Shown here piece after piece: positions 1 to 64,000 of a DNA stretch of 64,000 bases. Under the pieces are notes generated by a model. That model was not told the DNA's origin and ran no database searches. It worked only from the letters and a program-made list of their open reading frames with translations. The position numbers and the translations under genes are program-made. Numbering within the stretch: position 1 is the stretch's first letter; each line of letters opens with the position of its first letter. Origin of the DNA: an uncultured Clostridia bacterium (lineage in GTDB: Bacteria > Bacillota > Clostridia > Christensenellales > UBA3700); assembly GCA_947246685.1 (NCBI GenBank), contig CAMXSN010000006.1, positions 3,898-67,897 of the forward strand, given 5' to 3'.

Positions 1-1795
1 CGTCGTCGTTATGTTCCTCTGTCGTAGATTCATCCGTAGATAACTGATCCGCAACGTCCTCAACAAGTTCTTGCGCAACGGATTCTCCTACCGCGCTTTG
101 TTGCAAAGCCTCTACGGCAAATCCCATTTGCGTAGCCTGCTCTGCGGTAAGAACTCCGAGTTCGATTGCCTCCGCGACGTTCTCCTGTTCGAGCGTGCCG
201 GAGTCCATAGCCTCCTTGAATCCTCTTATCTTGATATCGCGCGTCATCTCCAACTGTTTCTTCTCTGTCAAATCCCAGAAAAGGAAGGGAATCGTCGCCA
301 GCACTCCGCATGCGATACTGAGAATACCCCAAATTATCAAAACGCTCTGCATTACGCCTTCCTCGCCGTAATCTTCGGAAGAAGCAGCGCCAGCGAACTT
401 GATAAGAAGTTCTGTCGTCATCCAACCGGACAACATTCCGCACAAAGTGGTAATAACCTGCGAATACTGAGACATATAGCCGTCGAGACGATCGCCAGTC
501 TTCCATTGCTGATACTCGCAGTAATCGGCAACCATAGCGGGAGACGTAACCGTCCAAAGCGCCGCGAACATGTTGTGCATAAACACTCCTACGAAGAATA
601 TCCATGCCGTAGCGGCATTGTGGTAAGCAAACTTAAACAGCAACAACAGCAACACGGAGATCACGGTCGAACCTGCAAATGACACGAGCGTCATCTTTTT
701 CTTGCCGAGCTTTTTCTGAATTATAGGCGAGAACAACATGCCGGGTACAAATCCAACTGCTGCGATCGTAGGCATAATTCCTCTCATGTCTGCGCCAAGC
801 TGTCCGCCGAGAATATAAAGGCAAACGTAATTGGTCGCCGAGAATATCAAAAGTCTGCCGAAACCGAGAATATTGGAAGTATTGAAAAGCCAGAAATACT
901 TGTTTTTCATACTCTTCTTGATACCGGTCATAAAGCCTACTTTTTCTTTGACTTTCTTTTCCTGTATGATTCTCTCTTTTGTGCCGAAGAACATTATAAG
1001 AGAAATACCGACGAATATCATTCCCGCTATCGGGAAAATAATTTTGTATGTATTGATATTGTCCATACCGTAAGTCAGTCTTAAGCCGATATTTCTTATC
1101 TGATCGGACGTCATCTGACCGAATTCATCGCCATATACGGCGCCTGCCTGACCGTAGATCCTGCCTGCAATAAGCGGGAAAAGCATCTGCACGATAGACG
1201 GTCCCAGCGAATCGATAACGCCGCCGACCGAATACAGTTTTGTACGTTCGTTTGTGTTGGGCGTGATAACCTGAGCAAGCCCTACTCTTCCGAAAGAGAA
1301 GAAACTAAACACCGTTGTCGCAATGAAAAGCACTAGCTGATACGACCCCACGACAAGCCATTGAGTCTTAGGCGTATGCGCCAATGCGTTGTCCGGCATG
1401 AACCAATCGGGGATAAACGCGAGCATCCAATAACTGAGAACGCAAAGCGCTCCTGTGAAAAGCAAATAAGGTCTGTATTTTCCCCATTTGGTATTGGTGT
1501 TGTCGATTATCCAACCTACCAACGGAGCGCGGAAAAGCGTAAGCAAAGCCACTATCCAAGTCGTATACTGCACGATACGAGCGTCAAAGTTGTAGACAAG
1601 CGCAAGATGCACGCCGACGTTGATAGCAAAATACTGTGTAAAAATACCGAAACCCTGAACTCCCATACCGCCTACCGCATAAGAAACGAATTCTTTGTTT
1701 GGCAGACAATATCCCTCTTTGGGAGGGGTATTCCAGTGCTTGAAAAAGTCAGTTACGATAAAACCGACTTTTTTGAAGACGTTTTGTTTTCCCAT
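1..1795 (-). CDS. GPH-family glycoside-pentoside-hexuronide:cation symporter (MFS superfamily); 3' end lies beyond the left window edge
   Basis: Absent from the ORF track because no stop lies in the window. Hand translation of the minus strand from ATG 1795 (GGAGGAAAT upstream) stays open for ~598 codons to position 1: MGKQNVFKKVGFIVTDFF...YAVGGMGVQGFGIFTQYF...GWIIDNTNTKWGKYRPYLL.... It has many hydrophobic spans and GPH-like loop motifs. The short track ORFs in 60-1894 are other-frame noise. Confidence 0.8.
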   Translation of the reverse strand, partial: MGKQNVFKKVGFIVTDFFKHWNTPPKEGYCLPNKEFVSYAVGGMGVQGFGIFTQYFAINVGVHLALVYNFDARIVQYTTWIVALLTLFRAPLVGWIIDNTNTKWGKYRPYLLFTGALCVLSYWMLAFIPDWFMPDNALAHTPKTQWLVVGSYQLVLFIATTVFSFFSFGRVGLAQVITPNTNERTKLYSVGGVIDSLGPSIVQMLFPLIAGRIYGQAGAVYGDEFGQMTSDQIRNIGLRLTYGMDNINTYKIIFPIAGMIFVGISLIMFFGTKERIIQEKKVKEKVGFMTGIKKSMKNKYFWLFNTSNILGFGRLLIFSATNYVCLYILGGQLGADMRGIMPTIAAVGFVPGMLFSPIIQKKLGKKKMTLVSFAGSTVISVLLLLLFKFAYHNAATAWIFFVGVFMHNMFAALWTVTSPAMVADYCEYQQWKTGDRLDGYMSQYSQVITTLCGMLSGWMTTELLIKFAGAASSEDYGEEGVMQSVLIIWGILSIACGVLATIPFLFWDLTEKKQLEMTRDIKIRGFKEAMDSGTLEQENVAEAIELGVLTAEQATQMGFAVEALQQSAVGESVAQELVEDVADQLSTDESTTEEHNDD

Positions 1796-1970
1796 ATTTC
1801 CTCCTGCGCATATAAACGCAATTTATTTCAATCCCTATTATCAACAGCGCACGATTTTATAATAAAATCAATACGCTACATAATTATATCATAGAATTAA
1901 AGAGTTTTGTATAATTTTTGAAAAAATTTTTTATATTTATTTTCCAACTCGTTCCAATTCCGAATACAAA

Positions 1971-3539
1971 TTATTTTTTCTTGATATATTTTCTTTTTAC
2001 CGACGCGTCGTCTAACAAATTGTGCAGTCCTTGCCAATGCAAAACTCTTCTGCCGAACCACGCTCTCTGACACGCCCCGCGCAGCTTGCACGGATTAGCC
2101 GCGCCCATGGATGCAGACTCATAGCCAAACAACTCAAGATATTTCAATACGCTGCCCAATCTGCTCTCAAATTCTTCGTAATCGCCGCCGCCGTTGTTCC
2201 ACATCGTCTCGCTGAGCGCACACGATCTAGGCAACAGACGTAAACACGCGCGCTTGAAATTAGGCACGTATTCCGTCCAAAGAGCTATTTCCGCTCCCAA
2301 AAATTTCTCCTGCGGGAAATTATCGGGAAGAGGAACATAACCGTAACTCTTTTTCAAACTTATCTTGCCGTAAGGCAGATCGACGTAAGTATAGGCGCTG
2401 TCGTTATTGATATAACCTCCGCACTTCTCTGCGAATTCCCTCACTTTCTCGTCGCCGTTCTCTTTATCCTCCCAATATTGCAGCACCTCGTGATTATTCA
2501 AATACCTGTCGGTAGACAACCCGTTCCACATAATGGGAACAAAACCTTTGCTTACGACGTAATCGCTCACTCTTCTCATAAAATACGCTTGCAATTCGCT
2601 TTCGTCTGCCAATCCTTCTCTTTTAATAGCAGCTTGGCAATGCTCGCACATCGTCCATCTTTGCAAGAAAACTTCGTCGCCGCCGATATGTATGTATTTA
2701 GTGTTTTCTCCGCCGAAAACTTCCATTATCTCGTCCAATACGCCGAATACGAATTCGTAAGTGCTTTCTTTGCCCGCGCAGAGCACGTCGTGCTTGACGC
2801 CCCAATGCGTAGCTACTTTTAGCTTCCTGTCAAAGCAGCTGAGATACGGATAACACGCGATAGCCGACTGAATATGCCCCGGCATATCGATTTCGGGAAT
2901 CACCTGCACGTTGCGCTCGTTGGCGTACGCGATTATTTCTTTCAAATCCGCCTTTGTATAGTATCCGCCGTGCGGCACGCATCCGAAATTCGTATGAGAC
3001 CGACGGCTGCCTTTTTCCGTAAGCAAAGGATATCTGTCAATGCTTATTCTCCAGCCTTGGTCTTCCGTGAGATGCCAATGCAATACGTTGAGTTTGTGCA
3101 ACAGACAGAAGTCTATAAAACGGAACACGTCTTCTTTAGGGAAAAAATATCTGCCGCAATCAAGCAAAAGCCCCCTGTAATCGACCTTCGGCTCGTCTTT
3201 TATCGAACAGTAAGGCAATACGCCGCCGTAATTGAACAACAGCTGCCCGAGAGTGCAAAATGCATAGAGAAGCCCTTCCTTGGCGCTTGCTTTGATAGCT
3301 ACGCCCTTTCCGTCGACATTCAGCTCATAACCTTCTCGGCAACTTATCCCTGCGCAATCGGCAGTATAGTTGACGGGCACTCCGTCGTCCGATACTACTA
3401 TCCCCAAAACGCTCAAATTGGTTTTGAAATTCTCGACGGCAAAACATTCGTCTCCGTGCAATCCGATAATTTTGCAGTTAAGCTGTCCGTCCTTAAAATC
3501 TACGCGGAACGGATAAGGAATAAGTTTAAGTCCTTGCAT
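1971..3539 (-). CDS. GH20 beta-N-acetylhexosaminidase
   Basis: 522-aa ORF with GH20 catalytic-domain motifs HWHLTEDQGWR, IPEIDMPGH and IHIGGDEV. The start overlaps the upstream GH3 stop by 14 nt. Confidence 0.9.
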   Translation of the reverse strand: MQGLKLIPYPFRVDFKDGQLNCKIIGLHGDECFAVENFKTNLSVLGIVVSDDGVPVNYTADCAGISCREGYELNVDGKGVAIKASAKEGLLYAFCTLGQLLFNYGGVLPYCSIKDEPKVDYRGLLLDCGRYFFPKEDVFRFIDFCLLHKLNVLHWHLTEDQGWRISIDRYPLLTEKGSRRSHTNFGCVPHGGYYTKADLKEIIAYANERNVQVIPEIDMPGHIQSAIACYPYLSCFDRKLKVATHWGVKHDVLCAGKESTYEFVFGVLDEIMEVFGGENTKYIHIGGDEVFLQRWTMCEHCQAAIKREGLADESELQAYFMRRVSDYVVSKGFVPIMWNGLSTDRYLNNHEVLQYWEDKENGDEKVREFAEKCGGYINNDSAYTYVDLPYGKISLKKSYGYVPLPDNFPQEKFLGAEIALWTEYVPNFKRACLRLLPRSCALSETMWNNGGGDYEEFESRLGSVLKYLELFGYESASMGAANPCKLRGACQRAWFGRRVLHWQGLHNLLDDASVKRKYIKKK

Positions 3540-6015
3540 TTTGCTTCTCCATATCGCGTTTTTGCTTAATTTTTACTCTCAAAGCGATTGCCAAGGTGTT
3601 GAGAGCCGTTCGCTGTAATTCTCCGCGTGTAATGCCGCCCTGTTTCCCCAAAGTCTCCAACAACGATTTATCCGGCTTATACTTTTTGACGCCGTATTTG
3701 AAATTGCCGGGCATAAACACGTCGACCTGCGCTCTAACGCGATACGCGTTGTCGCGTATGTTGGGAAATTCTTCGCTGTTGCTTTTGCGCATCCACCAAT
3801 CGGTGATCACCAATCCGTTATATCCCCACTCGTCTCTGAGCACGCTCGTTGCCAGATCATAGTTGTAATGACTCCATACGCCGTTAATCTTATTGTAACT
3901 GGTCATAATATTGCAAGGCGAGCTCTCCTTAACGCAAATCTCAAAACCTTTGAGATATATCTCTCTCAAAGCTCTTTCGGATACTATGCTGTCGTTGTAA
4001 TTGCGATTAGTCTCCTGATTGTTGCAGGCGAAATGCTTGGGACATGCGATCTTCCCATTGGACTGCACCCCGCGAGTAAACGCCGCAGCCATTTTACCGG
4101 AGAGCAACGGATCTTCGGAAAAGTATTCAAAGTTTCTTCCGCACAGGGGATTTCTATGAATATTCATTCCCGCTCCCAACAGCGCGTCTACGCCGTAGTG
4201 TTGCATCTCTCTGCCCACGCATTCATACAACTTTTCCATAAGTTCGGTATCCCAAGTCGACGCCAAAGCCGTTCCGCAAGGCAACAGCGCTGTAAATCTT
4301 CCTATACGTATTCCCGCCGGACCGTCCGCAACTATTACGGCAGGCACGCCTCTGTCTGCCAACTGAGGAATTATGCCGCCGTAAGCGCCCGCGTTGCCGT
4401 TTATTCCTTGAGGCGCGTTCATACTGCCGTATCCGCGAGTCAGCGCCTGCAATTCCTTCTCGTCCAGCTGCGCGACAAATTCCTCTAAAGTCGCTTTGCC
4501 GTCGACGACGTCGTCAAAAGAAATCTCCGCCCCGTCTTTGCGCTCTAACTCTTGCGGCAAAGAATTCAAAATGCGCTGTCGCAAATTATTCTGCCCTGCG
4601 GGAACTGCTTTTGAAGTCTCTACGATTTTGCCGTCGACAACTTCGGCGCACAATCTCTTAAACGGTTTCCTGACCGCGCATACGCTCGGCAGCGACTTGA
4701 CCGCGGTATCCTGCATAATAAGGAATTGACCTGCCTTAGATTGCGCTCTGACGTCCGATCCGACAAAAACTTCATACTCGCCTTTCTCTAAGACGTAACA
4801 ATGCCCGTTGCCGCACGCCCCCGTATCGTCAAAACTTGCAAAAGCATAGTAATCGCATCCGAGCGTCAAGATTTGACTCTCGCCCGGCTGAAGCAAATCT
4901 GTCTTTTTGAAATCCGCAAGTGTCCTGACCGCCTTGCCCAACTTGCCCTGCGGCGCCGCCACGTAAAGCTGAACGACTTCTCTTCCCACCCGCTGCCCTA
5001 TATTCTTGACTTGCAAGGCGCAATGAACTCTGCCGCCGTCTGCAGAAAATTCTTTGATTGAAAATTCAAAATGTGTATATGACAATCCGTATCCGAAAGG
5101 ATAGAGAACTTTATTTCTTGCAAAAGTCTCGAAATATCGATAACCGACGTAAATGTCTTCGGTGTATTCGTTGAAATCCGCGTTGCCGAAAGATTTAGAC
5201 GAAGGATAGTCTTCGTAGCGCGCCGCGATAGTATCCGGCAATTTGCCGCAAGGATTAGTATCTCCCGTCAACACGTCAACAAGCGCGTGTCCGCTCTCCA
5301 TTCCGCCCTGCCATGCATATACGATTGCGGAAAGTTTGCCTTCATACTTTGCCGTCCAAGACATATCTATGACGTTGCCGCAATCCATTATCACGACGGT
5401 CTTGGCAAAATGCGAAGTAAGCAAATCAAGAGCCTCGATCTCGGTATCGGTCAGATAATAACTGCCTTGCGTCAAAGTGTTTTCTCTGTCCTCTCCGGCG
5501 GCTCTTCCTATCACGAAAACGGCGATATCGTTGCGCCCCGCAACGTCGCGAATTAGATCTTCTGTCAACGGCATCTCGGGATAATTCATAGGCCAATGTC
5601 CCCACCAGCCTTGGCTCGGTACGTTTTCTTTGCGAGTGCACCATTTCTCGTATATATCGGCAAGCGCCTGATCAAGCTTGAATTTGCCTGCCGCGTCAGC
5701 CTCTTTCATAGCTTGAATAAACGAAATTTTATAAGGAGGTTTGACGTCGCCGCCGCTGCCGTAACCCACGTAAAACCAATCGACCTGACATCTGCCGAAA
5801 AGCGCAATCCTGTCTTGACTTTTGAACGGAAGTACGCCGTCGTTTTGCAAAAGCACCGTTCCTTCCGCCGCCGACCGCCTTATGAGCTCGGGCATTCCGT
5901 CTGTAACGTATCCCTCGCCCGCTGGCACGTTGGAGTCCTGCATCAGTCCGTTGCCGTTGAATCTATCGACGATTCTCTGCACTCCGCTCATAATCCTTTC
6001 TATAAATTTTGCCAT
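3526..6015 (-). CDS. GH3 beta-glucosidase/xylosidase-type glycoside hydrolase (circularly permuted domain order)
   Basis: 829-aa ORF with RBS GAGGAAATT. GH3 motifs KHFACNNQETNR, SYNKINGVW and GLVITDWW (nucleophile Asp) lie in the C-terminal half. The alpha/beta-sandwich and Fn3-like parts (YPFGYGLSYT, VQLYV) come first. Confidence 0.85.
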   Translation of the reverse strand: MAKFIERIMSGVQRIVDRFNGNGLMQDSNVPAGEGYVTDGMPELIRRSAAEGTVLLQNDGVLPFKSQDRIALFGRCQVDWFYVGYGSGGDVKPPYKISFIQAMKEADAAGKFKLDQALADIYEKWCTRKENVPSQGWWGHWPMNYPEMPLTEDLIRDVAGRNDIAVFVIGRAAGEDRENTLTQGSYYLTDTEIEALDLLTSHFAKTVVIMDCGNVIDMSWTAKYEGKLSAIVYAWQGGMESGHALVDVLTGDTNPCGKLPDTIAARYEDYPSSKSFGNADFNEYTEDIYVGYRYFETFARNKVLYPFGYGLSYTHFEFSIKEFSADGGRVHCALQVKNIGQRVGREVVQLYVAAPQGKLGKAVRTLADFKKTDLLQPGESQILTLGCDYYAFASFDDTGACGNGHCYVLEKGEYEVFVGSDVRAQSKAGQFLIMQDTAVKSLPSVCAVRKPFKRLCAEVVDGKIVETSKAVPAGQNNLRQRILNSLPQELERKDGAEISFDDVVDGKATLEEFVAQLDEKELQALTRGYGSMNAPQGINGNAGAYGGIIPQLADRGVPAVIVADGPAGIRIGRFTALLPCGTALASTWDTELMEKLYECVGREMQHYGVDALLGAGMNIHRNPLCGRNFEYFSEDPLLSGKMAAAFTRGVQSNGKIACPKHFACNNQETNRNYNDSIVSERALREIYLKGFEICVKESSPCNIMTSYNKINGVWSHYNYDLATSVLRDEWGYNGLVITDWWMRKSNSEEFPNIRDNAYRVRAQVDVFMPGNFKYGVKKYKPDKSLLETLGKQGGITRGELQRTALNTLAIALRVKIKQKRDMEKQNART

Positions 6016-6169
6016 AATTTCCTCACAACAAATATATCATGCAGCTTGCCGCCGCCGCTTATATTTTAACATAACGAAATAGGCAAACACAATACCCAAA
6101 GCTACAAAAGGAAATCAAAAAATTAAAAGACGGACGCAAATCGCGCCCGTCCTTGACAATATTAACAAA

Positions 6170-7075
6170 CTACTCTGCAAGATTGAGCAAATCCGACGCC
6201 GTGATATCAAAGCCTTTGTCGTAAGTATAGTAACTTATGCACGTCTGCTCGCACGAAACTTTGAGCGGAACGGCGGAATGTCTGCCGCTGTATTTCTCCG
6301 TCCTTCTCCAAACACAAAACTTCATCTTGCCGTTGATTTCTGCAATTGCGAAATCTATGGTCGTGTCGTTGACGGAAAATCCGTCTTCTTTTGCGCCTAG
6401 CGTATCGATGAATTCCCTGAACGCTTCTTTCTGCACGGTCTTCATAACTTCCGTCGAACAATCTATCGTCAACGTGCAATAGTATTTGCCGTCGGTATAA
6501 TAGACGTTGTCGTTATGCTTTGACGAAAGTCTTTCTCTACTGGAAATATCGTAAGTGGTGATCTTCTCTTTCATAAGGCGGTTTTCCTCTTCTACGTTGC
6601 CGTTAAAAGAAGCGAAATTGCCCCACGCGCCGACGCTGAGCGCGCCTGTCTGTTTGTCGTAGATTATATCTTTCTTTCTGGTATTTTTAAGAGAATACGC
6701 CGAGTTGCCGTCAAAATAATATTTGTTGGCGCTCGTGCCTCCGTCAAGACCGCTGCCGTATATGATTTCTTGATTGTATATCCGTCCGTCGGTAATCTTA
6801 CGTATAAGATGCGTACGCCGCGAAGCAATCTTGCCGTCGTTGGCGTCAAAACTGAAATATTCTTCTCTGCGATAATTTTTCTCTTGAAGAAAATTCTCGT
6901 AAGTCTCCATAATCAGATCGTAAGCGCTCATATTTTTAACAGGCGTTTTGCCGTCATAGTTGCCCAGATTTTTATCTAAAGGCTGAACCTTGGACCCTCC
7001 GTTACAAGAAACGGAAAACAAACACGACATCGTCAAAAGTACGGCAACCGTTGCGATAAGCAAGTATTTTCTCAT
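6170..7075 (-). CDS. hypothetical lipoprotein
   Basis: Start moved to the internal ATG with GGTGGTGGAGAC upstream. Signal peptide MRKYLLIATVAVLLTMSCLFSVSC carries a lipobox-like Cys. No recognisable catalytic motif. Confidence 0.55.
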   Translation of the reverse strand: MRKYLLIATVAVLLTMSCLFSVSCNGGSKVQPLDKNLGNYDGKTPVKNMSAYDLIMETYENFLQEKNYRREEYFSFDANDGKIASRRTHLIRKITDGRIYNQEIIYGSGLDGGTSANKYYFDGNSAYSLKNTRKKDIIYDKQTGALSVGAWGNFASFNGNVEEENRLMKEKITTYDISSRERLSSKHNDNVYYTDGKYYCTLTIDCSTEVMKTVQKEAFREFIDTLGAKEDGFSVNDTTIDFAIAEINGKMKFCVWRRTEKYSGRHSAVPLKVSCEQTCISYYTYDKGFDITASDLLNLAE

Positions 7076-7361
7076 GTCTCCACCACCATAATTCTTCAAA
7101 TATATTATTCCATAATTCAGATACGATTTGCAATAATTTTTTATTAATTTTGTGATTGCGGCAAAATTTTGTCGCTTGACCGCGCGCGCCGGCGCCGATC
7201 GGCAAACAAATTAGCCTGCATAAACGCTGAAACAGCGATAATGAGACGAACAACCGAGCGCCTTTAACCCGCATATATTATGAAATATTTAACAAATTGA
7301 ACTGCCGCTCTTGTAATTTAGGTAAATCTAATATATAATGTTAAAGTTAGGAGATCACTAT

Positions 7362-8636
7362 ATGAAAAACGCAATGTTTGACAAAGAATGGTTCAAACTC
7401 GACAACGCGGCTAAAATATACCCCGCGGCAAGAAGTTCGAGATGGAACGCAGTGTTTCGAATGTCGGTAGTATTAAAAGAAGAAGTCAAGCCGGAGCTAC
7501 TCCAACAGGCTTTGGACGATATCATAGACAGATTCCCGTCGTTTAGGGTCACGCTGAAAAAAGGATTCTTTTGGTACTATTTCCAATTCATCAACGAAAA
7601 GCCGAAAATACAGGAGGAAAAGACCTATCCGTGCTCGATGATGAGACTTACGGGAAAAGGATACGTATTCAGAGTGCTGTATCATTCGCACCGTATCGCC
7701 GTCGAAGTATTTCATTCCATCACCGACGGCACGGGAAATATAACTTTTCTCAAGACGTTGATACTCAGATACTGCGAGCTATGCGGCGCAGAAATTGCCG
7801 ACGTGGGAGATCTGCTCCATTACGACGACGATCCGACGCCCGAAGAAGTAGAAGACTCTTTCGGCAGATATATCGACAAATCTAAAGGCACGCTTCCGCG
7901 TAAAGAACCCGTAGCGTATCAGATAAAAGGCGCCAAAGAAAAACGCGGCGTACTCAACATTACTCAAGGCAGTATGCCCTTTGAACAGCTGCACGCAACG
8001 GCAAAATCCTACAACTGCACCGTCAACACTTACCTGTCGGCAGTGCTCGCCTACGTGATACTCAACAGGCAGCTGTATGAAAAGAAATCCAAGAAAAAAC
8101 CTATCAGGATTCAAGTGCCGATAAATCTGCGAAAGATTTTCCCGTCGGTCACACTGAGAAATTTCGCCGGTTATTACAATACGACGGTAATGCCCAACGA
8201 GCAGACGTTTGAGGAGATAGTAAGAGAGCTGGACACTCAGCTCAAGGAGAAAATTACTCCCGATTACTGCCAAAAATTTATAAATTCCAACGTATCTTTG
8301 GAGAAAAATCCGATTATCCGCGTCGCGCCTAGATTTCTCAAAACGCTGTTTATGAATTTATCGTTCTACATGGTGGGAGAAAATCTTATGTCTTGCACGT
8401 TCAGCAATATCGGCAACGTGGTCACTCCCAAAGAATTATACGATTATATAGACAGATTCGAATTTGTACTCGGACCTCAAAAATATATGAACAACGCCAT
8501 GACCGCCGCTTCTTACAACGGCACGACTTTGGTCACTTTTTCTCGCACGGCAAAAGACCCGATACTGGAAAGAGACTTTTTCAGAGTTTTGACGGAACAC
8601 GGCATCGAAGTGACGATCAACAGCAACAGGAGGTAA
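7362..8636 (+). CDS. condensation/alcohol-acetyltransferase-like acyltransferase (HxxxD family)
   Basis: ATG at 7362 is preceded by TTAGGAGAT. The conserved FHSITDGTG (HxxxDG) motif is typical of condensation-domain/AATase-like acyltransferases. Length ~424 aa. Confidence 0.6.
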   Translation: MKNAMFDKEWFKLDNAAKIYPAARSSRWNAVFRMSVVLKEEVKPELLQQALDDIIDRFPSFRVTLKKGFFWYYFQFINEKPKIQEEKTYPCSMMRLTGKGYVFRVLYHSHRIAVEVFHSITDGTGNITFLKTLILRYCELCGAEIADVGDLLHYDDDPTPEEVEDSFGRYIDKSKGTLPRKEPVAYQIKGAKEKRGVLNITQGSMPFEQLHATAKSYNCTVNTYLSAVLAYVILNRQLYEKKSKKKPIRIQVPINLRKIFPSVTLRNFAGYYNTTVMPNEQTFEEIVRELDTQLKEKITPDYCQKFINSNVSLEKNPIIRVAPRFLKTLFMNLSFYMVGENLMSCTFSNIGNVVTPKELYDYIDRFEFVLGPQKYMNNAMTAASYNGTTLVTFSRTAKDPILERDFFRVLTEHGIEVTINSNRR

Positions 8637-8638
8637 AT

Positions 8639-9307
8639 ATGAAACAGTGTCGAAAATGCGGCGTCAATATCGACGGAGACTTGGGCAACTGCCCTCTTTG
8701 CGGAGCGTTTGTCGGCGAAGAAAAATCTCCCACAATTTACGAATATCCGCAAGTCAATATAAAAACAAGACAAAAGTTATTCTTGAAAATCAGCATGTTT
8801 ATCACGGTGTTCGTTATCGCGTTGGTCGCGGCTATAAATCTTGCCGTCAATCGCACAATATCATGGTCGCTGCACGTTATGTTCGGTTTTGCCTTAGCAT
8901 GGATATGCATAGGACGACCGACGATAAAGATATTCAACACGCGCAAACATTTGGCATGGAATTTTGCAGGCGCGATAGCTTTGCTTTTCTACATTAATAT
9001 TTGGACGTCAAAACTCGCCAATCCTTGGGCTTTTACTTTGGGTATGCCTATCGTTGTTCTCACTTGGGCGACTGTGTTGGAAATCCTGTGTTTTGCGCAC
9101 CGAGGCGGCAGGGGAAACTATCAAATCGCGCTGACCAAACTGTTCGCGCTATCCGCTATCTGCATAGGGATATCGTTTATATGGACCAAGACGTGCACTT
9201 GGGGATGGTACGTGTGCACTGCGCGAGGATTCGTCGACGTGTTGGCGCTGTCCTTCTTCTCCAAAGACACTTATTTCGGAGAACTGAAAAGACGGTTGCA
9301 CGTATAA
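8639..9307 (+). CDS. zinc-ribbon membrane protein (N-terminal CxxC...CxxC, then ~5 TM helices)
   Basis: The true start is ATG 8639, after AGGAGG, 2 nt past the upstream stop. MKQCRKCGVNIDGDLGNCPLCG is followed by hydrophobic helices. The 8393 start in the track is an in-frame read-through of the upstream gene. Confidence 0.6.
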   Translation: MKQCRKCGVNIDGDLGNCPLCGAFVGEEKSPTIYEYPQVNIKTRQKLFLKISMFITVFVIALVAAINLAVNRTISWSLHVMFGFALAWICIGRPTIKIFNTRKHLAWNFAGAIALLFYINIWTSKLANPWAFTLGMPIVVLTWATVLEILCFAHRGGRGNYQIALTKLFALSAICIGISFIWTKTCTWGWYVCTARGFVDVLALSFFSKDTYFGELKRRLHV

Positions 9308-9325
9308 ATTCGGCAATAAAATATT

Positions 9326-9358
9326 CGCTTATCTACTGCGATAAGCGGATATTTTTTT
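9326..9358 (+). terminator. rho-independent terminator (usable from both directions)
   Basis: Stem cgcttatc / gataagcg with a 6-nt loop, followed by a run of seven T. Confidence 0.6.
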
Positions 9359-9385
9359 AATACATTCACGGCGTTGATTATACTG

Positions 9386-9768
9386 CTATTTATAAAGCTC
9401 TATATTATCCACTGCGGACTTGAATAGACCGTCCATCACCTGCTCTATTTCCTCAATACTGCGCTCCTCTCCTATATCCTTATAAATTATGTCTATCTCT
9501 AACTTACTGCTCTTGAACCACCCGATCGGGACTTTTATTTGATAATACGACGTGTAGATTCTTTCTCCCGATTCATTCAACTTGGTCTTCATTTCCTCGC
9601 TGTAATACTTATATTTTCCGTATTTCTTGTCGTACTTATCTTTTTTTACTAAGGCATTTTTTGAGTTACCCGTTATACATACTTTTATCTCTCTTTCTTC
9701 CTGATTTTTATTTATCAAAGTATAATAATAGTACTGAACGTCTTCAACTCTCTCTGTAAAATCCGTAT
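9386..9768. repeat. 383-bp segmental duplication, copy 1 (partner 11584-11966)
   Basis: Direct base-by-base comparison shows no indels and about eight substitutions, all in the first ~165 nt. The last ~218 nt are identical. Confidence 0.9.
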
Positions 9769-10072
9769 GTATATCTGTCTTCCGGCGATTATAAAATATT
9801 TCCACATTACCATAACGCTCTGTCGGCCAATAATTTTCCTTAATTATGTCTTTAAGGCTCAAGTCGTTCTCACTTATGAAATCTGACGATATGTATGCAA
9901 CATCATTCTCCATTACATTTTTCAAATTATCGTATTCCATATATGTATAGTCCGGATCAATTCCCGACATCAAACAAGCCCAAATTATTCCTAAAATTAT
10001 ACCGGCTAGCGCTATCAATACTGCCAATGTAATTGCAATCCCTTTGATTGCCTTAACTGATACTCTATTCAT
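9386..10072 (-). CDS. membrane-anchored hypothetical protein, paralog A
   Basis: ATG 10072 lies 5 nt after GGGAGG; the GTG at 10078 in the track sits inside the RBS. N-terminal TM anchor AITLAVLIALAGIILGIIWACL. The C-terminal 126 aa are identical to paralog B. Confidence 0.7.
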   Translation of the reverse strand: MNRVSVKAIKGIAITLAVLIALAGIILGIIWACLMSGIDPDYTYMEYDNLKNVMENDVAYISSDFISENDLSLKDIIKENYWPTERYGNVEIFYNRRKTDIHTDFTERVEDVQYYYYTLINKNQEEREIKVCITGNSKNALVKKDKYDKKYGKYKYYSEEMKTKLNESGERIYTSYYQIKVPIGWFKSSKLEIDIIYKDIGEERSIEEIEQVMDGLFKSAVDNIELYK

Positions 10073-10093
10073 AAACACCTCCCTATATCCATA

Positions 10094-11437
10094 TTAAATT
10101 GCGCTGATATATACGTTTCCTGCCGCATAAAACTTGTTTACGAACAGTTTTGCCTTTCTAATTCTTCCATCACTTTCTGCATGTACTTTGTCAAACCAAC
10201 CAGAGTGACAGATAAATTCGTCAAGTATCCCTAAAGCATTCTTTGTATAACCGTATACTATTACGTTATGCCGCGAAATATCAACGCCTTTATTATTCAC
10301 ATCCCAACCTTTTCCTGCCCCTACCGTCATAATCGCAGGATTACCGCTGTCAACAGCCTTTTTAATATTGGTGTAACTAGTGAAATGTGTAGATTTACAA
10401 CTTATACCGTTTTCCTTAAAATATGACTCGAATCCACCGTCAATATCAACATATGTGGCTGCTCCGTCAACATTAGGATTGTTTACACTCAATACTTTTA
10501 CGTGTTTTCTCAATTCTCGCATAATACTTTCTGCTCTAGAGTCAGTAGGCAAAAATTTAATCCATCCTTCTTCCATATCTATACCGTCACTCATCGGACA
10601 TAATTTTTTATTCAATCCTAATCTTTCATAGTATTGTAAAACTATTGTCATCGCTACTAGCGAGCAAGAATTATACATTGTTTTAGGAAAAAGTAAGTCA
10701 TACCCATAAGAAAATTTGCAATAATAATATGTACCATAAACAGTACCCTCACTTCCCATTGAATATAGAATCCTATCGATATCATTTTCTTTAAGTTTAT
10801 TTGCCGCGTCCACCTTTGAATTATTATCATACCTATACATAGTATTGATTGTCTGCGCAAAATAATTGAACTTTTGATCGCTTTTACCAAGTTTTGTCAC
10901 CCTGTGGCGATTGCTCTGGCCCATAGGCATAGGCGTATCAAGTGCTTCTAAATAATCTTGATAATCAAGTTCTCTTAGATATTCCATCGCAGATGCCATT
11001 TGTTCGATATCGTCATAAGAAGCTAATCTATCTGAAGCAATTGAATAAAACTCGCCATTTCTTAAAATAAAATATTTGCCGAATCCACCATAATATTTTG
11101 ATTCCGACTTTCCGAAATACGGTGAATTGCCCTCTCCTCTTTCCAAAATCGACCCAGTGTTCCTGATTACAATCATATAATATCCCTCGAATTCATATAA
11201 ACCGTACAATGGCTCGTGATTGAAATCGTAAAGCTTTTCTATAGAAATAATATTGGGCAAATTTCCGTCTTCAAATTTAAGTCTGAGATTAGCCATAGCA
11301 AAATCTTTTTCTGACTGAGAAAAATCTGTCGCCAAAAGACTTATTTTAATTTCCTCGGCAACTGCGCTACACGTAGTACTGAGAATTAATGCAAGAAGTA
11401 CGCTTAGCACCAGAATAATTATAAGTCTATTTTTCAT
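10094..11437 (-). CDS. secreted papain-fold cysteine-peptidase-like protein (C39/C10-like, tentative)
   Basis: Start at MKNRLIIILVLSVLLALIL (AAGGGGGTGG upstream) gives a signal peptide. The C-terminal domain has candidate nucleophile NSCSLVAM and His in SRHNVIVYGY. Family assignment is by pattern only. Confidence 0.45.
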   Translation of the reverse strand: MKNRLIIILVLSVLLALILSTTCSAVAEEIKISLLATDFSQSEKDFAMANLRLKFEDGNLPNIISIEKLYDFNHEPLYGLYEFEGYYMIVIRNTGSILERGEGNSPYFGKSESKYYGGFGKYFILRNGEFYSIASDRLASYDDIEQMASAMEYLRELDYQDYLEALDTPMPMGQSNRHRVTKLGKSDQKFNYFAQTINTMYRYDNNSKVDAANKLKENDIDRILYSMGSEGTVYGTYYYCKFSYGYDLLFPKTMYNSCSLVAMTIVLQYYERLGLNKKLCPMSDGIDMEEGWIKFLPTDSRAESIMRELRKHVKVLSVNNPNVDGAATYVDIDGGFESYFKENGISCKSTHFTSYTNIKKAVDSGNPAIMTVGAGKGWDVNNKGVDISRHNVIVYGYTKNALGILDEFICHSGWFDKVHAESDGRIRKAKLFVNKFYAAGNVYISAI

Positions 11438-11491
11438 TTTACCACCCCCTTGATAATTATATAATAGCATGCTTATTTCTTTTTATCAAGT

Positions 11492-11523
11492 GTGAATTAT
11501 GTAGAATTATGTAGAATTATGTA
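11492..11523. repeat. 10-bp tandem repeat (gtRgaattat x3.2) in the peptidase promoter region
   Basis: gtgaattat gtagaattat gtagaattat gta read directly from the sequence. Confidence 0.9.
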
Positions 11524-11583
11524 CTTTTATACAATATATGCATAATTTTGGCTATTATGCAGTTTAGGTCAATATAAAATAAC

Positions 11584-11966
11584 TTATTTATAAAGCTCTA
11601 TGTTATCCACTGCGGACTTGAATAATCCGTCCATCACCTGCTCTATCTCTTCAATACTGCGCTCCTCTCCTATATCCTTATAAATTATGTCTATCTCTAA
11701 CTTGCTGCTCTTGAACCACCCGATCGGGACTTTTATCTGATAATACGACGTGTAGATTCTTTCTCCCGATTCATTCAACTTGGTCTTCATTTCCTCGCTG
11801 TAATACTTATATTTTCCGTATTTCTTGTCGTACTTATCTTTTTTTACTAAGGCATTTTTTGAGTTACCCGTTATACATACTTTTATCTCTCTTTCTTCCT
11901 GATTTTTATTTATCAAAGTATAATAATAGTACTGAACGTCTTCAACTCTCTCTGTAAAATCCGTAT
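11584..11966. repeat. 383-bp segmental duplication, copy 2 (partner 9386-9768)
   Basis: See copy 1. Confidence 0.9.
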
Positions 11967-12276
11967 CATCGTTCGTTTTGCGCCTATTAAACTCTATTCT
12001 TACATTGCCGAGCAATTCATAATCATCGCTAAATGCATCTTCCCAATAAATATCTTTAATTTCCAATTTGTTTTCATTAATAAAGTCAGACGAAATATAT
12101 GCTACGTCATTCTCCATCACTTTTTTCAAATTATCGTATTCAATGTAAGTATAATCCGGATTAATTCCCGACGTCAAACAAGCCCAAATTATTCCTAAAA
12201 TTATACCGGCTAGCGCTATCAATACTGCCAATGTAATAGCGATCCCTTTGATTGCCTTAACTGATACTCTATTCAT
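11584..12276 (-). CDS. membrane-anchored hypothetical protein, paralog B
   Basis: 230-aa ORF. The N-terminal ~45 aa and C-terminal 126 aa match paralog A. The central ~40 aa are unrelated in sequence and 2 aa longer. Confidence 0.7.
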   Translation of the reverse strand: MNRVSVKAIKGIAITLAVLIALAGIILGIIWACLTSGINPDYTYIEYDNLKKVMENDVAYISSDFINENKLEIKDIYWEDAFSDDYELLGNVRIEFNRRKTNDDTDFTERVEDVQYYYYTLINKNQEEREIKVCITGNSKNALVKKDKYDKKYGKYKYYSEEMKTKLNESGERIYTSYYQIKVPIGWFKSSKLEIDIIYKDIGEERSIEEIEQVMDGLFKSAVDNIELYK

Positions 12277-12365
12277 AAAACCGCCTTATCTAATTTATAG
12301 CAAATGCTTTTATAACTTAATGATATCATAGATTTGCCATTTATTCAAGTAGCAATTAAAAAATA

Positions 12366-13661
12366 TTAATTATAAAGTTTTATATTATTTGCCGCGGACT
12401 TGAATATCCTATCGAATTTATACTGAGCATAATAAATATCAATATAGCCGTCGGATTGTTCTTGATTAGGATAAGAGCAAAACAGCAAGCTCAACATGCA
12501 ATATCTGCCGTCTTCAAGTTCTATAAAAACGTCATAATTACTTACCGCAAGTCCTAAAATACCCGACGCATCCGTGGCTCTGTATTTATAACCGCCATAA
12601 TTTTTGTCAAACTCTGCGTCGCTCGCGTCATAGTCAATATATAACGTGCACGTTAAATACAAAACGTCGCCGTTTTTCTCTGTTCTGCTCAAACAGTATT
12701 TATAATCTGATACGTTATCTGCCGACAAAACATCATCGCAGTGAATGTAGACGATAGGATCGATAAACCGCAGTAAAACGTTACCTGCGCTAGCATTTTC
12801 GTCAATTTTCGTACCGCGACGGTCATATAAACCGTATACGTCTTCTAATGCAAATCTGTTGTCTGCGATAAAAGATTGCGCCAAATATGCCGCTTTGTCG
12901 GTAAATATGCTCGGCAAATCGTCAAATCCGATCACGCAAGCGGAAATCTGTTCGCTAGTCTGCACCTTTTCGACTGCCGATTCAAACGTAGTCTCAAATA
13001 TTTCGCTTACACGGCTGCTTTGCATATTATCGCCCGTCAAGGTCATATTCAATTCCATTACGCTTTTCTCCCCGTTGCTTCCTATAGGAGCGGAAAAAGT
13101 ATATACTATGTTGTATTCTTCTTCATATTCGCTTAAAAACCTTAACGTAATATCCGAAACCTGGTATGTCCCGACGCCGTAATCGTGATTGAAATCTGCC
13201 GGAGTGCTATTAGACTTTGAATAACCGACGACGCGCACGTTAAAATCATATTCCGATTTATCTTTGTTTTCCAACGTAAACGCATAATACATTACGTTCT
13301 CAACTTTTTTATTAAAATCAGGCTTTTTTCTTGACGACGAAATATATACGATCTCCACGTTTCCCCAACTGTCGTCGTTAACCAATCCTATAAATTTCAT
13401 CCCGTCGTCATATATGAATTCGTCCGACGGGTATATGACGTCATCACCCATTACCGTACGCAAATCGCTGTAATGAATTAACGCGTTGACCTCTCTCGGA
13501 GCATAAAATGCATCTACGATCGAAAAGAACGCTCCGGCGAACCCCAGCGGTACGAAAAATAGTCCTGCAAGCATAACTACGACAAAAATCTTAATACTCA
13601 TGCTGATTGTCGCCATTGCGGAAATTGCTGTACCCGCCATGATCTTCTTGATTTTCGCCAT
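12366..13661 (-). CDS. membrane-anchored hypothetical protein with two tandem copies of the paralog A/B ectodomain
   Basis: 431 aa with RBS AAGGGGGG. It has an N-terminal hydrophobic region. Both halves end like the 230-aa paralogs (FESAVEKV / FKSAANNIKLYN versus FKSAVDNIELYK). Confidence 0.6.
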   Translation of the reverse strand: MAKIKKIMAGTAISAMATISMSIKIFVVVMLAGLFFVPLGFAGAFFSIVDAFYAPREVNALIHYSDLRTVMGDDVIYPSDEFIYDDGMKFIGLVNDDSWGNVEIVYISSSRKKPDFNKKVENVMYYAFTLENKDKSEYDFNVRVVGYSKSNSTPADFNHDYGVGTYQVSDITLRFLSEYEEEYNIVYTFSAPIGSNGEKSVMELNMTLTGDNMQSSRVSEIFETTFESAVEKVQTSEQISACVIGFDDLPSIFTDKAAYLAQSFIADNRFALEDVYGLYDRRGTKIDENASAGNVLLRFIDPIVYIHCDDVLSADNVSDYKYCLSRTEKNGDVLYLTCTLYIDYDASDAEFDKNYGGYKYRATDASGILGLAVSNYDVFIELEDGRYCMLSLLFCSYPNQEQSDGYIDIYYAQYKFDRIFKSAANNIKLYN

Positions 13662-13746
13662 ATAAAAATCCCCCCTTGCGAGTATTTCACTTATACTACA
13701 CTCGGGGGGACCTGTTTGTATCGAAAAATATGTTAATTTTGTAAAT

Positions 13747-16089
13747 CTATTCGTTTACGCCGTCATTGCCTTTTATATCGCCCGTCTTTTTGGACTTGGA
13801 TTTGAACAGCTTGATTTGGCTCTTGTTCTTGACGAACAAATTGAGCAATACAAAAAATACGCTCATCAAAATAGCCGCTCCCAACATGCCCAGACAAAGT
13901 CCCGTCTCGGGAGTTACGAAAATCTTTTTGTATTCCGTTACTTCCGAATGCATGGTTGTCGGAAGATCGGGTAACGTATATGCCTCGGAGCCGTCGTTGT
14001 CGCCGTAATAGACGCGTATTACGTTGATACTCTCGCCGTTGACCTTGACGCTGACCTTACCGCCGTTGATCTTGCAATCCTTTTGATAAGGCACGACAGT
14101 AGTCGATCCCAATTCGTTGCACGCAGCTCGCACTCCGCTCATGTATTGCATAGAGCTTGCGTTGATCGGTCCGAAACCGTCTACGTTGAGCGATACGTCC
14201 ATAGCTCTTGCATTGGAATTGACTATCTTTATATACAGCGTCTGCTCCGCCTCGTCGACAGACGCAGAAGAATATACGCCCTTGATATCTATGCCGGTGT
14301 CTATATAACGCGTGCCGGTATTGTTGGCAAAAAGCATCTGATTGAAATAATTGGGAGTCAGAACTATGTTCTGCGAATCGAACCATATCATATTCAAATC
14401 CCAGCACTGCGCGTTGATCTTGGCGAAAGTCGGCGCGTAAGACGCCATCTTGACTATATCGCCGTTTCGCTCCAAGGCAGTGAGATAACTTGCCTCTTCT
14501 ATTGCCGACCACATATTGTTTTGCGTCCAATATTTGCCTATGCCCCAACAGCTTGCGGCGTATTCGCCCACAAAAACCTCCGCGCCGTTTCTATCGTAGC
14601 TGTCGTATCGGTCGTTGTTCTTAAACAGCTTGTTTTGGCTTGTGTAATAATGCTCGTCGACTATCGTGTCGGGATATTTCTCATTGACAATCTCCCACGC
14701 CTCGTCTATATAATCGCCGCTGAACTGATACGATGCCGACGATATGATTTTGATATCGGGATACTTGGCTTTGACGGCGTTGTACAGCGCATCAAAGTTT
14801 CTCCAATACACTTCGCCCCAATTCTCATTGCCCAGCCCCAAATATTCGAGATTGAAAGGTTGGGGATGACCGTTCGCTGCGCGCTTGGCTCCCCATTGGG
14901 TATCTACTCCGCCGTTGGCGTATTCTATCAGGTCGAAAATATCCTGTATATAAGCGTTGAATTTATCGGTACCCGGACGAAGCGCGATTGTATCGAGATA
15001 TTTCTCCCATTCGTCGTTACTCATTCTGCCGTTTTTATACGCCTTGGAAACTTTGTTGTAGTTCGCCTCAAATTGACATATCATTCCCACATTGAGAATT
15101 GGCACGGGTTTTGCTCCCAAATCGTCGCAAAGTTGAAAATACTCGTGATATCCCAGAGAAAAAGTATTGTTGTAATATTTACCTTTTTCGTCCTCGCGCC
15201 AAATATTGCGATATTGCTCTCGCTGTTCGAGCGGACCTATGGTCTTTTTCCAATCAAAGAGATGCTCGAAGGAATCGCCTTCGGCAAGACAGCCGCCGGG
15301 GAAACGTACGAACGCGGGAGAAAGATCGTCAAGAGCCTGATAGAGATCGTCTCGCAACGTGACGTATTTCCATTGCTCGTCGCCATAACCGTAAGCGTCG
15401 GTGGGAGTAAGAGATACAAAATCTATATCGAGACTGCCCTTGCCTTGGATTCTAATATTAAGACTGCCGTCTTCGCTGACGTTACTCTTGAGCACCGCCC
15501 CTATTTTAGTCCAAGTATTCCTACTCTTAGGCAATAAGAGCTGAGCCTCTTTGGAATTGTTTTCCGAAATCAAAGCGGCATGTATACTACCCTCAAAATC
15601 ATTGAGCCTGACGTACATCGACAGTTCGTACTCCACGTCTTTGCGGAATCCCATATCCGCAGTAGCCATCTTCTCTTTCTTGTATCTCTGCGTCATCGTA
15701 GTATAGAATTCCACAAAACCGAGATTTTCCAGATTAATTTCGCCGTCCGCGTCCAATCTCAAAAAGGACTGATTGTTTGCGTTGAGCCCGTCTCTTTCGC
15801 TCTTAATCACCTGCGCGCCGTCGCTGTCGATATTCCAATACGCTTTGGGTTCCGCCTCATACTCAAAGCTGCCGTTGTTGACAAGCTCGGAGACAAGACC
15901 GCCGTCGCCCGCAAAAGAGATATCTTCCAAAAAAAGCCCGTACATAGTATCGGCGATCTCCACTCCCATATTGCTCTTGGATACCGTCGCGGAAATCGTA
16001 CTTGGCGCGGAACACGCGCTGAATATACATAGACAGGCAAGCGCCGTTGCCACTATGCCTACCGTTATAATACGCTTTTTGAATTTCAT
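13747..16089 (-). CDS. GH51-type alpha-L-arabinofuranosidase with N-terminal CBM-like domain, lipobox and C-terminal TM anchor
   Basis: 780 aa. Motifs RFPGGCLAEG, LGLGNENWGE (acid/base Glu) and VFVGEYAA (nucleophile Glu of the plant/Bacteroides-type GH51). N-terminal CIFSAC lipobox. C-terminal GLCLGMLGAAILMSVFFVLLNLF helix. Confidence 0.8.
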   Translation of the reverse strand: MKFKKRIITVGIVATALACLCIFSACSAPSTISATVSKSNMGVEIADTMYGLFLEDISFAGDGGLVSELVNNGSFEYEAEPKAYWNIDSDGAQVIKSERDGLNANNQSFLRLDADGEINLENLGFVEFYTTMTQRYKKEKMATADMGFRKDVEYELSMYVRLNDFEGSIHAALISENNSKEAQLLLPKSRNTWTKIGAVLKSNVSEDGSLNIRIQGKGSLDIDFVSLTPTDAYGYGDEQWKYVTLRDDLYQALDDLSPAFVRFPGGCLAEGDSFEHLFDWKKTIGPLEQREQYRNIWREDEKGKYYNNTFSLGYHEYFQLCDDLGAKPVPILNVGMICQFEANYNKVSKAYKNGRMSNDEWEKYLDTIALRPGTDKFNAYIQDIFDLIEYANGGVDTQWGAKRAANGHPQPFNLEYLGLGNENWGEVYWRNFDALYNAVKAKYPDIKIISSASYQFSGDYIDEAWEIVNEKYPDTIVDEHYYTSQNKLFKNNDRYDSYDRNGAEVFVGEYAASCWGIGKYWTQNNMWSAIEEASYLTALERNGDIVKMASYAPTFAKINAQCWDLNMIWFDSQNIVLTPNYFNQMLFANNTGTRYIDTGIDIKGVYSSASVDEAEQTLYIKIVNSNARAMDVSLNVDGFGPINASSMQYMSGVRAACNELGSTTVVPYQKDCKINGGKVSVKVNGESINVIRVYYGDNDGSEAYTLPDLPTTMHSEVTEYKKIFVTPETGLCLGMLGAAILMSVFFVLLNLFVKNKSQIKLFKSKSKKTGDIKGNDGVNE

Positions 16090-16214
16090 AATATATCTCC
16101 CGATGCGTTTATGTCTTGATTATATCAAAAAGACCTGCAAAATGTCAATTGACAATTATGTCGCATAAGGTATAAAAAATCAAGCGCGCTTTATAGAGTA
16201 AATTTATAATGAAA

Positions 16215-17363
16215 TCAATCCGTCAGGCAATACCTGCCGACTATCCGACCGTCCTGAACGAAATATCTCGGCACGCGCGCGCCTATGCCGCATACGATCT
16301 CGTAGTTGAAACTGCCAGATTTAGCGCCCAACTCTTCCGCTCCTATACGTTCCTCCCCCATTGCGCCTATCAGCGTAACTTCGTCGTCTATCTCCGCTTG
16401 CCGTATGTCGGTGACGTCAACCATAGTCTGATCCATACATACTCTGCCTATTATCGGGGCTCTGCTCCCCCTTATCAATACGCAGCCTTTATCGGAAAGA
16501 GCTCTGGGATATCCGTCCGCATACCCGATCGGCAGCGTCGCAACTCTGGTGATTCTTTTGGCGGTAAACACCGCGCCGTAACTTACCGACGCTCCTATAG
16601 GCAAAGTCTTGATATGAACTATGCGAGTATGCCAACTCATCGCCTCCTTCAGCCGCCAATTAGATCCCGTCTCCGTCGACGGATATAAGCCGTATGCCAT
16701 AATCCCCATACGCACCGCGTTGCCCGTAATATCTTTTTGCTCCATTAGCGCCGCCGAATTGGCGCTGTGCTCGCAACCGAGCGACACGCCTCTGCCCCTT
16801 AATTCTTCGATAAATTTGTTAAAGACTCTCTGTTGGGCGAGAGTATAAGATTTGTCGGCGCAATCGGCGCATGCGAAATGCGTGAATATTCCGTCGATTA
16901 TCAAGTTGGGCATCGACGCAGCTTCGACTGCTCCGTCGACCTCGTCGGGAAGAAAACCTATGCGGCCCATGCCGCTGTCCATAGCAATATACGCCCTTGC
17001 CTTAACTCCTAGTTTCTTGCAGAAACAATTGAGTTTGTAAGCGCTGTCTTGCGAAAAGACGCACGCGCGCAAATCATAATCTATCAAACCGGCGAATTTC
17101 TCGCGCACGGTGTTGCCCAATACCGTTATCGGAAGAACAGCTCCGCATCTGCGCAATTTTACGCCCTCCTCGACGGTGGCTACGGCGAATTCATCGACAA
17201 TATCCGAACAAAGTAACGCCACTTTGGACGCGCCGTGCCCGTATGCGTCGGCTTTGACGACTAATATTATTTTGCGATCTCCGACTTTTTCTCTTACCAA
17301 CCCGATATTGTATCTTATCGCGTCGATATCCACCGCCGCATAAGTTCTTTCGCCGCAGATCAT
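16215..17363 (-). CDS. alr: alanine racemase
   Basis: 382 aa with the PLP-lysine motif VVKADAYGHG. Typical Alr length. ATGA overlap with dat. Confidence 0.9.
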   Translation of the reverse strand: MICGERTYAAVDIDAIRYNIGLVREKVGDRKIILVVKADAYGHGASKVALLCSDIVDEFAVATVEEGVKLRRCGAVLPITVLGNTVREKFAGLIDYDLRACVFSQDSAYKLNCFCKKLGVKARAYIAMDSGMGRIGFLPDEVDGAVEAASMPNLIIDGIFTHFACADCADKSYTLAQQRVFNKFIEELRGRGVSLGCEHSANSAALMEQKDITGNAVRMGIMAYGLYPSTETGSNWRLKEAMSWHTRIVHIKTLPIGASVSYGAVFTAKRITRVATLPIGYADGYPRALSDKGCVLIRGSRAPIIGRVCMDQTMVDVTDIRQAEIDDEVTLIGAMGEERIGAEELGAKSGSFNYEIVCGIGARVPRYFVQDGRIVGRYCLTD

Positions 17364-18199
17364 TCGGTCTGCTCCTTAAATTCGGTCAATAAAGCTTTTT
17401 GTAGCGTCTTAACCGTCTCTTCGTCCTTACCGCCGATCTCTTTGCCGTCTATTTCGCATGCCTGCAAGCATAGCGAGCCTGCGCTGGTAACTATGACTTC
17501 GTCGGCATTTCTCATCTCTTCGACGCTGAAAGGTATTTCGCAGACTTTGACGCCCAATTTACCGCACATAGCGATTAAATGCGCTCTTGCCACGCCGGCA
17601 AGGATATGACAATCCGTAGGATGAGTAATCAAGGCGCCGTCTTTAAGAATATGTATGTTGCTGTGAGCGCATTCAGTGACCGTGGCTCCTCTGTGGAACA
17701 CCGTTTCGTGCGCGCCCGCTCTCTTAGCTGCCTGCGACGCCATAACCGAGGGAATAAGGTTGAGCGTCTTGATATTGCAATGTAGAAAACGCGTATCTTC
17801 CGCAGTGATGAGTTTTATCTTTTCTCTCATATCCACTATATCGCAAGGCTTGATAGTTATCCATAGGTTAGCGCGCGTATCTTCTTCATACGCGTGAGAA
17901 CGAATCTGCGTGCCGCGCGTGGCTTGCCAATATACAAAATTATTGCCGCAATCGCACTTAGAAAGCATATCTGAGAGTTCTGCTTTCAGCTCCTCTTTGC
18001 CGACGGGAACGCGTATGTCAAGAAGACGGGCGCTGTTGAAAAATCTGTCGACGTGTTCGTCAAGAGCAAAAATTTTATAATTGCGGCTGTAAGCGGCGTC
18101 GTATACTCCGTCGCCGAAAAAACATACCCTATCGTTCATGGGTATTCGCATTTTGTCAAGCTCGCCGTATTCTCCGTTATAGTATCCAAGACATTCCAT
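17360..18199 (-). CDS. dat: D-amino-acid (D-alanine) aminotransferase, fold-type IV
   Basis: Start at ATG 18199, 5 nt after GGAGG; the track start 18211 is a TTG inside the RBS. FGDGVYD and the catalytic Lys context CNIKTLNL align with Bacillus Dat. Confidence 0.85.
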   Translation of the reverse strand: MECLGYYNGEYGELDKMRIPMNDRVCFFGDGVYDAAYSRNYKIFALDEHVDRFFNSARLLDIRVPVGKEELKAELSDMLSKCDCGNNFVYWQATRGTQIRSHAYEEDTRANLWITIKPCDIVDMREKIKLITAEDTRFLHCNIKTLNLIPSVMASQAAKRAGAHETVFHRGATVTECAHSNIHILKDGALITHPTDCHILAGVARAHLIAMCGKLGVKVCEIPFSVEEMRNADEVIVTSAGSLCLQACEIDGKEIGGKDEETVKTLQKALLTEFKEQTE

Positions 18200-18307
18200 A
18201 TCCGCCTCCAAAAACCAAAATATATTAGCGGCGAGGTCTGTCGTCGCTATCTCCTACATTGTATTATATAAATCCGCAAAAAGTTTATGTCACATATCCT
18301 AAAGTAT

Positions 18308-18335
18308 AAAAAAAGCTCCGGTAAAAAACCGAAGC
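18308..18335 (-). terminator. rho-independent terminator after the XRE gene
   Basis: Minus strand reads gcttcgg-ttttta-ccggagc (7 bp with one G-U) followed by TTTTTTT. Confidence 0.6.
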
Positions 18336-18357
18336 CTTAACGTTAATTTGATAATTA

Positions 18358-18564
18358 TCAGAAATCGCTCAAACCCAAAAGAAAATCTACAGATACGTTG
18401 AAAACCAACGCGATATCGCGTAATACCGACAGACTCGGTTCACCGGTGCCCAGCTCGTATCGCGAATAAGACTGTTGTTTTATGTTTAATTTATTCGCCG
18501 TCTCTTGCTGAGAATAACCTGCCTGAATTCTTAATTCCCTTAATCTTTGCGCAAATATTTCCAT
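18358..18564 (-). CDS. XRE-family helix-turn-helix transcriptional regulator (68 aa)
   Basis: LRELRIQAGYSQQETANKLNIKQQSYSRYELG is a canonical Cro/C1-type HTH. Confidence 0.85.
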   Translation of the reverse strand: MEIFAQRLRELRIQAGYSQQETANKLNIKQQSYSRYELGTGEPSLSVLRDIALVFNVSVDFLLGLSDF

Positions 18565-18588
18565 AACATTCCTTTAATTGCTTGCATA

Positions 18589-18639
18589 TTACAACTTTTT
18601 GCTGTAAAATTGTATTGTTACAACAATTTGCTGTCAAAA
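18589..18639 (-). promoter_or_regulatory. two ~21-bp direct-repeat operator-like sites, each internally palindromic (TTACA...TGTAA)
   Basis: ttacaactttttgctgtaaaa (18589-18609) and ttacaacaatttgctgtcaaaa (18618-18639). One overlaps the -35 box and the other lies just downstream of the -10 box. Confidence 0.55.
18609..18637 (-). promoter_or_regulatory. sigma-A-type promoter of the XRE gene
   Basis: Minus strand reads TTGACA - 17 nt - TACAAT, about 45 nt upstream of the ATG. Confidence 0.6.
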
Positions 18640-18860
18640 GGGAACTTATATGAGAGCAAAACTTATTTTATGCGTTAATCTTATTATCCATGGGCATAAA
18701 TATGCCGTAGCGCGCAGAATGCTACGCCATAATCGCAATATAATTATACGCCGTTAAAAGCAAATTAAACTTGTATTATTTTGATGAAAATTACGGCTTT
18801 ACCGTTAAACAGACTGTAATTATCAGTAGTCAACACACCTCTGATAACTTCCACACCATA

Positions 18861-18894
18861 CAAAATAAACTCGCTGAACAGCGAGTTTATTTTG
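18861..18894 (-). terminator. strong bidirectional rho-independent terminator closing the large operon
   Basis: Perfect 14-bp stem caaaataaactcgc / gcgagtttattttg with a 6-nt loop and A/T-rich arms. Confidence 0.75.
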
Positions 18895-18919
18895 TATAAT
18901 CAAAACATTTTATGCCGCG

Positions 18920-20347
18920 TCAAACTTCGTCGGCAGGCAACTCTTCCGAATTAGCGGACTGCTCTTTTGCAATAGCTCTGCGTTTATCGAGTTCTTCTTT
19001 GATAAACGCGAACCTCTCTCTGCTCAAATTCGCACGTCTCGAAAAAATTATCGAAACAAGGAATATCAATCCCGGCAGAACGCCAAGCACGATTCTTACG
19101 GCAAGCAAAGCGCCGTCAGGCTGGCGTATCACGCTGCCGTCCATGCTCTCCACGTATCCGAATGCACCGAGCACAGCCGATACGAGAGCTATGGAAATTC
19201 CGTTGGCGACCTTGTACATAAACTGCGTTATACCGTAATACGCGCCCTCTCTTCTCGAGCCGTTGACGTATTCGTCCACTTCGACTACGTCTGGCACGCT
19301 GGCGTACGGCAAAATCTGTATTGCGGACATTCCAAAGCCTGCGAAAACGCATAGAAGCACCGTACTCCAAACGATTTTTGCGGGCACGAATATCGCAAAC
19401 ACTAGCACAAAAGCCATATATGCGCACGCAAAAGTATAAACTTTGTGCTTGTTGAATTTTTCGCTCAATTTTACCCAAACGAACGACGACGCGATCGCGC
19501 ATACTAGAGGTATGGCGACAAACGCCATAGCCATAGCCCCGCCGCCAAATCCCAAAGAATCGTTGATGAAAAACATAAATACCGCCATTATTATATCGAA
19601 TCCTATCATACTAAGCAAATAACACAGCATTACGTTTCTAAATTCCGGCAATTTGAAAAACTCTTTGAGCGTAAGAAAAAATCCCTTGTCGTTGAGCTCG
19701 TTGTCGTCAACTCTTTCTTTGACGTTTGCGGCGCAAAGCAACATTATGACAATAGATATAAACGCAAACACACCGGCCGATAGCAGATATGCCTTCCTTG
19801 AACTGCCCAGCAACTGATAAAACAGGCTCTCCTGTCCGTCTGCAAACAACGCAAAAAGCGCCGCGCCCATAATTATACCGACGTTGGCAAGCGCGATTCT
19901 TATTCCGTTGAGAGAAGTGCGCTCGTCGTAATTGCCAGTCATATTGGCAGTTATCGCGTTATAGGGTATGTATACGACCGTCCATGCCGTATTGAAGAGC
20001 ATATAAGCCAGCGTATAATAAATCATCTTGCCGATTTGCGCTCCGTCGCCGAAAGGCGCAAGCCACAGCAGGATAAACGCCAATCCGTACGGCGCCGCGC
20101 CAAACAGCATATAGACTCTGCGCTTACCCCACTTGCTCTTAGTCTTGTCGGATATTCTGCCCATAAAATAATCCGTGAGCGCGTCCCAAAACTTGGCAAT
20201 CAAAAATACAGCCGAAGCCAACTCGGCTTTAAGCCCTCCCACGTTGACAAAAAAATAAAGCAGATAAAAAGAGATCGCCGCAAACATAATGTTGGCGGAC
20301 AAATCTCCTAATCCGTAAAAAAACTTTTCTTTGAATTTCAATTTCAT
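18920..20347 (-). CDS. GPH-family sugar:cation symporter (MelB/YicJ-like)
   Basis: Start MKLKFKEKFFYGLGD at 20347. GRISDKTKSKWGKRRVYML is the GPH signature loop. About 12 TM spans. It begins 35 nt after the AAA+ stop with no intervening terminator. Confidence 0.8.
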   Translation of the reverse strand: MKLKFKEKFFYGLGDLSANIMFAAISFYLLYFFVNVGGLKAELASAVFLIAKFWDALTDYFMGRISDKTKSKWGKRRVYMLFGAAPYGLAFILLWLAPFGDGAQIGKMIYYTLAYMLFNTAWTVVYIPYNAITANMTGNYDERTSLNGIRIALANVGIIMGAALFALFADGQESLFYQLLGSSRKAYLLSAGVFAFISIVIMLLCAANVKERVDDNELNDKGFFLTLKEFFKLPEFRNVMLCYLLSMIGFDIIMAVFMFFINDSLGFGGGAMAMAFVAIPLVCAIASSFVWVKLSEKFNKHKVYTFACAYMAFVLVFAIFVPAKIVWSTVLLCVFAGFGMSAIQILPYASVPDVVEVDEYVNGSRREGAYYGITQFMYKVANGISIALVSAVLGAFGYVESMDGSVIRQPDGALLAVRIVLGVLPGLIFLVSIIFSRRANLSRERFAFIKEELDKRRAIAKEQSANSEELPADEV

Positions 20348-20382
20348 AATTTCACTTCCGTGCATGCCAAGCGCTGACGCTA

Positions 20383-21537
20383 TCAATGCGTGTTGCGAAA
20401 ATTCTCGTAATCATCGAGCAACTCCGCGCTGATACTCGGCGGAATCTTGTTGAACGCTTTTTCAAACATATCCGCTCTGAGAGGGATAGGACTAGAGCTT
20501 CCGCTTTGCTGAATTTCTTCGAGAGCGCATCTGCAGGCTTCCTCCACTATTCCGCATATATCTGCGGCAGAATAATACGCCGTCGTGCGGATATTGCCCT
20601 TCTTATCTTGTTCCGCCGTGAACGTCTCGGTCATATCTACGATCTCTTCCACCGTGATATCTTCTAATTCTATACCGCTGAGTTTGCTCTCTATGATAGC
20701 TTTTTTCGCGCCGAAATCGGGAGGCGTGACGTGTATCAAATGAGAAAATCTCTTATATCTGAGATAAGCGGGATCTATCACGTCGGGACGGTTGGTCGCC
20801 GCGACCATTATTCTCTTGGAACCGTCCACGCCGAATCCGTTGATTCTCTGCAGAAGTTCGGTCGTAACGGCAGCCTTGTAATCTTTGGTATCCTGTGTAC
20901 GTTTGCTGAAAATAGATTCGCATTCGTCAACAAACAGTATCGCGCCGTCGGGACATGCGTCGATTTCTTCGAATATCTGTTTGACTGCCTGCTCGGATTC
21001 GCCGACATAGGACTTGAAGATATCGGCGGGCGTAACGATGAACAACGGTAATTTCATTGCGTTGGCGATAGCCTCGGCAAACATTGTCTTACCCGTACCG
21101 GGCGCGCCGTACATAAGCATACCCAGACCGCCTTCTATCTTGTAATATTCGAGTATCGACGGATTCTGCGCCATAAATATAAAACTTCTGACCAATGCTT
21201 TGACGTTGTCCAAACCCTTGACGTCGTCGAGAGTTGTATCGGGCACTTTGCTCTTGATGACCGAGCCGTAACCTGCCGCCGCGTCGCTGAGCTGCTTGTA
21301 AAACAACTTGTATTTCTCGCTCAGCAATCTGTCTGTGCTTCTCACGGAAAGCGTGCGCGCAATTTGCGCCGCCTGAGAATATTTGGCGCGCAATACGTTG
21401 CGTTCCTCGTCGGACAGATCTTTTTTATCCTTCCTGCCGTTTAGGACGGAACGTATCTCGTCTGTGACTTTGCGGAGCGAGTTTTCCAACTCTTCCACGC
21501 CGCTGTCTTCGGTATTTCTTTTTTTATCCGCTGCCAT
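20383..21537 (-). CDS. classical-clade AAA+ ATPase with helical N-domain (Vps4/katanin-like single cassette)
   Basis: Walker A GAPGTGKT, pore loop KSYVGES, Walker B ILFVDECE and sensor-1 VAATNRPD. SRH IDPAYLRYKRFSHLIHVTPPD has no Pro-Gly and so resembles the Vps4 RRRFE type. The ~120-aa charged helical N-terminus precedes the LDDVKGLDNVK linker. RBS GAGGAG. Confidence 0.85.
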   Translation of the reverse strand: MAADKKRNTEDSGVEELENSLRKVTDEIRSVLNGRKDKKDLSDEERNVLRAKYSQAAQIARTLSVRSTDRLLSEKYKLFYKQLSDAAAGYGSVIKSKVPDTTLDDVKGLDNVKALVRSFIFMAQNPSILEYYKIEGGLGMLMYGAPGTGKTMFAEAIANAMKLPLFIVTPADIFKSYVGESEQAVKQIFEEIDACPDGAILFVDECESIFSKRTQDTKDYKAAVTTELLQRINGFGVDGSKRIMVAATNRPDVIDPAYLRYKRFSHLIHVTPPDFGAKKAIIESKLSGIELEDITVEEIVDMTETFTAEQDKKGNIRTTAYYSAADICGIVEEACRCALEEIQQSGSSSPIPLRADMFEKAFNKIPPSISAELLDDYENFRNTH

Positions 21538-21547
21538 TGTCGTCTCC

Positions 21548-22267
21548 TCAGATTATGTCGTCTATATTGATATCCCCGTCGGAACCCTTGTCCGCGCCCG
21601 TATCGGGAGCCGCGGAAGGAGCGGCGGACGAATCTTCTGCAGTTTCCCCGTTCGCCTCTGCGCGGTATTTCGCAAGCTGCTTGGAAGCCTCGTTCTGATA
21701 GCCTGCCATGACGTCGTTGCTTTTCCCGTCCGATTTTGCCATTGACTTTTTGAGCTTTTTATCGAATCCGCTCATTGCCACCAACATAGCGTTGGCAATA
21801 TTGCCGTATCCGTTGACCATATCCATAATGGCTTTCATACGGTTACTGTTCATCTTGACGAATTTTTTGATCTTGCGTCTCTGTTTCATCCTGCCTCTTG
21901 CAGAATACTGCTTGTAATTGTCAAGGCTCATCATCTCGTCGATGAATTTGAACGTATCGTCCATTATGTTGATTGTCTGCGACAGCACCTGCATTGCCTC
22001 TTTCATGGAAAACATCATTCCCACGACGTTCTGCAAGCTGAAAGTAACTGTGTAAAACATCGTCAGCACTCTGGTGTTGAAATGATCGGCGCCGTATTGA
22101 CGCTCGCTCTCAACGACTTTGCGCGCCAGATTTTCCACGGATTTCTCCAATTCGGATTTCTTACCCTCTAAAATCTTACCGTCGAGTTTTCTGAGATTTT
22201 CTTTTTGCATTTCGCTGTATGGATTGGAGAGCCTTTCTCCTCTCTCTCTGTTTCTTTCTCTTGCCAT
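21548..22267 (-). CDS. 239-aa helical protein with basic N-terminus and acidic disordered C-tail ending DGDINIDDII (ESCRT-III/PspA-like architecture, unproven)
   Basis: RBS GGGAGAA. N-terminus MARERNRERGER, long predicted helices, then Ala/Pro/Asp-rich tail SSAAPSAAPDTGADKGSDGDINIDDII. No sequence motif I can assign to a family. Confidence 0.7.
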   Translation of the reverse strand: MARERNRERGERLSNPYSEMQKENLRKLDGKILEGKKSELEKSVENLARKVVESERQYGADHFNTRVLTMFYTVTFSLQNVVGMMFSMKEAMQVLSQTINIMDDTFKFIDEMMSLDNYKQYSARGRMKQRRKIKKFVKMNSNRMKAIMDMVNGYGNIANAMLVAMSGFDKKLKKSMAKSDGKSNDVMAGYQNEASKQLAKYRAEANGETAEDSSAAPSAAPDTGADKGSDGDINIDDII

Positions 22268-22282
22268 AATTTTTTCTCCCGA

Positions 22283-23797
22283 TTAAAACTGATTGTTGAT
22301 GATGTCATTTATCTGTATGTCGCCGTCCGCCTCTTCTAAATCTTCAGACTGCTCTTGCTTATCCGCCGCGTCTTCTTTGGGGGCGGAAGTCTTTCTTGCA
22401 AATTTACGGCGTCTTTCTTCCATTCTCTTTCTCATCTCTTCTTTTTCTTTTGCTCTGTCCTCGCTCTGCTTGTTTGCAGTTACGTATGTTTGCTCTTTCT
22501 CCATAAGTTTGTTGATAGTTGCAAACCGCTCGTCGGTCATAGCCATGTGTTTTGTCTGCAGAGCAACGTTTTCCATAATATTGTCATAATAACTTATAGC
22601 GAGCGTAATATCCGACTCGGACGCGCCGTAACTCAATATATCAAGAAACTGCCTGAAATCTATATATGCGAACATAGAATAAAACAAGTTGGGTTCTATC
22701 TGCTGATACATAGTGTAGATATGTTGCAATCTCTTGAATTTGGAGAGCAGTCTGCGCATAGCGAGCATATTATTGTTCATCATATTGATACTAGCCCTAT
22801 ATTGCTCTCTTTCCATCTCTCTGATTTCCATATCCTGTTCGAGCATGGTGATTTGAGTATCCGCTTCTTCTTCCATTATTTCGCCTTCGTCGAGAGCCGC
22901 TATTACGTCGGATATATTCTTCTGAATTTCCGCGATATCGGCGTTGATCTGTTTGACTTTCTCGTATGCGTCGTTCTGTACGCTGAACTGCTCTTCAAAT
23001 GATGCCAATCTTGCAAAGAACGCGTCGCCTTTTTCTTTGACGCTCGCAATCTTTGAGAATCCCGAGAATACGTCTTCCTGATATTTGACGATATCTTTAT
23101 CCTTTGCCTGATTTCTCTTATTGACCGCCTTGGTCAGTTCGCACCATTTGTCAGCCTCGTCCAGAGCCTGTCTGAGATGGTCGTTGACGGCGTCGAATAT
23201 CATATTCCTGCCTACGTAATCTCTCCACGCGAACAGACCGTAGGAGCTGTCGCCGAGCAAATTTGCGGCGGCGTCCGCAGCGTCCAACGACGAATTGTCA
23301 AACACGCCGTCAACTTTCTCTCTCAATTCTTTGAGCATATCTTTGGACGCGATAAGAATGCCTTTCTTGTATTCGCTCTTTTCCTCGTAAATCACGTTGT
23401 CTATTCCCATCATAGAATCGTCGATATATTTCAATACTTCTTTCTTGATGTCTGCCATATTCTTTTCTCCTTTTCCCAATTTTATCTTTTTGAAAATCTG
23501 TTCTTTTTTTTCTCTGTATCCGTCAAGTTTCAGCGCCGCGTTGTATTTTGAGAGCAGCGTAGCCATTTCCGTCAGCTCGAAAATAGCGTTTTTGAGATTG
23601 CCGTCGAATCCCTTGTTGATCCCTTCTCGCAAAAGCGACTCGATATCTTCTCTTATTTCGTCGGAAAAATCTTGACAGCGATTGCTGTCGTAACCGTTGT
23701 ATTCTATATCCTTAAACTTTCTTGCGTAACTTATTTTGTTGTCTTCGAGTATACCGACAAGCTTATCCAGCCTTATCAATTCTTCTCCTCCTCGCAT
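22283..23797 (-). CDS. 504-aa coiled-coil protein with acidic C-tail ending DGDIQINDIINNQF
   Basis: All-helical, charge-rich sequence. The likely true start is TTG 23779, preceded by GAGGAGGAG and overlapping the upstream TGA as TTGA. The ATG at 23797 is the track start. Confidence 0.7.
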   Translation of the reverse strand: MRGGEELIRLDKLVGILEDNKISYARKFKDIEYNGYDSNRCQDFSDEIREDIESLLREGINKGFDGNLKNAIFELTEMATLLSKYNAALKLDGYREKKEQIFKKIKLGKGEKNMADIKKEVLKYIDDSMMGIDNVIYEEKSEYKKGILIASKDMLKELREKVDGVFDNSSLDAADAAANLLGDSSYGLFAWRDYVGRNMIFDAVNDHLRQALDEADKWCELTKAVNKRNQAKDKDIVKYQEDVFSGFSKIASVKEKGDAFFARLASFEEQFSVQNDAYEKVKQINADIAEIQKNISDVIAALDEGEIMEEEADTQITMLEQDMEIREMEREQYRASINMMNNNMLAMRRLLSKFKRLQHIYTMYQQIEPNLFYSMFAYIDFRQFLDILSYGASESDITLAISYYDNIMENVALQTKHMAMTDERFATINKLMEKEQTYVTANKQSEDRAKEKEEMRKRMEERRRKFARKTSAPKEDAADKQEQSEDLEEADGDIQINDIINNQF

Positions 23798-24924
23798 ACG
23801 TCGGAGACGAATTTATCCGTCTCTTTTTTGGACGTTCTGCCTTTCTCCGAATATTTATAAAAATCGTCGTCGTAAAAAACGCACGAATTGTATCTGCCCG
23901 CTTTTATAAGCCGCTTAATATCCGCGTTGCCGTTGTCTTCCAAGCATTTGGCTATGCCGGCAATGGTTCTTTTTTTGAGATATTTATGTCCGCCGCGCGC
24001 ATTTACGAAACACATATAAACTCCGCTGTCGGGACAGTCGCTCACGTACTGCGCCACGGCGTTGGAATTCTTAAGCTCGTAAAATTTGCCGTCGATCTCT
24101 TTGTCGTCGTATGCTTTTGCCATTTTAAGACGCAGATCTCTGCCTATGCTTTCAAGCACGGAAAAGCCGTTGTCCTCCTCGGAAAACAGACGCACGCACT
24201 CTTCTTTTGAAAGTTTGAAAATGCCGAAAACAGGAGCGCGCTCCTCGTCCGTACAACTGCGCAATGTGGCAAAAGCCACGCTTGCCGCGTCCTCGTCCTC
24301 CGCCCGTTCGCCGTATAACAGATCAAATTTATCGTAATCTCCTCCGAGATCCGTTATCTTCTCTGCCAAAGCCGCGCGCAGTTCGTCAAGACTCTCATAT
24401 CCGTCGAATTGTCTCTTGACAGCGATCTCGCGCGGAACGTTTTTTAACATATCTATCAAATATCCTGCGCACTGCAGTTTGATATCCGTCAGTTCGTCGA
24501 CGTAACGGTCGTCTCCTTCGGGAGTGTGCACGCCTCTATGAACGTTGAAAAGCACGGCTTTGTAATAAAAATACGCCACGCGCCATCTCTCGGCGCTGCC
24601 CGTATTGAAATCCACGTAGCCCCTGTCATAGTAATACCCCATACGCATAAGCGCTGAAGGATGAAACATAAACGCCGCTTCATAACACAGATTGACCGCT
24701 TTATCGAGATATTTGAATCTCGTCCTCTTGTCTTCGTTGGAAGACGTGAGCCATTTGAAATAATATTCCTCGGAGCGAACGAACAGCTCTCTGTTGAGCG
24801 CATTGATCTCCAGCTCCGTGTCCGTATCGGGGAATACGTCCTTTTTGCAATGCGGACAGCACCACCTGCCGTCATACAGCTCGAGCGGTCTGTCTATATC
24901 TTGATTGCAATTTCCGCATTTCAT
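23776..24924 (-). CDS. 382-aa protein with N-terminal Zn-ribbon, one Sel1/TPR-like repeat and an unknown C-terminal domain
   Basis: RBS AAGGAG. MKCGNCNQ...CCPHCKK is a four-Cys ribbon. AAFMFHPSALMRMGYYYDRGYVDFNTGSAERWRVAYFYYKAV fits the Sel1 repeat pattern. Confidence 0.65.
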   Translation of the reverse strand: MKCGNCNQDIDRPLELYDGRWCCPHCKKDVFPDTDTELEINALNRELFVRSEEYYFKWLTSSNEDKRTRFKYLDKAVNLCYEAAFMFHPSALMRMGYYYDRGYVDFNTGSAERWRVAYFYYKAVLFNVHRGVHTPEGDDRYVDELTDIKLQCAGYLIDMLKNVPREIAVKRQFDGYESLDELRAALAEKITDLGGDYDKFDLLYGERAEDEDAASVAFATLRSCTDEERAPVFGIFKLSKEECVRLFSEEDNGFSVLESIGRDLRLKMAKAYDDKEIDGKFYELKNSNAVAQYVSDCPDSGVYMCFVNARGGHKYLKKRTIAGIAKCLEDNGNADIKRLIKAGRYNSCVFYDDDFYKYSEKGRTSKKETDKFVSDVCEEEKN

Positions 24925-24938
24925 ACTGTTATCTCCTT

Positions 24939-27900
24939 TTAAGACGCCTTTCGCTCGATCTTGAAATCAATAAGCGTGTTTGTGAATTCATAATTAACCG
25001 ACGATACCGATGCCGAGACCGAATAATTGCCTACCGCGGTCGGCGCGCTCGCAAGCAGCCTGCCCTTGGAATCGTAATACGCATATCCGTTTAACTTGAT
25101 ATCCGAAGAATACTCTTTGCCGTCCTTGACTATCGTAGGAATGCCGGACGCGGTGTTCCACTGCAACGCGACGCTCTTTTTATTGATGATAAAATCGCAC
25201 GATTCATATTTAACGTCATAATTATTTATTACGCCGCTCTCTGGCAAGCTCAATGTGAGAGTGTATTTGCCGGCGTTTTTAGCGCTTATCGCACTGCCGC
25301 CGTATATAGGCGTCCCGAAATCTTCTTTCTTATCCTTTGTTGCAAGACCGCTCAACGTAAAGCCGAAATTGCCGCCGGTCTTGCCGTCGTAAGTCTTTGC
25401 CGACGCAACGGCTTTCGCCACAAGAGTACGTTTGGTTATCTCAAAATCCTTGGAGTCGTCGCCGATAAGTTGATAATTATCCGCATAAACGCCGCCCAAA
25501 GCGACCTGCGCCGTATACTTGCCGACGTTGAGTTGGGCGGAAGTATACTTCAGCGAAGAGATCATTGCCGTTTGCTGATTTGCAACCGCGTTTGTTATAG
25601 AGGACACTCTTGCGTTGTGATTCTGACCGTCGTAAACAAACTTGGAGTATTTCTCGTCCCATACAACTCGTACTTGGCGTTTAACTATCGAATAGGACGT
25701 TTCAACGGGCGCGTCAAGTCTGTAATTGCCATCAATAGGAAGATCCGCGCCGACGGTATAGCCGTCTCCGACGTTGACGTTGTTTTCATACCCGTAATAA
25801 TCTATCGGCACGGGCTTATCTCTGTCCAGCGCGCCTATTACCATCAAGTCGGGGTGCTGCGCGACGCCGGCGTAAACCAATTGAACGTTCTCCGCCCATT
25901 TTGCCGTCACGGTAGCCCTTTCGATGACGTAATCGCAGTTGCGATTGACGATCGTATAATTGCCGTTTGCGGTGCTGACTCTAGCGACGTAAGCGCCTGC
26001 GTCAATACCGGCGCCCGTCACGTCGGTTTGAATTTGACCGTCTTTTGCTATACCTGTTACGGTAGCGTTAGGCGCCTTGTAACTTCCGTCGTATACGAAT
26101 TGAGTATTAGACCACACCGCCTCAACTTCTATGGGAAGTATCTCGTAGGCAAAACTTCCCCCCGAGCCTATTTTGTAACAGTCTGCTCCGACCGTAAGTT
26201 CTATATTCGCCGTGTATCTGCCGGCATCGGAATTGATATGATTGGATATAGCGTATTCGATACCGTCGCCTTCAATCAACTGCGACGTATCGTAATCTAC
26301 GTAAACTTCTTTATTCTCGCCGTCGTATACGTCCTGATCAAAATCCGTCCAGACAAAATCCAAAGCCTTTTTATCAACCGACACGTCTATGACGAAAGTC
26401 TCTTGCGAACTGAGAGAGGTTTCTTCGGAAGTCGCTACGACTATGACGGAAAACGCTCCGCTCATGCTCGGAAGAACTCTGTCGTATATCATTTGAGCGC
26501 CGCTCTGCATAAACGCGTCTTTGCAATACCATGAATACGACAAATCATATCCCGACTTAGGCGCCTTTGCCGCCGCCGACAGAATCAACGTATCGCCGTA
26601 AACGTACTTCTCTGCGTTGGGCGTAATTTTGCCGTCATAAGGTTTTTTCAGCGTCCATTCCGGTTCGACTGCCGTCGCGTTGTAATATCCGTTCGCATTG
26701 CGTCTGAGGTAATCGGCGAGACTTGAAAATTCGTTGACGCCGCATTTCCATTTGATATCGAATCCATCTCTCGACAAATCTTTGAGGAGCTCGTCCGCGC
26801 GGCTGAGAGCCGTCAATCTGTAATTGCGTATACTGCCGCCTGCCTCTATCGTCTTGATCGAATCGTCAAAACTGAACTTGGTATCGTTGCCGTCGCCTAT
26901 CTCCACGGCGAAAACTCTCTCGAAATTAACTTGGGCTTTAACGACGTTGTTAACTATGCTTACGCCTTGCAGATTTCCTTGAGACGTGACTATTTCTTTG
27001 AGCATATAGCCGTTGTTTTGATAATTCCAATACAAATCTTCGTCGTCGGACTTATCAGAATATTTTACGTAATCGACTTTGTCGCCGCAGAACGACAAAT
27101 CAAACTTATTGCCTTTTTTGCCTATCCACGTGGGAATATAGCTGTTGTCGGTCAATATCAAATCGTCTGCGTTGTAGGCAAACGTAACGTACGCTTCGTC
27201 GTCGGCAAGCCCCGTAGGATAAACGTTGTTTGCCAATACCACGCTCTGTCTTTCCGAATATAATTCCTGTCTGTAACTGTCGATGAGCTTTTTGTTTACG
27301 CCCAATTTCAACGTGTCGTTCAACTCGCCTAAATAATATTTCTCGTCGTACAGACGCATCCTTTTTTCTCCGACTATTTCGACGCTGGCTATGGATGCGT
27401 CGGCAAACAGAGCGTAACTGACAGCCGTTACGTCCTTGCCGTTGAAAGTTAGAGGTACGCGCACCTTATCGCTTCTGCCCTCGAGCACTCCGTCGGCAAA
27501 ATACGAATCGCTGGCTTGGTCGTATTTGAAAGCCAAACTCCTGTATTCGTCTACGTAACCCTGTCCGAGAAAACCGTAATCCATTATATATACCGAATAC
27601 GCTCCCGATATCGCCACCGTTAACGCGCTCATGGCTATAACGGTCGCTTTGACCCACGGTTTTTTCTTGAGTATCGGATAAAGCGCCGCTATCGTAACGG
27701 CAACAAAACTGACCGCATGCGCAACTGCGAACAAAGCCGTCGCCGCGCCTGTCGAATAGGTCAGCTCCCCGCCGCTCATAACTCCCAACGTAGAACACGC
27801 GAATATAAACGTCAAAGCAAGATAAACTATCCACACCGTGAGCGAATATCTAAAACGGAAATTGGTAAACACTATGCCCACGATAAACAAAGCGTCAAAG

Positions 27901-28097
27901 ATCAGATTGAACACTGGCAGCACGATAAAACGCGCGTCGAAGCCCGATACAGCACACACTATCAGCAACACGAGGTCGCACACCGCCGCGGTAATGGAAG
28001 CGATGAGCAAAAATAGCTTGCTGCCGCCGAACCGCTTGCGGTTGGCGGAAGAATAATCTATATTTTCGCTGCCTGAATATAAGCCGTTTCTATTCAT
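24939..28097 (-). CDS. 1052-aa polytopic membrane protein with a large extracytoplasmic region ending in six MBG/YDG-type repeats
   Basis: RBS AAGGAGG and an ATGA overlap with the upstream gene. Five hydrophobic helices lie in aa ~29-170. The last 477 aa form six ~75-85-aa repeats, each with xVxW...(V/T)YDG...G(K/R)Y...NY...(F/Y)xIxK. Confidence 0.75.
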   Translation of the reverse strand: MNRNGLYSGSENIDYSSANRKRFGGSKLFLLIASITAAVCDLVLLIVCAVSGFDARFIVLPVFNLIFDALFIVGIVFTNFRFRYSLTVWIVYLALTFIFACSTLGVMSGGELTYSTGAATALFAVAHAVSFVAVTIAALYPILKKKPWVKATVIAMSALTVAISGAYSVYIMDYGFLGQGYVDEYRSLAFKYDQASDSYFADGVLEGRSDKVRVPLTFNGKDVTAVSYALFADASIASVEIVGEKRMRLYDEKYYLGELNDTLKLGVNKKLIDSYRQELYSERQSVVLANNVYPTGLADDEAYVTFAYNADDLILTDNSYIPTWIGKKGNKFDLSFCGDKVDYVKYSDKSDDEDLYWNYQNNGYMLKEIVTSQGNLQGVSIVNNVVKAQVNFERVFAVEIGDGNDTKFSFDDSIKTIEAGGSIRNYRLTALSRADELLKDLSRDGFDIKWKCGVNEFSSLADYLRRNANGYYNATAVEPEWTLKKPYDGKITPNAEKYVYGDTLILSAAAKAPKSGYDLSYSWYCKDAFMQSGAQMIYDRVLPSMSGAFSVIVVATSEETSLSSQETFVIDVSVDKKALDFVWTDFDQDVYDGENKEVYVDYDTSQLIEGDGIEYAISNHINSDAGRYTANIELTVGADCYKIGSGGSFAYEILPIEVEAVWSNTQFVYDGSYKAPNATVTGIAKDGQIQTDVTGAGIDAGAYVARVSTANGNYTIVNRNCDYVIERATVTAKWAENVQLVYAGVAQHPDLMVIGALDRDKPVPIDYYGYENNVNVGDGYTVGADLPIDGNYRLDAPVETSYSIVKRQVRVVWDEKYSKFVYDGQNHNARVSSITNAVANQQTAMISSLKYTSAQLNVGKYTAQVALGGVYADNYQLIGDDSKDFEITKRTLVAKAVASAKTYDGKTGGNFGFTLSGLATKDKKEDFGTPIYGGSAISAKNAGKYTLTLSLPESGVINNYDVKYESCDFIINKKSVALQWNTASGIPTIVKDGKEYSSDIKLNGYAYYDSKGRLLASAPTAVGNYSVSASVSSVNYEFTNTLIDFKIERKAS

Positions 28098-29752
28098 TTC
28101 GCTGCCTCCTTGTCGGAATTGCCCTTAGGCGCGCTGAGATAACCGCTGCTCTTGGCGGTATCTTTATTAAATATAAGCACAGATTCGTCGATCATAAACA
28201 TAATGCAATCTTCGTCTTCCTTGCAATATTTCTTTTTGTTGAGACTGCCTATTCTCTTGACCAAAGACAGCATTCCCGAATATTTGCGATATAGCTTATT
28301 ACCCTGTTTGTATTCCGCGTCGTCTATCGCGTCTATGCCCAATTTGGTTATTTTGCAGAAATCGCAAACGTAATCGGTCGAATTAGTTTCGGAGTAAAAC
28401 GATCTTCCGCAACATGAACAACGCGCAATTTTATCTTTAGGCACCAACGTCATTCTGTCTCTGACAAAGGCAAGATTCTTAGTATATCTAGCTATTCCGT
28501 CTTCGCAGACGTATACGACCTCGGGATGCGGACAGCGTTTGCATTTTCTCACTCCGCCGTCAAGCACGGCAGTATCGTCCTCGCAAACGTATTTGACGCA
28601 TCTGCCGGCAAGTCTCGCGTTCTCCGAGCAACTAATCCTGAGCAAGTGCGAAGTAAACGTTCCGCCGGATTTTATCTGTCTTATTATCTCTTCGCTAAGA
28701 CCGAGCCCTTGATGGGCAGGATTTATCAACGCTGTTTTCTCTACTCCGTCAAATACGTATTTGATCTTATTGAACTCGATAAGAGTAGATTTTTTGCGGC
28801 AGCTGTTGCAATAAAGACTCAACCTGCCTCCTATGCCCAATATCGCTTTGAGCGCGACCTTGCCGTCTAGTCTTACGTCGTAGTTATCTTTTCTCCACTG
28901 AAAATGCAGGACGTTGAGAAGAGACAGATTTAGGCACGTCAAATCAACGTTGTCGTTGGGTCCCTTCTCCACCATAATTCCCACGGCGTTCTCGTCTCTG
29001 CCGTCGGCTAACACGACGTAATCCGACAAATCCGCTCCTTGAGAATTACCGTCGGGATATACGAGTTTGTCCAAAGCATTGACGACGGTATCGGTAAGTT
29101 CCGCGCTGTTTTGCATAAGTTCATCTTCTTCCCTTTCCGAATCGAACGTGGAAAGATACGAGTTGATGACTTCGGCTTCTTCCTTGCCGTAAGGAAGTAT
29201 TTTTTTACCTACTTTTCTAAAAAACACTTTGCCTAGCACCGGCACCGCTTCGCCCGTTCCGTCGGTGATCTCCAACCTCAACGAGGCTCCGTAAACGTCT
29301 TCCAAACTCTCCGACTCGTCGCCGCGTCTAATATCGAATACGTAATTATCAAAGAAGCTCGATAGCACGTTGTTTATCAGCGCACAATGACTTTCTATCA
29401 ACTCGTTGGATATTACGTGCCTTCTGGGGCTGTATTCGACGATAGAATAATTGCGGTGAAAATGTTCCTTGACCGACTCGACGAACATAAGCCATTCGGC
29501 GGTGTCGTTTTTGACGCTCTCGCCTCTGAACATTCCAAACCATGACGCCCCGTTGTCGCCCATTACCGCATTGAACGAACCGTCGTCGCGCGCAGCCGCG
29601 CCGCGAGCCAATATAAATTCATGCGAGGGAGTAACTATCCTGTCTGCGTCCGCCGACAAAACCGATCCTTCTTTTATGCAATTTTCGCGGTACAATTTCA
29701 CCACGCTGTCAAACGTCTTGCCGTATTCGCTTCCAATATAAATCTTAGCCAT
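28094..29752 (-). CDS. 552-aa hypothetical protein with several CxxC Zn-ribbon-like pairs in the C-terminal half
   Basis: RBS GGAGGCGGT. CNSCRKK, CKRCPHPE and CSCCGRSF...CDFC. No other recognisable motif. Confidence 0.65.
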   Translation of the reverse strand: MAKIYIGSEYGKTFDSVVKLYRENCIKEGSVLSADADRIVTPSHEFILARGAAARDDGSFNAVMGDNGASWFGMFRGESVKNDTAEWLMFVESVKEHFHRNYSIVEYSPRRHVISNELIESHCALINNVLSSFFDNYVFDIRRGDESESLEDVYGASLRLEITDGTGEAVPVLGKVFFRKVGKKILPYGKEEAEVINSYLSTFDSEREEDELMQNSAELTDTVVNALDKLVYPDGNSQGADLSDYVVLADGRDENAVGIMVEKGPNDNVDLTCLNLSLLNVLHFQWRKDNYDVRLDGKVALKAILGIGGRLSLYCNSCRKKSTLIEFNKIKYVFDGVEKTALINPAHQGLGLSEEIIRQIKSGGTFTSHLLRISCSENARLAGRCVKYVCEDDTAVLDGGVRKCKRCPHPEVVYVCEDGIARYTKNLAFVRDRMTLVPKDKIARCSCCGRSFYSETNSTDYVCDFCKITKLGIDAIDDAEYKQGNKLYRKYSGMLSLVKRIGSLNKKKYCKEDEDCIMFMIDESVLIFNKDTAKSSGYLSAPKGNSDKEAAK

Positions 29753-29763
29753 ACCGCCTCCGC

Positions 29764-32571
29764 TCAGTTATCCATGGACAGAATTTCTTTTATATCCGCC
29801 ACTTTGTCAGATTCTTTCCTTAGATTGTTGCAGAAAGACTCGCCGTTGTCGTGTTTGAAATCCCACGACGCCTTGATATACGCCGCAAACGTCCTTGCAA
29901 TCACGGGATATAGATAACCTCTTTCGTGATTTTGTTCGCACTTGGGACAACGCGCAATCCATTTCTCGTCAAACGATATTACGTGAGGTCTGGGAGAACA
30001 CTGCGAATAATCGCACGATCCGCACAGTTCAACGCTGGCTTTACCTACGCCGTACCTGCACTTCTGCGGACATGACGAACGGCTGGAACAGCTTGCGCAC
30101 AGACTCTTGAGTTCAACTGCGGAAATATTGCGATTGAGCGCATAAGCGTTGAGCACGCTGCACTTACCTTTGAGCTCGCTCTTGAATCTCTGACAGTGCA
30201 ACATCGAGCATATCTTGGAACAGTAATAATCTCTGTCGCCTTTATCTCCGCTGCTGCACAGCGATCCTCTGTCCGTATCCGTCTTGGATATACACGTGTA
30301 TCCGCCGTCGCCCACGCTTCTGCCGAATACCGAACCGCACGTGCCGCACTTGAATTCGTACACGTTTATCTCTTCCATAACCGTGCCTCGGGGATCATCC
30401 TGAATACACTGCCTTTTTGCTATACAGAAAAGATTGTTTTTCTTCTTGCGCGCATCGTATTCTTCTTTTGTATAAAGCGCCACTTTGCCGCAAGCGGGAC
30501 ATCTGAGCGCAACCATACGCTCGTTGTTACTGCCCGCGATAATCGTCGCGTCGCCGCTGTTGCTGGAAAGCAATCCTATACTGTTGAAGTACGCAAGAGC
30601 AAAACCTTCGAGCTTATTCATATCTGCAAACGAATATATCTTGACGTCGCTAGACTGTCCGAGACGGAATATTCTGCCTATTCTCTGATCCATAGACAAC
30701 GGATCGGGCGTGACCTGGAAGTTGATGATGATTCTGCTGTCCTGCAAGTTTACGCCCTCGGTAAACGACGGGTCGGTAACGAGTAACACCGCGTCTTCTT
30801 TGGATGTAAATTCGTCTATAACCTGTCTTTTGTTATCGTCTCTGCCTATTAATATCCTTGATGAAAATTCGCCGTCCGCGGCAAGTTCCGCACCGACTTT
30901 TTCCCATTGACGGTACCCTTTGCTTGTCTTGGGCAAGTCGTAATCGAAAAATACCAACGCTCTCTCGCCCGGATGTTCGCGCAGAACGGATTTCATCTCC
31001 TCGAATTTATACGCAAACGTATCTTTATCAGCCGCGGTGAAGATAAATTTGTTGTCGCATTCTCCCGCGGCTTTTCTTGAGAATTGCTCCCAATAAAATT
31101 TAAGCGAATTTTTCTTTTCAAAAACTTTTTCGTCCCCGAAAGATTTTAGTCCGCCCAAAATGTTGGGCACCAATATCTCAGCATATTTCTCCTGAGCGTC
31201 GCCGTGCAAGGAAATTTCCTGCGCATAGTCTTTCAGCGAATATGCTCTGCCGTCGACGTTGAGCGCTCGATTCCCGTTGATTACGTCCAGACTTGCTTCC
31301 ATGTCGCAACCGTCTCCGTATTTGAACCTTATTATCTTAGGAGCGTTTTCTTTGACAGGGAAGAAATATCTGTTGAAAACGAATCTGGTCTTGGTAAGTT
31401 CGTTGGGCTGACGGATCATTATGGTGCGCAACACGCCGTTGTGATAAGCGCTCGCTACTCTTTTGAGCACCTCGGAGCGTATTGGACCGCTGTCTTTAAG
31501 AAACTCTTCTCTTAGCAATTGTTTTTCGCCCTGAGTATAAGATTGAAATTTCTCGTATTCTCCCTTTGCTTTCAAAAAAGCTTCAAACTGAGCTGAGTAA
31601 TTGTTGTCTACTTCAAACTTCTTAACCGCGGTGATAAACTCTGCCACGGTATTCGCGCCTCTGCACACGTTCTGCTTGTAATAGAGTTTCTCTTTTCTGT
31701 ATTCGTCAGTGCGCTCTTTATCCTCTTTTATATCGAAATCGTCGGGATTGCCGCCCTTACATCTGATAAAATACCACAGTCTGAACATCTTTTCCAGATT
31801 GCCGGAATGAGGCGTAGCGGAAAGAAGCACGCAGTAAGTGCTGTTGGCTTTTTTCTTTGTCTGCATAAGCAAAGACAGTAGTTTCATAGCCTTTGCATAT
31901 CTGCCTTCTTCCGCGCACAGATGATGAGCCTCGTCGACGACAACGACGTCGAATAACACGTTTTTAATCGCGCTTTCTCGCCAGTTGACGAAATCCTCCG
32001 CCTTGACGATAAACGGCTTTGTCGGTCTGACGGTCGCTCCGTCCGACAAAGTCTCGCACTCGCCGAACTCCGCGTCGGCGACTCCGACAAGCACGCCTTT
32101 GCCCAGTCCGAATTTATTTTCAAGCACGTCTATCCAGCTGTCGTAAACCTGCGACGGCACGACCAACAACAGCGATTTCATCTTACCTCTGACGGCAAGC
32201 TCGCTCAGCACTGCGCACGCCTCAAAAGTTTTGCCGCTGCCCACAACGTCCGCGAGCAGACCGAAGCCGCGCAGCTCCTTGAGAAAATGCGTCGCCGCAA
32301 GTTGCTGATGTCTCAATATTACCTGATTGCTGTTGACGCTCCTATGCACATGCGATTTGGTTATTCCGTAATCTCCGCCGTCGGATTCGTATACTTCCGG
32401 CGCTATTTTCAACGCGGCGAAATCGTCGTATCTGTCCAGTTCTTCGGCGCAGTGGGTAAGCTCGGCTATCCGCGCGTCGAAGGGGCGTATCTCACCTGCA
32501 ATCTTCGACCTCTGAATATCCCTGTCAAAAGCTCCGTCCGTACATTTAAGAGTAAATCTTTTCTTTTTCAT
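29764..32571 (-). CDS. SNF2-family (RapA/HepA-like) helicase/translocase with ~200-aa Cys-rich C-terminal module
   Basis: Start ATG 32571, 5 nt after GGAGGGG; the track start 32589 is a TTG. Motifs LLADVVGSGKTFEA (I), VVVDEAHH (II), LLSATPHSG (III), TEGVNLQ and QRIGRIFRLGQ (VI). The tail holds about 21 Cys, including CPAC, CGTC, CASC, CGSC and CPKC. Confidence 0.85.
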   Translation of the reverse strand: MKKKRFTLKCTDGAFDRDIQRSKIAGEIRPFDARIAELTHCAEELDRYDDFAALKIAPEVYESDGGDYGITKSHVHRSVNSNQVILRHQQLAATHFLKELRGFGLLADVVGSGKTFEACAVLSELAVRGKMKSLLLVVPSQVYDSWIDVLENKFGLGKGVLVGVADAEFGECETLSDGATVRPTKPFIVKAEDFVNWRESAIKNVLFDVVVVDEAHHLCAEEGRYAKAMKLLSLLMQTKKKANSTYCVLLSATPHSGNLEKMFRLWYFIRCKGGNPDDFDIKEDKERTDEYRKEKLYYKQNVCRGANTVAEFITAVKKFEVDNNYSAQFEAFLKAKGEYEKFQSYTQGEKQLLREEFLKDSGPIRSEVLKRVASAYHNGVLRTIMIRQPNELTKTRFVFNRYFFPVKENAPKIIRFKYGDGCDMEASLDVINGNRALNVDGRAYSLKDYAQEISLHGDAQEKYAEILVPNILGGLKSFGDEKVFEKKNSLKFYWEQFSRKAAGECDNKFIFTAADKDTFAYKFEEMKSVLREHPGERALVFFDYDLPKTSKGYRQWEKVGAELAADGEFSSRILIGRDDNKRQVIDEFTSKEDAVLLVTDPSFTEGVNLQDSRIIINFQVTPDPLSMDQRIGRIFRLGQSSDVKIYSFADMNKLEGFALAYFNSIGLLSSNSGDATIIAGSNNERMVALRCPACGKVALYTKEEYDARKKKNNLFCIAKRQCIQDDPRGTVMEEINVYEFKCGTCGSVFGRSVGDGGYTCISKTDTDRGSLCSSGDKGDRDYYCSKICSMLHCQRFKSELKGKCSVLNAYALNRNISAVELKSLCASCSSRSSCPQKCRYGVGKASVELCGSCDYSQCSPRPHVISFDEKWIARCPKCEQNHERGYLYPVIARTFAAYIKASWDFKHDNGESFCNNLRKESDKVADIKEILSMDN

Positions 32572-32585
32572 TATCCCCTCCGCCG

Positions 32586-34538
32586 TCAATCGGCTCCTTC
32601 CACGTCGAATTCCTCGACGCCTTGGAATTGAAGAACTATGTCTTTGTATCTGGCAAACTTAACGTTTGTCGGGTCGTCGGCTTTTCTTACGGCTATGGTG
32701 TCGTAAGCTCCGTTCTTGGATACGTTGTTGCGTATGAAAGGCTGCGCTCTGCCGTCTCCGTCGATCTTAACTCCCTCAAGGAAGTATAACACGCCTTTTA
32801 TCTGCACCGGTATGGGCGATTTTTTGCCTTCTTTGCAATAATAAAACAGTATCTTGCCTTTGCTCTTACCGCCCGACACCACTCGCAGACCTATCTTCGT
32901 CTGCATCTTCACGCGCTGTTCGGAGTCAGGTTCGCCTATCACGTATACTCCCGACGATTCCGTCGTAGAGAAAATCTCCTCATTGTCTACCGACCCCGAC
33001 CATCTGTCCATATATTTGAGGCTGGATTCGGTATAATACGTTCCTCCGTCGGGAGGAAGTATCTGACCTCTTTTGAGGAAAATGTCCAGTATCTTATAGT
33101 ATTTATCTCCGCGCTTGCGATATTGCCAAGTACCGTAAGACAATGCTACCGCCGTCTTGATCTCGTAATTATTGAGCGCAACGATAGCGCCGCCTACCGC
33201 GGGCGCAAACAAAGAATCTTCGTATGAAAGTATCCTGAATCCGTCGTCTCTGTTCTCGTAATCGTCAAACGTGACGACGTCGACGTTCAATCCCGCTTTG
33301 CGTAGTTTGGAGCGCAGATAACCTATCAGCCCGTAGGTCTCCGTAACTCCTCCCGACAAGAGAAGTTTGTCCACGTCTTTATTGATACTTCTGTTCAACT
33401 CCTCGATAATATAATCCGCTATCTTAGCCGCCACGCCGCAATCGCCGTCGATACCCACCGCCTTGCAAAAGTCATCTCTCGTCAACATTCTCTGCACCGT
33501 CACGTCTCTATAGAGCGATATAGGCGCTCCGTCTGGAAACACGTTGTCGTAAGTTGCGTCGGGAAGAGACAGCGCCGTCTTGACCTTTTTGATCTCGGTC
33601 ATAAACAAAAACTGTTTAGAATGCAATCCCCGCTCGGCGATATATCCGTCTTCTCCCGACGGCGGCGCGCCCGGAGTCTCTCTCGCCCCGATGCTGTCTT
33701 CTATATAATCTCTTAACGCAATGTCAAAATCGTTGCCGCCTATCTCCATAGGCTCGTTGTGACCGTCAACGCCGTCCACAAGCACGCTCTTGACCTTTCC
33801 GCCCGAAAGACTGAGTTTTGCAACGGAAATATCCTCTTCGCCCATATCGACGATAATAACGCCCTCTCCGCCGTCCAAAATACCTCTGTGAAATGCAAAA
33901 AGTCCCAGCGCTCTCGTAGATGACATTACCTTCTTAACATTAGAGCCGACCGAACGCTCTACCAAACGCGTCAACTCCTCTATGTATTCCGCGCCCGCTT
34001 TGGCAGGATAAATCAGCGAATAATCGACGCTGTCGAATGCTAGATTTCTCTGCGCTTGCAATCTCTCTATCGCAGGCAAAACAGTCTTAGAAAATAGATA
34101 ATCAAAAAACTCTTCGCACACCTGCATCGGCGTCCTGTCTGCGCAAAAAGTCATGTCGAGATCTTTGGCAAGCATCAGATTTTCGGAAATCTTGCGTTTT
34201 GTCGGAAAATAAAATTTGGGGAAATCTCTGCCTTCTCGATAACATACGCGATTGCTATCGCATACGGCTTTATCCGATCTTTTCAGAAGCAAAGACAGCA
34301 GCGTTTTGATCTTGACGACAGTAATAAAAGGTCTGTCGGTGCCTTTATACGCTTCGTCTCCGAACAGCCATCTGCCGTTGTCCTCGTCGTAATACGCTAT
34401 CGCCGACACGACCGCGCTGCCCGTGACTTCCCTGGGCGCCAACTTTCCGTATACCGCCTTATTGGATTCTTTATAGGCAAAAGCAACCTTTACTTTGTCG
34501 CTGCCGACGTCGATTGCAACCTCTAAATTACCTTGCAT
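32586..34538 (-). CDS. divergent Hsp70-like (actin-fold) ATPase with beta-rich C-terminal domain, no lid
   Basis: RBS AAAGGAG. Motifs AIDVGSDKVKVAF (phosphate-1), IIVDMGEEDISV (phosphate-2), EIGGNDFD, LLLSGGVTETYGL and PAVGGAIVA. The C-terminal ~190 aa resemble an SBD-beta (TAVALSYGTW...ILPP...). No EEVD. Confidence 0.8.
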   Translation of the reverse strand: MQGNLEVAIDVGSDKVKVAFAYKESNKAVYGKLAPREVTGSAVVSAIAYYDEDNGRWLFGDEAYKGTDRPFITVVKIKTLLSLLLKRSDKAVCDSNRVCYREGRDFPKFYFPTKRKISENLMLAKDLDMTFCADRTPMQVCEEFFDYLFSKTVLPAIERLQAQRNLAFDSVDYSLIYPAKAGAEYIEELTRLVERSVGSNVKKVMSSTRALGLFAFHRGILDGGEGVIIVDMGEEDISVAKLSLSGGKVKSVLVDGVDGHNEPMEIGGNDFDIALRDYIEDSIGARETPGAPPSGEDGYIAERGLHSKQFLFMTEIKKVKTALSLPDATYDNVFPDGAPISLYRDVTVQRMLTRDDFCKAVGIDGDCGVAAKIADYIIEELNRSINKDVDKLLLSGGVTETYGLIGYLRSKLRKAGLNVDVVTFDDYENRDDGFRILSYEDSLFAPAVGGAIVALNNYEIKTAVALSYGTWQYRKRGDKYYKILDIFLKRGQILPPDGGTYYTESSLKYMDRWSGSVDNEEIFSTTESSGVYVIGEPDSEQRVKMQTKIGLRVVSGGKSKGKILFYYCKEGKKSPIPVQIKGVLYFLEGVKIDGDGRAQPFIRNNVSKNGAYDTIAVRKADDPTNVKFARYKDIVLQFQGVEEFDVEGAD

Positions 34539-34600
34539 ATATCTCCTTTTTCATATCGAATTTTGACGGTTGAGAAAAAACCGCAAAATCTTACGCATAC

Positions 34601-34629
34601 AGTATAGCACACGCTCATAAGGTTTTCAA
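34601..34629 (-). promoter_or_regulatory. strong sigma-A-type promoter of the nine-gene operon
   Basis: Minus strand reads TTGAAA - 17 nt - TATACT with a TG at the extended -10 position (GTGTGCTATACT). It lies ~60 nt upstream of the Hsp70-like ATG. Confidence 0.65.
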
Positions 34630-34730
34630 TACTATTTATTATATTATTTATACAAAGGCGTTGTAGATTTTACAAAAATATTTTACAATTTTGGCATAGA
34701 CTATTCTAATATTATCTAAGAAATTAAGGA

Positions 34731-34759
34731 AAAATTTAACCGTCGAAAAAACGACGGTT
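34731..34759 (-). terminator. rho-independent terminator insulating the operon from the upstream gene
   Basis: aaccgtcg-aaaaaa-cgacggtt hairpin, followed on the minus strand by AAATTTTT. Confidence 0.65.
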
Positions 34760-34787
34760 GTAGAATGCGGCATTTATAAATGTGATA

Positions 34788-35270
34788 TCAAATACAAATT
34801 CCGTGCAATACGCTACCTGCCAGCAAATGCGCGGAAATAATTTCCTGCATCTCGGCACCCTTGACGTAATCTGCAAGTTCGCACAGCGTCACGCTCATTG
34901 AATTGTGTAATTCCAACAGTCTGTACATAGACTGTTTAAGCGGCATCTTCTGCACTCCGACAAATACTTCGTTTGCGAAGTTTGCCATAACGGATACCCT
35001 TATACGGTTTTTTGTCGCTACGTTCAAGATAAATTCTACGTTTTTGCGGTTACGCGAAACGAATATCCTGTCAAACTGAGCAATTATCGCCGTCATCTCC
35101 TTGCAACATCTGCAAAAGTCGGCGCACTTATCCGTCATATACACGGGAATGGGATATTGAAACAACGCCGTCCGCGTCTTTCCGGCGCCCACTCCGAGCG
35201 CGTCGTATTCTCTGTTCATATCCGCTATTTGTCCTTCGTCGGCTATCATGTCAAATTCGTTATCCTGCAT
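34788..35270 (-). CDS. hypothetical protein (160 aa)
   Basis: Clean ORF followed by its own terminator. No recognisable motifs. Contains CADFCRCC. Confidence 0.5.
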   Translation of the reverse strand: MQDNEFDMIADEGQIADMNREYDALGVGAGKTRTALFQYPIPVYMTDKCADFCRCCKEMTAIIAQFDRIFVSRNRKNVEFILNVATKNRIRVSVMANFANEVFVGVQKMPLKQSMYRLLELHNSMSVTLCELADYVKGAEMQEIISAHLLAGSVLHGICI

Positions 35271-35409
35271 ACTTTCTCCCCTATCAAGTCAATTCGATAT
35301 CATTAATATTTATTAAACAAAATATACTTTTATGCCGCGCGGGCGTTAAAAATAATAAATTGTCTTGCGTCGGTTGCAATTTGCTAAGATATTGATTATA
35401 ATAATTACT

Positions 35410-37068
35410 ATGGAAAACAATTTAATCTCGCCCAACAAACTTTGGGCTGATTTCGACGCCGATTCGGTACATTTGAGAGCTAATTTCTTAAAATACGATA
35501 CCGACGAAAACGGAGTCGTCGATTTTGAAGTTTATCTCAGCGGTGACCAACTGGAGGACAACAGTTCTATCCTCACGTATTGCTACGGCAAAATCCCCAA
35601 AAAAGACAGCAAAAACGCAACCTTGATTTATATCAGCGGATATAAAGCCGACAATCACGAAGATATGTTCGATATGTTTATTCCCAAAGGTTACAGCGTA
35701 ATATGTTTCGACTATATGGGAAAAACCAATAAACGCAAACATACAATTTATCCTCAATCTCTGAATTTTGCAAATTACTCGGAAAGCAAAGGACATCTCA
35801 ACTGTTTTGTCAATTCGCCTAAAGATTCATGCGTGTTCGTATGGAGCAAAGTCTGCCGCAACGTAATAACGTTTGTAAAAAGACTACTGGGAAAGGACAA
35901 TAAAATTTATATGCGCTCTTCTCTCGAAGGCGGCAATATACTATGGCAAGTAGCGGGAATGGACAAGCGCGTCGACGGCATTATTGCCGCAAACAACGCC
36001 GGTTGGGAAGAAAGCAGAGGTATTTTCAGATATTCGGAAAGTCCCGACGAATATGATTTTTCCGAAGACAAAATCAAATGGATGAGCGCGTGTTCGCCTC
36101 AGGCATATGCAAAATTCGTCACATGTCCCGTGCTGTATATCTCCGGCACCAACTCTCGCATAACCAGCATCGACAGAGTGGAAAAGACGCTGTCTCTCAC
36201 ACGAAACGACGGTCAGAATCATATTTGTCTGTGCGCTAATCTTTCCAATACCGTCAACGCTTTGGCGCAAACGTCAATGACGGTATGGCTGGACAAAATC
36301 AATCAGAACAAACCGATACCTACGGCGCCGAAAACTTCATTTGAAGTCAACGACGGAAAGCTGTATGCAAAAATGGAATACGACACTTCGCAGGAAATAG
36401 ATAAGATATTTATATATCACAGCTATGACGAAATAAACAGCGAACTAAGACATTGGAACAGAAACATACTTTCGCTTGCGCATTCGGCGGTGGAAATACC
36501 CGTGCGCACGGGCGACTCGAGAATTTTTGCATTCGCTTCGGTATATTACAAAGACGGTCAGTTCTACTCTTCATTGCCGATAATGTTCGACCTCAAAAAA
36601 GCTAAAGTCATAGAAGTCGCGCCAAAACGTTCGCATATCATATTCGAAAAAAAGAACGGTCTCAACGCTTGGGTAGTTGACAACAGTTACGGCGAAAATT
36701 CCGCGCCGGAATTCAGAGCGGGAGCTTACGATATAATGGGCGTGACTTCTAAAAACGGTCATCTGTCCACATATTCGATAAGCGATAAAAATTTTCAACA
36801 TACTGATAGCAGTATATTTCAATTCGATTGCTACGCCGAAAAGGCGCGCTCTCTTACGGTGGAAATGCTTGTGGAGACCAATCTATTCGAATACGAGAAA
36901 TATCGCATAGACGTGCAGCTTAACGGCAAGGAGTGGCAGAAAATAGCGTTGTCTCACAACGATTTCAAGACTAAAGATCTCGTGCCGCTGAAAAATTGGA
37001 ACAAGGTCAAACAGCTGTCTTTCAAAAATATAGACGGCGCTCTGATAAGCAATATTATCTGGATTTGA
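35410..37068 (+). CDS. hypothetical protein, possibly alpha/beta-hydrolase-like N-domain plus beta-rich C-domain
   Basis: First ATG at 35410 (MENNLISPNKLW); the track start is a TTG. No SD visible. Functional call is weak (LIYISGY...ICFDYMGK, SSLEGGN). Confidence 0.4.
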   Translation: MENNLISPNKLWADFDADSVHLRANFLKYDTDENGVVDFEVYLSGDQLEDNSSILTYCYGKIPKKDSKNATLIYISGYKADNHEDMFDMFIPKGYSVICFDYMGKTNKRKHTIYPQSLNFANYSESKGHLNCFVNSPKDSCVFVWSKVCRNVITFVKRLLGKDNKIYMRSSLEGGNILWQVAGMDKRVDGIIAANNAGWEESRGIFRYSESPDEYDFSEDKIKWMSACSPQAYAKFVTCPVLYISGTNSRITSIDRVEKTLSLTRNDGQNHICLCANLSNTVNALAQTSMTVWLDKINQNKPIPTAPKTSFEVNDGKLYAKMEYDTSQEIDKIFIYHSYDEINSELRHWNRNILSLAHSAVEIPVRTGDSRIFAFASVYYKDGQFYSSLPIMFDLKKAKVIEVAPKRSHIIFEKKNGLNAWVVDNSYGENSAPEFRAGAYDIMGVTSKNGHLSTYSISDKNFQHTDSSIFQFDCYAEKARSLTVEMLVETNLFEYEKYRIDVQLNGKEWQKIALSHNDFKTKDLVPLKNWNKVKQLSFKNIDGALISNIIWI

Positions 37069-37071
37069 GCT

Positions 37072-37284
37072 ATGGTCAAACTGTGCGATATTAAAGAAAA
37101 CGAAACCGTTACAACAAAAAAAAATCATCCGTGCGGAAGCAATTTATGGACGGTGCTGAGTAAAGGCGCCGAGTTTAAGTTGCAATGCCGAGGCTGCGGC
37201 CGCACTATAGTAATAGCAAGCGAAACACTAAAAAAATCTATAAAGAATATAGCGGGAGCCGACAGCTCAGCGCATAAGGGCTAA
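37072..37284 (+). CDS. DUF951-family small protein
   Basis: KKNHPCGSNLWTVLSKGAEFKLQCRGCGRTI matches the conserved DUF951 HPCGS...W...G...C.GCG core. Confidence 0.8.
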   Translation: MVKLCDIKENETVTTKKNHPCGSNLWTVLSKGAEFKLQCRGCGRTIVIASETLKKSIKNIAGADSSAHKG

Positions 37285-37295
37285 TCAAGGAAAAT

Positions 37296-37865
37296 ATGCA
37301 GGAATCGGCAGATAAATACTCTTACTTGAACGAAATAAAGAAAGAGCGCAGATACAGGGTCGTCAATATATTGTTGATGTGCCTTATCGTCGCGCTTTTG
37401 GTCGCTTTGATAGTATTTTCCACTACCCTCACAACTATGCTCGTCAAAGGCGACAGCATGCAGCCCAATCTCTTAGACGGCAACAGAATACTGCTCGTCA
37501 AACATCACTTTACGCTCGACTACGGCGATATCGTGGTAATTGACAGAGGCGGTAGCGATGACGACAGATATATCGTCAAACGCGTTGTCGGCAAAAGCGG
37601 CGACGTCGTCAAATTCGACGTAGAAAAAAAACTGTGGGTCAGAAACGGCAAACCCATAACAGACGATTACTTCGACGGAGAATACAGCGACTCTTATTTA
37701 GTATCGTCGAGTATAGAGAACGAACTGAAAGGCGAAGGCTTTAAGGTGCCCGACAACGGCATTTTTGTGCTAGGCGACAATCGCAATATATCCAACGACA
37801 GCAGACAAAACGGCGCCTTCGCAATGAAAAAAGTCGTAGGCAAAGTCATTCACGTATTTAATTAA
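37296..37865 (+). CDS. lepB: signal peptidase I
   Basis: N-terminal TM. Motifs GDSMQPNL (catalytic Ser), VKRVVG (Lys) and VLGDNRNISNDSR. Confidence 0.9.
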   Translation: MQESADKYSYLNEIKKERRYRVVNILLMCLIVALLVALIVFSTTLTTMLVKGDSMQPNLLDGNRILLVKHHFTLDYGDIVVIDRGGSDDDRYIVKRVVGKSGDVVKFDVEKKLWVRNGKPITDDYFDGEYSDSYLVSSSIENELKGEGFKVPDNGIFVLGDNRNISNDSRQNGAFAMKKVVGKVIHVFN

Positions 37866-37902
37866 CAACACGGCAGAATCAGCCGATACCAAGGAGCAAT
37901 CT

Positions 37903-38193
37903 ATGAAAGCAATAGTTTCCGTTGTGGGAAAAGACAAAAAAGGCATTATTGCCAAAGTATCAACGTGCCTGTATGAAATGAATATCAATATCGAAAACAT
38001 ATCGCAGACTATTATGCAGGATTATTTTACTATGATTATGGCGGTAGATACCGCCGACTGCCCCGTCAAATTCGACGGAATCAAACAGCATCTCAACGAA
38101 TTGGGCAAACAGACGGGGGTGGAGATACACATTCAACTGCAAAGCATATTCGACAGTATGCATACTCTCGACACATCTGATAAGGAACTTTGA
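37903..38193 (+). CDS. ACT-domain protein (UPF0237 family)
   Basis: MKAIVSVVGKDKKGIIAKVS...FTMIMAVD. It shows the classic pairing with the downstream UPF0210 gene. Confidence 0.8.
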   Translation: MKAIVSVVGKDKKGIIAKVSTCLYEMNINIENISQTIMQDYFTMIMAVDTADCPVKFDGIKQHLNELGKQTGVEIHIQLQSIFDSMHTLDTSDKEL

Positions 38194-38196
38194 TAT

Positions 38197-39546
38197 ATGT
38201 ATTCTAGCAACGAAATAATAGAAACGATCAATATGATTTCCCAACAGCATTTGGACGTGAGAACGATCACGCTGGGAATTTCTCTTCTCGATTGCATAAC
38301 GGACAGCAAGAAACGCACCTGCGAAAAAATATATGACAAGATTATGTCAAAAGCAGGCAATCTCGTCAAAATCGGCAACGATATATCGAGCGAGATAGGC
38401 GTGCCTATCGTCAACAAACGTATTTCCGTAACTCCGGTAAGTCTTATATCGGCAGCAAGCAAAGGCCATCTGGAAATCATCCATACGCTCGATAAAATCG
38501 CCGACGAAACGGGAATAGATTTTCTCGGCGGATACTCTGCTCTCGTACACAAGGCCATGACGCCTTACGAAAAAGAATTTATCAGGTCTATCCCTGAGGC
38601 TCTGTCGCAGACAAACAAGATATGTTCGTCGATAAACGTGGCGACATCTAAGGCGGGAATAAATATGGACGCCGTTGCGCTGATGGGAAAAATCGTCAAA
38701 GAGTGCGCGTATATGACAAGAGATAAAGACAGCCTTGCCTGCGCAAAACTCGTGGTATTCGCCAACGCTGTCGAGGACAACCCTTTTATGGCGGGAGCAT
38801 TTCTCGGCACGGGAGAAGACGACACCGTCGTCAACGTGGGCGTATCCGGTCCCGGAGTCGTCAAGACCGCTTTGGAGAGCTGTCACGGAGATTTGACCGA
38901 AGTGGCGGAATGCATTAAACAAACCGCATTCAAAATCACCCGCGTGGGACAGTTGGTCGCAAAAGAAGCCAGCAATCGCCTCAACGCAAGTTTCGGAATT
39001 GTAGACCTGTCATTGGCGCCGACGCCCGTCGTGGGAGATTCGGTGGCTCGCATACTCGAAGAAATCGGTCTTGAAAGCGTGGGAGCATACGGCACGACCG
39101 CATGTCTCGCAATGCTCAACGACGCCGTCAAAAAAGGCGGCATAATGGCGTGCTCCAGCGTCGGCGGACTGTCCGGCGCGTTTATTCCCGTATCCGAAGA
39201 CGCAGGCATGATAAAGGCCGCTCAAATCGGCGCGCTCAATCTTGAAAAACTCGAAGCTATGACGGCCGTCTGCTCGGTGGGTCTGGATATGATAGCCATA
39301 CCCGGCGACACAACTGCCGAAGTGATTTCCGGCATCATCGCCGACGAAATAGCTATCGGCGTGGTCAATACCAAAACCACGGCAGTCAGAGTTATTCCCG
39401 TATACGGCAAAAAAGCGGGAGAATACGCAGAATTCGGCGGGCTCCTCGGACGCGCTCCGATAATGAATATCAACAAGTATTCCCCTGCGAAATTTATCAA
39501 CCGCGGAGGCAGAATCCCCGCTCCTCTGCATAGCAACAAGAACTGA
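38197..39546 (+). CDS. UPF0210/DUF711 (PFL-like) family protein
   Basis: 449 aa. The conserved N-terminus [22 protein letters not shown] and its position after the ACT gene are typical of the family. Confidence 0.8.
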
Positions 39547-39547
39547 T

Positions 39548-40270
39548 ATGAACATAGAAGGAAAAAATGCGGTAAAAGAAGCGCTTGATTCTCAAGTCAA
39601 TATTACAAAACTTTGCATTGCCAAAAACGCGCGCGATCTCCAACCTATCATAGATACGGCGCGGCGCAAAGGTATACGCATTGATTTTGCGGAAAAAGCA
39701 TATCTTGACAGAATAAGTCAAAGCGGAAGACATCAGGGAATAATAGCCCTCGCCGAAGATTTCGCTTACTGCGAAGTCGACGATATATTGCAATATGCAA
39801 AATCAAAAAATCAAAAACTCTTTATGCTTATCCTCGACGGCATAGAAGACCCGCATAATCTCGGCAGCATAATTCGAGTTGCGGAATGCGCAGGCGCGCA
39901 CGGAATAGTCATTCCCTCAAGACGCAGCGCATCGGTCAACGCAACGGTGCTCCGCACGTCCGCAGGCGCCGCCAATCATATGCTAATAGCAAGCGTGAAC
40001 AACGTCAACGACGTGATAAGACGTCTCAGTGAGAACTTCGTCAACGTGTTTTGCGCGGATATGGAAGGCAAAAATCTCTACGATACGCGTCTCGACGGCG
40101 ACTGCGCATTCGTAATAGGCAACGAAGGACACGGAGTGAAAAGACTTACCGCGCAACTATGCGGCGGCGTGATATCCATTCCCCAATTCGGCAAAGTCAA
40201 TTCTCTCAACGCATCGGTTGCATGCGGTATAATATGCTATGAGACCGTTAGACAGCGAACTAAAAGGTAA
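39548..40270 (+). CDS. rlmB: SpoU/TrmH-family 23S rRNA 2'-O-methyltransferase (RlmB-like)
   Basis: 240 aa. Motifs HQGIIA, LDGIEDPHNLGSIIR, VIGNEGHGV and SLNASVACGI. Confidence 0.85.
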   Translation: MNIEGKNAVKEALDSQVNITKLCIAKNARDLQPIIDTARRKGIRIDFAEKAYLDRISQSGRHQGIIALAEDFAYCEVDDILQYAKSKNQKLFMLILDGIEDPHNLGSIIRVAECAGAHGIVIPSRRSASVNATVLRTSAGAANHMLIASVNNVNDVIRRLSENFVNVFCADMEGKNLYDTRLDGDCAFVIGNEGHGVKRLTAQLCGGVISIPQFGKVNSLNASVACGIICYETVRQRTKR

Positions 40271-40290
40271 GCTAAACAATCGGCGCTGCA

Positions 40291-40316
40291 AATCGGCTTA
40301 AAAGCCGATTTTTTCT
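40291..40316 (+). terminator. rho-independent terminator after rlmB
   Basis: atcggc-ttaaaa-gccgat hairpin followed by TTTTTT. Confidence 0.6.
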
Positions 40317-40363
40317 ATGTTTTAATTAACGTAAAATATATCGTTTATGGACCGTATAAAGGT

Positions 40364-40392
40364 TTGACTTTTTATCGATTTGACACTAGAAT
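40364..40392 (+). promoter_or_regulatory. candidate sigma-A promoter of pnuC
   Basis: TTGACT - 17 nt - TAGAAT. Additional TTGACAC copies flank it. Confidence 0.4.
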
Positions 40393-40455
40393 ATATTGGT
40401 TGACACTCAACGCGCGCTCAAATCACGGTAGCGCCGATAAGGAAAATACTTTGAT

Positions 40456-41187
40456 ATGATCAAAAAAATATTCGGAAAATGGAATATAGTCGAGCTAGCT
40501 CTCTATATAGCAGGACTTGCGCTGATAATCGTAATGTCAGCGTGTTTCGGCGCGTCTTGGACGTCCGCATTAGCAGGGATATTCGGACTTTCTTGCGTTT
40601 TGTTCTCAGCAAAGGGGAAAATAATAAGCATATTCTTCACTTGGATAATGATAGTTTTTTACAGTCTGCTGTCATATAAAAACAAATACTACGGCGAGGT
40701 GTTCATTAATATATTTATGATGTTTCCTATGACCGTTGTGCAACTTGCGGCATGGCTGAAAAATCTCGGAAAGGATTACGTCGTCAAAGTCAATTCAATC
40801 AAAAAAACCGAAATAATCATCGTATTTGCCGTTGCCGCAGCCGCGTTCGTCGCTTTCTATTTTATACTCCGCGCGCTCAATACGTCTCAATTGATATTCA
40901 GCACCGTATCCATAGTAACCAGCGTGCTGGCGACGTATTTTCATTCGAGAAGAAGCAGATACGGCTTTCTGGCGTTTCTGGTCAACGACGCCGTGCTTTG
41001 CGTGCTTTGGTTGCTCGCCACTCTGCAAGACGTCAAAAATATCGCAATGCTCACAGCGGTATCTCTATACGTGATAAGCGATATATACGGATTTATCAGT
41101 TGGGGAATACTGCAAAAGCGTCAACAAAAAGAAGCCGCCCCGCGCATAATAAAGCGAGAGGCGGAGAATACAGATTTGCAAGCTTAA
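40456..41187 (+). CDS. pnuC: nicotinamide riboside transporter PnuC-like
   Basis: 243 aa with ~7 TM helices and a Trp/aromatic-rich pattern like PnuC (SAKGKIISIFFTW...YGEVFIN...AAWLKN). Confidence 0.6.
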   Translation: MIKKIFGKWNIVELALYIAGLALIIVMSACFGASWTSALAGIFGLSCVLFSAKGKIISIFFTWIMIVFYSLLSYKNKYYGEVFINIFMMFPMTVVQLAAWLKNLGKDYVVKVNSIKKTEIIIVFAVAAAAFVAFYFILRALNTSQLIFSTVSIVTSVLATYFHSRRSRYGFLAFLVNDAVLCVLWLLATLQDVKNIAMLTAVSLYVISDIYGFISWGILQKRQQKEAAPRIIKREAENTDLQA

Positions 41188-41193
41188 CGACTT

Positions 41194-41757
41194 CTATCTG
41201 TCGATATTCAATTCGGCTCTTAATTTTCTTCGTATTTTCTGCAGGGTATTGTCAACGCTCTTGGTATTTTTGCCTATAGCGTCGGCTATTTCCGCATAAG
41301 AACAACCGTCGTAATACATATCGAGAACAACACTCTCCTCTTCGCTCAGTTTTTCTTCGAGAAAGCTCCTAATCCTGCCCGTCTCTTCGGTATTTATAGC
41401 TATTTCTTCGGCGGATAATCCAGTAACCAAACTGTCGTCCAGCACGCTCATAGACACACTGTCGGTAAGCGCTTTGTGCTTGAGTCTGTTGCCGCTTCTC
41501 ACGCAGTCGAGAATCCTGTGTCTTATGCAACCGATAGCGTAAGTGGAAAAAGTAATTCCGCTGTCAATATCGTAGGTGACGATTGCATTGTAGAGCGCTA
41601 TCATACCTTCCTGCACCACGTCGTCCCTGTCGGCGCCCTTAACGTAAAACGCGCGCGCCAATTTATTGACCGCGCTTTTGTAATTTGCCATAAGGACTTC
41701 TGCCGCGCTTTTTTCTCCGCCGCGGAATTTGAGGATTAAGGCAATATCGTCGTTCAT
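41194..41757 (-). CDS. sigH: sigma-70 family sigma factor, SigH-like
   Basis: GADRDDVVQEGMIALY (region 2) and YYDGCSYAEIADAIGKNTKSVDNTLQKIRRKL (region 4) closely parallel Bacillus SigH. The rlmB / Mini-III neighbourhood is conserved. Confidence 0.75.
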   Translation of the reverse strand: MNDDIALILKFRGGEKSAAEVLMANYKSAVNKLARAFYVKGADRDDVVQEGMIALYNAIVTYDIDSGITFSTYAIGCIRHRILDCVRSGNRLKHKALTDSVSMSVLDDSLVTGLSAEEIAINTEETGRIRSFLEEKLSEEESVVLDMYYDGCSYAEIADAIGKNTKSVDNTLQKIRRKLRAELNIDR

Positions 41758-42506
41758 TTATTGTTCAACCGCTCCACCAAAGCCTTTTGTCTTGCTCTGA
41801 CTTCCGCCATCTTACCGCAAGTCATCTTGCCTTCCGTACACGCTCCGCCAACGCACGACGCTCCGCAATTACCGAAAATGCTTGGAGCGACTTGAAGAAC
41901 CAATTCAAGCATTTGCCACGCAACGTCCCTTATCTCCCATTGCGCGCGATTGCAGCATCTCAGATTAAAAAAGTTCATGAGCGAACGGGCGTTCATAGTC
42001 ACGATCATCTTGGTCTCTGCCGCGTTGGGCAGGACGAAACGCGCGTCCTCGTTGGATTTTTCGCACGCGCCCCCGAGCAAACTCTGCCATTCGCTGTACC
42101 ATTGGTGCATTATAGCCATTTGCTCTTGGAATTTTGCCGTATATTCTTCGCCGAGCGCCTGAATCGACTCGGGAATAACATAGTTGAAAGTACCTTGGTT
42201 TTTATTTGCGGCAACGTATCTTTGCGACTTGACGCTGAAAGAGGCTATTCTGTGCCTTGTGATTTGCGCAAGCAGACTGCGCGATACTCCCTCTATACCA
42301 AACGTAAAACTCGCGTGCTCGAAGGGAGAAGCATGTCCGAAAGATCTAAGCCTTTCTATAAACTTATTGACGTCGCTTTTGTCAAGTCCCTCCTGCAAAT
42401 TCTCGATAGTGGCGTCGGAATAACACAATTTAGCCGCCAAAGCCACCGTCCTTTCGGGATTGGGCGTGTATTCAAGGAGCGTAACGCTCGGTTTTACCTG
42501 TGGCAT
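41754..42506 (-). CDS. thyX: FAD-dependent thymidylate synthase
   Basis: Start ATG 42506 after GGAGGAAAAGAG. ThyX signature RHRIASFSVKSQRY. Confidence 0.9.
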   Translation of the reverse strand: MPQVKPSVTLLEYTPNPERTVALAAKLCYSDATIENLQEGLDKSDVNKFIERLRSFGHASPFEHASFTFGIEGVSRSLLAQITRHRIASFSVKSQRYVAANKNQGTFNYVIPESIQALGEEYTAKFQEQMAIMHQWYSEWQSLLGGACEKSNEDARFVLPNAAETKMIVTMNARSLMNFFNLRCCNRAQWEIRDVAWQMLELVLQVAPSIFGNCGASCVGGACTEGKMTCGKMAEVRARQKALVERLNNK

Positions 42507-42728
42507 CTCTTTTCCTCCGTGAGATATATTCAAGGTATATTCTACTTCAATAAAGCGCATTTGTCAATCTTTTGGGCAAGCAGCGCGCGCTCGGGAATAA
42601 GAATGTCTGCGCCGAAATATCGGGATTGAAAAACTTTCAAATTAAATCGACGTTTCAATCGAGTGCAATTCGATTAAAAAATAAAACGGCGGCATTCCGA
42701 AGAATAACCGCCGCGTAAAGACGTAGCG

Positions 42729-43127
42729 TCAATTATCATTCAACAAAAAACTCAACCTTTCGTTTTGCCCCGTAAGATAGAGATATCCGATTAACGCCTC
42801 AAAACCCGTTGCCATCCTGTAATCAATCACGCTGGCGTTCTTTGCCATAGAATGGGTATGCGCATTTCTTGCCCGACGGAAGACGTCGCTTTCTTCCTCG
42901 CTAAGCAAGCGCTCTATCTGCTGAATACGAGCTGCCTGCGCGGACGCCTTAACCTGCGACGTGACCGCCTTATGTAATTTATCAGCCTTGCCGCAAGTGC
43001 CTGCAAGCGCTTTGAGCCTAACGTAAAGAGTATGCACTCCGTCGCCGATATAGGCAAGCACGAGAGGGTTGAGCTCTCGCGCCTGTTTTACAGTAATCGG
43101 TTGATCGTTCAACGGCAAAAAATCCAT
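42729..43127 (-). CDS. mrnC: Mini-ribonuclease III
   Basis: 132 aa. LAYIGDGVHTLYVR (RNase III signature) and FRRARNAH. Confidence 0.85.
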   Translation of the reverse strand: MDFLPLNDQPITVKQARELNPLVLAYIGDGVHTLYVRLKALAGTCGKADKLHKAVTSQVKASAQAARIQQIERLLSEEESDVFRRARNAHTHSMAKNASVIDYRMATGFEALIGYLYLTGQNERLSFLLNDN

Positions 43128-43136
43128 AGTCAGAAT

Positions 43137-43814
43137 TTAAGCCTTCTTCTTTTTCGCGGTCTTGTCGGCAACGAAATAATCAAAAAGCAATTCGTCGCTG
43201 TAAGTCTGCGATCCCGTTGCTTTGAGAGTACACTCCTGAATATACTGGTAACTGCTCTTCTCCATAATCCTGATTATCTCGAAAGCCTCGTCCATATCTT
43301 TACCGGCGCAGAATACGCCGTGATTTGCCATAAAGCAAGCGTTGCGTCCTTGCATAGCCTCGACGGTGCCTTTTTTGAGTTTTTTAGTGCCGGGCAATCC
43401 GTATGCGCCTACTCTGCAAGCGCCTCCGACGAGTCTTTGCATCTCATCGTTCATGACAGGCAATTCGATTCTCGCCGACGCCAATATAGAACAGAAAATC
43501 GGATGCGAGTGTATCGTCGCGTTTATCTCCGGTCTCGCCTGCATGATAGCGGCGTGGATCTTTCTCTCGCTGGTCGGCTTCTTACCGTCATTCCATACCG
43601 ACGGATCGCTTATCTGCACAACCGGCATATCTTCGGGCGTGAGCGCAATATAGTCCAATCCCGTGGGCGTAACCAGCATATGATCTTCGTCGAGTCTCGC
43701 CGCGGTATTGCCCCACGTGCCCTGCACAAGGTTTTCTGCCAAAAGCGCAACTCCGCTGTCTTTAATAACCTGTCTCAATCTCAGTTCCGTTTCTTTATCC
43801 CATGCCATAATCAC
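43137..43814 (-). CDS. class II aldolase/adducin-family protein (FucA-like, metal ligands intact)
   Basis: 225 aa. TIHSHPIF His motif and NHGVFCAGKDMDEAF. Confidence 0.8.
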   Translation of the reverse strand: MIMAWDKETELRLRQVIKDSGVALLAENLVQGTWGNTAARLDEDHMLVTPTGLDYIALTPEDMPVVQISDPSVWNDGKKPTSERKIHAAIMQARPEINATIHSHPIFCSILASARIELPVMNDEMQRLVGGACRVGAYGLPGTKKLKKGTVEAMQGRNACFMANHGVFCAGKDMDEAFEIIRIMEKSSYQYIQECTLKATGSQTYSDELLFDYFVADKTAKKKKA

Positions 43815-44479
43815 ACCTCGCCTTCTTCCTTGACGGAAGTCTCTTCTTTGATTTGTTCTCCCTCTTCCTTAGCGGAAAGGTTTTCTTGATTCTTTTTGCT
43901 GTATTTAGTCTTGTAGATAAATCTCATAAGTCTTGCTTCAAGTCCGTTAATAACCTTATTTGCTCCTATAACGCTGCTAGCGACAAAACAGTGACTTGCT
44001 TTGTCGAGCACCAATACGCAAGTATAAGCCTCGTCCATCGTGCGTCCCGAAGTGATACAGCCCTTGTCTTTTACCAGACAGGAATTTCTGCCCTTCAACG
44101 TCTTGATGATGCTTGCCACGTCGTCTGCTGACGTCTTGCACGTCGGTCCGACTATCTGAGCCATATCGTCGAGCACTGCGGGTATAGTCACTCCCGCCTT
44201 AGCCACGGGCGTCACCCACTTGGGATAGCACTGACAAATAGCGTTGATATCTTCTCTCTCTTTGTAGATTTCCGCGTGAACTTTGTATTCTTCGTCGACC
44301 TTGAATATCGTCGTCTTGAAAATATCGTTTTCCGTAAGATCGGCAAGTTTTACGCCCGCCTTGGTTATATACATAAAATTGATCTCCGATCTCATGCTCA
44401 GCATATCGCTTTCGCCGACTACGCCCTCCGCCACGAGTTTTGCGGCATAATCCAATATAGTCTGTACAATCTTGTCCAT
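43811..44479 (-). CDS. class II aldolase/adducin-like protein with degenerate metal site
   Basis: 222 aa with the same fold pattern (KDKGCITSGRTMDEAY), but the HxH position reads CQCYP. TAATG overlap with the kinase stop. Confidence 0.65.
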   Translation of the reverse strand: MDKIVQTILDYAAKLVAEGVVGESDMLSMRSEINFMYITKAGVKLADLTENDIFKTTIFKVDEEYKVHAEIYKEREDINAICQCYPKWVTPVAKAGVTIPAVLDDMAQIVGPTCKTSADDVASIIKTLKGRNSCLVKDKGCITSGRTMDEAYTCVLVLDKASHCFVASSVIGANKVINGLEARLMRFIYKTKYSKKNQENLSAKEEGEQIKEETSVKEEGEV

Positions 44480-46011
44480 TATTCTTCTCCTTCAAATCTT
44501 TTTGAGTTTGCCTGTCTATAAGTCTTTTCCAGACTGTAATATATCTGTTTGTAGCTCTTGAAAAGCTCGTCGTAGATATACTTGTTTTTGGGGTTGGGTC
44601 TGTAAGTTTTGCTCTCTATTACGAAATTCTTAGCTTCGGCAAAACTTTTGAGTTCTCCAAGTCCTATCAACGCTATAATCGCCGCGCCCAAAGCGCCCGC
44701 GTTGCGCGGATTCTGCACTATAGCGAACTCGCTGCCCGTTATGTCAGCTATTATCTGCATCCACGCGTCGTCCAACGCGCCTCCGCCGATAATTCTGAAC
44801 TGTCTGCAATGGAATTTGTAATCCTTGCGGAAATTCTCCAAAATCCATCTGAGATTGTATCCTATACCCTCGTACAGCGCCTTCATTATATGTTCTCTGG
44901 TGTGGCTGGGAGTAACGTTCCACAGCGTAGCTCTCGTCGTTGTGGACGACACGGGACATCTTTCGCCCAACATCCAAGGAGTGCAGATCAAATGATCCGA
45001 ACCCGCAGGAATGGACTCTATGACTTTATCCATATACGCGTAGATACCGTCGCCGAGCTCTTTTTGTTCCGCAGAGAAAAACTGATCGCATATCCACTGG
45101 ATATTGCTTCCCGCGGCTTCCGTTATTCCGCAGATAAGATTCATTTGAGGATCTGCCGACTGTATAGCAGCCGCGCCGTGCTTGAACTTGGTCTTGGTTT
45201 TGCTCGACGCCGCCACCCAAGCAGACGTGCCCAAATAAATATGTATTTCGCCGTCGCCGTTCATTCCGCTTCCTATAGCCGCCGCCTGCGTGTCGTCGCA
45301 TCCGCCGAATACCGCCGTGCCTTCGCGAAGTCCCATCTTTATCGCCGCATCTTTGGTAAGTCCGTTGCCTATCTTATCCGTGCTCTTGACAAGCGGAGGA
45401 AGTTTTTTCATATCTATACCGATAAGTTTAAGCGCGCTCATCCAAGTCTTTTTCTTCAAGTCGAGACCGTAGCTCGAAGCGCCCGAAAGCTCGGCAACCA
45501 TTTCCCCTGTACACTTGAATTTCAAAAATCCGTTGACGTCCAAAAAGTATTTGGTGTTGTTGTAGACGTCGGGACGCTCCTCTTTGAGCCATTGAATTTT
45601 TGACACAACGTCTTTGCCCATAATCGGCGTGCCCGATACCAAAGTGAATATTCTTTTGCCGCCGACTTTTTTCATCAGCGTCTGAGCCTGCTTTTCCGCT
45701 CTGCCGTCAACCCAAGTAATATTGGGATGCAATACTCTGCCGCTCGCGTCGACGGGTATGATACCCATGGCCTGGGTGGAGAAAACGACTCCTTCTACGT
45801 CTGCCGCGTCAATGCCCGTTTCTTCGACAATCGTCTTGGATGCAAGGCACACTGCTTCCCAATACTCGTCCGGGTCCTGCTCTACGAAAGCGGGCGCGGG
45901 ATAATAAGTGGGATAAGGCACAGCCTTGGACGCTATTATGTTGCCGTTGAAATCTATGAGCACGGCCTTATCCGAACTTGTACCCATATCGTGCGCCATT
46001 ATGTACTTCAT
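44479..46011 (-). CDS. FGGY-family carbohydrate kinase
   Basis: Start MKYIMAHDMGTSSDKAV after GAGGTAAAT. FGGY N- and C-domain motifs (GCDDTQAAAIG, IIGGGALDD). Confidence 0.85.
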   Translation of the reverse strand: MKYIMAHDMGTSSDKAVLIDFNGNIIASKAVPYPTYYPAPAFVEQDPDEYWEAVCLASKTIVEETGIDAADVEGVVFSTQAMGIIPVDASGRVLHPNITWVDGRAEKQAQTLMKKVGGKRIFTLVSGTPIMGKDVVSKIQWLKEERPDVYNNTKYFLDVNGFLKFKCTGEMVAELSGASSYGLDLKKKTWMSALKLIGIDMKKLPPLVKSTDKIGNGLTKDAAIKMGLREGTAVFGGCDDTQAAAIGSGMNGDGEIHIYLGTSAWVAASSKTKTKFKHGAAAIQSADPQMNLICGITEAAGSNIQWICDQFFSAEQKELGDGIYAYMDKVIESIPAGSDHLICTPWMLGERCPVSSTTTRATLWNVTPSHTREHIMKALYEGIGYNLRWILENFRKDYKFHCRQFRIIGGGALDDAWMQIIADITGSEFAIVQNPRNAGALGAAIIALIGLGELKSFAEAKNFVIESKTYRPNPKNKYIYDELFKSYKQIYYSLEKTYRQANSKRFEGEE

Positions 46012-46147
46012 ATTTACCTCGTTATTATGTAAAAACTTTGTTATACAGAGCAAGGTTTATTCGATTTGCGCCTGCGACGCAATCGGATAAACCCTCTCTT
46101 TACCGCAAAAAGGACGAGCCCTCGGACTCATCCTGTGCAATTATTTC

Positions 46148-47788
46148 TTATTTGCCTGCCTTAGCTTCTTCGGCTTTGGCTTTGGCGAGCATTGCTTCCG
46201 CCTTAGCGTACTTCTTCTCGTTGACGCCCTTATACTTGTTCATCTTATATTCCGCAACCTGAACATCCATGGAAGTCGTTCTCGGAGCGACGAGTTTGAA
46301 CACGTCTTCAAATCTGTTGAGAGCGTCGTCGATGATCTCATCCGTGTCCGCCATAGAAGTGTAGAGACGCGAACCTGCGAGAGTAACGATTCCGTTAGCC
46401 ATATATGCGGCTCCCATATGTTCCATAGCAACCTTTCTGACCATAATCATGTCTTTCTTCTTCAATACTTTGATGAGGTTGATCAAATGCTTGGAGGAGA
46501 AATCGTAGCTCATTGCGCCCGTGCATTCGAGGTGGACAATAGAACCTTGGTTGTAAGCAACGTAAGGCAAGTTGTATTTCTCGATAAGGCTTACGAGACC
46601 GTCCGTAAGTCTGTTGCCTGCCAAACCTGCTTTAACGCAAGCGTTGGTCTCCGCGATCTTCTTAATCGCCACGTATCCTGCCATCGAAGAAAGCGGATTT
46701 GCCGCGAGAGTACCTCCGCAATATGCTTTCTTAGCGCCGCCAGCAACGCCTGCCGCAAGGAGAGAAACGTATTCTTTCTTGCCGCCTACGCCGCCTGCAG
46801 CCGGATATCCGCCGGCTACGATCTTACCGAATATCGTAAGGTCGGGCTTGACGTTGAAGAAACCTTGAGCGCCGCCGAGACCTACTCTGAATCCCGTGAC
46901 AACTTCGTCGAAGATGAAGAGCGCGCCGTATGCGTGAGCAAGCTCCAACGCCTTCTGATTGTAATCGAGATCGACGGGACGCGTACCCGACTCAGGACCT
47001 ACCGGCTCTACGATTACTGCGGCAGTGCCGCCTCTTCTTCTGTTGATTTTGAGATAATCTTCGAGCATATCCAAATCATTGGGTCTAACTTCGTCGATAA
47101 CGCTGAATATATTGTTGGGAATACCGTGCGATTCGAGGAACTGTCTCGTGCCCGGCACTTTAAGTCCGTATACCATCTGATCGGACCAGCCGTGATATGC
47201 GCCGCCGATTTTTATTATTCTCTTGTTCTTGGTCTGACATCTTGCGATACGAAGAGCCGCCATAACGGATTCGGTACCCGAACCGAGCATTCTGAACATC
47301 TCGACGTTAGGCATATTCTTGTTGATCTCTTTGGCAATCAAAAGTTCCGCCTCGTGGAAAAGTCCCGTAACAGGTCCGCAATCTTTGATTAGACGGATAG
47401 CTTCATCCTGAACGTCTTTGTAATTGCTGCCGAGGATGGTCGGACCGCCCGCCTGCAAAAAGTCGATATATTTGTTGCCGTCGATATCCTCAAGATAAGC
47501 GCCTTCGGCTTTGACCATGCACATCGGGAAAGGCTTGTTGAAAGCCAAATTGTGCTGAACTCCGCCCGGAATATATTTTTTAGCTTCTGCGGTAATCTCT
47601 TTGGATTTTGCGCATTTTTTGTCATAATAATTTTCGCAGATATCTTTATAAGTGTCTACCGGCACGGAGTAGATATTTTGATCCGTGAGTTCTTTGAGAC
47701 TCTTGTTTATTTCCTGCGCGTTCGGCCAACGGGTGATACCGTAACCTTGCTCTTTCTTTTCGGGTAATTCTTTGTAAGTTACTTTCAT
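46148..47788 (-). CDS. class III aminotransferase / glutamate-1-semialdehyde aminomutase-like PLP enzyme with N- and C-terminal extensions
   Basis: 546 aa with RBS AAGGAGG. Motifs GSGTES, IFDEVVTGFR and FGKIVAGGYPAAG (PLP Lys). Lys/Ala-rich C-terminal tail. Confidence 0.8.
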   Translation of the reverse strand: MKVTYKELPEKKEQGYGITRWPNAQEINKSLKELTDQNIYSVPVDTYKDICENYYDKKCAKSKEITAEAKKYIPGGVQHNLAFNKPFPMCMVKAEGAYLEDIDGNKYIDFLQAGGPTILGSNYKDVQDEAIRLIKDCGPVTGLFHEAELLIAKEINKNMPNVEMFRMLGSGTESVMAALRIARCQTKNKRIIKIGGAYHGWSDQMVYGLKVPGTRQFLESHGIPNNIFSVIDEVRPNDLDMLEDYLKINRRRGGTAAVIVEPVGPESGTRPVDLDYNQKALELAHAYGALFIFDEVVTGFRVGLGGAQGFFNVKPDLTIFGKIVAGGYPAAGGVGGKKEYVSLLAAGVAGGAKKAYCGGTLAANPLSSMAGYVAIKKIAETNACVKAGLAGNRLTDGLVSLIEKYNLPYVAYNQGSIVHLECTGAMSYDFSSKHLINLIKVLKKKDMIMVRKVAMEHMGAAYMANGIVTLAGSRLYTSMADTDEIIDDALNRFEDVFKLVAPRTTSMDVQVAEYKMNKYKGVNEKKYAKAEAMLAKAKAEEAKAGK

Positions 47789-48054
47789 ACTTGCCTCCTT
47801 GTCAGTAAAATCCTAACAATAAAATTTTAACATACTTAATAGATTGTTGTCAATAATCATTTTTGTTATAAGCTATATAATAATATAAATTTTTTGCAAA
47901 ATATCCCGCCGTTTAATCAACATATGTCGACAAAATTGACATTATTAAACACTCCAACTTTTTTTGTGAATTAAAATAAAAATTCCGCTATTCTGTTGTG
48001 AACGAACGCACTGATATGATATAATGTATCCAGTTGAATATAGAGGAGCAAATC

Positions 48055-49359
48055 ATGAATAACCAAGAGTATCAGAACGGTCAAAAGATATACGACCTAG
48101 TCAAAGAAGTGCTCGACGTCACCGGTCCCCGACTGCCCGGCAGCGAGGAAGAACGCATAGGCGCCGAGATAATCGCCGGACAGCTGCAAAGAGAGCTGGA
48201 CGCGACTCCCGTCACGGAAAAATTCAAGACGCCGAGACATGCGTGTATCAGCGCTATACCGTGGCTTGGATGGGCAAGTTTTATATCTTTCTGTCTGCTG
48301 TATCTCAGCCCGATACTGTCGCTGATAGGTTCGGCCTTTCTACTCCTATTTGCTCTTACGCATATTTTTTATTATAGCCATTTGCTAGATCCTTTGTTCA
48401 AAAAAGACGACTCTCAGAACGTCTATGCAGTAATACCTCCCAAATCCGGCAACGCCAAATACAATATAATGCTTTCCGCCCATATGGACAGCAGCTGGTG
48501 CTGGTTGCATTCATACAACAACCCAAAAACCATGATGCTCAAAACTGGCGCGGGAGTGCTGAGCGTAATAGGACTGCTCTGCATCTCGATAGCTATCATA
48601 GCGCTTGAATCAGCAACGGGCGGCAAACTCTCTTTTATGGGCTTGAGCGACGCTTTTGCAAAGATGTCCAGCGGCATACACACGGGTATAGAAATCGCGC
48701 TGGTGGCAGTGTACTGCGTGCCCGTAATATTCTTGCCGGGATTTTGGTGGCTGACTCAATATATGACGTACGACAAGAAAAAAGCCGCTCCCGGAGCTAT
48801 GGACAATCTCAGCGGCGTAGCCACAGCCATCGCGGTTGCAAAATATTATAAAGAAAGCGACACCGAAGTTGCAAAAGACGCGCGTATTATCGTAGTGGGC
48901 ACAGGCGCCGAAGAAAGCGGATTAATAGGAGCCAACGCTTTTGTCAAAGCCCATAAGGAAGATAAAGAACTGCTCAACGAAGACACCTACGTAATCAATC
49001 TCGATTCATTCAGAGATATGGAGCATTTCAACGTAGTCAAAAAGGATACTCTGCAATTCGTACCTTTTGATAAAGAACTCACTCAACTGTCAAAACAAGC
49101 TATAGATAATTGCGGCGTAGAATCTCATATAATCGAAAACCCTGTAGGAGGCAGCGACTCCACGTCGTTTGCAAAAGCCGGTTTCAAGACGATAACAATC
49201 AACGCTCAAGATCCCAGACCTACGGATTACTATCACACGACCAACGACGGACTCGACAATCTAAATATAGACACGCTCGACAAAGGTTTCGACGTGGTAA
49301 AAGAGCTAATAAGATTGCTCGATCAAAAATATTCCGGCGATTCAAAAACGCAGAATTGA
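48055..49359 (+). CDS. membrane-embedded M28-family metallopeptidase
   Basis: ATG 48055 after AGAGGAG. Motifs LSAHMDS, GAEESGLIGA and YHTTNDGLDNL. Several TM helices are inserted. Confidence 0.75.
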   Translation: MNNQEYQNGQKIYDLVKEVLDVTGPRLPGSEEERIGAEIIAGQLQRELDATPVTEKFKTPRHACISAIPWLGWASFISFCLLYLSPILSLIGSAFLLLFALTHIFYYSHLLDPLFKKDDSQNVYAVIPPKSGNAKYNIMLSAHMDSSWCWLHSYNNPKTMMLKTGAGVLSVIGLLCISIAIIALESATGGKLSFMGLSDAFAKMSSGIHTGIEIALVAVYCVPVIFLPGFWWLTQYMTYDKKKAAPGAMDNLSGVATAIAVAKYYKESDTEVAKDARIIVVGTGAEESGLIGANAFVKAHKEDKELLNEDTYVINLDSFRDMEHFNVVKKDTLQFVPFDKELTQLSKQAIDNCGVESHIIENPVGGSDSTSFAKAGFKTITINAQDPRPTDYYHTTNDGLDNLNIDTLDKGFDVVKELIRLLDQKYSGDSKTQN

Positions 49360-49387
49360 CGCAACTTGCCATATTAATCCAATATCA

Positions 49388-49418
49388 TCCGACGGTTCGT
49401 TTAACCGTCGGATTTTTT
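49388..49418 (+). terminator. rho-independent terminator
   Basis: tccgacggtt-cgttt-aaccgtcgga hairpin followed by TTTTTT. Confidence 0.75.
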
Positions 49419-49551
49419 ATGCTGCCGTAACGGTTGACTGATATTGCTCTGTAAGTATCCCCGATTCTGCCAAAACGTCGGGTATTGACATATTGAATTT
49501 ATTTAATTATAATAAAAATTGAACTATCGCCTGAGAATTTAGGAGGATATT

Positions 49552-51090
49552 ATGAGATACAAAAAAATTGCTTTGGTGCTGAGCGCAGTAATGATTGTAT
49601 CTGCGTCGTTGCTAGGGTTTGCGGCTTGCAATAAAAAAGACACGCAAAAAGACGACAATCTGACGAGCGTTCTTGCATCGGATTACAATCCGCCGGCGAA
49701 GCCGAAAGTAAAATACGTGAAGTTGGACGACCTAAAAGGCTACACGCTGGAAAACAGAAATTCCGACGGATTTATCATAGGCAAAAAAACGTATGACAAC
49801 GGTTTGCAGAATTATATACTTTTCAACGTACCGAACGCCAAGACTTTGGTCAAATCTTCCCGCCCGATAACCAAAGCTTTCGACGGAATGTATTATATCG
49901 TGGGAGACGGTCCCGTAAAATTCTACGATAAAGACGGCCTCGTAGCTTCGGAAGAAGGAAAATATATCATATCATCGGAACATCGCAACGTAACGCTTTC
50001 CGACGGAAGGAAGATATCGGTAGTAAACGGCAAAACGCAAATTCAAGACGTTTCTCTCGATATCTTGCCGGAAAATTTGCGCCAATATCAAAAGATTGAG
50101 GACATATATATCGCATCCGACGAAGAAACTCAATTTGTATTCGATTCGTCTAAAAAACTGATGCACACCTTTTCCGTTAATTCTTTGCTTCATCCGTCCG
50201 AAATAAGCACGGTGACGGCTGCAATGCTGCCCTCTGTAAGAGTGCTATTCCAGATAACAACGCCATTGGATAAAGACGCGCAAGACTACGACTATACAGA
50301 CGAAGACTCCGTCTATTCCCTGGCGACCTATTTATACGACGTCAAATCCGATAAACTATCGCCAATCGATTACGACTCTGTGGTAGTATCGGATTACCAT
50401 CCCAACGAAATAAACTATTCGCCGTATTACGCAGTGCTGAATACGCGCAAAATCAACAAACAAAAACGTCTTAATGCCGCGAGTTTGCAGATTGTGGGAA
50501 AAGATCTTGACCAAACAGTCGATCTCGACGACTATATGCGCGATTGCCATACGATACGAATACTTGACCGCGGAGAAGTACTCGTTGCCAACGAATCAAT
50601 GACGGCGATATATAAAGGTAAAAATAAGATAGCCTCGTATATCAACAATCCTCAATTCGAATACGCCAACAGCAATCTCATTACCGACGGAATAAACTAT
50701 TTCGATATCTACGGCGAAAAGGTCTTCACACTTTCCGGCAAAAACTGCGCGAGATTCTTCCCGACAGCCACGACGGACGGACTGGTATATTTTTCGCGCG
50801 AAATTTCGGACGAAGAAAATACGCCGAAAATCGAATATTGCGTATACGATACCAAATCCAAGCAACAAAAGTCGCTGGGCAACGTCATAACGGTTTTCGA
50901 CAATACGTCCTACAAAATACGAAATACGCAAAGCAATACGGTAAGTCTATACCACAGTTACGACGGCAGCCCGATATTCGTCGACAAGGATTATTCAAAC
51001 ATCAATTCTTACGTAATAGGAAAATACACGTATATCTCCGCAAGAACGCCCGACAGCGGTTACGACTATTACGTGTATTATCTAGATTAA
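49552..51090 (+). CDS. hypothetical lipoprotein (512 aa)
   Basis: RBS AGGAGG. Signal peptide with lipobox LLGFAAC. No catalytic motifs. Confidence 0.6.
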   Translation: MRYKKIALVLSAVMIVSASLLGFAACNKKDTQKDDNLTSVLASDYNPPAKPKVKYVKLDDLKGYTLENRNSDGFIIGKKTYDNGLQNYILFNVPNAKTLVKSSRPITKAFDGMYYIVGDGPVKFYDKDGLVASEEGKYIISSEHRNVTLSDGRKISVVNGKTQIQDVSLDILPENLRQYQKIEDIYIASDEETQFVFDSSKKLMHTFSVNSLLHPSEISTVTAAMLPSVRVLFQITTPLDKDAQDYDYTDEDSVYSLATYLYDVKSDKLSPIDYDSVVVSDYHPNEINYSPYYAVLNTRKINKQKRLNAASLQIVGKDLDQTVDLDDYMRDCHTIRILDRGEVLVANESMTAIYKGKNKIASYINNPQFEYANSNLITDGINYFDIYGEKVFTLSGKNCARFFPTATTDGLVYFSREISDEENTPKIEYCVYDTKSKQQKSLGNVITVFDNTSYKIRNTQSNTVSLYHSYDGSPIFVDKDYSNINSYVIGKYTYISARTPDSGYDYYVYYLD

Positions 51091-51141
51091 AAATCAATCG
51101 CGATACAAATGCGATAAAGAGCGTATACGACGCATAAAAAT

Positions 51142-51164
51142 TACCCGCCGCTAAGCGACGGGTA
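51142..51164. terminator. bidirectional terminator between the lipoprotein gene and gap
   Basis: tacccgccgc-taa-gcgacgggta hairpin (one G-U on the minus strand), flanked by A-run and T-run. Confidence 0.55.
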
Positions 51165-51184
51165 TCTTAATTTAGCTATCGAAA

Positions 51185-52198
51185 TTACTTCAATTCAGCA
51201 AAGTACTTGATCGTTCTTACCATCTGGCTGGTGTAAGAATTCTCGTTGTCATACCAAGATACGACCTGAACCTGAGTGCTGTCGCCCATCGGTATAACCA
51301 TCGTCTGAGTAGCGTCAAACAACGAGCCGTAGGTGATGCCGATAACGTCGCTGGAAACAAGCTCTTCTTCCGTATATCCGAAAGATTCGGTGGAAGCTGC
51401 CTTCATAGCCGCGTTGATCTGCTCTTTGGTTACGTTGCCTTCAACAACCGCTACAAGAATCGTCGTGGAACCCGTGGGGGTAGGAACTCTTTGAGCGGAA
51501 CCGATAAGCTTGCCGTTGAGTTCGGGAATAACAAGTCCGATAGCCTTTGCAGCGCCGGTGCTGTTGGGAACGATGTTGCAAGCAGCCGCGCGGCTTCTTC
51601 TCAAATCGCCCTTTCTCTGCGGACCGTCAAGAGTCATCTGATCGCCGGTGTAAGCGTGAACAGTGGTCATGATACCGGATTTGATGGGAGCAAGGTCGTT
51701 GAGAGCCTTAGCCATCGGAGCCAAGCAGTTTGTCGTGCAGGAAGCTGCGGAAATAACCGTGTCGCTTGCCTTCAAAGTTTTGTGGTTGACGTTGTAAACG
51801 ACGGTGGGAAGGTCGCTGCCTGCCGGAGCGGAAATAACGACTTTCTTAGCGCCCGCCTGAATATGAGCCTCAGCCTTAGCCTTGGAAGTATAGAAGCCCG
51901 TGCATTCGAGTACTACGTCTACGTCGAGCTGTCCCCAAGGAAGTTCTGCTGCGTTAGCCATTGCATAAATCTTGATTTTCTTGCCGTTGACAGAAATGAA
52001 ATCCTCGCCTGCCTCTACGCCGTCAGCATACTTGTAACGTCCCTGAGCGGAATCGTATTTCAAAAGGTGAGCAAGCATTTTCGGGCTCGTCAAATCGTTG
52101 ATTGCCACTACGTCATAGCCCTTAGCGTCAAACATCTGTCTGAAAGCCAAACGGCCGATACGGCCAAAACCGTTGATTGCAACTTTTACATTTGCCAT
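51185..52198 (-). CDS. gap: glyceraldehyde-3-phosphate dehydrogenase
   Basis: [16 protein letters not shown] and the catalytic SCTTNCLAP motif. The track start (TTG 52216) lies in the RBS region. Confidence 0.9.
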
Positions 52199-52375
52199 AA
52201 TATATTGGTCCTCCAAAATTAAATATCGAAAATAATGCGTATTCGCACATATATTATTCTACCAATAATTGCTATTATTGGCAAGCAATTTTTATAAAAT
52301 TCCTATGAGGAACAGCCTTTTGACGCATTAATTGACAATAAAAGGCATTTTATCTAACGAGTTAATTGAGATAAA

Positions 52376-52406
52376 TTAAAAATATCCTCTGTTTCCAGAG
52401 GATATT
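52376..52406 (-). terminator. rho-independent terminator
   Basis: aatatcctctg-tttc-cagaggatatt hairpin, followed on the minus strand by TTTTTAATTT. Confidence 0.65.
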
Positions 52407-52481
52407 TTGCATACATTGCCCTGTCCGCCGCTTATCGGCAGATAGTTGCTTTGATCGACCGTATTGATATAGGATAGGAAA

Positions 52482-53183
52482 TTATTGGAATTCCTCTTCC
52501 CAACCGCTTTCGTCTCCCCAAGGAGAATCAAATTCGCCGCCGTTATTCTCATTGCCGTTATGATCGCCCGAACCCACGGTGCTGTTGGGGAATTTATCGC
52601 GATCTACGCCGCCGAACAACTCCGCAAATTGAGCTCTTGCGGCTTCTGCAGTCTCAGCGTCGAGAGTGCCTTGACTCTCCAATGACGATATGACCTGTTC
52701 CGCAATCACGTAAAGCGCTTCGTTGACCGTCTCCGCTCCGGTCTGAGCTTTGACTTGGTTCATAAACGACACAAACGTAATGCCGAAAATCAAACCGAAT
52801 ACAAGAGTGATGATAAGTAAGACTATGACGTACGCTCTGATAAACGCCGTTCTGCTCTTGTTGCCTACGCCGAAAAACCAGCATATTCCGCATATAAAAT
52901 TCACCATAGGAATCGCGAGCAAAATAAACGTAGCTATCCATCCGCCTATGCTCATAGGATAGTTTCTCAGATCCATCTCATCGAACTTAGCGCTCTTCTT
53001 TGCTAACTTCTTTTCTCTATTGCTCATATATTTTCTGTCGGGCAGGGTAACTCTTTCAAATTGAGTCTCTTGAAGAGACTCTTCCCCGTCCGCCTCCTTT
53101 ACTTGTAAATCGTTCCCGACTCTATCGTTTTCGGTGTCGGGTTTTCCTTTGCTTTTTTTCAATTTTTTGTCCCGATTAAGCAA
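52482..53183 (-). CDS. hypothetical membrane protein
   Basis: Three hydrophobic helices in the centre and an acidic C-terminus. Start uncertain: TTG at 53183 or ATG at 53027, neither with a clear SD. Confidence 0.45.
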   Translation of the reverse strand: MLNRDKKLKKSKGKPDTENDRVGNDLQVKEADGEESLQETQFERVTLPDRKYMSNREKKLAKKSAKFDEMDLRNYPMSIGGWIATFILLAIPMVNFICGICWFFGVGNKSRTAFIRAYVIVLLIITLVFGLIFGITFVSFMNQVKAQTGAETVNEALYVIAEQVISSLESQGTLDAETAEAARAQFAELFGGVDRDKFPNSTVGSGDHNGNENNGGEFDSPWGDESGWEEEFQ

Positions 53184-53304
53184 TATTTGTAGATATATAG
53201 GAGGAAATCATATCAAAATTTCGCCGTTGAATAACGAAAACGACACAACGTTTCCCTCCACAATCTATGTTTATGATACTACAATTGATTATATTTGTCA
53301 ATAT

Positions 53305-54423
53305 TTATTTAAGATTTTCGGGATTGAGACACTTTAGTTCTTCCGTCACGAAAATTCCGTCTTTTCTTATCAAAACGTCGTCAAAATATATTTCTCCGCC
53401 GCCCATCTCTTTTGTCTGGATCAACACCAGATCCCAATGTATCGCGGAATTGTTGCCGTTGAAAGCGTCGTCGTAGCAAGCCCCCGGCGTGAAGTGTATT
53501 GATCCGCTGATCTTCTCGTCGAAGAGTATGTCGCCCATAGCGCGCGTGATATAAGGATTGACTCCGAGCGCAAATTCTCCCACGTATCTCGCGCCGTCGT
53601 CGGTGTCGAAAATCTTGTTGATCTGCTCGCTCTTGTCAGAACCTGCTTTGACTATTCTGCCGTCCTTGAATTCAAGCCGTATGTTGTCAAATTTGACGCC
53701 GTTGCTCACGGAAGGAACGTTGTAGCTTATAACTCCGTTGACGCTGTTTTTTACCGGCGCGGTATAGACTTCTCCGTCGGGAATATTTCTTCTGCCGGCG
53801 CACTTAACGCCCCCTATACCCTTGATCGAAAAAGTCAAATCGGTGCCGTTGCCTACGATACGCACCCTATCCGTTCTGTTGATAAGCTCTACGAGCGGAG
53901 TCATCGCGCGTTCCATTTTGGAATAGTCGAGATTGCATACGTTGAAATAGAGATCCTCAAATTCTTCGGTGCTCATAGCGGACATTTGGCTCATGCCCTG
54001 AGTAGGATATCTCAGCACGCACCATTTGGTATTTGCCACTCTCCTCTCGTGATGAACCGGATGCGAATAATGCACGTTGTATGCGGCTCGGAAGTCGGCG
54101 GGAACATCGCTGAGCTCGTATGCGTTTTCGCCGCCTCTGATACCAAGATACGCGTGCATTTTGTCCATTCTGTAACATCCGAAATCGCTCATGCGTTGGG
54201 CAAGCTCTTTATCCATACCCATGAGCAGCTGTCTTTGCACTCTGTTGTCGTACAGTTCGACAAACGGATAAGCCCCTGCTTTCTGCACTTCTTTTATTAC
54301 GGCGTTGACCAATTGATAATCCACGCCCGTCGCCTCTATAAGTATATTCTCGCCCTTCTTCAACTCGCATGAAAAGTTGACGAGGTTTTTTGCCAAAGTA
54401 TTGATTCTGCCGTCTACCAACAT
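53305..54423 (-). CDS. M29-family aminopeptidase (AmpS/PepS-like)
   Basis: 372 aa with RBS GGGAGAA. The N-terminus LAKNLVNFSCELKKGENILIEA and the overall pattern are typical of M29 aminopeptidases. Confidence 0.75.
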   Translation of the reverse strand: MLVDGRINTLAKNLVNFSCELKKGENILIEATGVDYQLVNAVIKEVQKAGAYPFVELYDNRVQRQLLMGMDKELAQRMSDFGCYRMDKMHAYLGIRGGENAYELSDVPADFRAAYNVHYSHPVHHERRVANTKWCVLRYPTQGMSQMSAMSTEEFEDLYFNVCNLDYSKMERAMTPLVELINRTDRVRIVGNGTDLTFSIKGIGGVKCAGRRNIPDGEVYTAPVKNSVNGVISYNVPSVSNGVKFDNIRLEFKDGRIVKAGSDKSEQINKIFDTDDGARYVGEFALGVNPYITRAMGDILFDEKISGSIHFTPGACYDDAFNGNNSAIHWDLVLIQTKEMGGGEIYFDDVLIRKDGIFVTEELKCLNPENLK

Positions 54424-54654
54424 ATCGTTCTCCCTTTGAAACCGACGCGTAAGCGCCGCCGTTATTAATTGACTTTAACGGTTATTAACCGCAACCGACT
54501 GATTTATACCCATTATATCCCTTATATGCTTATTTGTAAACGATAATGCCTATCAAACTCAAAAACCTGCGGCTGTTAATTTATTCCAAAATCCTTGTAA
54601 TTTGAGTATCTATGTGATAAAATCTATATGATAATAAAATTTGGAGGTAATTTT

Positions 54655-55608
54655 ATGCCACTTGTAACATCAAGAGAAATGTTTAAGAAAGCATACGCAG
54701 GCAAGTACGCTATCGGCGCTTTCAATGTAAACAATATGGAAATCATTCAAGGTATCGTGGAGGCGGCAACGGAAGAAAACGCTCCGCTCATCCTGCAAGT
54801 ATCTTCCGGAGCAAGAAAGTACGCAAACCCGACTTATCTTCGCAAAATGGTTGAAGCTGCGGAAGAAGTAAGCCACTTGCCTATATGTCTGCACCTTGAC
54901 CACGGCGACACGTTTGAACTTTGCAAGAGCTGCATCGACGGAGGATTCAATTCCGTAATGATCGACGGAAGCCATCATTCTTTCAAAGATAATATCGAAC
55001 TTACCAAGAAAGTCGTAGAATACGCTCACGACCACGGCGTGACCGTTGAAGGCGAACTCGGACGTCTCGCAGGCGTTGAAGACGACGTAAAAGTATCTGC
55101 GGAAGACAGCTCCTATACCCGTCCCGAAGAAGTTGAAGAATTCGTCACAAAGACAGGCGTTGATTCGCTTGCAATAGCAATCGGCACTTCTCACGGCGCA
55201 TTCAAATTCAAGCCCGGCACCAAGCCGCAACTTAGATTCGATATTCTCGAAGAAGTCAGCAGAAGACTTCCCGAATTCCCGATAGTATTGCACGGCGCTT
55301 CTTCCGTTCCGCAGGAATTCGTCAAGATAGTCAACGCAAACGGCGGCAAACTCAACGACGCTATCGGCGTACCCGAGGAAATGCTCCGTCAGGCGGCATC
55401 TATGGCTGTATGTAAGATTAATATCGATTCCGATTTGAGAATGGCTTGCACCGCAGGTATTCGTAAGCACTTCGTAGAGCATCCCGATCATTTCGATCCC
55501 AGACAGTATCTCGGAGACGCAAGAGCAAATATCAAAGCCATCGTCAAGCACAAGCTTGTCAACGTACTCGGTTGCGCCGGCAAAGCAGACGAAATACTCG
55601 GAAGATAA
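54655..55608 (+). CDS. fba: class II fructose-1,6-bisphosphate aldolase
   Basis: ATG 54655, 7 nt after GGAGG. Motifs YAIGAFNVNNME, LHLDHG and IGTSHGAFKF. Confidence 0.9.
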   Translation: MPLVTSREMFKKAYAGKYAIGAFNVNNMEIIQGIVEAATEENAPLILQVSSGARKYANPTYLRKMVEAAEEVSHLPICLHLDHGDTFELCKSCIDGGFNSVMIDGSHHSFKDNIELTKKVVEYAHDHGVTVEGELGRLAGVEDDVKVSAEDSSYTRPEEVEEFVTKTGVDSLAIAIGTSHGAFKFKPGTKPQLRFDILEEVSRRLPEFPIVLHGASSVPQEFVKIVNANGGKLNDAIGVPEEMLRQAASMAVCKINIDSDLRMACTAGIRKHFVEHPDHFDPRQYLGDARANIKAIVKHKLVNVLGCAGKADEILGR

Positions 55609-55624
55609 TCATATAAAAAACAAG

Positions 55625-55657
55625 CGAGACAGGCTTAACGCCCGTCTCGTTTTTTTA
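55625..55657 (+). terminator. rho-independent terminator after fba
   Basis: cgagac...gtctcg hairpin followed by TTTTTTT. Confidence 0.65.
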
Positions 55658-55673
55658 TGCAAATTTTTAGCAA

Positions 55674-57092
55674 TCAAATACGTCTCGGAGAAAAAATCCT
55701 TACCTTATAATTATTTGCGACCAAAGCTCCTATCTCCGACTTGTTCAACACGCCCAGTCCGACAAACTGACCGAGAGCATTTCCCAGCGCGCTTGCTTCC
55801 GTAGGACCTGCAGACACCGTAATCCCCAAACCGTCGGCAATCAACTGATTGAGATAATCGTTATCGGAGCCTCCGCCGATTACGTAAATTTTGCCGTATT
55901 GTCTGCCGGTAAGTTTTTTGAGACCGTCATACGCCTGCGCATATGCCTTAACAAGCGAATCGTACACGCATTTTGCCACGTCGCCTACGCCGCGCAGCTT
56001 TATACCTTGATTTTTCCACACGTAATCGGCGACCGCGTCAGCCATATCGCACGGAAAAGAAAAGGCTCGGTCGTCGACGTCTATATACGCTCCTTTTACT
56101 TGAGACTGTCTAGCCAATCCGACGATTTGAGCATAATCCAAATCCATCCCCTGTCCTTTCCACTGACGGCGGCACTCCTGAATGATCCACATACCCATTA
56201 TGTTACGCAGAAATCTCACCTTGCCGTCGAAAGCAAGTTCGTTAGTATAGCGTCCTTCAAACGCCTCCGGACTTATCTGAGCGCGCTCTTCTATCGCGCC
56301 GAAAAGCGACCACGTACCGCTGCTGAGAAACATCGGATATTCCTCGCTTGTAGGGATGCCCAACACGGCGCAAGCCGTATCGTGACCCGCCGTAGCTATA
56401 ACCGGCAAATCATAATCTATCTCTGCCGCTAATTTTACTTTATCGCTTAAATTCCCTATTATTGCGCCCGTGTCGACGCTGTCGGGAAATATTTCTAGCG
56501 GAATACCCGCCCAATTACAAAACTGCTCGCTGAAACCTTCATCCTTGGTATAAAAGCCGCTTGTAGAGGAAATCGTAGGCTCGCTTACAGCCACTCCGGT
56601 AAGCATATACGCCAGCAACTGAGGCATAAACAGCAAGTGACGTGCGTTTGCAAAATCTTCGCCCTCTTGTATTCTGGCAACGACCTGATACGACGTGTTG
56701 AAATCATTGTCGCTAACACCTGCTAAGGCGAACAATTCAAAGGCTTTGTCTTGAAGAGAAATCCTTGCCGCGGAATTGGCTTTATCGCGGTAATGACGGG
56801 GATCGCCTATAGGATTGCCGTCTCGACCGATCAATCCGAAATCAACACCCCACGTGTCTATGCCTACGGAATCCAATCTGCCGCACTTCTTATCTGCAAT
56901 CCCTATAGCTTTGACGATTTCGTCAAAAAGCATCTGCAAATCCCAATAAAGTCTGCCGTCTTTTTCAACGGCGCCGTTGGCAAACCGATGAACTTCCGTC
57001 TGCCTGATATCCTTGCCGTCGATTTCAAAAACTATACCTCTGCCCGAACTCGCGCCGAGATCTATGGCAAGCGTTCTTGCAAACTTTCCCAT
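55674..57092 (-). CDS. RhaB-family FGGY kinase (rhamnulokinase/L-fuculokinase-like)
   Basis: Motifs LAIDLGASSGRGIV, GIDTWGVDFGL, SSGTWSL, LRNIMGMW and VIGGGSDNDYLNQL parallel E. coli RhaB. The context is a fucose cluster. Confidence 0.8.
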   Translation of the reverse strand: MGKFARTLAIDLGASSGRGIVFEIDGKDIRQTEVHRFANGAVEKDGRLYWDLQMLFDEIVKAIGIADKKCGRLDSVGIDTWGVDFGLIGRDGNPIGDPRHYRDKANSAARISLQDKAFELFALAGVSDNDFNTSYQVVARIQEGEDFANARHLLFMPQLLAYMLTGVAVSEPTISSTSGFYTKDEGFSEQFCNWAGIPLEIFPDSVDTGAIIGNLSDKVKLAAEIDYDLPVIATAGHDTACAVLGIPTSEEYPMFLSSGTWSLFGAIEERAQISPEAFEGRYTNELAFDGKVRFLRNIMGMWIIQECRRQWKGQGMDLDYAQIVGLARQSQVKGAYIDVDDRAFSFPCDMADAVADYVWKNQGIKLRGVGDVAKCVYDSLVKAYAQAYDGLKKLTGRQYGKIYVIGGGSDNDYLNQLIADGLGITVSAGPTEASALGNALGQFVGLGVLNKSEIGALVANNYKVRIFSPRRI

Positions 57093-57095
57093 ACG

Positions 57096-58352
57096 TCACC
57101 AACCGTTGAATGTATCATTGATTTCTTTGACTTCTTCGTCGTTGATAGGTTTGATATCCGACACAGCCTTTGCCATAATGACCGACCTTGCCGAATAATC
57201 TGCGACTTCAAGTCTGTCGAACGCTTTGGTAACGTTCTTACCGATAGTGATTATACATTCATTGTCTATTATCGCAACGGGCGACGACGTGGTCAATACC
57301 TCCGCGATCGACTTGTAGTCCGCCATTGCGGAGTAAGGAACACGCGCAACGTCTTTGAGCATCAAATAGCTCTCGGGAATCAGCCTTGCATTGAAACGCT
57401 TGTTTGCTACGGCAAATCCCATGACAGCCGCAGGCATAGAGACGAACACCGCGTTGGCTTGAGGCTCTCCGCGCAAAATCTCCAAAATCAAATCAAGGTA
57501 TCTGCATTGTTTTGCCTTGCTGACCTTTCCCCTTTGGTATCTGACAATATCGTCCGCGCTTAAATCGTCGGGAGAATCGCAATCAGCGTTAAACAATACT
57601 CCTTCTCCGTCGCGCACCGCGAGCGTACCCCATCCGCAGCCCGCAAGCTGACCTCTGTGCGCTCGTCTTAAAAACGCCGCGATTTCCTCACGTTTTTCTC
57701 TATCGTCCGCGCTTATATCGGCAACGGGATAAGCCGTTGTTTTTAGAGGAATAGGCTCATCTATCATATTGACTCCGCCGAGATTCTTTGCGTGAAACAA
57801 CGTCCTGCACAGATAATCCAACGTCTCGTACATTGCCAGCGCGTCGCGCATATCGCGCGCTCCGACCGTTGCGCCGTGATTATCCATCATTACGCATCTA
57901 TTGCCAAGCACAAACTGCTGTTTTACTATATCGCCTAGTCTAAGACTTCCCGGAAGCGCGTATTTCGATCCCGCGATTTTGCCAAGCGCATCGGCGTAAA
58001 CTCTCGCGCAGCCCGAATCGGGAGCAATGCCCATACACGCGTATGCCACAGCCGCGGGGGCATGAGCGTGAACAATAGCCTTGACGTCTTTGCACTCCCT
58101 ATATATGTTGGAATGAAACGGCAACTCCATTGACGGCGCGTGTCTGCCTATTCGCGTGCCGTCGGGCAGAACTTCTACGATATCGTCAATAGTCAGCGTG
58201 CCTTTGTCTATGCCGCTCGGCGTGATAAAAATGTGTCCCTGTTCGTCAATCGCGGAGATATTGCCGCCAGACGTAGTCGTCAACGCGTTGGAATATACTC
58301 TGCGCATTGCTTCAAGCACCTGCTCTTTTACCGAAAGTCTTCTTATATCCAT
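57096..58352 (-). CDS. fused tandem class II aldolase/adducin protein (active N-domain plus degenerate C-domain)
   Basis: 418 aa with RBS AGGAG. The N-domain has IVHAHAP and NHGATVGARDMRDAL. In the C-domain the His positions are replaced (VFVSMPAA). Confidence 0.7.
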   Translation of the reverse strand: MDIRRLSVKEQVLEAMRRVYSNALTTTSGGNISAIDEQGHIFITPSGIDKGTLTIDDIVEVLPDGTRIGRHAPSMELPFHSNIYRECKDVKAIVHAHAPAAVAYACMGIAPDSGCARVYADALGKIAGSKYALPGSLRLGDIVKQQFVLGNRCVMMDNHGATVGARDMRDALAMYETLDYLCRTLFHAKNLGGVNMIDEPIPLKTTAYPVADISADDREKREEIAAFLRRAHRGQLAGCGWGTLAVRDGEGVLFNADCDSPDDLSADDIVRYQRGKVSKAKQCRYLDLILEILRGEPQANAVFVSMPAAVMGFAVANKRFNARLIPESYLMLKDVARVPYSAMADYKSIAEVLTTSSPVAIIDNECIITIGKNVTKAFDRLEVADYSARSVIMAKAVSDIKPINDEEVKEINDTFNGW

Positions 58353-58378
58353 AAATTCTCCTGTCGTCCGATAGCAAG

Positions 58379-60136
58379 TTATTTATACAGCGCGCCGTAA
58401 ACCGCGCACGCTCTGTAATCGGCTCCTTCTTTGTCCTCGGTGCCGAACGCCGTCCATGCGTGCGGACGGAATATCTTGCCGTCTTCGACGTTGTGCATAC
58501 TGACGGGAATTCGCAGCATTGACGCAAGCGTTATTACGTCGGCTCCGATATGTCCGTAAGTAAACGCTCCGTGATTGGCTCCCCAATTTGCCATAACGCT
58601 GTAGACGTCGGTAAACGCTCCCTTGCCAGTGAGGCGGGGCGCAAACCAAGTGCTCGGCCACGTCGGGTCTGTGCGTTCCCACAGAATCTTCTGCACGTCG
58701 TCCGGCACCGTCACCGTATATCCCTCCGCTATCTGCAACACGGGACCAAGTCCGTCTACCATATTCATTCTCACCATTGTTACGGGCATTTCCGCTTCCG
58801 TCTTGAAATGCGAGCTGAATCCGCCGCCGCGGAAATATTGGAGATTAGCCTGACACCAATCTGTCTTGGACAGACATCCGTCGATATCTCTATCGCTCAT
58901 CTGCCACCAAGGCTTTATAACATTCTCGCCTTTCTGGTTTTTGGACATCGCGGTGCCGTCCAAAGCCGCCGCGCCGCTGTTGATAAGGTGCATAAAACCG
59001 TCTTTTGCCTTGCCGCTGGGCGACCATCCCGTCACGCGCTTGATTGCGTCGGGCGACCAATATGTACGCACGTCGGCGAAAATGCTGGCATTATAACTTA
59101 GCAATTTCTCAAAAAGCATTGCCATTCCGTTGAGCGTATCGTTTTCCGTAGCAAGCACAAGCGGCTCTTTTTTCCCATTCCAATCAAACGAGGAGTTGAG
59201 AATGGCTTCGCTGAAATCTCCGTTTGGCAGCCAATCAGTCCACATACGCTGACCTTGGAATCCGCCCAAAATCGCATTTCTTCCCAACGCTTCCTCGTGT
59301 CTTCCTATTTCGTTGAGCTTTGGATTGCCTAGCATTATATCTTTTATCGCCAAAGTCATCTTGGCAATAAATTCCCACTGCGCGTCTTTTTCCTCTCTAG
59401 TCTTGGGATTGGCGTTGGTATCCACTCCCTCTTTGCAATTTGCCTTGATCCAGGCAAGCTCTTTTGCATATTCATCTTTATCATAAATGCCGAGCGTTAT
59501 TCTTCTGTTGATCTCGGACATATCAACCCACTCGGCTCTTATTCCGAAATACTTCTGCATCAGATTGCCGTCGAGAAAAGATCCGCCTATGCCCATGGAC
59601 ACGCTGCCAAGTCCGACGTACGCTTTGTTTCTCATGCTGCCGACGGCTATCGCCGCTCTGGCAAAACGCAAAATTTTCTCAGCGACGTCGCTTGGAATAG
59701 TCTCGTCGTCCTTGTCCTGCACGTCGCGTCCGTATATTGCAAAAGCAGGCAATCCTCTCTGAGCATGTATTGCCATTGCCGCCGCAAGATAAACCGCGCC
59801 GGGTCTTTCCGTGGCGTTGAGTCCCCACACTGCCTTAACGGTATTCGGATCTAAATCTATAGTCTCCGAACCGTAACACCAGCACGGAGTAACGCTGAGC
59901 GTGCCTACAACGTTCTGCGTGTCAAAAAGCTCTCTGCATTTCGCCGCTTCCGCGCCGCCGCCTATCGTTCCGTCAAAAACTACGACCCGTACGGGTGTGC
60001 CGTCAGTATAATATAAGTTGCTTTCGATCAGCTTTTTTGCAGATTGAGCCATTCTTCGGGTCTGTTCTTCAAGTCCCTCTCGTATGCCGCCCCATCTACC
60101 GTCTATTATCGGTCGTATTCCTATTGCAGGTTTCAT
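58379..60136 (-). CDS. fucI: L-fucose isomerase
   Basis: Near-collinear match to E. coli FucI (IGIRPIIDGR, TPCWCYGSETID, FADVRTYWSP, VMANWGANHG, LRIPVSMHNV). ATG 60136 lies 8 nt after AAGGAG; the track start is a TTG. Confidence 0.92.
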   Translation of the reverse strand: MKPAIGIRPIIDGRWGGIREGLEEQTRRMAQSAKKLIESNLYYTDGTPVRVVVFDGTIGGGAEAAKCRELFDTQNVVGTLSVTPCWCYGSETIDLDPNTVKAVWGLNATERPGAVYLAAAMAIHAQRGLPAFAIYGRDVQDKDDETIPSDVAEKILRFARAAIAVGSMRNKAYVGLGSVSMGIGGSFLDGNLMQKYFGIRAEWVDMSEINRRITLGIYDKDEYAKELAWIKANCKEGVDTNANPKTREEKDAQWEFIAKMTLAIKDIMLGNPKLNEIGRHEEALGRNAILGGFQGQRMWTDWLPNGDFSEAILNSSFDWNGKKEPLVLATENDTLNGMAMLFEKLLSYNASIFADVRTYWSPDAIKRVTGWSPSGKAKDGFMHLINSGAAALDGTAMSKNQKGENVIKPWWQMSDRDIDGCLSKTDWCQANLQYFRGGGFSSHFKTEAEMPVTMVRMNMVDGLGPVLQIAEGYTVTVPDDVQKILWERTDPTWPSTWFAPRLTGKGAFTDVYSVMANWGANHGAFTYGHIGADVITLASMLRIPVSMHNVEDGKIFRPHAWTAFGTEDKEGADYRACAVYGALYK

Positions 60137-60294
60137 ATTCAATTCTCCTTCTTAGAAAAAATTATAAATTTGCCGCGAAGCTGCATATTTCCTGTCACAT
60201 GCATTCCTCGGCGTTGCTCATCTTATATTCTAATACATACGGAAAAACTTTTCCACATTTATTGCAAAATTATATTGGTAAATTCAAAATAATT

Positions 60295-60884
60295 TTATGA
60301 GCGATACGTCGGATATCTGCGTTTATCCAACTCTGATATCTCCCTCATTACCTTGCAAGGCACGCCCACCGCAACCACGCCGCCGGGAATGGATTTTGTA
60401 ACTACGCTGCCTGCGCCTATTACGGAATCGTCGCCTATCGTTACGCCTGCAAGTATGACGCTGCCCGCGCCTATCCAAACGTTGTTACCGACAGTTATCG
60501 GTTTGGCTACCTCTATGCCGAATTTGCGAAGTTCGGGATCGATAGCGTGCTCGGCTGTCGTAAAACAGCAATTTGGGGCGATAAATACATTGTCGCCGAA
60601 TTTGACTTTTGCCCCGTCGGTGATTACCAAATTGTGATTGGAATAGAAATAGTCGCCAACGCTGATATTATATCCGTAATCGCACCAAAAGGGCGGAGTT
60701 ATCATAACCTCTTTGCCCATAGAACCGAGAAGTTTTTGCAATATCTCGTTTTGAGCGATTCTATCATAAGGATGAGCTTGTTGTATTGCCAGCAAATATC
60801 TTTACATTTCTTTATTTCTTTTTCGAATTGTGGATTGTAACAACCTTGAAAAAAACAGTTAATCGGCACTTGAGGTCTCTGCAT
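60295..60884 (-). pseudogene. maltose/galactoside O-acetyltransferase (left-handed beta-helix) disrupted by a 1-nt frameshift near 60775
   Basis: The N-terminal 37 aa (CYNPQFEKEIKKCKDICWQYNKL) lie in track ORF 60702-60884. The rest (HPYDRIAQNEILQKLLG...WCDYGYNI...VGNNVWIGAGSVI) lies in ORF 60295-60795, in another frame. Joined, they align end to end with E. coli Maa. Confidence 0.7.
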
Positions 60885-61018
60885 ATTATACTCCTTACGT
60901 CAAAGCTATTTTATCATAGAATAACAAGGAAAGCAATATGCGATTGTAAAAGATCGCAGGCTGAATTTACGCAAAAAAGGCGTACGCGAAAGATTGTATA
61001 CTTTCGCGTACGCATGAA

Positions 61019-61092
61019 TGGAGCAGGTGACGGGAATCGGACCCGCGCTGGCGGCTTGGGAAGCCGCTGTTCTGCCATTGAACTACACCTGC
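61019..61092 (-). tRNA. tRNA-Gly (anticodon CCC), CCA encoded
   Basis: Hand-folded 74-nt cloverleaf. The 7-bp acceptor GCAGGTG/CACCTGC is followed by the D arm GTTC-AATGGCA-GAAC. The anticodon arm is GCGGC-TTCCCAA-GCCGC and the T arm is GCGGG-TCCGATT-CCCGT. The 3' end is the discriminator T plus CCA. Confidence 0.9.
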
Positions 61093-61134
61093 ATATGCGG
61101 CGCGCAATATTCAAGGCGCGCCTAAGTTGTCAAT

Positions 61135-62088
61135 TTACTTTTTGTCGTATTTGTAAAAGCCTTCGCCCGACGCCATACCGAGTTTTCCTTCGTCAATATA
61201 TTTTTTGAGCAGTTTTTCCATACCTTTGAAATTATACGGCGCCAAAAACGAAGGAATCTTGACGTACATCGCCACAATGTTGTAAGCCGTGGTCAGTCCT
61301 ACTGTATCTATAATACGGAACGGACCTTTTGGAGAGCCTGTGCCAAGCGTCCAAGCCTTGTCGATACTCTCGGGATCGGAAACTCCGTTGACGTATAGAT
61401 CAAGCCCCGAGAAAAGCAACGGCACCAACATAGAGTTGAGCAGATACCCTGACTTTTCTTTCCTCACAGGGAGCGCTATCATTCTGATATCCTTGGCAAA
61501 CGACATTATCAAATCGAAATACTTCTGCTCTGTCTTTGCCTGCGACATTATCTCGGCGGTGTTGTTTTTCCATATACTATTTGCAAAATGTAGCGAAAGA
61601 TATCTGTCGGCTCTGCCGGTGTATTTTGCAAATTTAGACGGGAGTAAAGTCGACGAATTGGTAACTACCACTGTCTTTTGCGGCAACAACGGCGCAAGAG
61701 CTTTATAGAAAGCTATCTTGTCGTCGGCGTTTTCCGCCATGGATTCGATTACTAAATCCGCATCCGCTACGGCCTTGCCCATATCCAACTCGAGCTCTAT
61801 GGACTCGTAAGCTTTCTGCGCCTTTGCCAGACAATCGTCCTTATCAAAAGCGTCGTAATCGGCAATGCCTCTCGCCCAATTGGCAGGCGTCTGACCTTCG
61901 GGAGTAGCCATAAGTTCGATCGTCTCGTCATAAGTTTTTTTCAGCGCGTCCAATTTTGGACGGGTACGTGATATGCTCCCCTCGCTTCTCAGCCATATAG
62001 TCACGTCAAAACCGCAATATGCCGCTTGAAAAGCTATCTGACTGCCGAGAACGCCGCCGCCTGCTACCACAACTTTTTTGATTTCCAT
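61135..62088 (-). CDS. 3-hydroxyacyl-CoA dehydrogenase family protein
   Basis: RBS GGGGGAG. Rossmann motif VVVAGGGVLGSQIA, plus 3HCDH-type N- and C-domains. Confidence 0.75.
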   Translation of the reverse strand: MEIKKVVVAGGGVLGSQIAFQAAYCGFDVTIWLRSEGSISRTRPKLDALKKTYDETIELMATPEGQTPANWARGIADYDAFDKDDCLAKAQKAYESIELELDMGKAVADADLVIESMAENADDKIAFYKALAPLLPQKTVVVTNSSTLLPSKFAKYTGRADRYLSLHFANSIWKNNTAEIMSQAKTEQKYFDLIMSFAKDIRMIALPVRKEKSGYLLNSMLVPLLFSGLDLYVNGVSDPESIDKAWTLGTGSPKGPFRIIDTVGLTTAYNIVAMYVKIPSFLAPYNFKGMEKLLKKYIDEGKLGMASGEGFYKYDKK

Positions 62089-62261
62089 TTTCTCCCCCTG
62101 ACAGTATCGATTTTTGAGCTATGCGTCTTGATTATTCGCAAATATTTTCAACCGATACCCTATATTAATATATTATCACTTTATATCGGATAAAATCAAT
62201 ACTTTTATGATTTTAACAAGCTTTTTTGGGCAGAATAATGTCTCATACTACTAAAAAATAA

Positions 62262-62290
62262 TTGCATTAGGCAAAAATATAGTATATAAT
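62262..62290 (+). promoter_or_regulatory. sigma-A promoter of the retron transcript
   Basis: TTGCAT - 17 nt - TATAAT. The predicted +1 falls at ~62297-62298, exactly where the a1 repeat begins. Confidence 0.6.
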
Positions 62291-62297
62291 AATAAAC

Positions 62298-62454
62298 GAG
62301 ATTCTAGATATTTAACCATAATTATATTTTGGTTAGCTTCGATTTTATATGCGAAGCGAGTAAAATTGATTCCATTCTATGAGGATGTTTTAACATCTTT
62401 TTGCTTGGAATCTCAAAGATGTTAAAACATCCTCTAGCGTATATGTAGAATCTC
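62298..62454 (+). ncRNA. retron non-coding RNA (msr-msd)
   Basis: Terminal inverted repeats gagattcta (62298-62306) and tagaatctc (62445-62453), with an unpaired G at 62307 as candidate branching G. Two small msr hairpins (62313-62335, 62336-62357). A perfect 20-bp msd hairpin gaggatgttttaacatcttt / aaagatgttaaaacatcctc (62381-62434). Located directly upstream of effector plus RT. Confidence 0.75.
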
Positions 62455-62481
62455 CATAATAAATAATTTAAGGATTAATAA

Positions 62482-63375
62482 ATGAATATCCTGGAAGATA
62501 AATTTCTTACAAACGTTTGCGAACAATTAAAAACCCAAAAAAGAATAAATCGCAAATCAAACGTAATGCCATTAAAATTATATTTTATTTGTGGGAAAGA
62601 ATTTGATAAAAGCAAACGCGAAAATAGATCTTTACTAAGAGATTTAATAGAAAAGTCCGATATTAATGCCAAATGTATATTTGCAGAAGAGATGTATTTT
62701 GATGACTTAGAATATAATCTTTTGCAATTTGAAAATGTTTTGGCTAATATTAGTGAAAAAATCATTATCATTCTAGAAAGTCCCGGCACTTTCTGTGAAT
62801 TAGGTGCTTTTGTAAATGTTGAAGAATCAAAAAGCAAATTAATTGTAATAAATGAAGACAATCCTAACTATGATAATTCTTTTATTACTAAAGGTCCACT
62901 TCAGCTAGTAAATAAAGAAAACAGTCTAGTTAAATTTCAAGGCGAACTCATAAAACATCCTGAAGTTAAAAAACTAATCAAAAATTTAGCCAATAATAGT
63001 ATAACCCCATTAAAACCAAACCTCTCAAGTGAAATTGAACTAAAATCGTTAATTTGTGAATTATTGCATTTATTTTATATGTTCTGCCCTATTTGCAAAT
63101 TTGAATTAGAAAAACTTTATAAAAATATATATGAAATAAAAGAAATAAAAATTAAAGAATCCAACAAGCATGGCATGGATTCGATAGATAAAGTTATTAA
63201 ATTAATGATAAAATTAGATTTAATACGTTATAGATGTGGATACTATATACTCTCAGATAATTTATCCATAACCAAACCACTTTTCAAAAACAATGATGAA
63301 GGCAAAATTCGTACACAATATCTCGCGAGATTATACAAAAAGGATAAAAATAGGTTAAAATGTTATGATAATTGA
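62482..63375 (+). CDS. retron effector, nucleoside 2-deoxyribosyltransferase-like (NDT) domain plus C-terminal winged-helix-like domain (St85/Sen2 RcaT-type)
   Basis: 297 aa, AT-rich, RBS AAGGA. IIIILESPGTFCELGAF fits the NDT-like ExPG...ELG core. C-terminal IDKVIKLMIKLDLIRYRCGYYIL looks like a wHTH. Position msr/msd - effector - RT as in type II retrons. Confidence 0.65.
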   Translation: MNILEDKFLTNVCEQLKTQKRINRKSNVMPLKLYFICGKEFDKSKRENRSLLRDLIEKSDINAKCIFAEEMYFDDLEYNLLQFENVLANISEKIIIILESPGTFCELGAFVNVEESKSKLIVINEDNPNYDNSFITKGPLQLVNKENSLVKFQGELIKHPEVKKLIKNLANNSITPLKPNLSSEIELKSLICELLHLFYMFCPICKFELEKLYKNIYEIKEIKIKESNKHGMDSIDKVIKLMIKLDLIRYRCGYYILSDNLSITKPLFKNNDEGKIRTQYLARLYKKDKNRLKCYDN

Positions 63376-64000
63376 TAATATTTCAAAATCTTTAATGATA
63401 GATAAAAATTTGATAATATCTATGTCTAAAAATAATAACAAATACAAGTCATATTATATTGGCAACAACGGACGCCAACGTTTGATTCAACATCCATCAA
63501 AAGAAATTAAGTTGTTACAATACTGGTTAGTAAATAATTTGCTTAATAAGTTACCTTGTTCAAAATATGCAACTGGATATGAACCAGGATGCTCTATAAT
63601 AAGAAATGCAGCAATACATGCTGATAATAAATATATATTACATACGGATATTAAAGATTTTTTTAATTCTATCACAGTAAACATGGTAGAATCAATTTTA
63701 TCAAAATCTAATCTAAATTTAATACAAGAAGATATTAATTTTATTATAGATGTAGTATTCTATAAATCTAAAATATTTCCGACCGGCAGTGTGTCTTCCC
63801 CCTGCCTTTCAAATAGAGTTATGTATAATTTTGATTTAGAACTTAAAAGTGAACTGGACACTTTTTATGGACTACAAGAATTCAAATTTACAAGATATGC
63901 TGATGATATAATAATTTCGAGCAATTATAAAATTCAAACAAATATAGTAGATATTATAAAAAACTTATTAAATAAATATGGCTTTGAAATTAATAAAAAT
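63365..64000 (+). CDS. retron-type reverse transcriptase, 3' end beyond the right window edge
   Basis: Not in the ORF track (no stop). Hand translation from ATG 63365, which overlaps the effector stop by 11 nt, gives ...GRQRLIQHPSKEIKLLQYWL...GYEPGCSIIRNAAIH...ILHTDIKDFFNSI...PTGSVSSPCLSN...FTRYADDIIIS. These are RT motifs 1-5 with the retron-style RYADD box. Confidence 0.85.
   Translation, partial: MIIDNISKSLMIDKNLIISMSKNNNKYKSYYIGNNGRQRLIQHPSKEIKLLQYWLVNNLLNKLPCSKYATGYEPGCSIIRNAAIHADNKYILHTDIKDFFNSITVNMVESILSKSNLNLIQEDINFIIDVVFYKSKIFPTGSVSSPCLSNRVMYNFDLELKSELDTFYGLQEFKFTRYADDIIISSNYKIQTNIVDIIKNLLNKYGFEINKN

Follow-up and report, generated by a model that had tools for sequence, protein, structure and literature searches.

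Patchy divergence between tandem membrane-anchored paralogs that flank a predicted secreted peptidase gene in gut Clostridia

A predicted secreted peptidase encoded between anchored paralogs

We analyzed a 64,000-nt stretch of DNA (here called the window) from an uncultured gut Clostridia bacterium (GCA_947246685.1, CAMXSN010000006.1:3898-67897), in which a string of genes on the minus strand runs in the order fam2x-famB-peptidase-famA. The upstream paralog famB (11584-12276) encodes a signal-anchored protein of 230 aa. The downstream paralog famA (9386-10072), which starts 21 nt past the peptidase stop codon, encodes 228 aa from its ATG and is likewise signal-anchored, with one N-terminal transmembrane (TM) helix and an ectodomain of ~190 aa; the famA anchor is based on the predicted model of famB, in which the TM helix occupies residues 3-35. 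The third gene, fam2x (12366-13661), encodes 431 aa, in which a single TM anchor is combined with two diverged ectodomain copies in tandem, matched at about 12948-13502 and 12369-12947 on the minus strand (28% and 24% identity; E = 2.2e-76). It was unchanged in all strains, including those that lack the peptidase.

Between the paralogs lies a gene at 10094-11437 (minus strand) whose product is a predicted secreted clan-CA cysteine peptidase of the C39-like type. The open reading frame reaches 11470, and translation probably begins with the ATG at 11437 (447 aa), which is also the choice of other gene callers. The window protein scored 24.7 bits with Peptidase_C39_2 (PF13529), whose curated threshold is 24, and all five orthologues matched the same family (best E = 1.5e-8). 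Its predicted architecture comprises a signal peptide, an N-terminal region of ~230 aa, and a C-terminal catalytic domain. Across the five orthologues, which are about 50% identical overall, an AxA|E cleavage motif is conserved and C269, H401, and D417 are invariant; motif context suggests that these three are the catalytic residues. The peptidase had no match to LXG or toxin families in Pfam, NCBIfam, or PADLOC, and it is nearly invariant among strains.

A terminator-like hairpin with a T-run (9326-9347, minus strand; 8-pair stem with 4 GC pairs and a T-rich tail) closes the gene string. It is the only credible site of its kind within 9200-13800, and the 21-nt gap between the peptidase gene and famA holds no terminator. 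The locus looks much as a preliminary description, made from the sequence alone, had portrayed it: an AT-rich islet with a secreted Cys-peptidase-like gene between two paralogs and a third gene carrying two diverged ectodomain copies. The GC content of the islet is 36.1% vs. 45.2% for the whole window.

Synonymous divergence changes along famA and famB

A DNA alignment of famA and famB revealed a 3' block of 381 nt with no indels and eight substitutions, all of them confined to the final 154 nt (the preliminary description had counted about eight, in the first ~165 nt as read on the plus strand). Coding substitutions make up seven of them (gene nt 540, 573, 627, 630, 651, 652, and 675), and the eighth is in the stop codon, TAG versus TAA. 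All seven coding changes are synonymous, as had been reported (P = 6e-6 by chance), and the last 126 aa of the two proteins are identical. In the 5' block, previously put at 85-90 percent similarity, we found 18 differences in 198 nt (91% identity). This block does not form one homogenised flank.

Nei-Gojobori estimates by segment made this clear, with a dS of 0.08 for codons 1-34, a pS of 0.67 with a dN of 0.05 (dN/dS about 0.03) for codons 35-66, a pS of 0.84 with a dN of 0.58 for the centre (codons 67-104), and a dS of 0.31 with a dN of 0 for codons 180-230. Codons 105-179 had no differences at all; had they diverged at the neighbouring rate, 225 nt without a difference would have P = 3e-5. 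Adjacent segments differed in divergence (Fisher tests, p = 1e-4 to 3e-8).

Codons 105-179, with the 229-nt stretch that a longest-match search returned as the longest exact famA/famB match (9540-9768 and 11738-11966, minus strand), are the most recent conversion tract. Codons 1-34 are also converted, while codons 35-66 are anciently diverged and conserved in protein. The unconverted old core occupies 11965-12173 of famB (minus strand; gene nt 104-312, codons 35-104), with its famA counterpart at 9767-9969. Such patchy synonymous divergence points to an old duplication that was overwritten by several conversion tracts, with purifying selection added. The preliminary description had proposed purifying selection or gene conversion on the flanks, and the segment-wise synonymous analysis supports the action of both. 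It had also argued against a simple recent duplication, rightly so, because synonymous sites in codons 35-104 are near-saturated and homology ends at the ribosome-binding site on the 5' side and at the stop codon on the 3' side.

Two forms of the centre, tied to their slots

The centre had earlier been called unalignable and had been read as a product of cassette-like diversification. It does align at the protein level, with 17 of 38 residues identical and one 2-codon indel. In a diversity cassette, one surface loop would be diversified or swapped from a repertoire under diversifying selection, with the constant flanks serving as recombination handles. This could account for the high dN of the centre relative to the adjoining segment (0.58 vs. 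0.05), for its position within the main indel-prone region of the family (the region of codons 67-104 is the most length-variable segment, with 23-47 residues and a gap fraction of 0.31), and for the same flank/centre contrast in a second species, the tandem pair of genome G052 having the same mosaic as famA and famB. One low-coverage contig (L024), whose A slot has a centre of the B type, points the same way. However, we found just two forms of the centre, and no third, among 18 gene copies from other assemblies, with the form fixed to the slot in all copies but that on L024. A whole-genome search recovered only the four ectodomain copies of the islet and no further donors. Each of the two centres is closest to the other (45% identical, vs. 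at most 36% to any homologue from another species), and across the family the centre does not exceed the remaining ectodomain in substitution variability (0.29 vs. 0.29-0.38). Synonymous sites are saturated both within the centre and next to it, which indicates that the divergence is old and not ongoing. We therefore consider a cassette very improbable.

What we observed is instead the outcome that the preliminary description had itself named as contrary to its reading, an old divergence with no further variants, except that the flanks were homogenised several times and not once. Since dS is saturated in the centre, positive and relaxed selection are indistinguishable there. Cassette-based antigenic or phase variation of the pilE/pilS or vls type was considered separately and rejected, there being no silent donor repertoire and only two forms in the 18 copies.

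Concerted change and peptidase loss among strains

An independent 100-kb contig (14x coverage) has the same two-copy arrangement at 99.95% identity to the window, and the arrangement recurs with identical slot-specific SNPs in at least six independent assemblies. A comparison of the window with an independent 12.7-kb contig revealed only six differing positions: gene nt 435, 439, and 458, in both paralogs alike. In famA this strain-specific patch falls at 9621/9640/9644, inside the 229-nt stretch. The population sequences have four gametes at 57 of 105 site pairs, and in other assemblies B-type 5' ends are joined to A-type centres.

Eight contigs (five from JGI, two from ENA, one from Logan) carry a fused single gene that replaces both copies, and no peptidase. 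Their upstream flank is that of the B slot and their downstream flank that of the A slot (98.1-99.5% identical to the window), and the switch points vary. Codons 35-52 of the single-copy genes are either B-type or A-type in the same slot. The JGI contigs with the fused form are 15-66 kb long and have private alleles at nt 27, 428/429, and 558; the peptidase cluster and the B-centre cluster contain no JGI members. famA and famB behave as direct repeats, and recombination removes the intervening peptidase gene in some natural strains.

Every sequence used here comes from a short-read metagenome assembly. Collapse of repeats could make the 229-nt stretch and the three-site patch look identical in both copies, and it could yield some fused contigs, the coverage of L035 being just 2.9x.

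The near-identity of the 3' block, the shared patch, and the fused contigs might all be products of collapsed or misjoined repeats. In favour of this, there are exact repeats of 229 and 64 nt, longer than common k-mer sizes, some contigs with 3-4x coverage (L024 and L035), and a contig (L029) that ends within a repeat-like junction. Yet the two-copy form with its slot-specific SNPs comes from the six or more independent assemblies, including the 100-kb contig, and the fused form comes from long JGI contigs with private alleles, whose sources have neither the peptidase nor a B-type centre. One fused contig (L036) is from Logan, which assembles at k = 31 and would be expected to stop at a branching 64-nt repeat instead of spanning it. 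Nor does the contrast in dS between segments depend on the stretch that may have collapsed. An artefact is, in our judgment, highly improbable as a general explanation, and for this record, where the preliminary description had allowed for one, the 100-kb contig contradicts it.

The module across the genus

The ectodomain family has 38 representatives in 1.84 billion proteins and no match in Pfam, NCBIfam, or PADLOC; it is genus-restricted, uncharacterised, and still nameless. A peptidase gene followed by one to three family genes occurs in eight of 23 genomes of the genus, the window included. Family genes were found without the peptidase in four genomes and beside a peptidase pseudogene in another (G045, where the decayed peptidase lies between family genes), while the orthologous peptidase never occurred without family genes in the 23 genomes. 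The loci of the genus have no third neighbour common to all, and the genomic context of the module differs in other species. Genome G065 has the same family-peptidase-family order as the window, with a tandem pair that is 100% identical. Where strains and species lack the peptidase, the family genes are intact and under purifying selection.

One could suppose that the single-gene form is ancestral and that the peptidase and a second paralog were inserted from a relative, the mosaic then reflecting import and not within-genome conversion. The GC content of the islet (36% vs. 45%), the changing genomic context in other species, and the single-copy contigs being as many as the two-copy contigs would all suit such an import. 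On the other hand, synonymous sites are near-saturated between the two haplotypes of codons 35-52 in single-copy genes, which means that one or both haplotypes must derive from a two-gene ancestor; the gene order in G065 and the decayed peptidase in G045 make loss the recurrent direction; and the comparison with six differences represents exchange between two copies within one lineage. We regard import as improbable, the choice between a two-copy and a single-copy ancestral state being one of parsimony only.

We favour, with a probability of roughly 0.7 for the explanation as a whole, a history of old tandem paralogs with patchy inter-copy recombination over an ancient divergence, in which recombination also deletes the peptidase and the anchored proteins are partners of the peptidase. 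famA and famB are direct repeats flanking the gene for the secreted C39-like peptidase. Codons 1-34, 105-179, and 180-230 have been overwritten by three or more conversion tracts that differ in age, leaving nt 104-312 unconverted. Inside this unconverted core, codons 35-66 are kept by purifying selection, while codons 67-104, in the indel-tolerant region of the family, have come by drift or adaptation to exist in two stable forms, each specific to its slot. These direct repeats also recombine reciprocally, and many natural strains lack the 2.2-kb peptidase segment and retain one fused B/A gene.

Possible role of the anchored proteins and comparison with known systems

AlphaFold2 modelled full-length famB with a pLDDT of 88.3 and the ectodomain alone with a pLDDT of 90.3 and a pTM of 0.87. 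A Foldseek search of the ectodomain against the PDB gave no match at E <1e-3 (best TM 0.33-0.40), and the 50 matches listed are START/PYL-type, PsbP, and LpqN entries. The best of them (probability 0.69-0.99) are alpha-beta sandwich proteins of the Mog1/PsbP/LpqN type (PDB 6E5D LpqN, 3LYD, and PsbP chains), to which the predicted model is similar in its order of strand, helices, long antiparallel sheet, and C-terminal helix, but TM-scores of 0.24-0.40, an rmsd of 6-17 A, and E >1e-3 give no fold assignment.

The gene-content pattern across the genus is compatible with an inhibitor or immunity role. We tentatively suggest that the peptidase has extracytoplasmic partners in the anchored proteins, which would most likely be of a tethered inhibitor/immunity type, useful after peptidase loss and with a variable region that sets specificity. 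They might instead be substrates of the peptidase or its surface docking partners, or unrelated surface proteins that share its operon, and not inhibitors. Gene adjacency is equally compatible with these roles, and the ectodomain has no similarity to known peptidase inhibitors (none among the 50 Foldseek matches listed) or to the N-terminal region of the enzyme itself (hhalign probability 0.1 for the ectodomain profile against the peptidase profile). A dedicated substrate or docking partner would, however, be expected to decay without the peptidase, whereas the family genes persist intact under purifying selection; the orthologous peptidase, for its part, is never without them. We rate these roles as little less probable than an inhibitor or immunity role, itself no more than our leading guess. 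Further still, the module could be an undescribed antagonism or self-protection system of gut Clostridia, in which a Sec-secreted, envelope-damaging C39-like peptidase is paired with outward-facing, tethered immunity proteins of a new fold, the variable centre confers specificity, and the peptidase is recurrently deleted by recombination between the immunity paralogs on either side. This is a rather unlikely proposal; if true, repeated deletion of the peptidase would give rise to strains that are immune without producing it and that live alongside producers within one host population.

Staphopain with staphostatin, and SpeB with Spi, are pairs of a cysteine peptidase and a co-transcribed dedicated inhibitor, and Bacteroides C10 proteases reportedly have staphostatin-like inhibitors. 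Staphostatins and Spi are small soluble proteins that act inside the cell. The locus resembles these pairs in having a small gene directly 3' of a gene for a secreted clan-CA peptidase (21-nt gap; order kept in eight genomes). In contrast, the famA and famB proteins are membrane-anchored and face outward, and the ectodomain shows neither a staphostatin-type fold (among the 50 Foldseek matches listed) nor similarity to a peptidase prodomain (hhalign 0.1).

The dynamics of the paralogs are of a known kind (tipC/esaG, babA/babB), and it is the protein family itself that is nameless. In the tandem T7SS immunity arrays tipC (Streptococcus) and esaG (S. aureus), homologous recombination between paralogues drives evolution: the genes have a variable middle bounded by 5' and 3' homology blocks, and exchange through these blocks leads to chimeras and to both loss and expansion of genes; TipC is membrane-bound and outward-facing, and its gene adjoins that of a secreted protein (Garrett et al. 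2022, PMC9484751). famA and famB are likewise arranged in tandem, with a variable middle between conserved 5' and 3' blocks, and inter-paralog recombination has led to chimeras and gene loss in natural strains. Unlike those arrays, the locus has no T7SS and no LXG toxin, the neighbour being a Sec-type secreted C39-like peptidase, and the window has two single-domain copies and one double-domain gene. We found no homology of famA and famB to TipC, EsaG, or TsaI in Pfam, NCBIfam, or PADLOC, and no TipC among the 50 fold matches listed. The babA, babB, and babC genes of H. pylori have near-identical N- and C-terminal regions and a divergent middle, and natural isolates carry chimeric genes that arose by gene conversion from one locus to another (PMC4552749). 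Unlike the tandem famA and famB, these loci are dispersed, so that recombination swaps genes and deletes no intervening gene; their products, which have phase-variable repeats, are adhesins of the Gram-negative outer membrane and have no homology to the famA/famB family.

Finally, a 10-nt unit occurs three times in tandem upstream of the peptidase gene (11494-11522, minus strand); there was no sign of copy-number switching, since all six further two-copy assemblies that span the repeats have the same sequence there.

A tandem gene pair with a mosaic structure

The islet has a GC content of 36.1% (vs. 45.2% for the window) and carries four genes arranged head to tail on its minus strand, in the order fam2x, famB, peptidase, and famA. 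The first of these, fam2x (12366–13661; 431 aa), encodes a single anchor with the ectodomain in two diverged copies. The paralogs famB (11584–12276; 230 aa) and famA (9386–10072; 228 aa) each encode a basic N terminus, one transmembrane (TM) helix, and an ectodomain of ∼190 aa. Because the anchor cysteine is not kept in homologs, we read the N terminus of both as a signal anchor and not as that of a lipoprotein. The famA ORF reaches a GTG two codons further upstream (10073–10078); the ATG at 10072 is the likely start because it agrees with the famB start and a common ribosome-binding site. Between the paralogs, the peptidase ORF (10094–11470) has its likely start at the ATG at 11437 (447 aa), the choice of other gene callers. 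Its product has a signal peptide, whose AxA|E site is conserved, and an N-terminal region (∼230 aa) followed by a Peptidase_C39_2 domain in which C269, H401, and D417 are invariant. A terminator-like hairpin after famA (9326–9347) is the single such site closing the gene string, and promoter-like sites within the islet were not above expectation (26 vs. 19 ± 4.3 in shuffled sequence).

Comparing famA with famB, we found that the counts of the preliminary description stand: the shared 3′ block spans 381 nt with no indels and eight substitutions (seven synonymous and one in the stop codon), and the C-terminal 126 aa are identical. All eight substitutions are confined to the 154 nt at the 3′ end of the gene. 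Exact repeats reach at most 229 nt, and homology ends at the ribosome-binding site on one side and at the stop codon on the other. Nei–Gojobori estimates of divergence varied sharply by segment, with a dS of 0.08 and a dN of 0 for codons 1–34, a pS of 0.67 (dS about 1.7) and a dN of 0.05 for codons 35–66, a saturated pS of 0.84 and a dN of 0.58 for codons 67–104 (the center), no differences of either kind in the 225 nt of codons 105–179, and a dS of 0.31 and a dN of 0 for codons 180–230. Synonymous change differed between adjacent segments (Fisher P-values of 1e-4 to 3e-8); the probability that seven of seven substitutions are synonymous was 6e-6, and that of no difference in 225 nt was 3e-5.

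These contrasts bear out the earlier proposal of purifying selection or gene conversion on the flanks, in that both act there. The genes form an ancient tandem pair that has undergone repeated partial gene conversion, with purifying selection on codons 35–66 and on the C-terminal half. In our reading, the genes duplicated long ago, the core left unconverted comprises nt 104–312 and is thus wider than the center alone, and three or more conversion tracts differing in age account for the sequence outside it. The first third of this core, which is the family's most conserved motif, is under purifying selection. The center had been described as scrambled; in fact, 17 of its 38 residues align as identical, with one 2-codon indel. 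Import of either center from a paralog of another species was ruled out, since the famA and famB centers are each other's closest relatives. Conversion tracts may end at the diverged core because they are blocked by heterology or because selection acts against losing either center form.

Strain variation in the two-copy form

From exact-sequence clusters and their contigs, we obtained another 16 copies of the genes in 13 or more assemblies, or 18 in total with the two of the window. Only two center forms were present among these 18 copies, each bound to its slot with a single exception (L024), so that the center is not the diversification cassette first envisaged: the two forms are stable. Across the whole family, the center is the most length-variable segment (23–47 residues, gap fraction 0.31), and its aligned columns are at least as conserved as the rest (0.29 vs. 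0.29–0.38). The exception, an ENA contig with 4× coverage, holds a B-type center in the A slot (L024:8205–8897) along with a GAG-to-TAG change at codon 227, a premature stop that leaves a product of 226 aa (P0010). If real, it represents conversion of the whole center; it may also be a misassembly, and we treated the contig as uncertain.

Over 12.7 kb, the window and an independent 100-kb contig differ at only six positions: gene nt 435, 439, and 458, in famA and again in famB. Two of the three changes are nonsynonymous (D147Y and Y153C), and a search elsewhere in the genome found no donor for the patch. It reflects either very recent copying from one paralog to the other or a repeat collapsed by the assembler.

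Between famB and the peptidase start, a 10-nt unit occurs three times in tandem on the minus strand (11494–11522). All six other two-copy assemblies spanning the triplet have it unchanged, and there is therefore no sign of copy-number switching.

A fused single-copy form lacking the peptidase

Eight contigs, from JGI (L027–L031), ENA (L035 and L037), and Logan (L036), carry fam2x, one 228-aa gene, and a DUF6320 gene, in that order. The upstream flank of the 228-aa gene is that of the B slot and its downstream flank that of the A slot, and the peptidase gene is missing from all eight. Flanking sequences are 98.1%–99.5% identical to the window. The locus is thus naturally polymorphic, with some strains lacking the peptidase along with half of each paralog, and the simplest explanation is that the direct repeats crossed over and ∼2.2 kb was lost. 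The point at which B-type gives way to A-type sequence is at nt 39 or earlier in L030, L036, and L037, lies between nt 40 and 103 in L035, and falls within nt 156–159 in L027, L028, L029, and L031. Both types of codons 35–52, with their near-saturated synonymous differences, are found in the single-copy slot; therefore, at least one form descends from a two-copy genome. Either the deletion occurred more than once, or strains exchanged alleles after a single deletion. Recombinant haplotypes were frequent: all four gametes were present in 57 of 105 site pairs, 30 of them within single-copy genes alone.

Misassembly of the fused contigs is unlikely as a whole, but L035, which has a coverage of only 2.9×, could still be an artifact. 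Against misassembly, the cluster source lists give no JGI member for either the peptidase cluster or the B-center cluster, the JGI contigs are 15–66 kb long (except L031, at 4.6 kb), and the single-copy genes bear private alleles. Logan assemblies use k = 31, and their contigs should break at the branching 64-nt repeat; the fused contig L036, which comes from Logan, should therefore not have arisen by crossing it.

At the end of one JGI contig (L029:6688–6766), intergenic sequence usually located upstream of famB comes after the stop of the fused gene; the gene may be duplicated in tandem there, or the assembly graph may contain a loop.

Relatives within the genus and predicted structure

Searched with a profile, 1.84 billion representatives yielded a family of 38 proteins. 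Of the 22 other genomes in the genus, 12 contain the family; 51 genomes from other genera of the same taxonomic family contain no member. An orthologous peptidase was found in eight of 23 genomes of the genus (counting the window), always with one to three family genes directly behind it and never without them, counts that are not independent because the genomes are related to one another. In G065, a family gene is also located upstream of the peptidase, as in the window, and the pair is 100% identical. Four genomes (G046, G050, G052, and G061) have family genes and no peptidase; the tandem pair of G052 is a mosaic of the same kind, near-identical over codons ∼50–77 and the last 75 codons and divergent in the middle, with indels. 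In G045, another species of the genus, intact family genes flank remnants of the orthologous peptidase (C1:67627–68044) interrupted by one TGA and two TAA stops, which looks like independent decay. No third conserved component was common to the three loci compared.

AlphaFold2 modeled the ectodomain with confidence (pLDDT 90.3, pTM 0.87): a strand is followed by two helices, then by a long antiparallel sheet, and finally by a C-terminal helix. Residues 67–104 map to two short β-hairpins and loops, with a dip in pLDDT at the most variable stretch; together with the indels, this suggests that the center is an exposed excursion. Foldseek searches of the PDB, with and without the TM helix, gave no match at E < 1e-3; LpqN, 3LYD, PsbP, and START/PYL proteins matched best, at TM scores of only 0.2–0.4, and were rejected as a basis for assigning a fold. 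We found no credible match to the ectodomain in Pfam, NCBIfam, or PADLOC, nor among PDB sequences (one match, E = 0.11), and no relatives of the peptidase among PDB sequences.

Comparison with known systems and possible function

In the esaG genes and in those of the membrane-bound, outward-facing TipC, blocks of homology toward either end enclose a variable middle, and tandem paralogs recombine to generate chimeras, loss, and expansion (Garrett et al., PMC9484751). The paralogs famA and famB evolve in the same way, and their behavior also matches that of babA/babB of H. pylori (PMC4552749). Unlike TipC/EsaG, they neighbor no LXG toxin and no T7SS, and membership in either family fails on sequence, fold, and neighboring gene. 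The likeness is one of mode of evolution, not ancestry: this kind of paralog dynamics is already known, and the protein family is an orphan. With staphostatin/Spi-type inhibitors, the sole feature in common is gene order; a resemblance of the ectodomain to the N-terminal region of the peptidase, as in Spi/SpeB, was tested and rejected.

The family genes lie directly behind the peptidase, their products would face outward, and the family often appears intact where the peptidase is absent. On this gene content, we tentatively propose, with a probability of roughly one in three, that the products are tethered inhibitors or immunity-type partners of the peptidase. This reading would fit better than dedicated substrates because the peptidase never occurs without the family and the family persists without the peptidase. 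Substrate, docking, and unrelated roles, taken together, are only slightly less probable.

The locus offers a clean natural example, from an uncultured gut lineage, of tandem paralogs acting as a recombination device, in which parts are homogenized by conversion, two specificities are kept separate by a diverged core, and the intervening gene is lost through crossing-over. It also defines a small orphan family with a confident predicted structure, no solved relative, and tight linkage to a secreted cysteine peptidase. If the tethered inhibitor or immunity role is correct, the rodent gut microbiota would have a new polymorphism of producers and immune nonproducers, and clan-CA peptidases a new inhibitor fold; otherwise, ordinary concerted evolution remains.

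Two further observations concern the surroundings. A minus-strand ORF of 309 aa (6170–7099; 301 aa as called in other strains) with an N-terminal hydrophobic segment is conserved beside the islet in all strains and has no family match in Pfam, NCBIfam, or PADLOC. Toward the window end (62001–64000), the GC content falls to 24%–29%, compared with ∼45% elsewhere.

Follow-up and report, generated by a model that had tools for sequence, protein, structure and literature searches.

Do nine closely packed genes of an uncultured Clostridia bacterium encode a single machine, and is it one that is already known? The genes lie on one strand of a 64,000-nucleotide stretch of DNA (GCA_947246685.1 CAMXSN010000006.1:3898-67897), referred to here as the window. 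A sequence-only reading had described them as a nine-gene operon that combines an Hsp70-like ATPase, an SNF2 helicase and a Vps4-like AAA+ protein with surface and zinc-binding partners and that matches no named system. All nine minus-strand open reading frames were found where that reading had placed them (Table 1), and three NTPase classes (Hsp70-fold, SNF2, and classical AAA+) are indeed encoded together with a membrane/surface protein.

Table 1. Genes and predicted transcription signals of the locus, counted from the first nucleotide of the window.
Feature	Position	Strand	Description
Terminator-like hairpin of the upstream gene	34738..34759	-	8-bp stem followed by a U-run; -12.3 kcal/mol, z -4.6; 5' boundary of the unit
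Candidate sigma-70-type promoter, TTGAAA-17-TATACT, TG-extended	34601..34629	-	About 60 nt upstream of the g1 start; consensus scan, 10/12 matches plus TG; position only
g1, Hsp70-fold ATPase, 650 aa	32586..34538	-	AlphaFold2 and Foldseek; sequence evidence marginal
g2, SNF2-family translocase, 935-941 aa depending on start choice	29764..32589	-	Pfam and motifs
g3, orphan, 552 aa	28094..29752	-	Conserved N-terminal domain and multi-zinc-ribbon C-terminal half; stop overlaps the g4 start (ATGA)
g4, membrane protein, 1052 aa	24939..28097	-	N-terminal five-helix bundle and large predicted extracellular part with six MBG-like Y[DA]G repeats
g5, orphan, 382 aa	23776..24924	-	N-terminal zinc ribbon (CxxC...CPxC), marginal Sel1/TPR-like stretch, C-terminal domain with invariant F-x-DDD
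g6, coiled-coil protein, 504 aa	22283..23797	-	Small conserved N-terminal domain, charged linker, C-terminal tail motif (...DGDIQINDIINNQF)
g7, all-helical protein, 239 aa	21548..22267	-	Four long helices, low-complexity Ser/Ala/Gly linker, C-terminal tail (...DGDINIDDII)
g8, single-cassette classical AAA+ ATPase, 384 aa	20383..21537	-	Unmatched N-terminal region of about 95 aa; Pfam AAA 3.9e-32
g9, GPH-family sugar:cation symporter	18920..20386	-	TIGR00792 at 4e-74, above cut-off
Intrinsic-terminator hairpin closing the transcription unit	18861..18894	-	21-bp stem, -26 kcal/mol, z -9.2; 0/200 shuffles as stable

The junctions given earlier as 14, 11, -4, 14, -4, 15, 10, and 35 nt are reproduced if internal start codons are used for g2 (ATG 32571), g6 (TTG 23779), and g9 (ATG 20347); the longest open reading frames of these three genes lead to overlaps of 4, 22, and 4 nt instead. 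Ribosome-binding sites of the GGAG type, proposed for every gene, are present 5-10 nt upstream of g1 to g8, whereas the site of g9 is weak (ACGGAAG). The promoter-like sequence with its TG extension and, upstream of it, the hairpin with its U-run were both recovered as described. The closing hairpin had been reported as a perfect 14-bp-stem terminator and proved to be stronger than that; it is symmetric and therefore probably bidirectional. Weak promoter-like and terminator-like consensus matches also occur inside the region.

Comparison with other genomes showed that the conserved unit (20383-34538) comprises g1 to g8. These genes are colinear in about 45 independent loci of uncultured (gut) Clostridia, down to about 25% identity, and the flanks of these loci differ. 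The order is kept in every sufficiently long locus of three independent collections, with identities of g1 to g3 as low as 23-29%, and a circularly permuted variant (locus L042) holds the same genes together. Because the order is kept across loci and even the permuted variant retains the set, we regard g1 to g8 as a single unit, and the co-occurrence check suggested with the sequence-only reading thus came out as synteny. The ninth gene does not belong to this unit, since it stands at variable distance in close relatives and is missing beside distant copies. The identification of its product as a GPH symporter was correct. In close relatives, g9 is 86-89% identical and lies 0-3.6 kb from g8, in some cases with other genes in between, such as an ABC transporter in locus L009, and in distant loci no g9 follows g8. 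Judged from these alignments, g9 is a neighbour rather than a conserved cluster member; in the window, it is probably co-transcribed with g1 to g8.

The claim that the region resembles resident chromosome is supported by its GC content (0.43-0.51, compared to 0.41-0.49 in the flanks) and by flanking genes for sugar metabolism and housekeeping functions. The close clade shares the chromosomal position, with g9 and an aminotransferase gene downstream, and in close relatives the cluster proteins are 52-81% identical versus 48-64% for the adjacent alanine racemase and aminotransferase. No integrase, transposase, prophage, or defence island was seen near the cluster, and searches of IMG/VR, INPHARED, and PLSDB for relatives on phages or plasmids returned none, with nothing significant in PHROGs. 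Cargo of a mobile element was rejected on these grounds.

The Hsp70-like nature of g1 is marginal by sequence and was confirmed by fold. Pfam PF00012 matches with an E of 0.008 and 14.9 bits, below the 20.6-bit cut-off, and a PDB profile search finds Hsp70 at a marginal E of 0.05. In contrast, when an AlphaFold2 model built from 80 sequences (pLDDT 89.8, pTM 0.87) was compared to the PDB with Foldseek, the top 50 matches were all Hsp70 or Hsp110 proteins, with E down to 4e-22 over 620-690 aligned columns. In the model, an actin-like nucleotide-binding domain precedes an enlarged beta-sandwich substrate-binding domain, and there is no helical lid. The predicted fold thus confirms g1 as a member of the Hsp70 superfamily that falls below its sequence-level threshold and does not have the canonical phosphate-2 loop. 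As this loop reads DMGEED(IS) in place of DLGGGT(FD), it is uncertain whether g1 is an active ATPase. Its family counts at least 169 clusters at 90% identity.

The g2 protein carries the N-lobe (SNF2-rel_dom PF00176, 1.6e-11, 44.3 bits, cut-off 24.9) and the C-terminal lobe (Helicase_C PF00271, 3.4e-9, 37.4 bits, cut-off 23.5) of the SNF2 family. Its Walker A (GSGKT), DExH (DEAH), and motif VI (QRIGR) sequences are intact, and it is accordingly predicted to be an SNF2 translocase, as had been proposed. The C-terminal tail of about 250 aa, to which about 21 cysteines had been ascribed, contains 22, and 22-23 are kept in all orthologues. The closest named relatives in PADLOC and NCBIfam are DrmD, BrxH, DpdE, and RapA, all far under their family cut-offs; for the SNF2 domain, PADLOC places BrxH, DrmD, HmaA, and DpdE nearest.

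The products of g3 to g7 have no match in Pfam, NCBIfam, PADLOC, PHROGs, or the PDB, apart from marginal or relatives-only signals for g4 and g5. The g3 family falls into 221 clusters at 50% identity, which contain no fusions and range from about 540 to 600 aa in length, and in a deep alignment its only invariant positions are Cys/His zinc ligands. By hydropathy, residues 29-169 of g4 contain five transmembrane segments, and the Y[DA]G units follow at positions 487, 591, 669, 742, 822, and 903 with a spacing of 73-104 residues. The earlier description of g4 as a five-helix membrane protein with six MBG/YDG repeats therefore holds for helices and repeats, but Pfam MBG models reach an E of 0.01 only in relatives (MBG_2/MBG_3) and not in the window. 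Among relatives, g4 is the fastest-evolving member, with 26-37% identity and a length of 918-2273 aa, whereas its neighbours in the same genomes are 52-81% identical. Of the two labels given to g5, the N-terminal zinc ribbon is borne out by alignments and by Pfam Zn_ribbon_11 (4/13 members), while the Sel1-like one is only marginal, with Sel1 proteins appearing in a PDB profile search at E ~0.1.

For g6, a PDB profile search found coiled coils only; in L042, and in that locus only, its homologue is fused to FtsK_alpha and an FtsK/SpoIIIE ATPase domain. The AlphaFold2 model of g7 (pLDDT 65) has helices at residues 16-58, 63-113, 123-177, and 185-211. The I-x-D-I that ends g7 after the low-complexity linker is invariant in all clades, and a similar tail ends g6 in the window clade, L022, and L042. 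As the neighbour of an AAA+ ATPase, g7 was considered as a possible ESCRT-III/Snf7/PspA-fold protein. Foldseek with this model, which is of moderate confidence only, had no match with an E under 1 (the Asgard ESCRT-IIIB structure came up at E 7), and hhalign of g7 against PspA and Snf7 gave probabilities <1%, so that this identity is considered unlikely.

The g8 gene, which immediately follows g7 in every locus, encodes the most conserved member of the cluster (61-81% identity). Its Walker A, Walker B, YVG pore loop, and sensor-1 are intact, confirming a classical AAA+ ATPase. The label Vps4-like proved not to be specific: the NCBIfam models for CDC48 (148.9 bits) and PAN (133.6) outscore CdvC (129.7, cut-off 650), Vps4_C reaches 19.4 bits against a Pfam cut-off of 21.3, and the best PDB matches are VAT and p97 D2 at ~2e-59. 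For the N-terminal 94 residues, where a Vps4/CdvC protein would have an MIT domain, the PDB profile search found nothing. By its motifs and profile scores, g8 is a CDC48-D2/PAN-like AAA+ ATPase, and membership in the Vps4/CdvC clade was rejected. The arrangement recalls Vps4/CdvC with ESCRT-III in that a single-cassette classical AAA+ protein stands beside a helical protein that combines a flexible linker with a conserved peptide motif at its C-terminus. It differs in the affinity of g8 to CDC48 D2 and PAN, in the lack of ESCRT-III or PspA similarity in g7, and in the tail motif D-I-x-I-D-D-I, which is unlike the MIM1 and MIM2 motifs.

The cluster had also been described as free of any visible nuclease, which is true for the clade of the window but not for the family. 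All deep-branching relatives have ten genes, with two extra ones between g6 and g7. One encodes a protein with an invariant HExxH and weak SprT-like matches (E 0.014, 3/10 members), the other an SF1 helicase-nuclease of about 1500 aa with DUF4011, AAA_11/12, and MTES_1575 domains, which is present in relatives L018-L025 and L049-L053 and matches PDC-S37 (1.9e-116) and Hhe (2e-50) in PADLOC. The window has no gene of the Hhe/PDC-S37 type, the best tblastn match having an E of 0.25, so that membership in these systems was rejected. The slot after g6 thus holds the HExxH and helicase-nuclease genes, the FtsK fusion (L042), or, as in the window clade, nothing. Read from this comparison, the ten-gene form is ancestral and the window represents a reduced form without a visible nuclease. 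Nevertheless, at least 15 species of the window clade retain all eight genes in intact form (52-85% identity), so that the core must have an output of its own.

The claim that the cluster matches no named system agrees with our searches of PADLOC, NCBIfam, Pfam, and PHROGs, and the searchable literature contains no description of the gene set g1-g8. PADLOC has no models for g1 and g3-g7. Among named proteins, g2 scores best against DISARM DrmD, BREX BrxHI/HII, and Dpd DpdE (PADLOC 1e-30 to 1e-20), but the 22-Cys tail is specific to the g2 family and the partners of these helicases (methyltransferase, PglZ, DrmA/B/C, DpdA-type) are absent from the cluster. DISARM was rejected as g2 scores 106.7 bits against the 610-bit NCBIfam cut-off for DrmD and PADLOC finds no other Drm match among the nine proteins, and BREX as only the g2 helicase core matches BrxHI/HII while PglX, PglZ, BrxC, and BrxL are absent in PADLOC. 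Zorya follows a similar logic, in that a membrane-embedded component bearing a long coiled coil or other extended element is linked to a cytoplasmic SNF2-family DNA motor. However, the cluster has no MotAB-like ZorA/ZorB and no ZorC in PADLOC, its similarity to ZorD is weak (PADLOC 1e-10; 21 bits against the 1500-bit NCBIfam cut-off), and Zorya itself lacks an Hsp70-fold protein, an AAA+ unfoldase, and an extracellular Ig-repeat stalk. For ietAS, g8 matches IetA at 1.5e-31 in PADLOC but with 98 bits against a 510-bit NCBIfam cut-off, and there is no IetS-like protein. Type VII secretion was rejected as well, since EssC/EccC, WXG100, and EssB/EsaA are all absent from the window and an FtsK-type domain occurs only in the g6 fusion of L042. 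Hhe and PDC-S37 (DUF4011, SF1 helicase, Vsr/MTES_1575 nuclease) have the same architecture as the ~1500-aa protein. Hhe is described as a stand-alone gene, whereas here its counterpart is one of ten genes of a fixed operon and is missing from the window.

Hsp70-like proteins with nucleotide- and substrate-binding domains occur in predicted conflict systems (PMC11090510; PMC7159879). The cluster shares with CoCoNuT type III (CnuD) and GTPase-centric conflict systems a multi-gene setting, predicted to be directed against nucleic acids, that includes a divergent Hsp70-fold protein whose ATP site is degenerate (PMC11090510; PMC7159879). Unlike them, the cluster has no McrB GTPase, McrC, tubulin, or GAP1-type GTPase, and the partners are wholly different.

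The reading that we favour, tentatively and at somewhat less than an even chance, is that g1 to g8 form a single multi-ATPase complex that is anchored in the membrane and works at its cytoplasmic face on nucleic acid or nucleoprotein, most likely as an undescribed conflict (anti-phage/anti-foreign-DNA) system of uncultured Clostridia. In such a complex, g4 would serve as sensor and anchor, spanning the membrane five times and displaying a fast-evolving Ig-like MBG-repeat stalk outside the cell. Gene order and motif conservation suggest that g4 is bound from the cytoplasm by the zinc-ribbon adaptor g3, whose translation is coupled to that of g4. Together with g5 and the 22-Cys tail of g2, g3 would bring in a motor module made up of the SNF2 translocase g2 and the Hsp70-fold protein g1, and g6 and g7 would provide a coiled-coil scaffold. 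The slot after g6 could accept a DNA-motor or nuclease cassette and is empty in the clade of the window. Finally, g8 may engage the disordered linkers and acidic-hydrophobic C-terminal tails of g7 and g6 and thereby disassemble or reset the scaffold, as Vps4 does with ESCRT-III tails, katanin with tubulin tails, and TRIP13 with HORMA proteins. This last step is suggested by the conserved tails, the intact pore loop, and the invariable position of g8 directly after g7.

A role in conflict is proposed because the g2 SNF2 domain and the ancestral helicase-nuclease have relatives in defence libraries, Hsp70-like proteins have precedent in predicted conflict systems, the surface protein g4 diversifies (26-37% identity versus 52-81% for its neighbours), and the cassette varies at one position. 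A variable cassette at a single position is typical of conflict systems. Several observations count against this role. Defence systems are usually patchy and mobile, whereas this cluster, with its deep colinear conservation and shared position in the close clade, looks vertically inherited, and it has housekeeping flanks of the same GC and no defence island or mobile genes nearby. Relatives on phages, on plasmids, or in IMG/VR were not found, nor do g1 and g3-g7 have PADLOC models. Moreover, the window's clade has lost the only recognizable nuclease and yet keeps the eight genes.

Much of this would be expected of a housekeeping machine that is inherited vertically, is specific to a lineage of Christensenellales-type Clostridia, and couples the envelope to chromosome or nucleoprotein remodelling. 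This is the main rival explanation, which we consider possible but rather unlikely. Here, the Hsp70, the SNF2 motor, and the Cdc48-like unfoldase, ancestrally together with a SprT-like protease and the helicase-nuclease, would extract or clear proteins from DNA near the membrane, reminiscent of eukaryotic Cdc48/p97 with Wss1/SPRTN in DNA-protein crosslink repair. The ancestral form indeed pairs a Cdc48-D2-like AAA+ protein with an HExxH/SprT-like protein, a helicase, and an Hsp70. Such a function fits the affinity of g8 to CDC48 D2, the invariant HExxH of the accessory protein with its weak SprT-like matches, the absence of mobile-element signatures and of phage or plasmid relatives, the native GC, the conserved position in the close clade, and a divergence rate like that of adjacent genes. 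The parallel is limited, however: the SprT similarity is weak, g8 has no Cdc48-type N-domain, the cluster has a membrane/surface component, and the window has neither the protease nor the helicase. A giant, fast-evolving extracellular Ig-repeat protein is unexplained for a DNA-repair or chromatin machine, the helicase-nuclease is nearest to defence candidates, and the cassette after g6 varies and can be lost.

Improbable in our view is an apparatus for protein export or surface assembly, loosely analogous to type VII secretion, in which the helical g7 and g6 would act as substrates or chaperoned cargo with a C-terminal export signal and g8 or an FtsK/EssC-like domain (L042) would build or load the g4 stalk. 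The signal-like motif of both proteins, the FtsK/SpoIIIE-family fusion, the chaperone fold of g1, and a polytopic g4 with its long extracellular stalk are compatible with export, but WXG100, EssB, and EsaA-type components and a channel-forming protein are absent, g4 has only five transmembrane helices, the FtsK fusion is limited to one locus, and the SNF2 translocase and ancestral helicase-nuclease act on nucleic acids. Still less probable is that the clade of the window retains a decaying, non-functional remnant since the loss of its helicase-nuclease effector. Although this gene and the HExxH protein, both missing here, are present in all deep branches, the eight reading frames are intact, motor motifs, zinc ligands, and tail motifs are preserved, and the identity within the clade indicates purifying selection. 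That unrelated genes, or several separate operons as the weak internal consensus matches might suggest, lie side by side by chance is effectively refuted by synteny: about 45 loci share the order with different flanks, junctions overlap or are short (10-15 nt), and the permuted variant retains the gene set.

A bolder and rather doubtful reading is that of a new class of transmembrane surveillance machine. Its hypervariable g4 Ig-repeat stalk would report surface events, for example phage docking, to a cytoplasmic assembly of an Hsp70-fold protein, an SNF2 motor, coiled-coil scaffolds with tails read by a Cdc48-like unfoldase, and a slot into which DNA motors or nucleases can be plugged. If this were true, the cluster would be without counterpart among described defence or housekeeping systems and would unite chaperone, chromatin-remodeller, and segregase chemistry in one bacterial membrane-bound complex.

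The gene set is real, old and co-inherited, and it combines three NTPase classes with a membrane/surface protein and with zinc-ribbon and coiled-coil orphans. Relatives were drawn from five sources: homologues of the Hsp70-fold protein g1 (at least 169 clusters at 90% identity, every one from a Clostridia MAG), a scan of a genome collection with the zinc-ribbon orphan g5 as anchor (22 loci), a metagenome scan for which g1 was the anchor (23 loci), and look-ups of divergent relatives of the 239-aa helical protein g7 and of the zinc-ribbon orphan g3. The same gene order is found on every sufficiently long contig, down to 23-29% identity for g1-g3. Among the hosts named are Candidatus Borkfalkia, Candidatus Coproplasma and 'uncultured Christensenella', all Christensenellales-type Clostridia.

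The sequence-only reading had counted nine genes in the unit. On synteny, we reject the last of these, g9, as a member and consider it a neighbour: it encodes an ordinary GPH symporter, as had been read, lies 0 to 3.6 kb from the AAA+ gene g8 in close relatives (86-89% identical), is separated from g8 by an inserted ABC transporter in locus L009, and is replaced by other genes after g8 in distant loci. The eight-gene form, g1-g8, is intact in 15 or more species of the window's clade, with identities of 52-85%. Within it, g8 shows the highest identity (61-81%) and the surface protein g4 is the least conserved (26-37%, with lengths of 918-2273 aa), and the other members diverge about as much as the adjoining alanine racemase and aminotransferase. 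No relatives of g1 were found in IMG/VR or a phage collection, and none of g3 in a plasmid collection. A prophage, plasmid or island origin was rejected on the native GC content, the metabolic and housekeeping flanks, the phage and plasmid collections and PHROGs.

In the window, the nine ORFs are co-directional (650, 941, 552, 1052, 382, 504, 239, 384, and 488 aa for g1 to g9). Using best-RBS starts for g2, g6, and g9, we reproduced the gene junctions described earlier, including the ATGA overlap of g3 and g4. A GGAG-type RBS lies 5-10 nt upstream of each of g1-g8, whereas g9, for which one had also been claimed, has a weak site. The promoter was recovered as described, and a hairpin with a U-run lies right upstream of it. 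The closing hairpin is indeed perfect, but its stem measures 21 bp rather than the 14 bp given before (-26 kcal/mol, z -9.2). Between 18000 and 36000, matches to a terminator-like consensus (34 vs. 20.4 ± 4.3 in shuffled sequence) and to a promoter-like one (37 vs. 26.1 ± 4.4) are both in excess, and none of the internal sites is nearly as strong as the boundary hairpin. The starts of g2 and g6 are ambiguous. An ORF antisense to g4, implausibly rich in Arg, Ile, and Val, is a mechanical by-product of the gene on the other strand and does not count as a gene.

The GC content of the region is similar to that of its flanks, in agreement with the earlier reading. The flanking genes encode a signal peptidase, a DUF711 protein, alanine racemase, a class IV aminotransferase, glycoside hydrolases, and fucose isomerase, with no integrase, transposase or phage gene among them, and Rfam and tRNA scans found no structured RNA inside or adjoining the cluster. 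Of two orphan ORFs at the 5' end, neither with a Pfam match, the shorter is absent from all relative loci fetched. Farther away, the window contains a low-GC stretch with several minus-strand ORFs and, about 1 kb past a tRNA gene, a sharp fall in GC at its end, where the DNA may be foreign or intergenic-rich.

Coordinates of features in the window and in relative loci (L-numbers, loci from other genomes or metagenomes)
Locus	Feature	Coordinates	Strand	Remarks
Window	Nine ORFs, g1 to g9	34538-18920	minus	
Window	Hairpin with U-run	34759-34738		
Window	Promoter match TTGAAA-17-TATACT	34629-34601	minus	TG-extended
Window	g2 start	32571-32589	minus	ATG 32571, used here, better RBS (GGAGGGG); TTG 32589 overlaps g1 stop by 4 nt
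Window	g6 start	23779 or 23797	minus	TTG 23779, used here; ATG 23797
Window	g9 start	20347	minus	ATG
Window	g1 phosphate-2 loop	33820-33850	minus	residues ~230-240
Window	g6 C-terminus	22283-22330	minus	DGDIQINDIINNQF
Window	g7 C-terminus	21548-21580	minus	DGDINIDDII
Window	ORF antisense inside g4	25470-26534	plus	354 aa
Window	Two orphan ORFs, 5' end of cluster	34788-37068		160 aa on the cluster's strand; 567 aa divergently oriented
Window	Low-GC stretch	9386-13661		35-39% GC; minus-strand ORFs of 230, 230, and 431 aa without Pfam match
Window	ORF with Peptidase_C39-like domain	10094-11470	minus	
Window	tRNA-Gly(CCC)	61019-61092		
Window	GC fall at window end	62001-64000		falls to 27%
Window	ORF in the 27%-GC stretch	62482-63375		297 aa; no Pfam match
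L018	Two extra genes	12632-19151		also in L019-L021, L023-L025, L049-L053
L042	Permuted cluster	236-17963		metagenomic
L042	CvpA-like membrane protein gene	5368-6195		inserted
L042	RNA_ligase-family gene	8146-8766		

Two further genes separate g6, which encodes a coiled-coil protein, from g7 in Borkfalkia-type loci and in all deep-branching lineages. Of their products, one (~650 aa) shows weak SprT-like matches and has an HExxH motif that is invariant; the other is a helicase-nuclease of ~1500 aa that combines DUF4011 with an SF1 helicase and an MTES_1575 nuclease and matches PDC-S37 (1.9e-116) and Hhe (2e-50) in PADLOC. Neither is present in the window, and the window's clade thus has a reduced eight-gene form; the ten-gene form appears to be ancestral. 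In L042, the cluster is circularly permuted (g6, g7, g8, g1, g2, g3, g4), and g6 is fused to FtsK_alpha and an FtsK/SpoIIIE ATPase, a fusion that represents one variant. Since g6 is followed by the HExxH/helicase-nuclease pair, by an FtsK fusion or by nothing, this position acts as a slot in which DNA motors or nucleases vary.

The Hsp70-like label of g1 holds, on the basis of a structure model and not of sequence, by which it is marginal. Against Pfam Hsp70, g1 scores under the cut-off (E 0.008), a 30-sequence profile reaches Hsp70 in the PDB at E 0.05, and hhalign of the g1 profile with an E. coli DnaK sequence gave a probability of 0.6%. An 80-sequence alignment yielded a confident AlphaFold2 model (pLDDT 89.8, pTM 0.87), and all of its top 50 Foldseek matches are Hsp70/Hsp110 proteins aligned over the full length, with E down to 4e-22. 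By this model and these matches, g1 has the nucleotide-binding domain of an Hsp70 followed by a beta-sandwich domain that is enlarged, and it lacks a helical lid. In the phosphate-2 loop, DMGEED replaces DLGGGT throughout the family and Glu234 is nearly invariant; judging from its sequence, g1 may have altered or lost ATP hydrolysis.

The SNF2 translocase g2 has intact motor motifs, and its C-terminal tail is Cys-rich as reported, with 22 Cys instead of ~21, a count that is constant in all orthologues. The classical AAA+ identity of g8 was borne out by Walker A and B, a YVG pore loop, and sensor-1. However, 'Vps4-like' is too specific a label for it, since CDC48-D2/VAT and PAN give g8 slightly higher scores than CdvC/Vps4 does, with every score far under the equivalog cut-offs. 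In g4, the five transmembrane helices, located N-terminally, and the six Y[DA]G (MBG-type) units were found again. g3, g5, g6, and g7 gave nothing significant in Pfam, NCBIfam, PADLOC, PHROGs or PDB sequence profiles. Five of the eight cluster proteins are true orphans, and the orphan families are sizeable; for g3 alone, an exhaustive profile search yielded 221 or more clusters at 50% identity, whose members are similar in length and carry no fused domains. In a 71-sequence alignment, the only invariant positions of g3 are Cys/His zinc ligands, which makes it look like an adaptor rather than an enzyme. A hidden enzyme was rejected on this invariance and on the lack of a Pfam or PDB match, per member and by profile. 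g5, which matches nothing in Pfam or PDB searches, has an invariant DDD motif without an assigned role.

In g7, a linker rich in Ser, Ala, and Gly connects four long helices to a C-terminal motif, which all clades conserve as GDINIDDI[IV], GVGDISDIL or SDIDDIV. The g6 tail resembles it in the window, where the two acidic-hydrophobic C-termini are near-identical, and in L015, L017, and L022; the g6-FtsK fusion of L042 likewise ends in a g7-like tail (EIADIDDITR). g6 of the ten-gene forms has another conserved tail, IPLSDNDK, so that its motif class switches between eight-gene and ten-gene forms while the g7 tail stays constant. Paralogy of g6 and g7 was rejected (hhalign probability 3.5%). A helical scaffold, a disordered linker and a conserved terminal peptide, with an AAA+ protein of intact pore loop encoded directly downstream, suggest that g8 may recognise and thread the g6/g7 tails. 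Tail recognition by an AAA+ ATPase likens this arrangement to Vps4/ESCRT-III as a functional analogy only. g7 as an ESCRT-III/PspA protein with g8 as its Vps4 was unsupported by an AlphaFold2 model with Foldseek, a PDB profile search, and hhalign against PspA and Snf7 sequences.

Membership in DISARM, BREX, Dpd, Zorya, ietAS or CBASS-TRIP13 was rejected, as the matches are confined to generic ATPase cores and score far under the cut-offs throughout. PADLOC has no models for g1 and g3-g7, and a full-text literature search found no description of the gene set, in line with the novelty claimed for it. Among the literature found, Hsp70-like components of conflict systems occur only in CoCoNuT and GTPase-centric systems (PMC11090510; PMC7159879), whose partners, McrBC or a GTPase plus tubulin, differ from those of the cluster. 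We therefore rate the cluster as outside all described systems.

Mechanistic steps past the fold and motif assignments are ones that we infer, and the function of the cluster is putative. We tentatively read it, with confidence just short of even, as a conflict system that is anchored in the membrane and acts on nucleic acids, because the helicase core of g2 most closely resembles those of BREX, DISARM, and Dpd, Hhe/PDC-S37 has a relative in the ancestral helicase-nuclease, the cassette position after g6 varies, and the surface protein g4 is hypervariable. Its main rival, a vertically inherited housekeeping machine that links the envelope to DNA, seems rather unlikely to us. It draws on the lack of a mobile or island context, on the deep colinear conservation, and on a core that stays intact though the nuclease module is gone. 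The ancestral set of Cdc48-like AAA+, SprT-like protein, helicase, and Hsp70 also recalls eukaryotic DNA-protein crosslink repair, an analogy that nevertheless leaves the extracellular stalk of g4 unexplained. A role in secretion or assembly is less likely, as are a decaying remnant in the window, whose eight-gene form is the one kept across its clade, and a chance juxtaposition of genes that recur in one order.

If these proteins work together as a single complex, they would make up the first bacterial system that ties an Hsp70-fold ATPase, an SNF2 remodeller, and a Cdc48/PAN-like unfoldase to a cell-surface protein, and in its ancestral form the unfoldase would be joined by a SprT-like protease and a helicase-nuclease. 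Should it serve defence, as in the conflict reading, it would add a surface-coupled mechanism from gut Clostridia that are abundant yet uncultured. Should it serve housekeeping, it would point to an unknown envelope-chromosome link in this lineage that has parallels in the Cdc48-SPRTN biology of eukaryotes. The variants with eight genes, with ten genes, and with the FtsK fusion are in effect natural, ready-made dissection experiments.

What the first reader, a model, noticed from the sequence alone, without database searches (positions are those of the whole stretch)
20383..21537. Single-cassette classical AAA+ ATPase with Vps4/katanin-like SRH and a helical N-domain in a bacterium
Seen: GAPGTGKT, pore loop KSYVGES, ILFVDECE, VAATNRPD, and an SRH reading IDPAYLRYKRFSHLIHVTPPD.

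Established knowledge: FtsH/proteasomal-type AAA proteins carry L-R-P-G-R-F-D here. Vps4/katanin/spastin-type proteins lack the Pro-Gly and read R-R-R-F-E-K/R-R-I-Y-I-P-L-P, which this protein parallels (RYKRF-SHLIHVTPP).

The ~120-aa N-terminal region is charged and helical, in the position where Vps4 carries its MIT domain. The protein has no protease domain, no second cassette and no TM segment.

Inference: it is a substrate-disassembling AAA+ whose clients are probably encoded next door.
Basis: partly seen in the sequence, partly recalled or inferred. Interest (0 to 1): 0.8.

Follow-up and report, generated by a model that had tools for sequence, protein, structure and literature searches.

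The report
Orphan AAA ATPase with tail-bearing partner
This gene encodes a real, probably active protein-unfolding motor from an undescribed family in uncultured gut Clostridia; it is not a true Vps4/katanin relative, but it always sits next to a helical partner with a conserved C-terminal "handle", inside an uncharacterised helicase-containing operon.

Summary
Window 20383-21537 (-) encodes a 384-aa single-cassette classical AAA ATPase, and every quoted motif is present.

The Vps4/katanin reading of the SRH is not supported:
- Vps4, spastin and katanin share a 2-residue SRH deletion. This family keeps the full PAN/p97/FtsH spacing, with Pro-Gly replaced by [YFH]-K (signature AYLR[YFH]KRFS).
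- In an NJ tree the family forms its own lineage. It lies outside the meiotic clade (96% bootstrap) and outside PAN/p97-D1/FtsH (100%).
- The N-domain (residues ~12-90) is predicted as a three-helix bundle. MIT domains are its best geometric matches, but no match is statistically significant, and hhalign against MIT gives 0.6% probability.

The "clients next door" inference is well supported. In about 40 species the ATPase is directly preceded by a ~240-aa helical protein. That protein's extreme C-terminus ([DG]-I-[DS]-D-I-[VLI]) is conserved behind a hypervariable disordered linker. The partner shows no detectable homology to ESCRT-III or PspA.

The pair, a Zn-ribbon protein and a coiled-coil protein form a conserved core. 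This core is joined to a swappable helicase module (SNF2, or a Upf1-like helicase that matches the Hhe/PDC-S37 defence models). The window carries a tightly packed 8-gene operon at a stable chromosomal locus.

Verdict: a new family and an undescribed system that may work like Vps4 but is not a Vps4 homologue.

The parts
20383..21537 (-). 384-aa single-cassette classical AAA ATPase (the finding)
   Evidence: ORF. Pfam AAA E 3.9e-32, weak AAA_lid_3 and Vps4_C. NCBIfam Cdc48/PAN/CdvC/FtsH partial matches.
21268..21504 (-). N-domain, residues 12-90: predicted three-helix bundle (helices 12-32, 43-66, 70-90). It is basic (pI 9.2) on an acidic protein (pI 5.2).
   Evidence: AF2 model pLDDT 75.7, pTM 0.60. 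Foldseek best geometric fits are MIT domains, but E >= 0.45. hhalign vs MIT is negative. Charge.
21085..21108 (-). Walker A GAPGTGKT (residues 144-151)
20995..21015 (-). Pore loop 1 KSYVGES (residues 175-181; aromatic Y177)
   Evidence: invariant in the family
20917..20940 (-). Walker B ILFVDECE (D204, E205)
20716..20805 (-). Sensor-1 VAATNRPD plus the SRH IDPAYLRYKRFSHLIHVTPPD. Putative arginine fingers are R260 and R263 (R-x-x-R spacing). The family signature is AYLR[YFH]KRFS.
   Evidence: MAFFT alignment with PDB-verified references; near-invariant in the family
20398..20442 (-). C-terminal helix PPSISAELLDDYENF following the lid
   Evidence: Best PDB sequence hit of the last 95 aa is Sulfolobus CdvC 4lcb (E 0.0027), followed by NVL/AFG2B/p97 D2 and FIGNL1. 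Pfam Vps4_C E 0.0011, below cut-off.
21548..22267 (-). 239-aa all-helical partner, 10 nt upstream of the ATPase. It has a long helical hairpin (16-58/63-113), a basic helix (123-177, net +13), a disordered linker (212-231) and a tail.
   Evidence: Partner is directly upstream of the ATPase in 42 of 44 loci; the other two are cut at the contig edge. AF2 pLDDT 54. No Pfam/PADLOC/NCBIfam family.
21551..21574 (-). Partner's extreme C-terminal tail DINIDDII (family consensus [DG]-I-[DS]-D-I-[VLI]). It is the candidate recognition motif for the ATPase.
   Evidence: Invariant in close homologues (A1). I235/D237/I238 are among only about 6 near-invariant columns at 20-30% identity (A2). Tails across 40 species; distant loci.
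22283..23797 (-). 504-aa coiled-coil protein ending in ...DGDIQINDIINNQF after an acidic linker. It is a second tail-bearing protein.
   Evidence: Orthologues are present in both operon types and carry their own conserved C-terminal motifs.
23776..24924 (-). 382-aa protein with an N-terminal CxxC...CxxC zinc ribbon and one Sel1-like repeat seen by eye
   Evidence: C3, C6, C23 and C26 are invariant (A4). Conserved in both operon types. Pfam Sel1 is not significant.
24939..28097 (-). 1052-aa protein with an N-terminal polytopic TM region and extracellular-type repeats. Found in type-A operons only and evolving fast (~35% identity).
28094..29752 (-). 552-aa Cys-rich protein with multiple CxxC motifs (type-A module)
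29764..32589 (-). 941-aa SNF2-family helicase
   Evidence: Pfam SNF2-rel_dom/Helicase_C. PADLOC BrxHI/II and DrmD at ~1e-30. NCBIfam DrmD/DpdE partial matches.
32586..34538 (-). 650-aa first gene of the operon, with an Hsp70/actin-like N-terminal motif (AIDVGSDKVKVAF)
   Evidence: Faint Pfam HSP70; sequence. Linked to SNF2 and w552 also in L042. Promoter-like sites at 34667-34601 and an upstream terminator at 34759-34738.

Best explanation
The gene encodes an active, ring-forming, substrate-threading classical AAA ATPase from a distinct, lineage-restricted family found in uncultured Christensenellales-type gut Clostridia.

Its dedicated client, or client-delivering partner, is the ~240-aa helical protein encoded immediately upstream. 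That partner presents a short acidic-hydrophobic motif ([DG]-I-[DS]-D-I-[VLI]-COOH) at the end of a 20-40-residue disordered linker.

The most likely mechanism has three steps:
1. The basic three-helix N-domain of the ATPase docks this tail, in the manner of MIT-MIM recognition, and/or the free C-terminus enters the central pore.
2. The Y177 pore loops then pull on the partner.
3. The partner is extracted or unfolded from a higher-order helical assembly. That assembly probably also contains the ~500-aa coiled-coil protein, which has its own conserved tail.

The ATPase would thereby reset or regulate a larger machine that always includes a Zn-ribbon protein and a large helicase (SNF2 or Upf1-like).

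Shown: intact ATPase motifs, the conserved pairing, the conserved tail, the operon architecture, and phylogenetic distinctness. Inferred: hexamer formation, tail-ATPase binding, partner polymerisation, and the disassembly role.
For: - Catalytic motifs are intact and family-invariant.
- A partner lies directly upstream of the ATPase in all 42 loci with upstream sequence. The gap is typically about 10-20 nt.
- The tail is conserved while the linker is hypervariable. This persists at 42-49% ATPase identity.
- The N-domain model has good confidence and is a three-helix bundle. Its best structural superpositions are peptide-binding MIT domains (2w2u_A: TM 0.59/0.76, RMSD 2.3 A).
- The basic N-domain (pI 9.2) complements the acidic tail.
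- The partner stays glued to the ATPase even when helicase genes are inserted between it and the coiled-coil gene.
- Tandem partner paralogs occur in L024.
- The window carries eight tightly spaced or overlapping genes with one promoter-like region and no internal terminator.
Against: - There is no direct evidence of binding; complex prediction was not possible.
- The N-domain Foldseek hits are not significant, and hhalign against MIT is negative.
- The partner model has low confidence (pLDDT 54) and no significant structural or profile match to any polymer-forming family.
- Another operon component could read the tail.
- The tail diverges in the most distant members (DNPEI, GVDII).
Confidence: 0.6

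Rival explanations
1. The partner is an adaptor or regulator rather than the substrate. On this reading the ATPase remodels something else in the operon, for example the coiled-coil scaffold or helicase-nucleic-acid complexes. The comparison would be TRIP13/Pch2 resetting HORMA proteins in CBASS, or p97 acting with its adaptors. The tail would only tether the adaptor to the ATPase.
For: - Helicase modules are always present in the cluster, although their type and position vary.
- The coiled-coil protein has its own conserved C-terminal motif.
- The PADLOC TRIP13 and IetA models hit the ATPase domain.
- The partner's strongly basic helix (net +13) could bind nucleic acid.
Against: - A long disordered linker ending in a free C-terminal motif is typical of a threading initiation site.
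- The partner-ATPase adjacency is the tightest linkage in the cluster.
- No HORMA-like or other known adaptor fold was detected.
Confidence: 0.2
2. This is a genuine bacterial Vps4/ESCRT-III-type membrane-remodelling system. The partner, and perhaps the coiled-coil protein, would be a highly diverged ESCRT-III/PspA-superfamily polymer. The N-domain would be a true MIT domain and the tail a new kind of MIM.
For: - The partner's architecture parallels ESCRT-III: a long alpha-hairpin, further helices, a disordered linker and a C-terminal motif.
- Partner paralog duplication occurs.
- MIT domains are the best geometric fits to the N-domain.
- The C-terminal helix best matches CdvC, and there is a weak Vps4_C hit.
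Against: - The SRH lacks the clade-defining 2-residue deletion.
- The ATPase falls outside the meiotic clade at 96% bootstrap.
- hhalign gives 0.6% for N-domain vs MIT, 1.8% for partner vs ESCRT-III and 0.25% for partner vs PspA.
- Pfam Snf7 hit only 1 of 21 partners, at E 0.03. Foldseek E-values are all > 1.
- The operon context is helicases, not membrane proteins.
- The N-domain-to-AAA linker is very short, unlike Vps4.
Confidence: 0.08
3. The tail is not read by the ATPase at all. It could be a ligand for the Zn-ribbon/Sel1-like protein, in the way TPR/SLR carboxylate clamps bind EEVD-type C-termini. Alternatively it could be a localisation or export signal. The ATPase-partner adjacency would then reflect only shared regulation.
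For: - The Zn-ribbon protein is conserved in both operon types and shows a Sel1-like repeat by eye.
- Type-A operons also encode an Hsp70-like protein.
Against: - The Sel1/TPR assignment is not significant.
- The partner is always adjacent to the ATPase, not to the Zn-ribbon gene. In type-B operons the two are separated by about 7 kb.
- No secretion components are present.
Confidence: 0.07
4. The ATPase is a general-purpose unfoldase or chaperone unrelated to its neighbours, for example one that feeds a protease encoded elsewhere.
For: - The closest sequence relatives are Cdc48-D2/PAN-type unfoldases.
Against: - There is strict co-occurrence and tight spacing with the partner in every assessable locus over 42-100% identity.
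- There is no HbYX-type C-terminus for proteasome docking; the protein ends ...ENFRNTH.
- No protease gene is present in the window's operon.
Confidence: 0.05

Closest known systems
Vps4 / CdvC with ESCRT-III (MIT-MIM recruitment, polymer disassembly)
   Same: - Single AAA cassette.
- A small three-helix N-domain in the MIT position.
- A C-terminal helix after the lid; like archaeal CdvC, there is no beta-domain.
- An adjacent helical partner with a disordered linker and a conserved C-terminal motif, and occasional partner paralogs.
   Different: - The SRH keeps the 2 residues that the meiotic clade has lost, and its arginines are spaced R-x-x-R rather than adjacent.
- It falls outside the clade in the tree.
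- No sequence-level MIT or ESCRT-III signal was found.
- The N-domain-to-AAA linker is very short.
- The tail is neither MIM1 nor MIM2.
- The operon partners are helicases, not membrane-remodelling factors.
Cdc48/p97/VAT D2 domain and PAN (proteasomal-type classical AAA unfoldases)
   Same: - These give the highest profile and pairwise scores.
- Same SRH length.
- A DGF-like intersubunit motif (INGFG).
- An aromatic pore loop.
- A C-terminal PS[IV]S..L..YE.F helix shared with p97-type D2 domains.
   Different: - One cassette only.
- No double-psi-barrel N-domain or coiled-coil/OB N-domain.
- No HbYX tail.
- Pro-Gly in the SRH is replaced by [YFH]-K, and the RFD Asp is replaced by Ser.
- It forms a separate lineage in the tree.
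ClpV-VipB (type VI secretion sheath recycling) and CbbX-RbcL tail threading
   Same: - The functional logic is the same: a bacterial AAA+ recognises a short terminal peptide of a structural protein, through an N-domain or the pore, in order to disassemble or remodel an assembly.
   Different: - These belong to unrelated AAA+ clades (Hsp100 and CbbX; CbbX and SpoVK score only ~24 bits).
- The clients are different.
- This is an analogy from established knowledge and was not tested here.
IetA (Ietis) and TRIP13/Pch2 (CBASS) defence-associated AAA ATPases
   Same: - The ATPase domain matches the PADLOC IetA (1.5e-31) and TRIP13 (3e-16) models and NCBIfam IteA.
- It is embedded in an operon with defence-type helicases.
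   Different: - The matches cover only the generic AAA domain.
- There is no IetS protease and no HORMA/CD-NTase partner.
- The other operon proteins match no defence model.
Bacterial Vps4-like ATPases acquired from archaea, next to TPR+6TM proteins (Ravi et al. 2024, PMC11237479)
   Same: - A classical AAA in bacteria with a non-ESCRT-III neighbour.
   Different: - Those are described as true Vps4-like proteins (MIT plus C-terminal oligomerisation domain) with a TPR/6TM neighbour.
- Here the ATPase is not in the Vps4 clade and the neighbour is a soluble helical protein.
- No direct sequence comparison was possible with these tools.

Membership tests
Classical AAA clade (PF00004) | Walker A/B, sensor-1 Asn, SRH with arginine fingers, and a pore loop with an aromatic residue | tested here: met
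   Pfam AAA E 3.9e-32; motifs
Meiotic clade (Vps4/katanin/spastin/fidgetin) | SRH with a 2-residue deletion, giving adjacent Arg-Arg fingers (R-R-R-F/L) | tested here: not met
   In the MAFFT alignment with PDB-verified VPS4B, spastin and katanin, those three show the gap. This family has LR[YFH]KRF at full length, like PAN/p97/FtsH.
Meiotic clade (Vps4/katanin/spastin/fidgetin) | Phylogenetic grouping of the ATPase module with the clade | tested here: not met
   In the NJ tree (200 bootstraps) the meiotic clade is recovered at 96% and excludes this family. Distances to Vps4/katanin/spastin (0.755-0.782) exceed those to PAN/p97-D2/FtsH (0.728-0.732). Caveats: few references, NJ only, and no archaeal CdvC.
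Vps4/CdvC | N-terminal MIT domain | tested here: inconclusive
   The three-helix bundle has pLDDT 76. MIT domains give the best TM-score/RMSD, but Foldseek E >= 0.45. There is no Pfam MIT hit, and hhalign gives 0.6%.
Vps4/CdvC | C-terminal helix (Vps4_C) | tested here: inconclusive
   Pfam Vps4_C E 0.0011, 19.4 bits against a 21.3-bit cut-off. The best PDB hit of the C-terminus is CdvC 4lcb at E 0.0027, but p97-type D2 domains share the same helix.
Vps4/CdvC | Partner of the ESCRT-III/Snf7/PspA superfamily | tested here: not met
   Pfam Snf7 hit 1 of 21 partners at E 0.03, and there was no PspA_IM30 hit. hhalign gives 1.8% and 0.25%. Foldseek E > 1 on a low-confidence model.
Cdc48/p97/VAT | Two tandem AAA cassettes plus a double-psi-barrel N-domain | tested here: not met
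   384 aa with one cassette. NCBIfam CDC48 scores 148.9 bits against a cut-off of 802 and covers only the D2 part.
FtsH | N-terminal TM segments and a C-terminal M41 protease | tested here: not met
   No Peptidase_M41 and no TM segment. NCBIfam FtsH scores 111.6 bits against a cut-off of 600.
PAN/Rpt/Mpa proteasomal ATPases | N-terminal coiled-coil plus OB domain, and a C-terminal HbYX/GQYL motif | tested here: not met
   The N-domain is a three-helix bundle with no OB domain. The C-terminus is ...YENFRNTH. NCBIfam PAN scores 133.6 bits against a cut-off of 500.
CbbX / SpoVK / ClpX | Family-level profile match | tested here: not met
   Only 23-24 bits, against cut-offs of 359-459
Ietis (IetA-IetS) | AAA ATPase IetA paired with the subtilase IetS | tested here: not met
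   The IetA models hit only the AAA domain. There is no protease in the window's operon.

The most novel reading that the evidence does not exclude
The partner, and possibly the coiled-coil protein, forms a polymeric or scaffold assembly. The ATPase disassembles it after a MIT-like N-domain reads a new kind of C-terminal motif. That would be a bacterial, independently evolved or extremely diverged functional counterpart of Vps4-ESCRT-III. It would serve as the conserved core of a previously undescribed multi-gene helicase-containing (probably anti-phage or anti-MGE) system.
Probability: 0.15. Interest if true: 0.85.

Novelty: new variant of a known kind. Interest (0 to 1): 0.55.

Why it matters
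- Reviews currently state that a Vps4-like regulator of helical polymers appears absent from bacteria (PMC7619361). This locus is not a Vps4 homologue. It does offer a clean, testable bacterial case of the same logic: an AAA motor, a peptide-reading N-domain and a tail-bearing helical client.
- It defines an unannotated AAA family (databases call it only "ATP-binding protein") with a diagnostic SRH variant, PG replaced by [YFH]K.
- It exposes a conserved 6-8-gene system in abundant but uncultured gut Clostridia. Most of that system's components match no known family.
- The swappable helicase modules are of the type seen in phage-defence systems.

Tried and rejected
- Foldseek of the partner model against PDB gave nothing significant. 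Four ESCRT-III-superfamily entries appeared among the E > 3 noise, and I treat them as non-evidence.
- A Pfam scan of 21 diverse partners at E <= 10 found no recurrent family.
- The third homologue search, using the diverse partner profile, added only 5 new proteins because the index is word-limited.
- hhalign of the N-domain against MIT, and of the partner against ESCRT-III and PspA, was negative in all three cases.
- Pfam Sel1/TPR on the Zn-ribbon family was not significant.
- PADLOC, PHROGs and NCBIfam on the other operon proteins hit only the helicases.
- The phage collection returned only generic FtsH-like hits for the ATPase and none for the partner.
- Literature searches for a described system found nothing matching.
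- I considered tail/N-domain covariation analysis but did not run it. About 30 distinct sequences with strong phylogenetic structure would not give an interpretable signal.
- I considered a chimeric N-domain-linker-tail structure prediction.
Full report
**Observation.** Window 20383-21537 (minus strand) is an ATG-initiated 384-aa ORF.
- Walker A GAPGTGKT (144-151)
- pore loop KSYVGES (175-181)
- Walker B ILFVDECE (200-207)
- sensor-1 VAATNRPD (245-252)
- SRH IDPAYLRYKRFSHLIHVTPPD (254-274)

Pfam assigns one AAA domain (140-270, E 3.9e-32), a weak AAA_lid_3 and a sub-threshold Vps4_C (333-382, E 0.0011). There is no protease, no second cassette and no other domain. The only correction is that the helical N-domain ends at about residue 93 rather than 120.

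**Which AAA is it?**
- NCBIfam profiles all match only partially and far below their cut-offs. The scores are CDC48 (D2 part) 148.9 bits, PAN 133.6, CdvC 129.7, FtsH 111.6, IteA 98 and the Pup-proteasome ATPase 96. CbbX, SpoVK and ClpX reach only ~23-24 bits.
- Among solved structures, the best per-domain matches are VAT/p97 D2 at ~112 bits.
- The last 95 residues (lid plus terminal helix) best match Sulfolobus CdvC/Vps4 4lcb (E 0.0027; PSISAELLDDYENF ~ PSVNQELLKAYEAW). NVL, AFG2B and p97 D2 and fidgetin-like-1 follow closely. This helix is therefore common to the meiotic clade and Cdc48-type D2 domains and is not diagnostic.

**SRH test.** I recalled reference sequences and verified them against PDB. 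VPS4B, spastin, PAN and p97 201-767 were 100% identical to their PDB entries. Katanin p60 was identical apart from the construct's E-to-Q change. The E. coli FtsH and yeast Vps4 references in the same alignment and tree were recalled but not verified. The MAFFT alignment shows three things:
- Vps4, spastin and katanin share a 2-residue deletion (…R-R--RF…).
- PAN, p97 D1/D2 and FtsH have L/R-R-P/F-G-R-F/L-D.
- This family has the full-length version, with Pro-Gly replaced by [YFH]-K and the Asp replaced by Ser: AYLR[YFH]KRFS.

That signature is nearly invariant in close homologues. It is retained in single-cassette relatives at only 38-50% identity (P0166, P0168, P0169, P0173, P0218, P0297). 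The inferred parallel with R-R-R-F-E-K is a mis-registration: the putative arginine fingers (R260, R263) have p97/FtsH-type spacing.

**Tree.** A neighbour-joining tree (271 trimmed columns, 200 bootstraps) places the family in its own lineage. The meiotic clade is recovered at 96% without it, and PAN+p97-D1+FtsH at 100% without it. Distances from the window protein are nearly equal to all references: 0.728 to PAN and p97-D2, 0.732 to FtsH, and 0.755-0.782 to Vps4/katanin/spastin. Limitations are the small number of references, the NJ method and the absence of archaeal CdvC.

**Family size.** The exhaustive representative search found only about 10 single-cassette clusters at the 50% identity level. 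Beyond those, multi-cassette Cdc48-like proteins take over the list. This is a small, lineage-restricted family.

**N-domain.** AlphaFold2 on residues 1-100, with a 29-sequence alignment, gives pLDDT 75.7 and pTM 0.60. It predicts three helices at 12-32, 43-66 and 70-90.
- Foldseek against PDB returns no significant hit (best E 0.45), as is usual for small bundles.
- The best geometric fits are peptide-binding MIT domains: Sulfolobus CdvC MIT in complex with an ESCRT-III peptide (2w2u_A, TM 0.59/0.76, RMSD 2.3 A over 77 columns), MITD1 (4a5x), calpain-7 MIT:IST1 (8uc6) and Vps4 MIT:Vfa1 (4niq).
- At sequence level there is nothing. Pfam finds no MIT, and hhalign of a 14-sequence N-domain alignment against a small MIT alignment gives 0.6% probability.
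- The N-domain is basic (pI 9.2) on an acidic protein (pI 5.2).
- It joins the AAA module through a very short linker that carries an invariant [YF]-G-S motif. Vps4, by contrast, has a long flexible linker.

The verdict on MIT is that the fold topology is compatible but homology is not shown.

**The partner.** Ten nucleotides upstream lies a 239-aa ORF (21548-22267). Its homologues have an invariant extreme C-terminus, GDINIDDI[VI], behind a hypervariable Ser/Gly/Ala linker (A1).
- I collected 39 loci from GTDB species plus loci from metagenome contigs. All come from uncultured Christensenellales-type Clostridia (Borkfalkia, Coproplasma, Limadaptatus, Pumilibacteraceae and others).
- In every locus with upstream sequence (42 of 44), the ATPase is directly preceded by a 237-261-aa helical protein ending in [DG]-I-[DSG]-D-I-[VLIT]. 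The gap is typically about 10-20 nt.
- In a diverse alignment at 19-30% identity (two close relatives at 55-59%), only about six columns are near-invariant, and three of them are in the tail (I235, D237, I238; A2).
- The pattern persists at 42-49% ATPase identity, with tails …GDSGVDII* and …GDAGDNPEI*.
- L024 has two tandem partner paralogs, each with a linker and tail.
- The AF2 model of the partner has low confidence (pLDDT 54). It is all-helical: a hairpin at 16-58/63-113, helices at 123-177 and 185-211, a disordered stretch at 212-234, and then the tail.
- Helix 63-113 is hydrophobic, helix 123-177 is strongly basic (net +13) and the tail is acidic.
- No family is detectable. Pfam, NCBIfam, PADLOC and PHROGs gave nothing meaningful. 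Foldseek E-values are all > 1. hhalign gives 1.8% against ESCRT-III and 0.25% against PspA.

**The operon.** The ATPase is the last of eight tightly packed or overlapping genes (34538 to 20383). Promoter-like sites lie at 34667-34601 after a terminator at 34759-34738, and there is no convincing internal terminator. Across species there are two architectures.
- Type A (the window, L006-L015, L044, and L047 at 49% ATPase identity): [Hsp70/actin-like 650 aa] - SNF2 helicase - Cys-rich 552 aa - TM+repeat 1052 aa - Zn-ribbon 382 aa - coiled-coil 504 aa - partner - AAA.
- Type B (the majority): Zn-ribbon ~381 - coiled-coil ~500 - one or two ~640-aa proteins with a C-terminal HExxH…E-x-DA-x-AF signature - a ~1500-aa Upf1-like SF1 helicase (DUF4011/AAA_11/AAA_12/MTES_1575) - partner - AAA.
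- L042 shows a third arrangement.

The invariant core is therefore Zn-ribbon + coiled-coil + partner + AAA, joined to a swappable helicase module.
- The window's SNF2 helicase matches BrxHI/II, DrmD and DpdE models at about 1e-30.
- The type-B helicase matches PDC-S37 (8e-106), Hhe, ProA and Mokosh MkoA/C.
- All other components match nothing.
- The coiled-coil proteins carry their own conserved C-terminal motifs: type A has D[DE]L[ST]QII[SN]TIT(P)KK and type B has [IF]IPLSDxDK. The window's copy ends DGDIQINDIINNQF, which resembles the partner's tail.

**Genomic context.** The locus sits in ordinary core chromosome among sugar-utilisation genes (GH3, GH20, arabinofuranosidase, fucose isomerase, FGGY kinases). 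One tRNA-Gly is present and there are no mobile-element hallmarks. The downstream flank is syntenic in related species, with the MFS transporter at 86-89% identity followed by HTH, class-IV aminotransferase and alanine racemase genes. The operon's own proteins are less conserved than that neighbour: AAA ~79%, SNF2 ~64%, Zn-ribbon ~63%, partner ~56%, coiled-coil ~51% and the TM-repeat protein ~35%. No relatives were found in the phage collection beyond generic FtsH-like hits.

**Mechanism (inference).**
- The intact Walker A/B, sensor-1, R-x-x-R fingers and Y177 pore loop predict an active ring translocase.
- The partner has a free, conserved, acidic-hydrophobic C-terminal motif on a 20-40-residue disordered tether. 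It is always translationally adjacent to an ATPase with a basic peptide-binding-type N-domain.
- This argues that the ATPase docks and/or threads the partner from its C-terminus and extracts it from an assembly that probably includes the coiled-coil protein.
- The logic matches Vps4-ESCRT-III, ClpV-VipB or CbbX-RbcL, in a lineage that is homologous to none of them beyond the AAA fold.
- Whether the partner is the substrate or an adaptor cannot be decided here. Nor can it be decided whether the whole operon is an immune system, as the helicase modules and the fast-evolving components suggest, or a housekeeping machine, as the vertical, syntenic, core-chromosome location suggests.

**Literature.** A 2025 review states that a Vps4-like ATPase "appears absent in bacteria" (PMC7619361). 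Ravi et al. 2024 report sporadic archaeal-derived Vps4-like genes in bacteria next to TPR+6TM proteins (PMC11237479). Neither paper, nor any of my other searches, describes the system found here.

**Verdict.** The protein is not a member of the Vps4/katanin clade, because two defining features were tested and not met. It plausibly works like one, and its client-next-door relationship is the strongest result of this study. It is a new family and an undescribed operon, so I rate it a new variant of a known kind, with interest 0.55.

Noticed in passing
window 22283-23797 (-); orthologues in L004-L044: The ~500-aa coiled-coil proteins have their own conserved C-terminal motif after an acidic linker (type A D[DE]L[ST]QII[SN]TIT(P)KK; type B [IF]IPLSDxDK). 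The window copy ends DGDIQINDIINNQF and L042's 935-aa version ends ADIDDITR, both resembling the partner tail.
   Followed up: partly
L024 8469-9200 and 9221-9979: There are two tandem paralogs of the partner protein, each with a Gly/Ser-rich linker and an acidic-hydrophobic tail (…NSIYDL, …SGVDDL).
   Followed up: partly
L001 871-2805 and 2815-4698; L004 2829-4742: Type-B operons encode one or two ~640-aa proteins with a C-terminal HEC[FM]H … E-x-DA-x-AF signature, which looks like an ImmA/IrrE-type metallopeptidase. They have no hit in Pfam, PADLOC or NCBIfam.
   Followed up: partly
window 32586-34538 (-) and 28094-29752 (-): The first operon gene begins with an Hsp70/actin-like phosphate-binding motif (AIDVGSDKVKVAF) but has only a faint Pfam HSP70 hit. 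The 552-aa protein carries at least four CxxC pairs. Both travel with the SNF2 helicase, including in L042.
   Followed up: partly
window 24939-28097 (-): This 1052-aa protein has an N-terminal polytopic membrane region and repeated extracellular-type modules. It is only ~35% identical between species whose neighbouring MFS transporter is ~88% identical, making it the fastest-evolving operon component.
   Followed up: partly
window 21262-21270 (-), residues Y90-G91-S92: An invariant [YF]-G-S motif lies at the junction of the N-domain and the AAA module. It is conserved even where N-domain identity falls to ~17-24%. Its function is unknown; it could be a hinge or a modification site.
   Followed up: no
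window 10001-12000 and 62001-64000: G+C dips to 0.35 and 0.27 respectively, against a window average of ~0.46. The two unannotated ORFs at 10094-11470 and 12366-13661 have no Pfam hit.
   Followed up: no
window 18920-20350 (-): The mechanical ORF list starts the downstream MFS_2 transporter at a TTG that overlaps the ATPase stop. Gene calls on most identical contigs start it 36 nt after the stop (475 aa). It is probably co-transcribed, since there is no terminator between the two genes, but it is not part of the conserved system, because other species have different downstream genes.
   Followed up: partly
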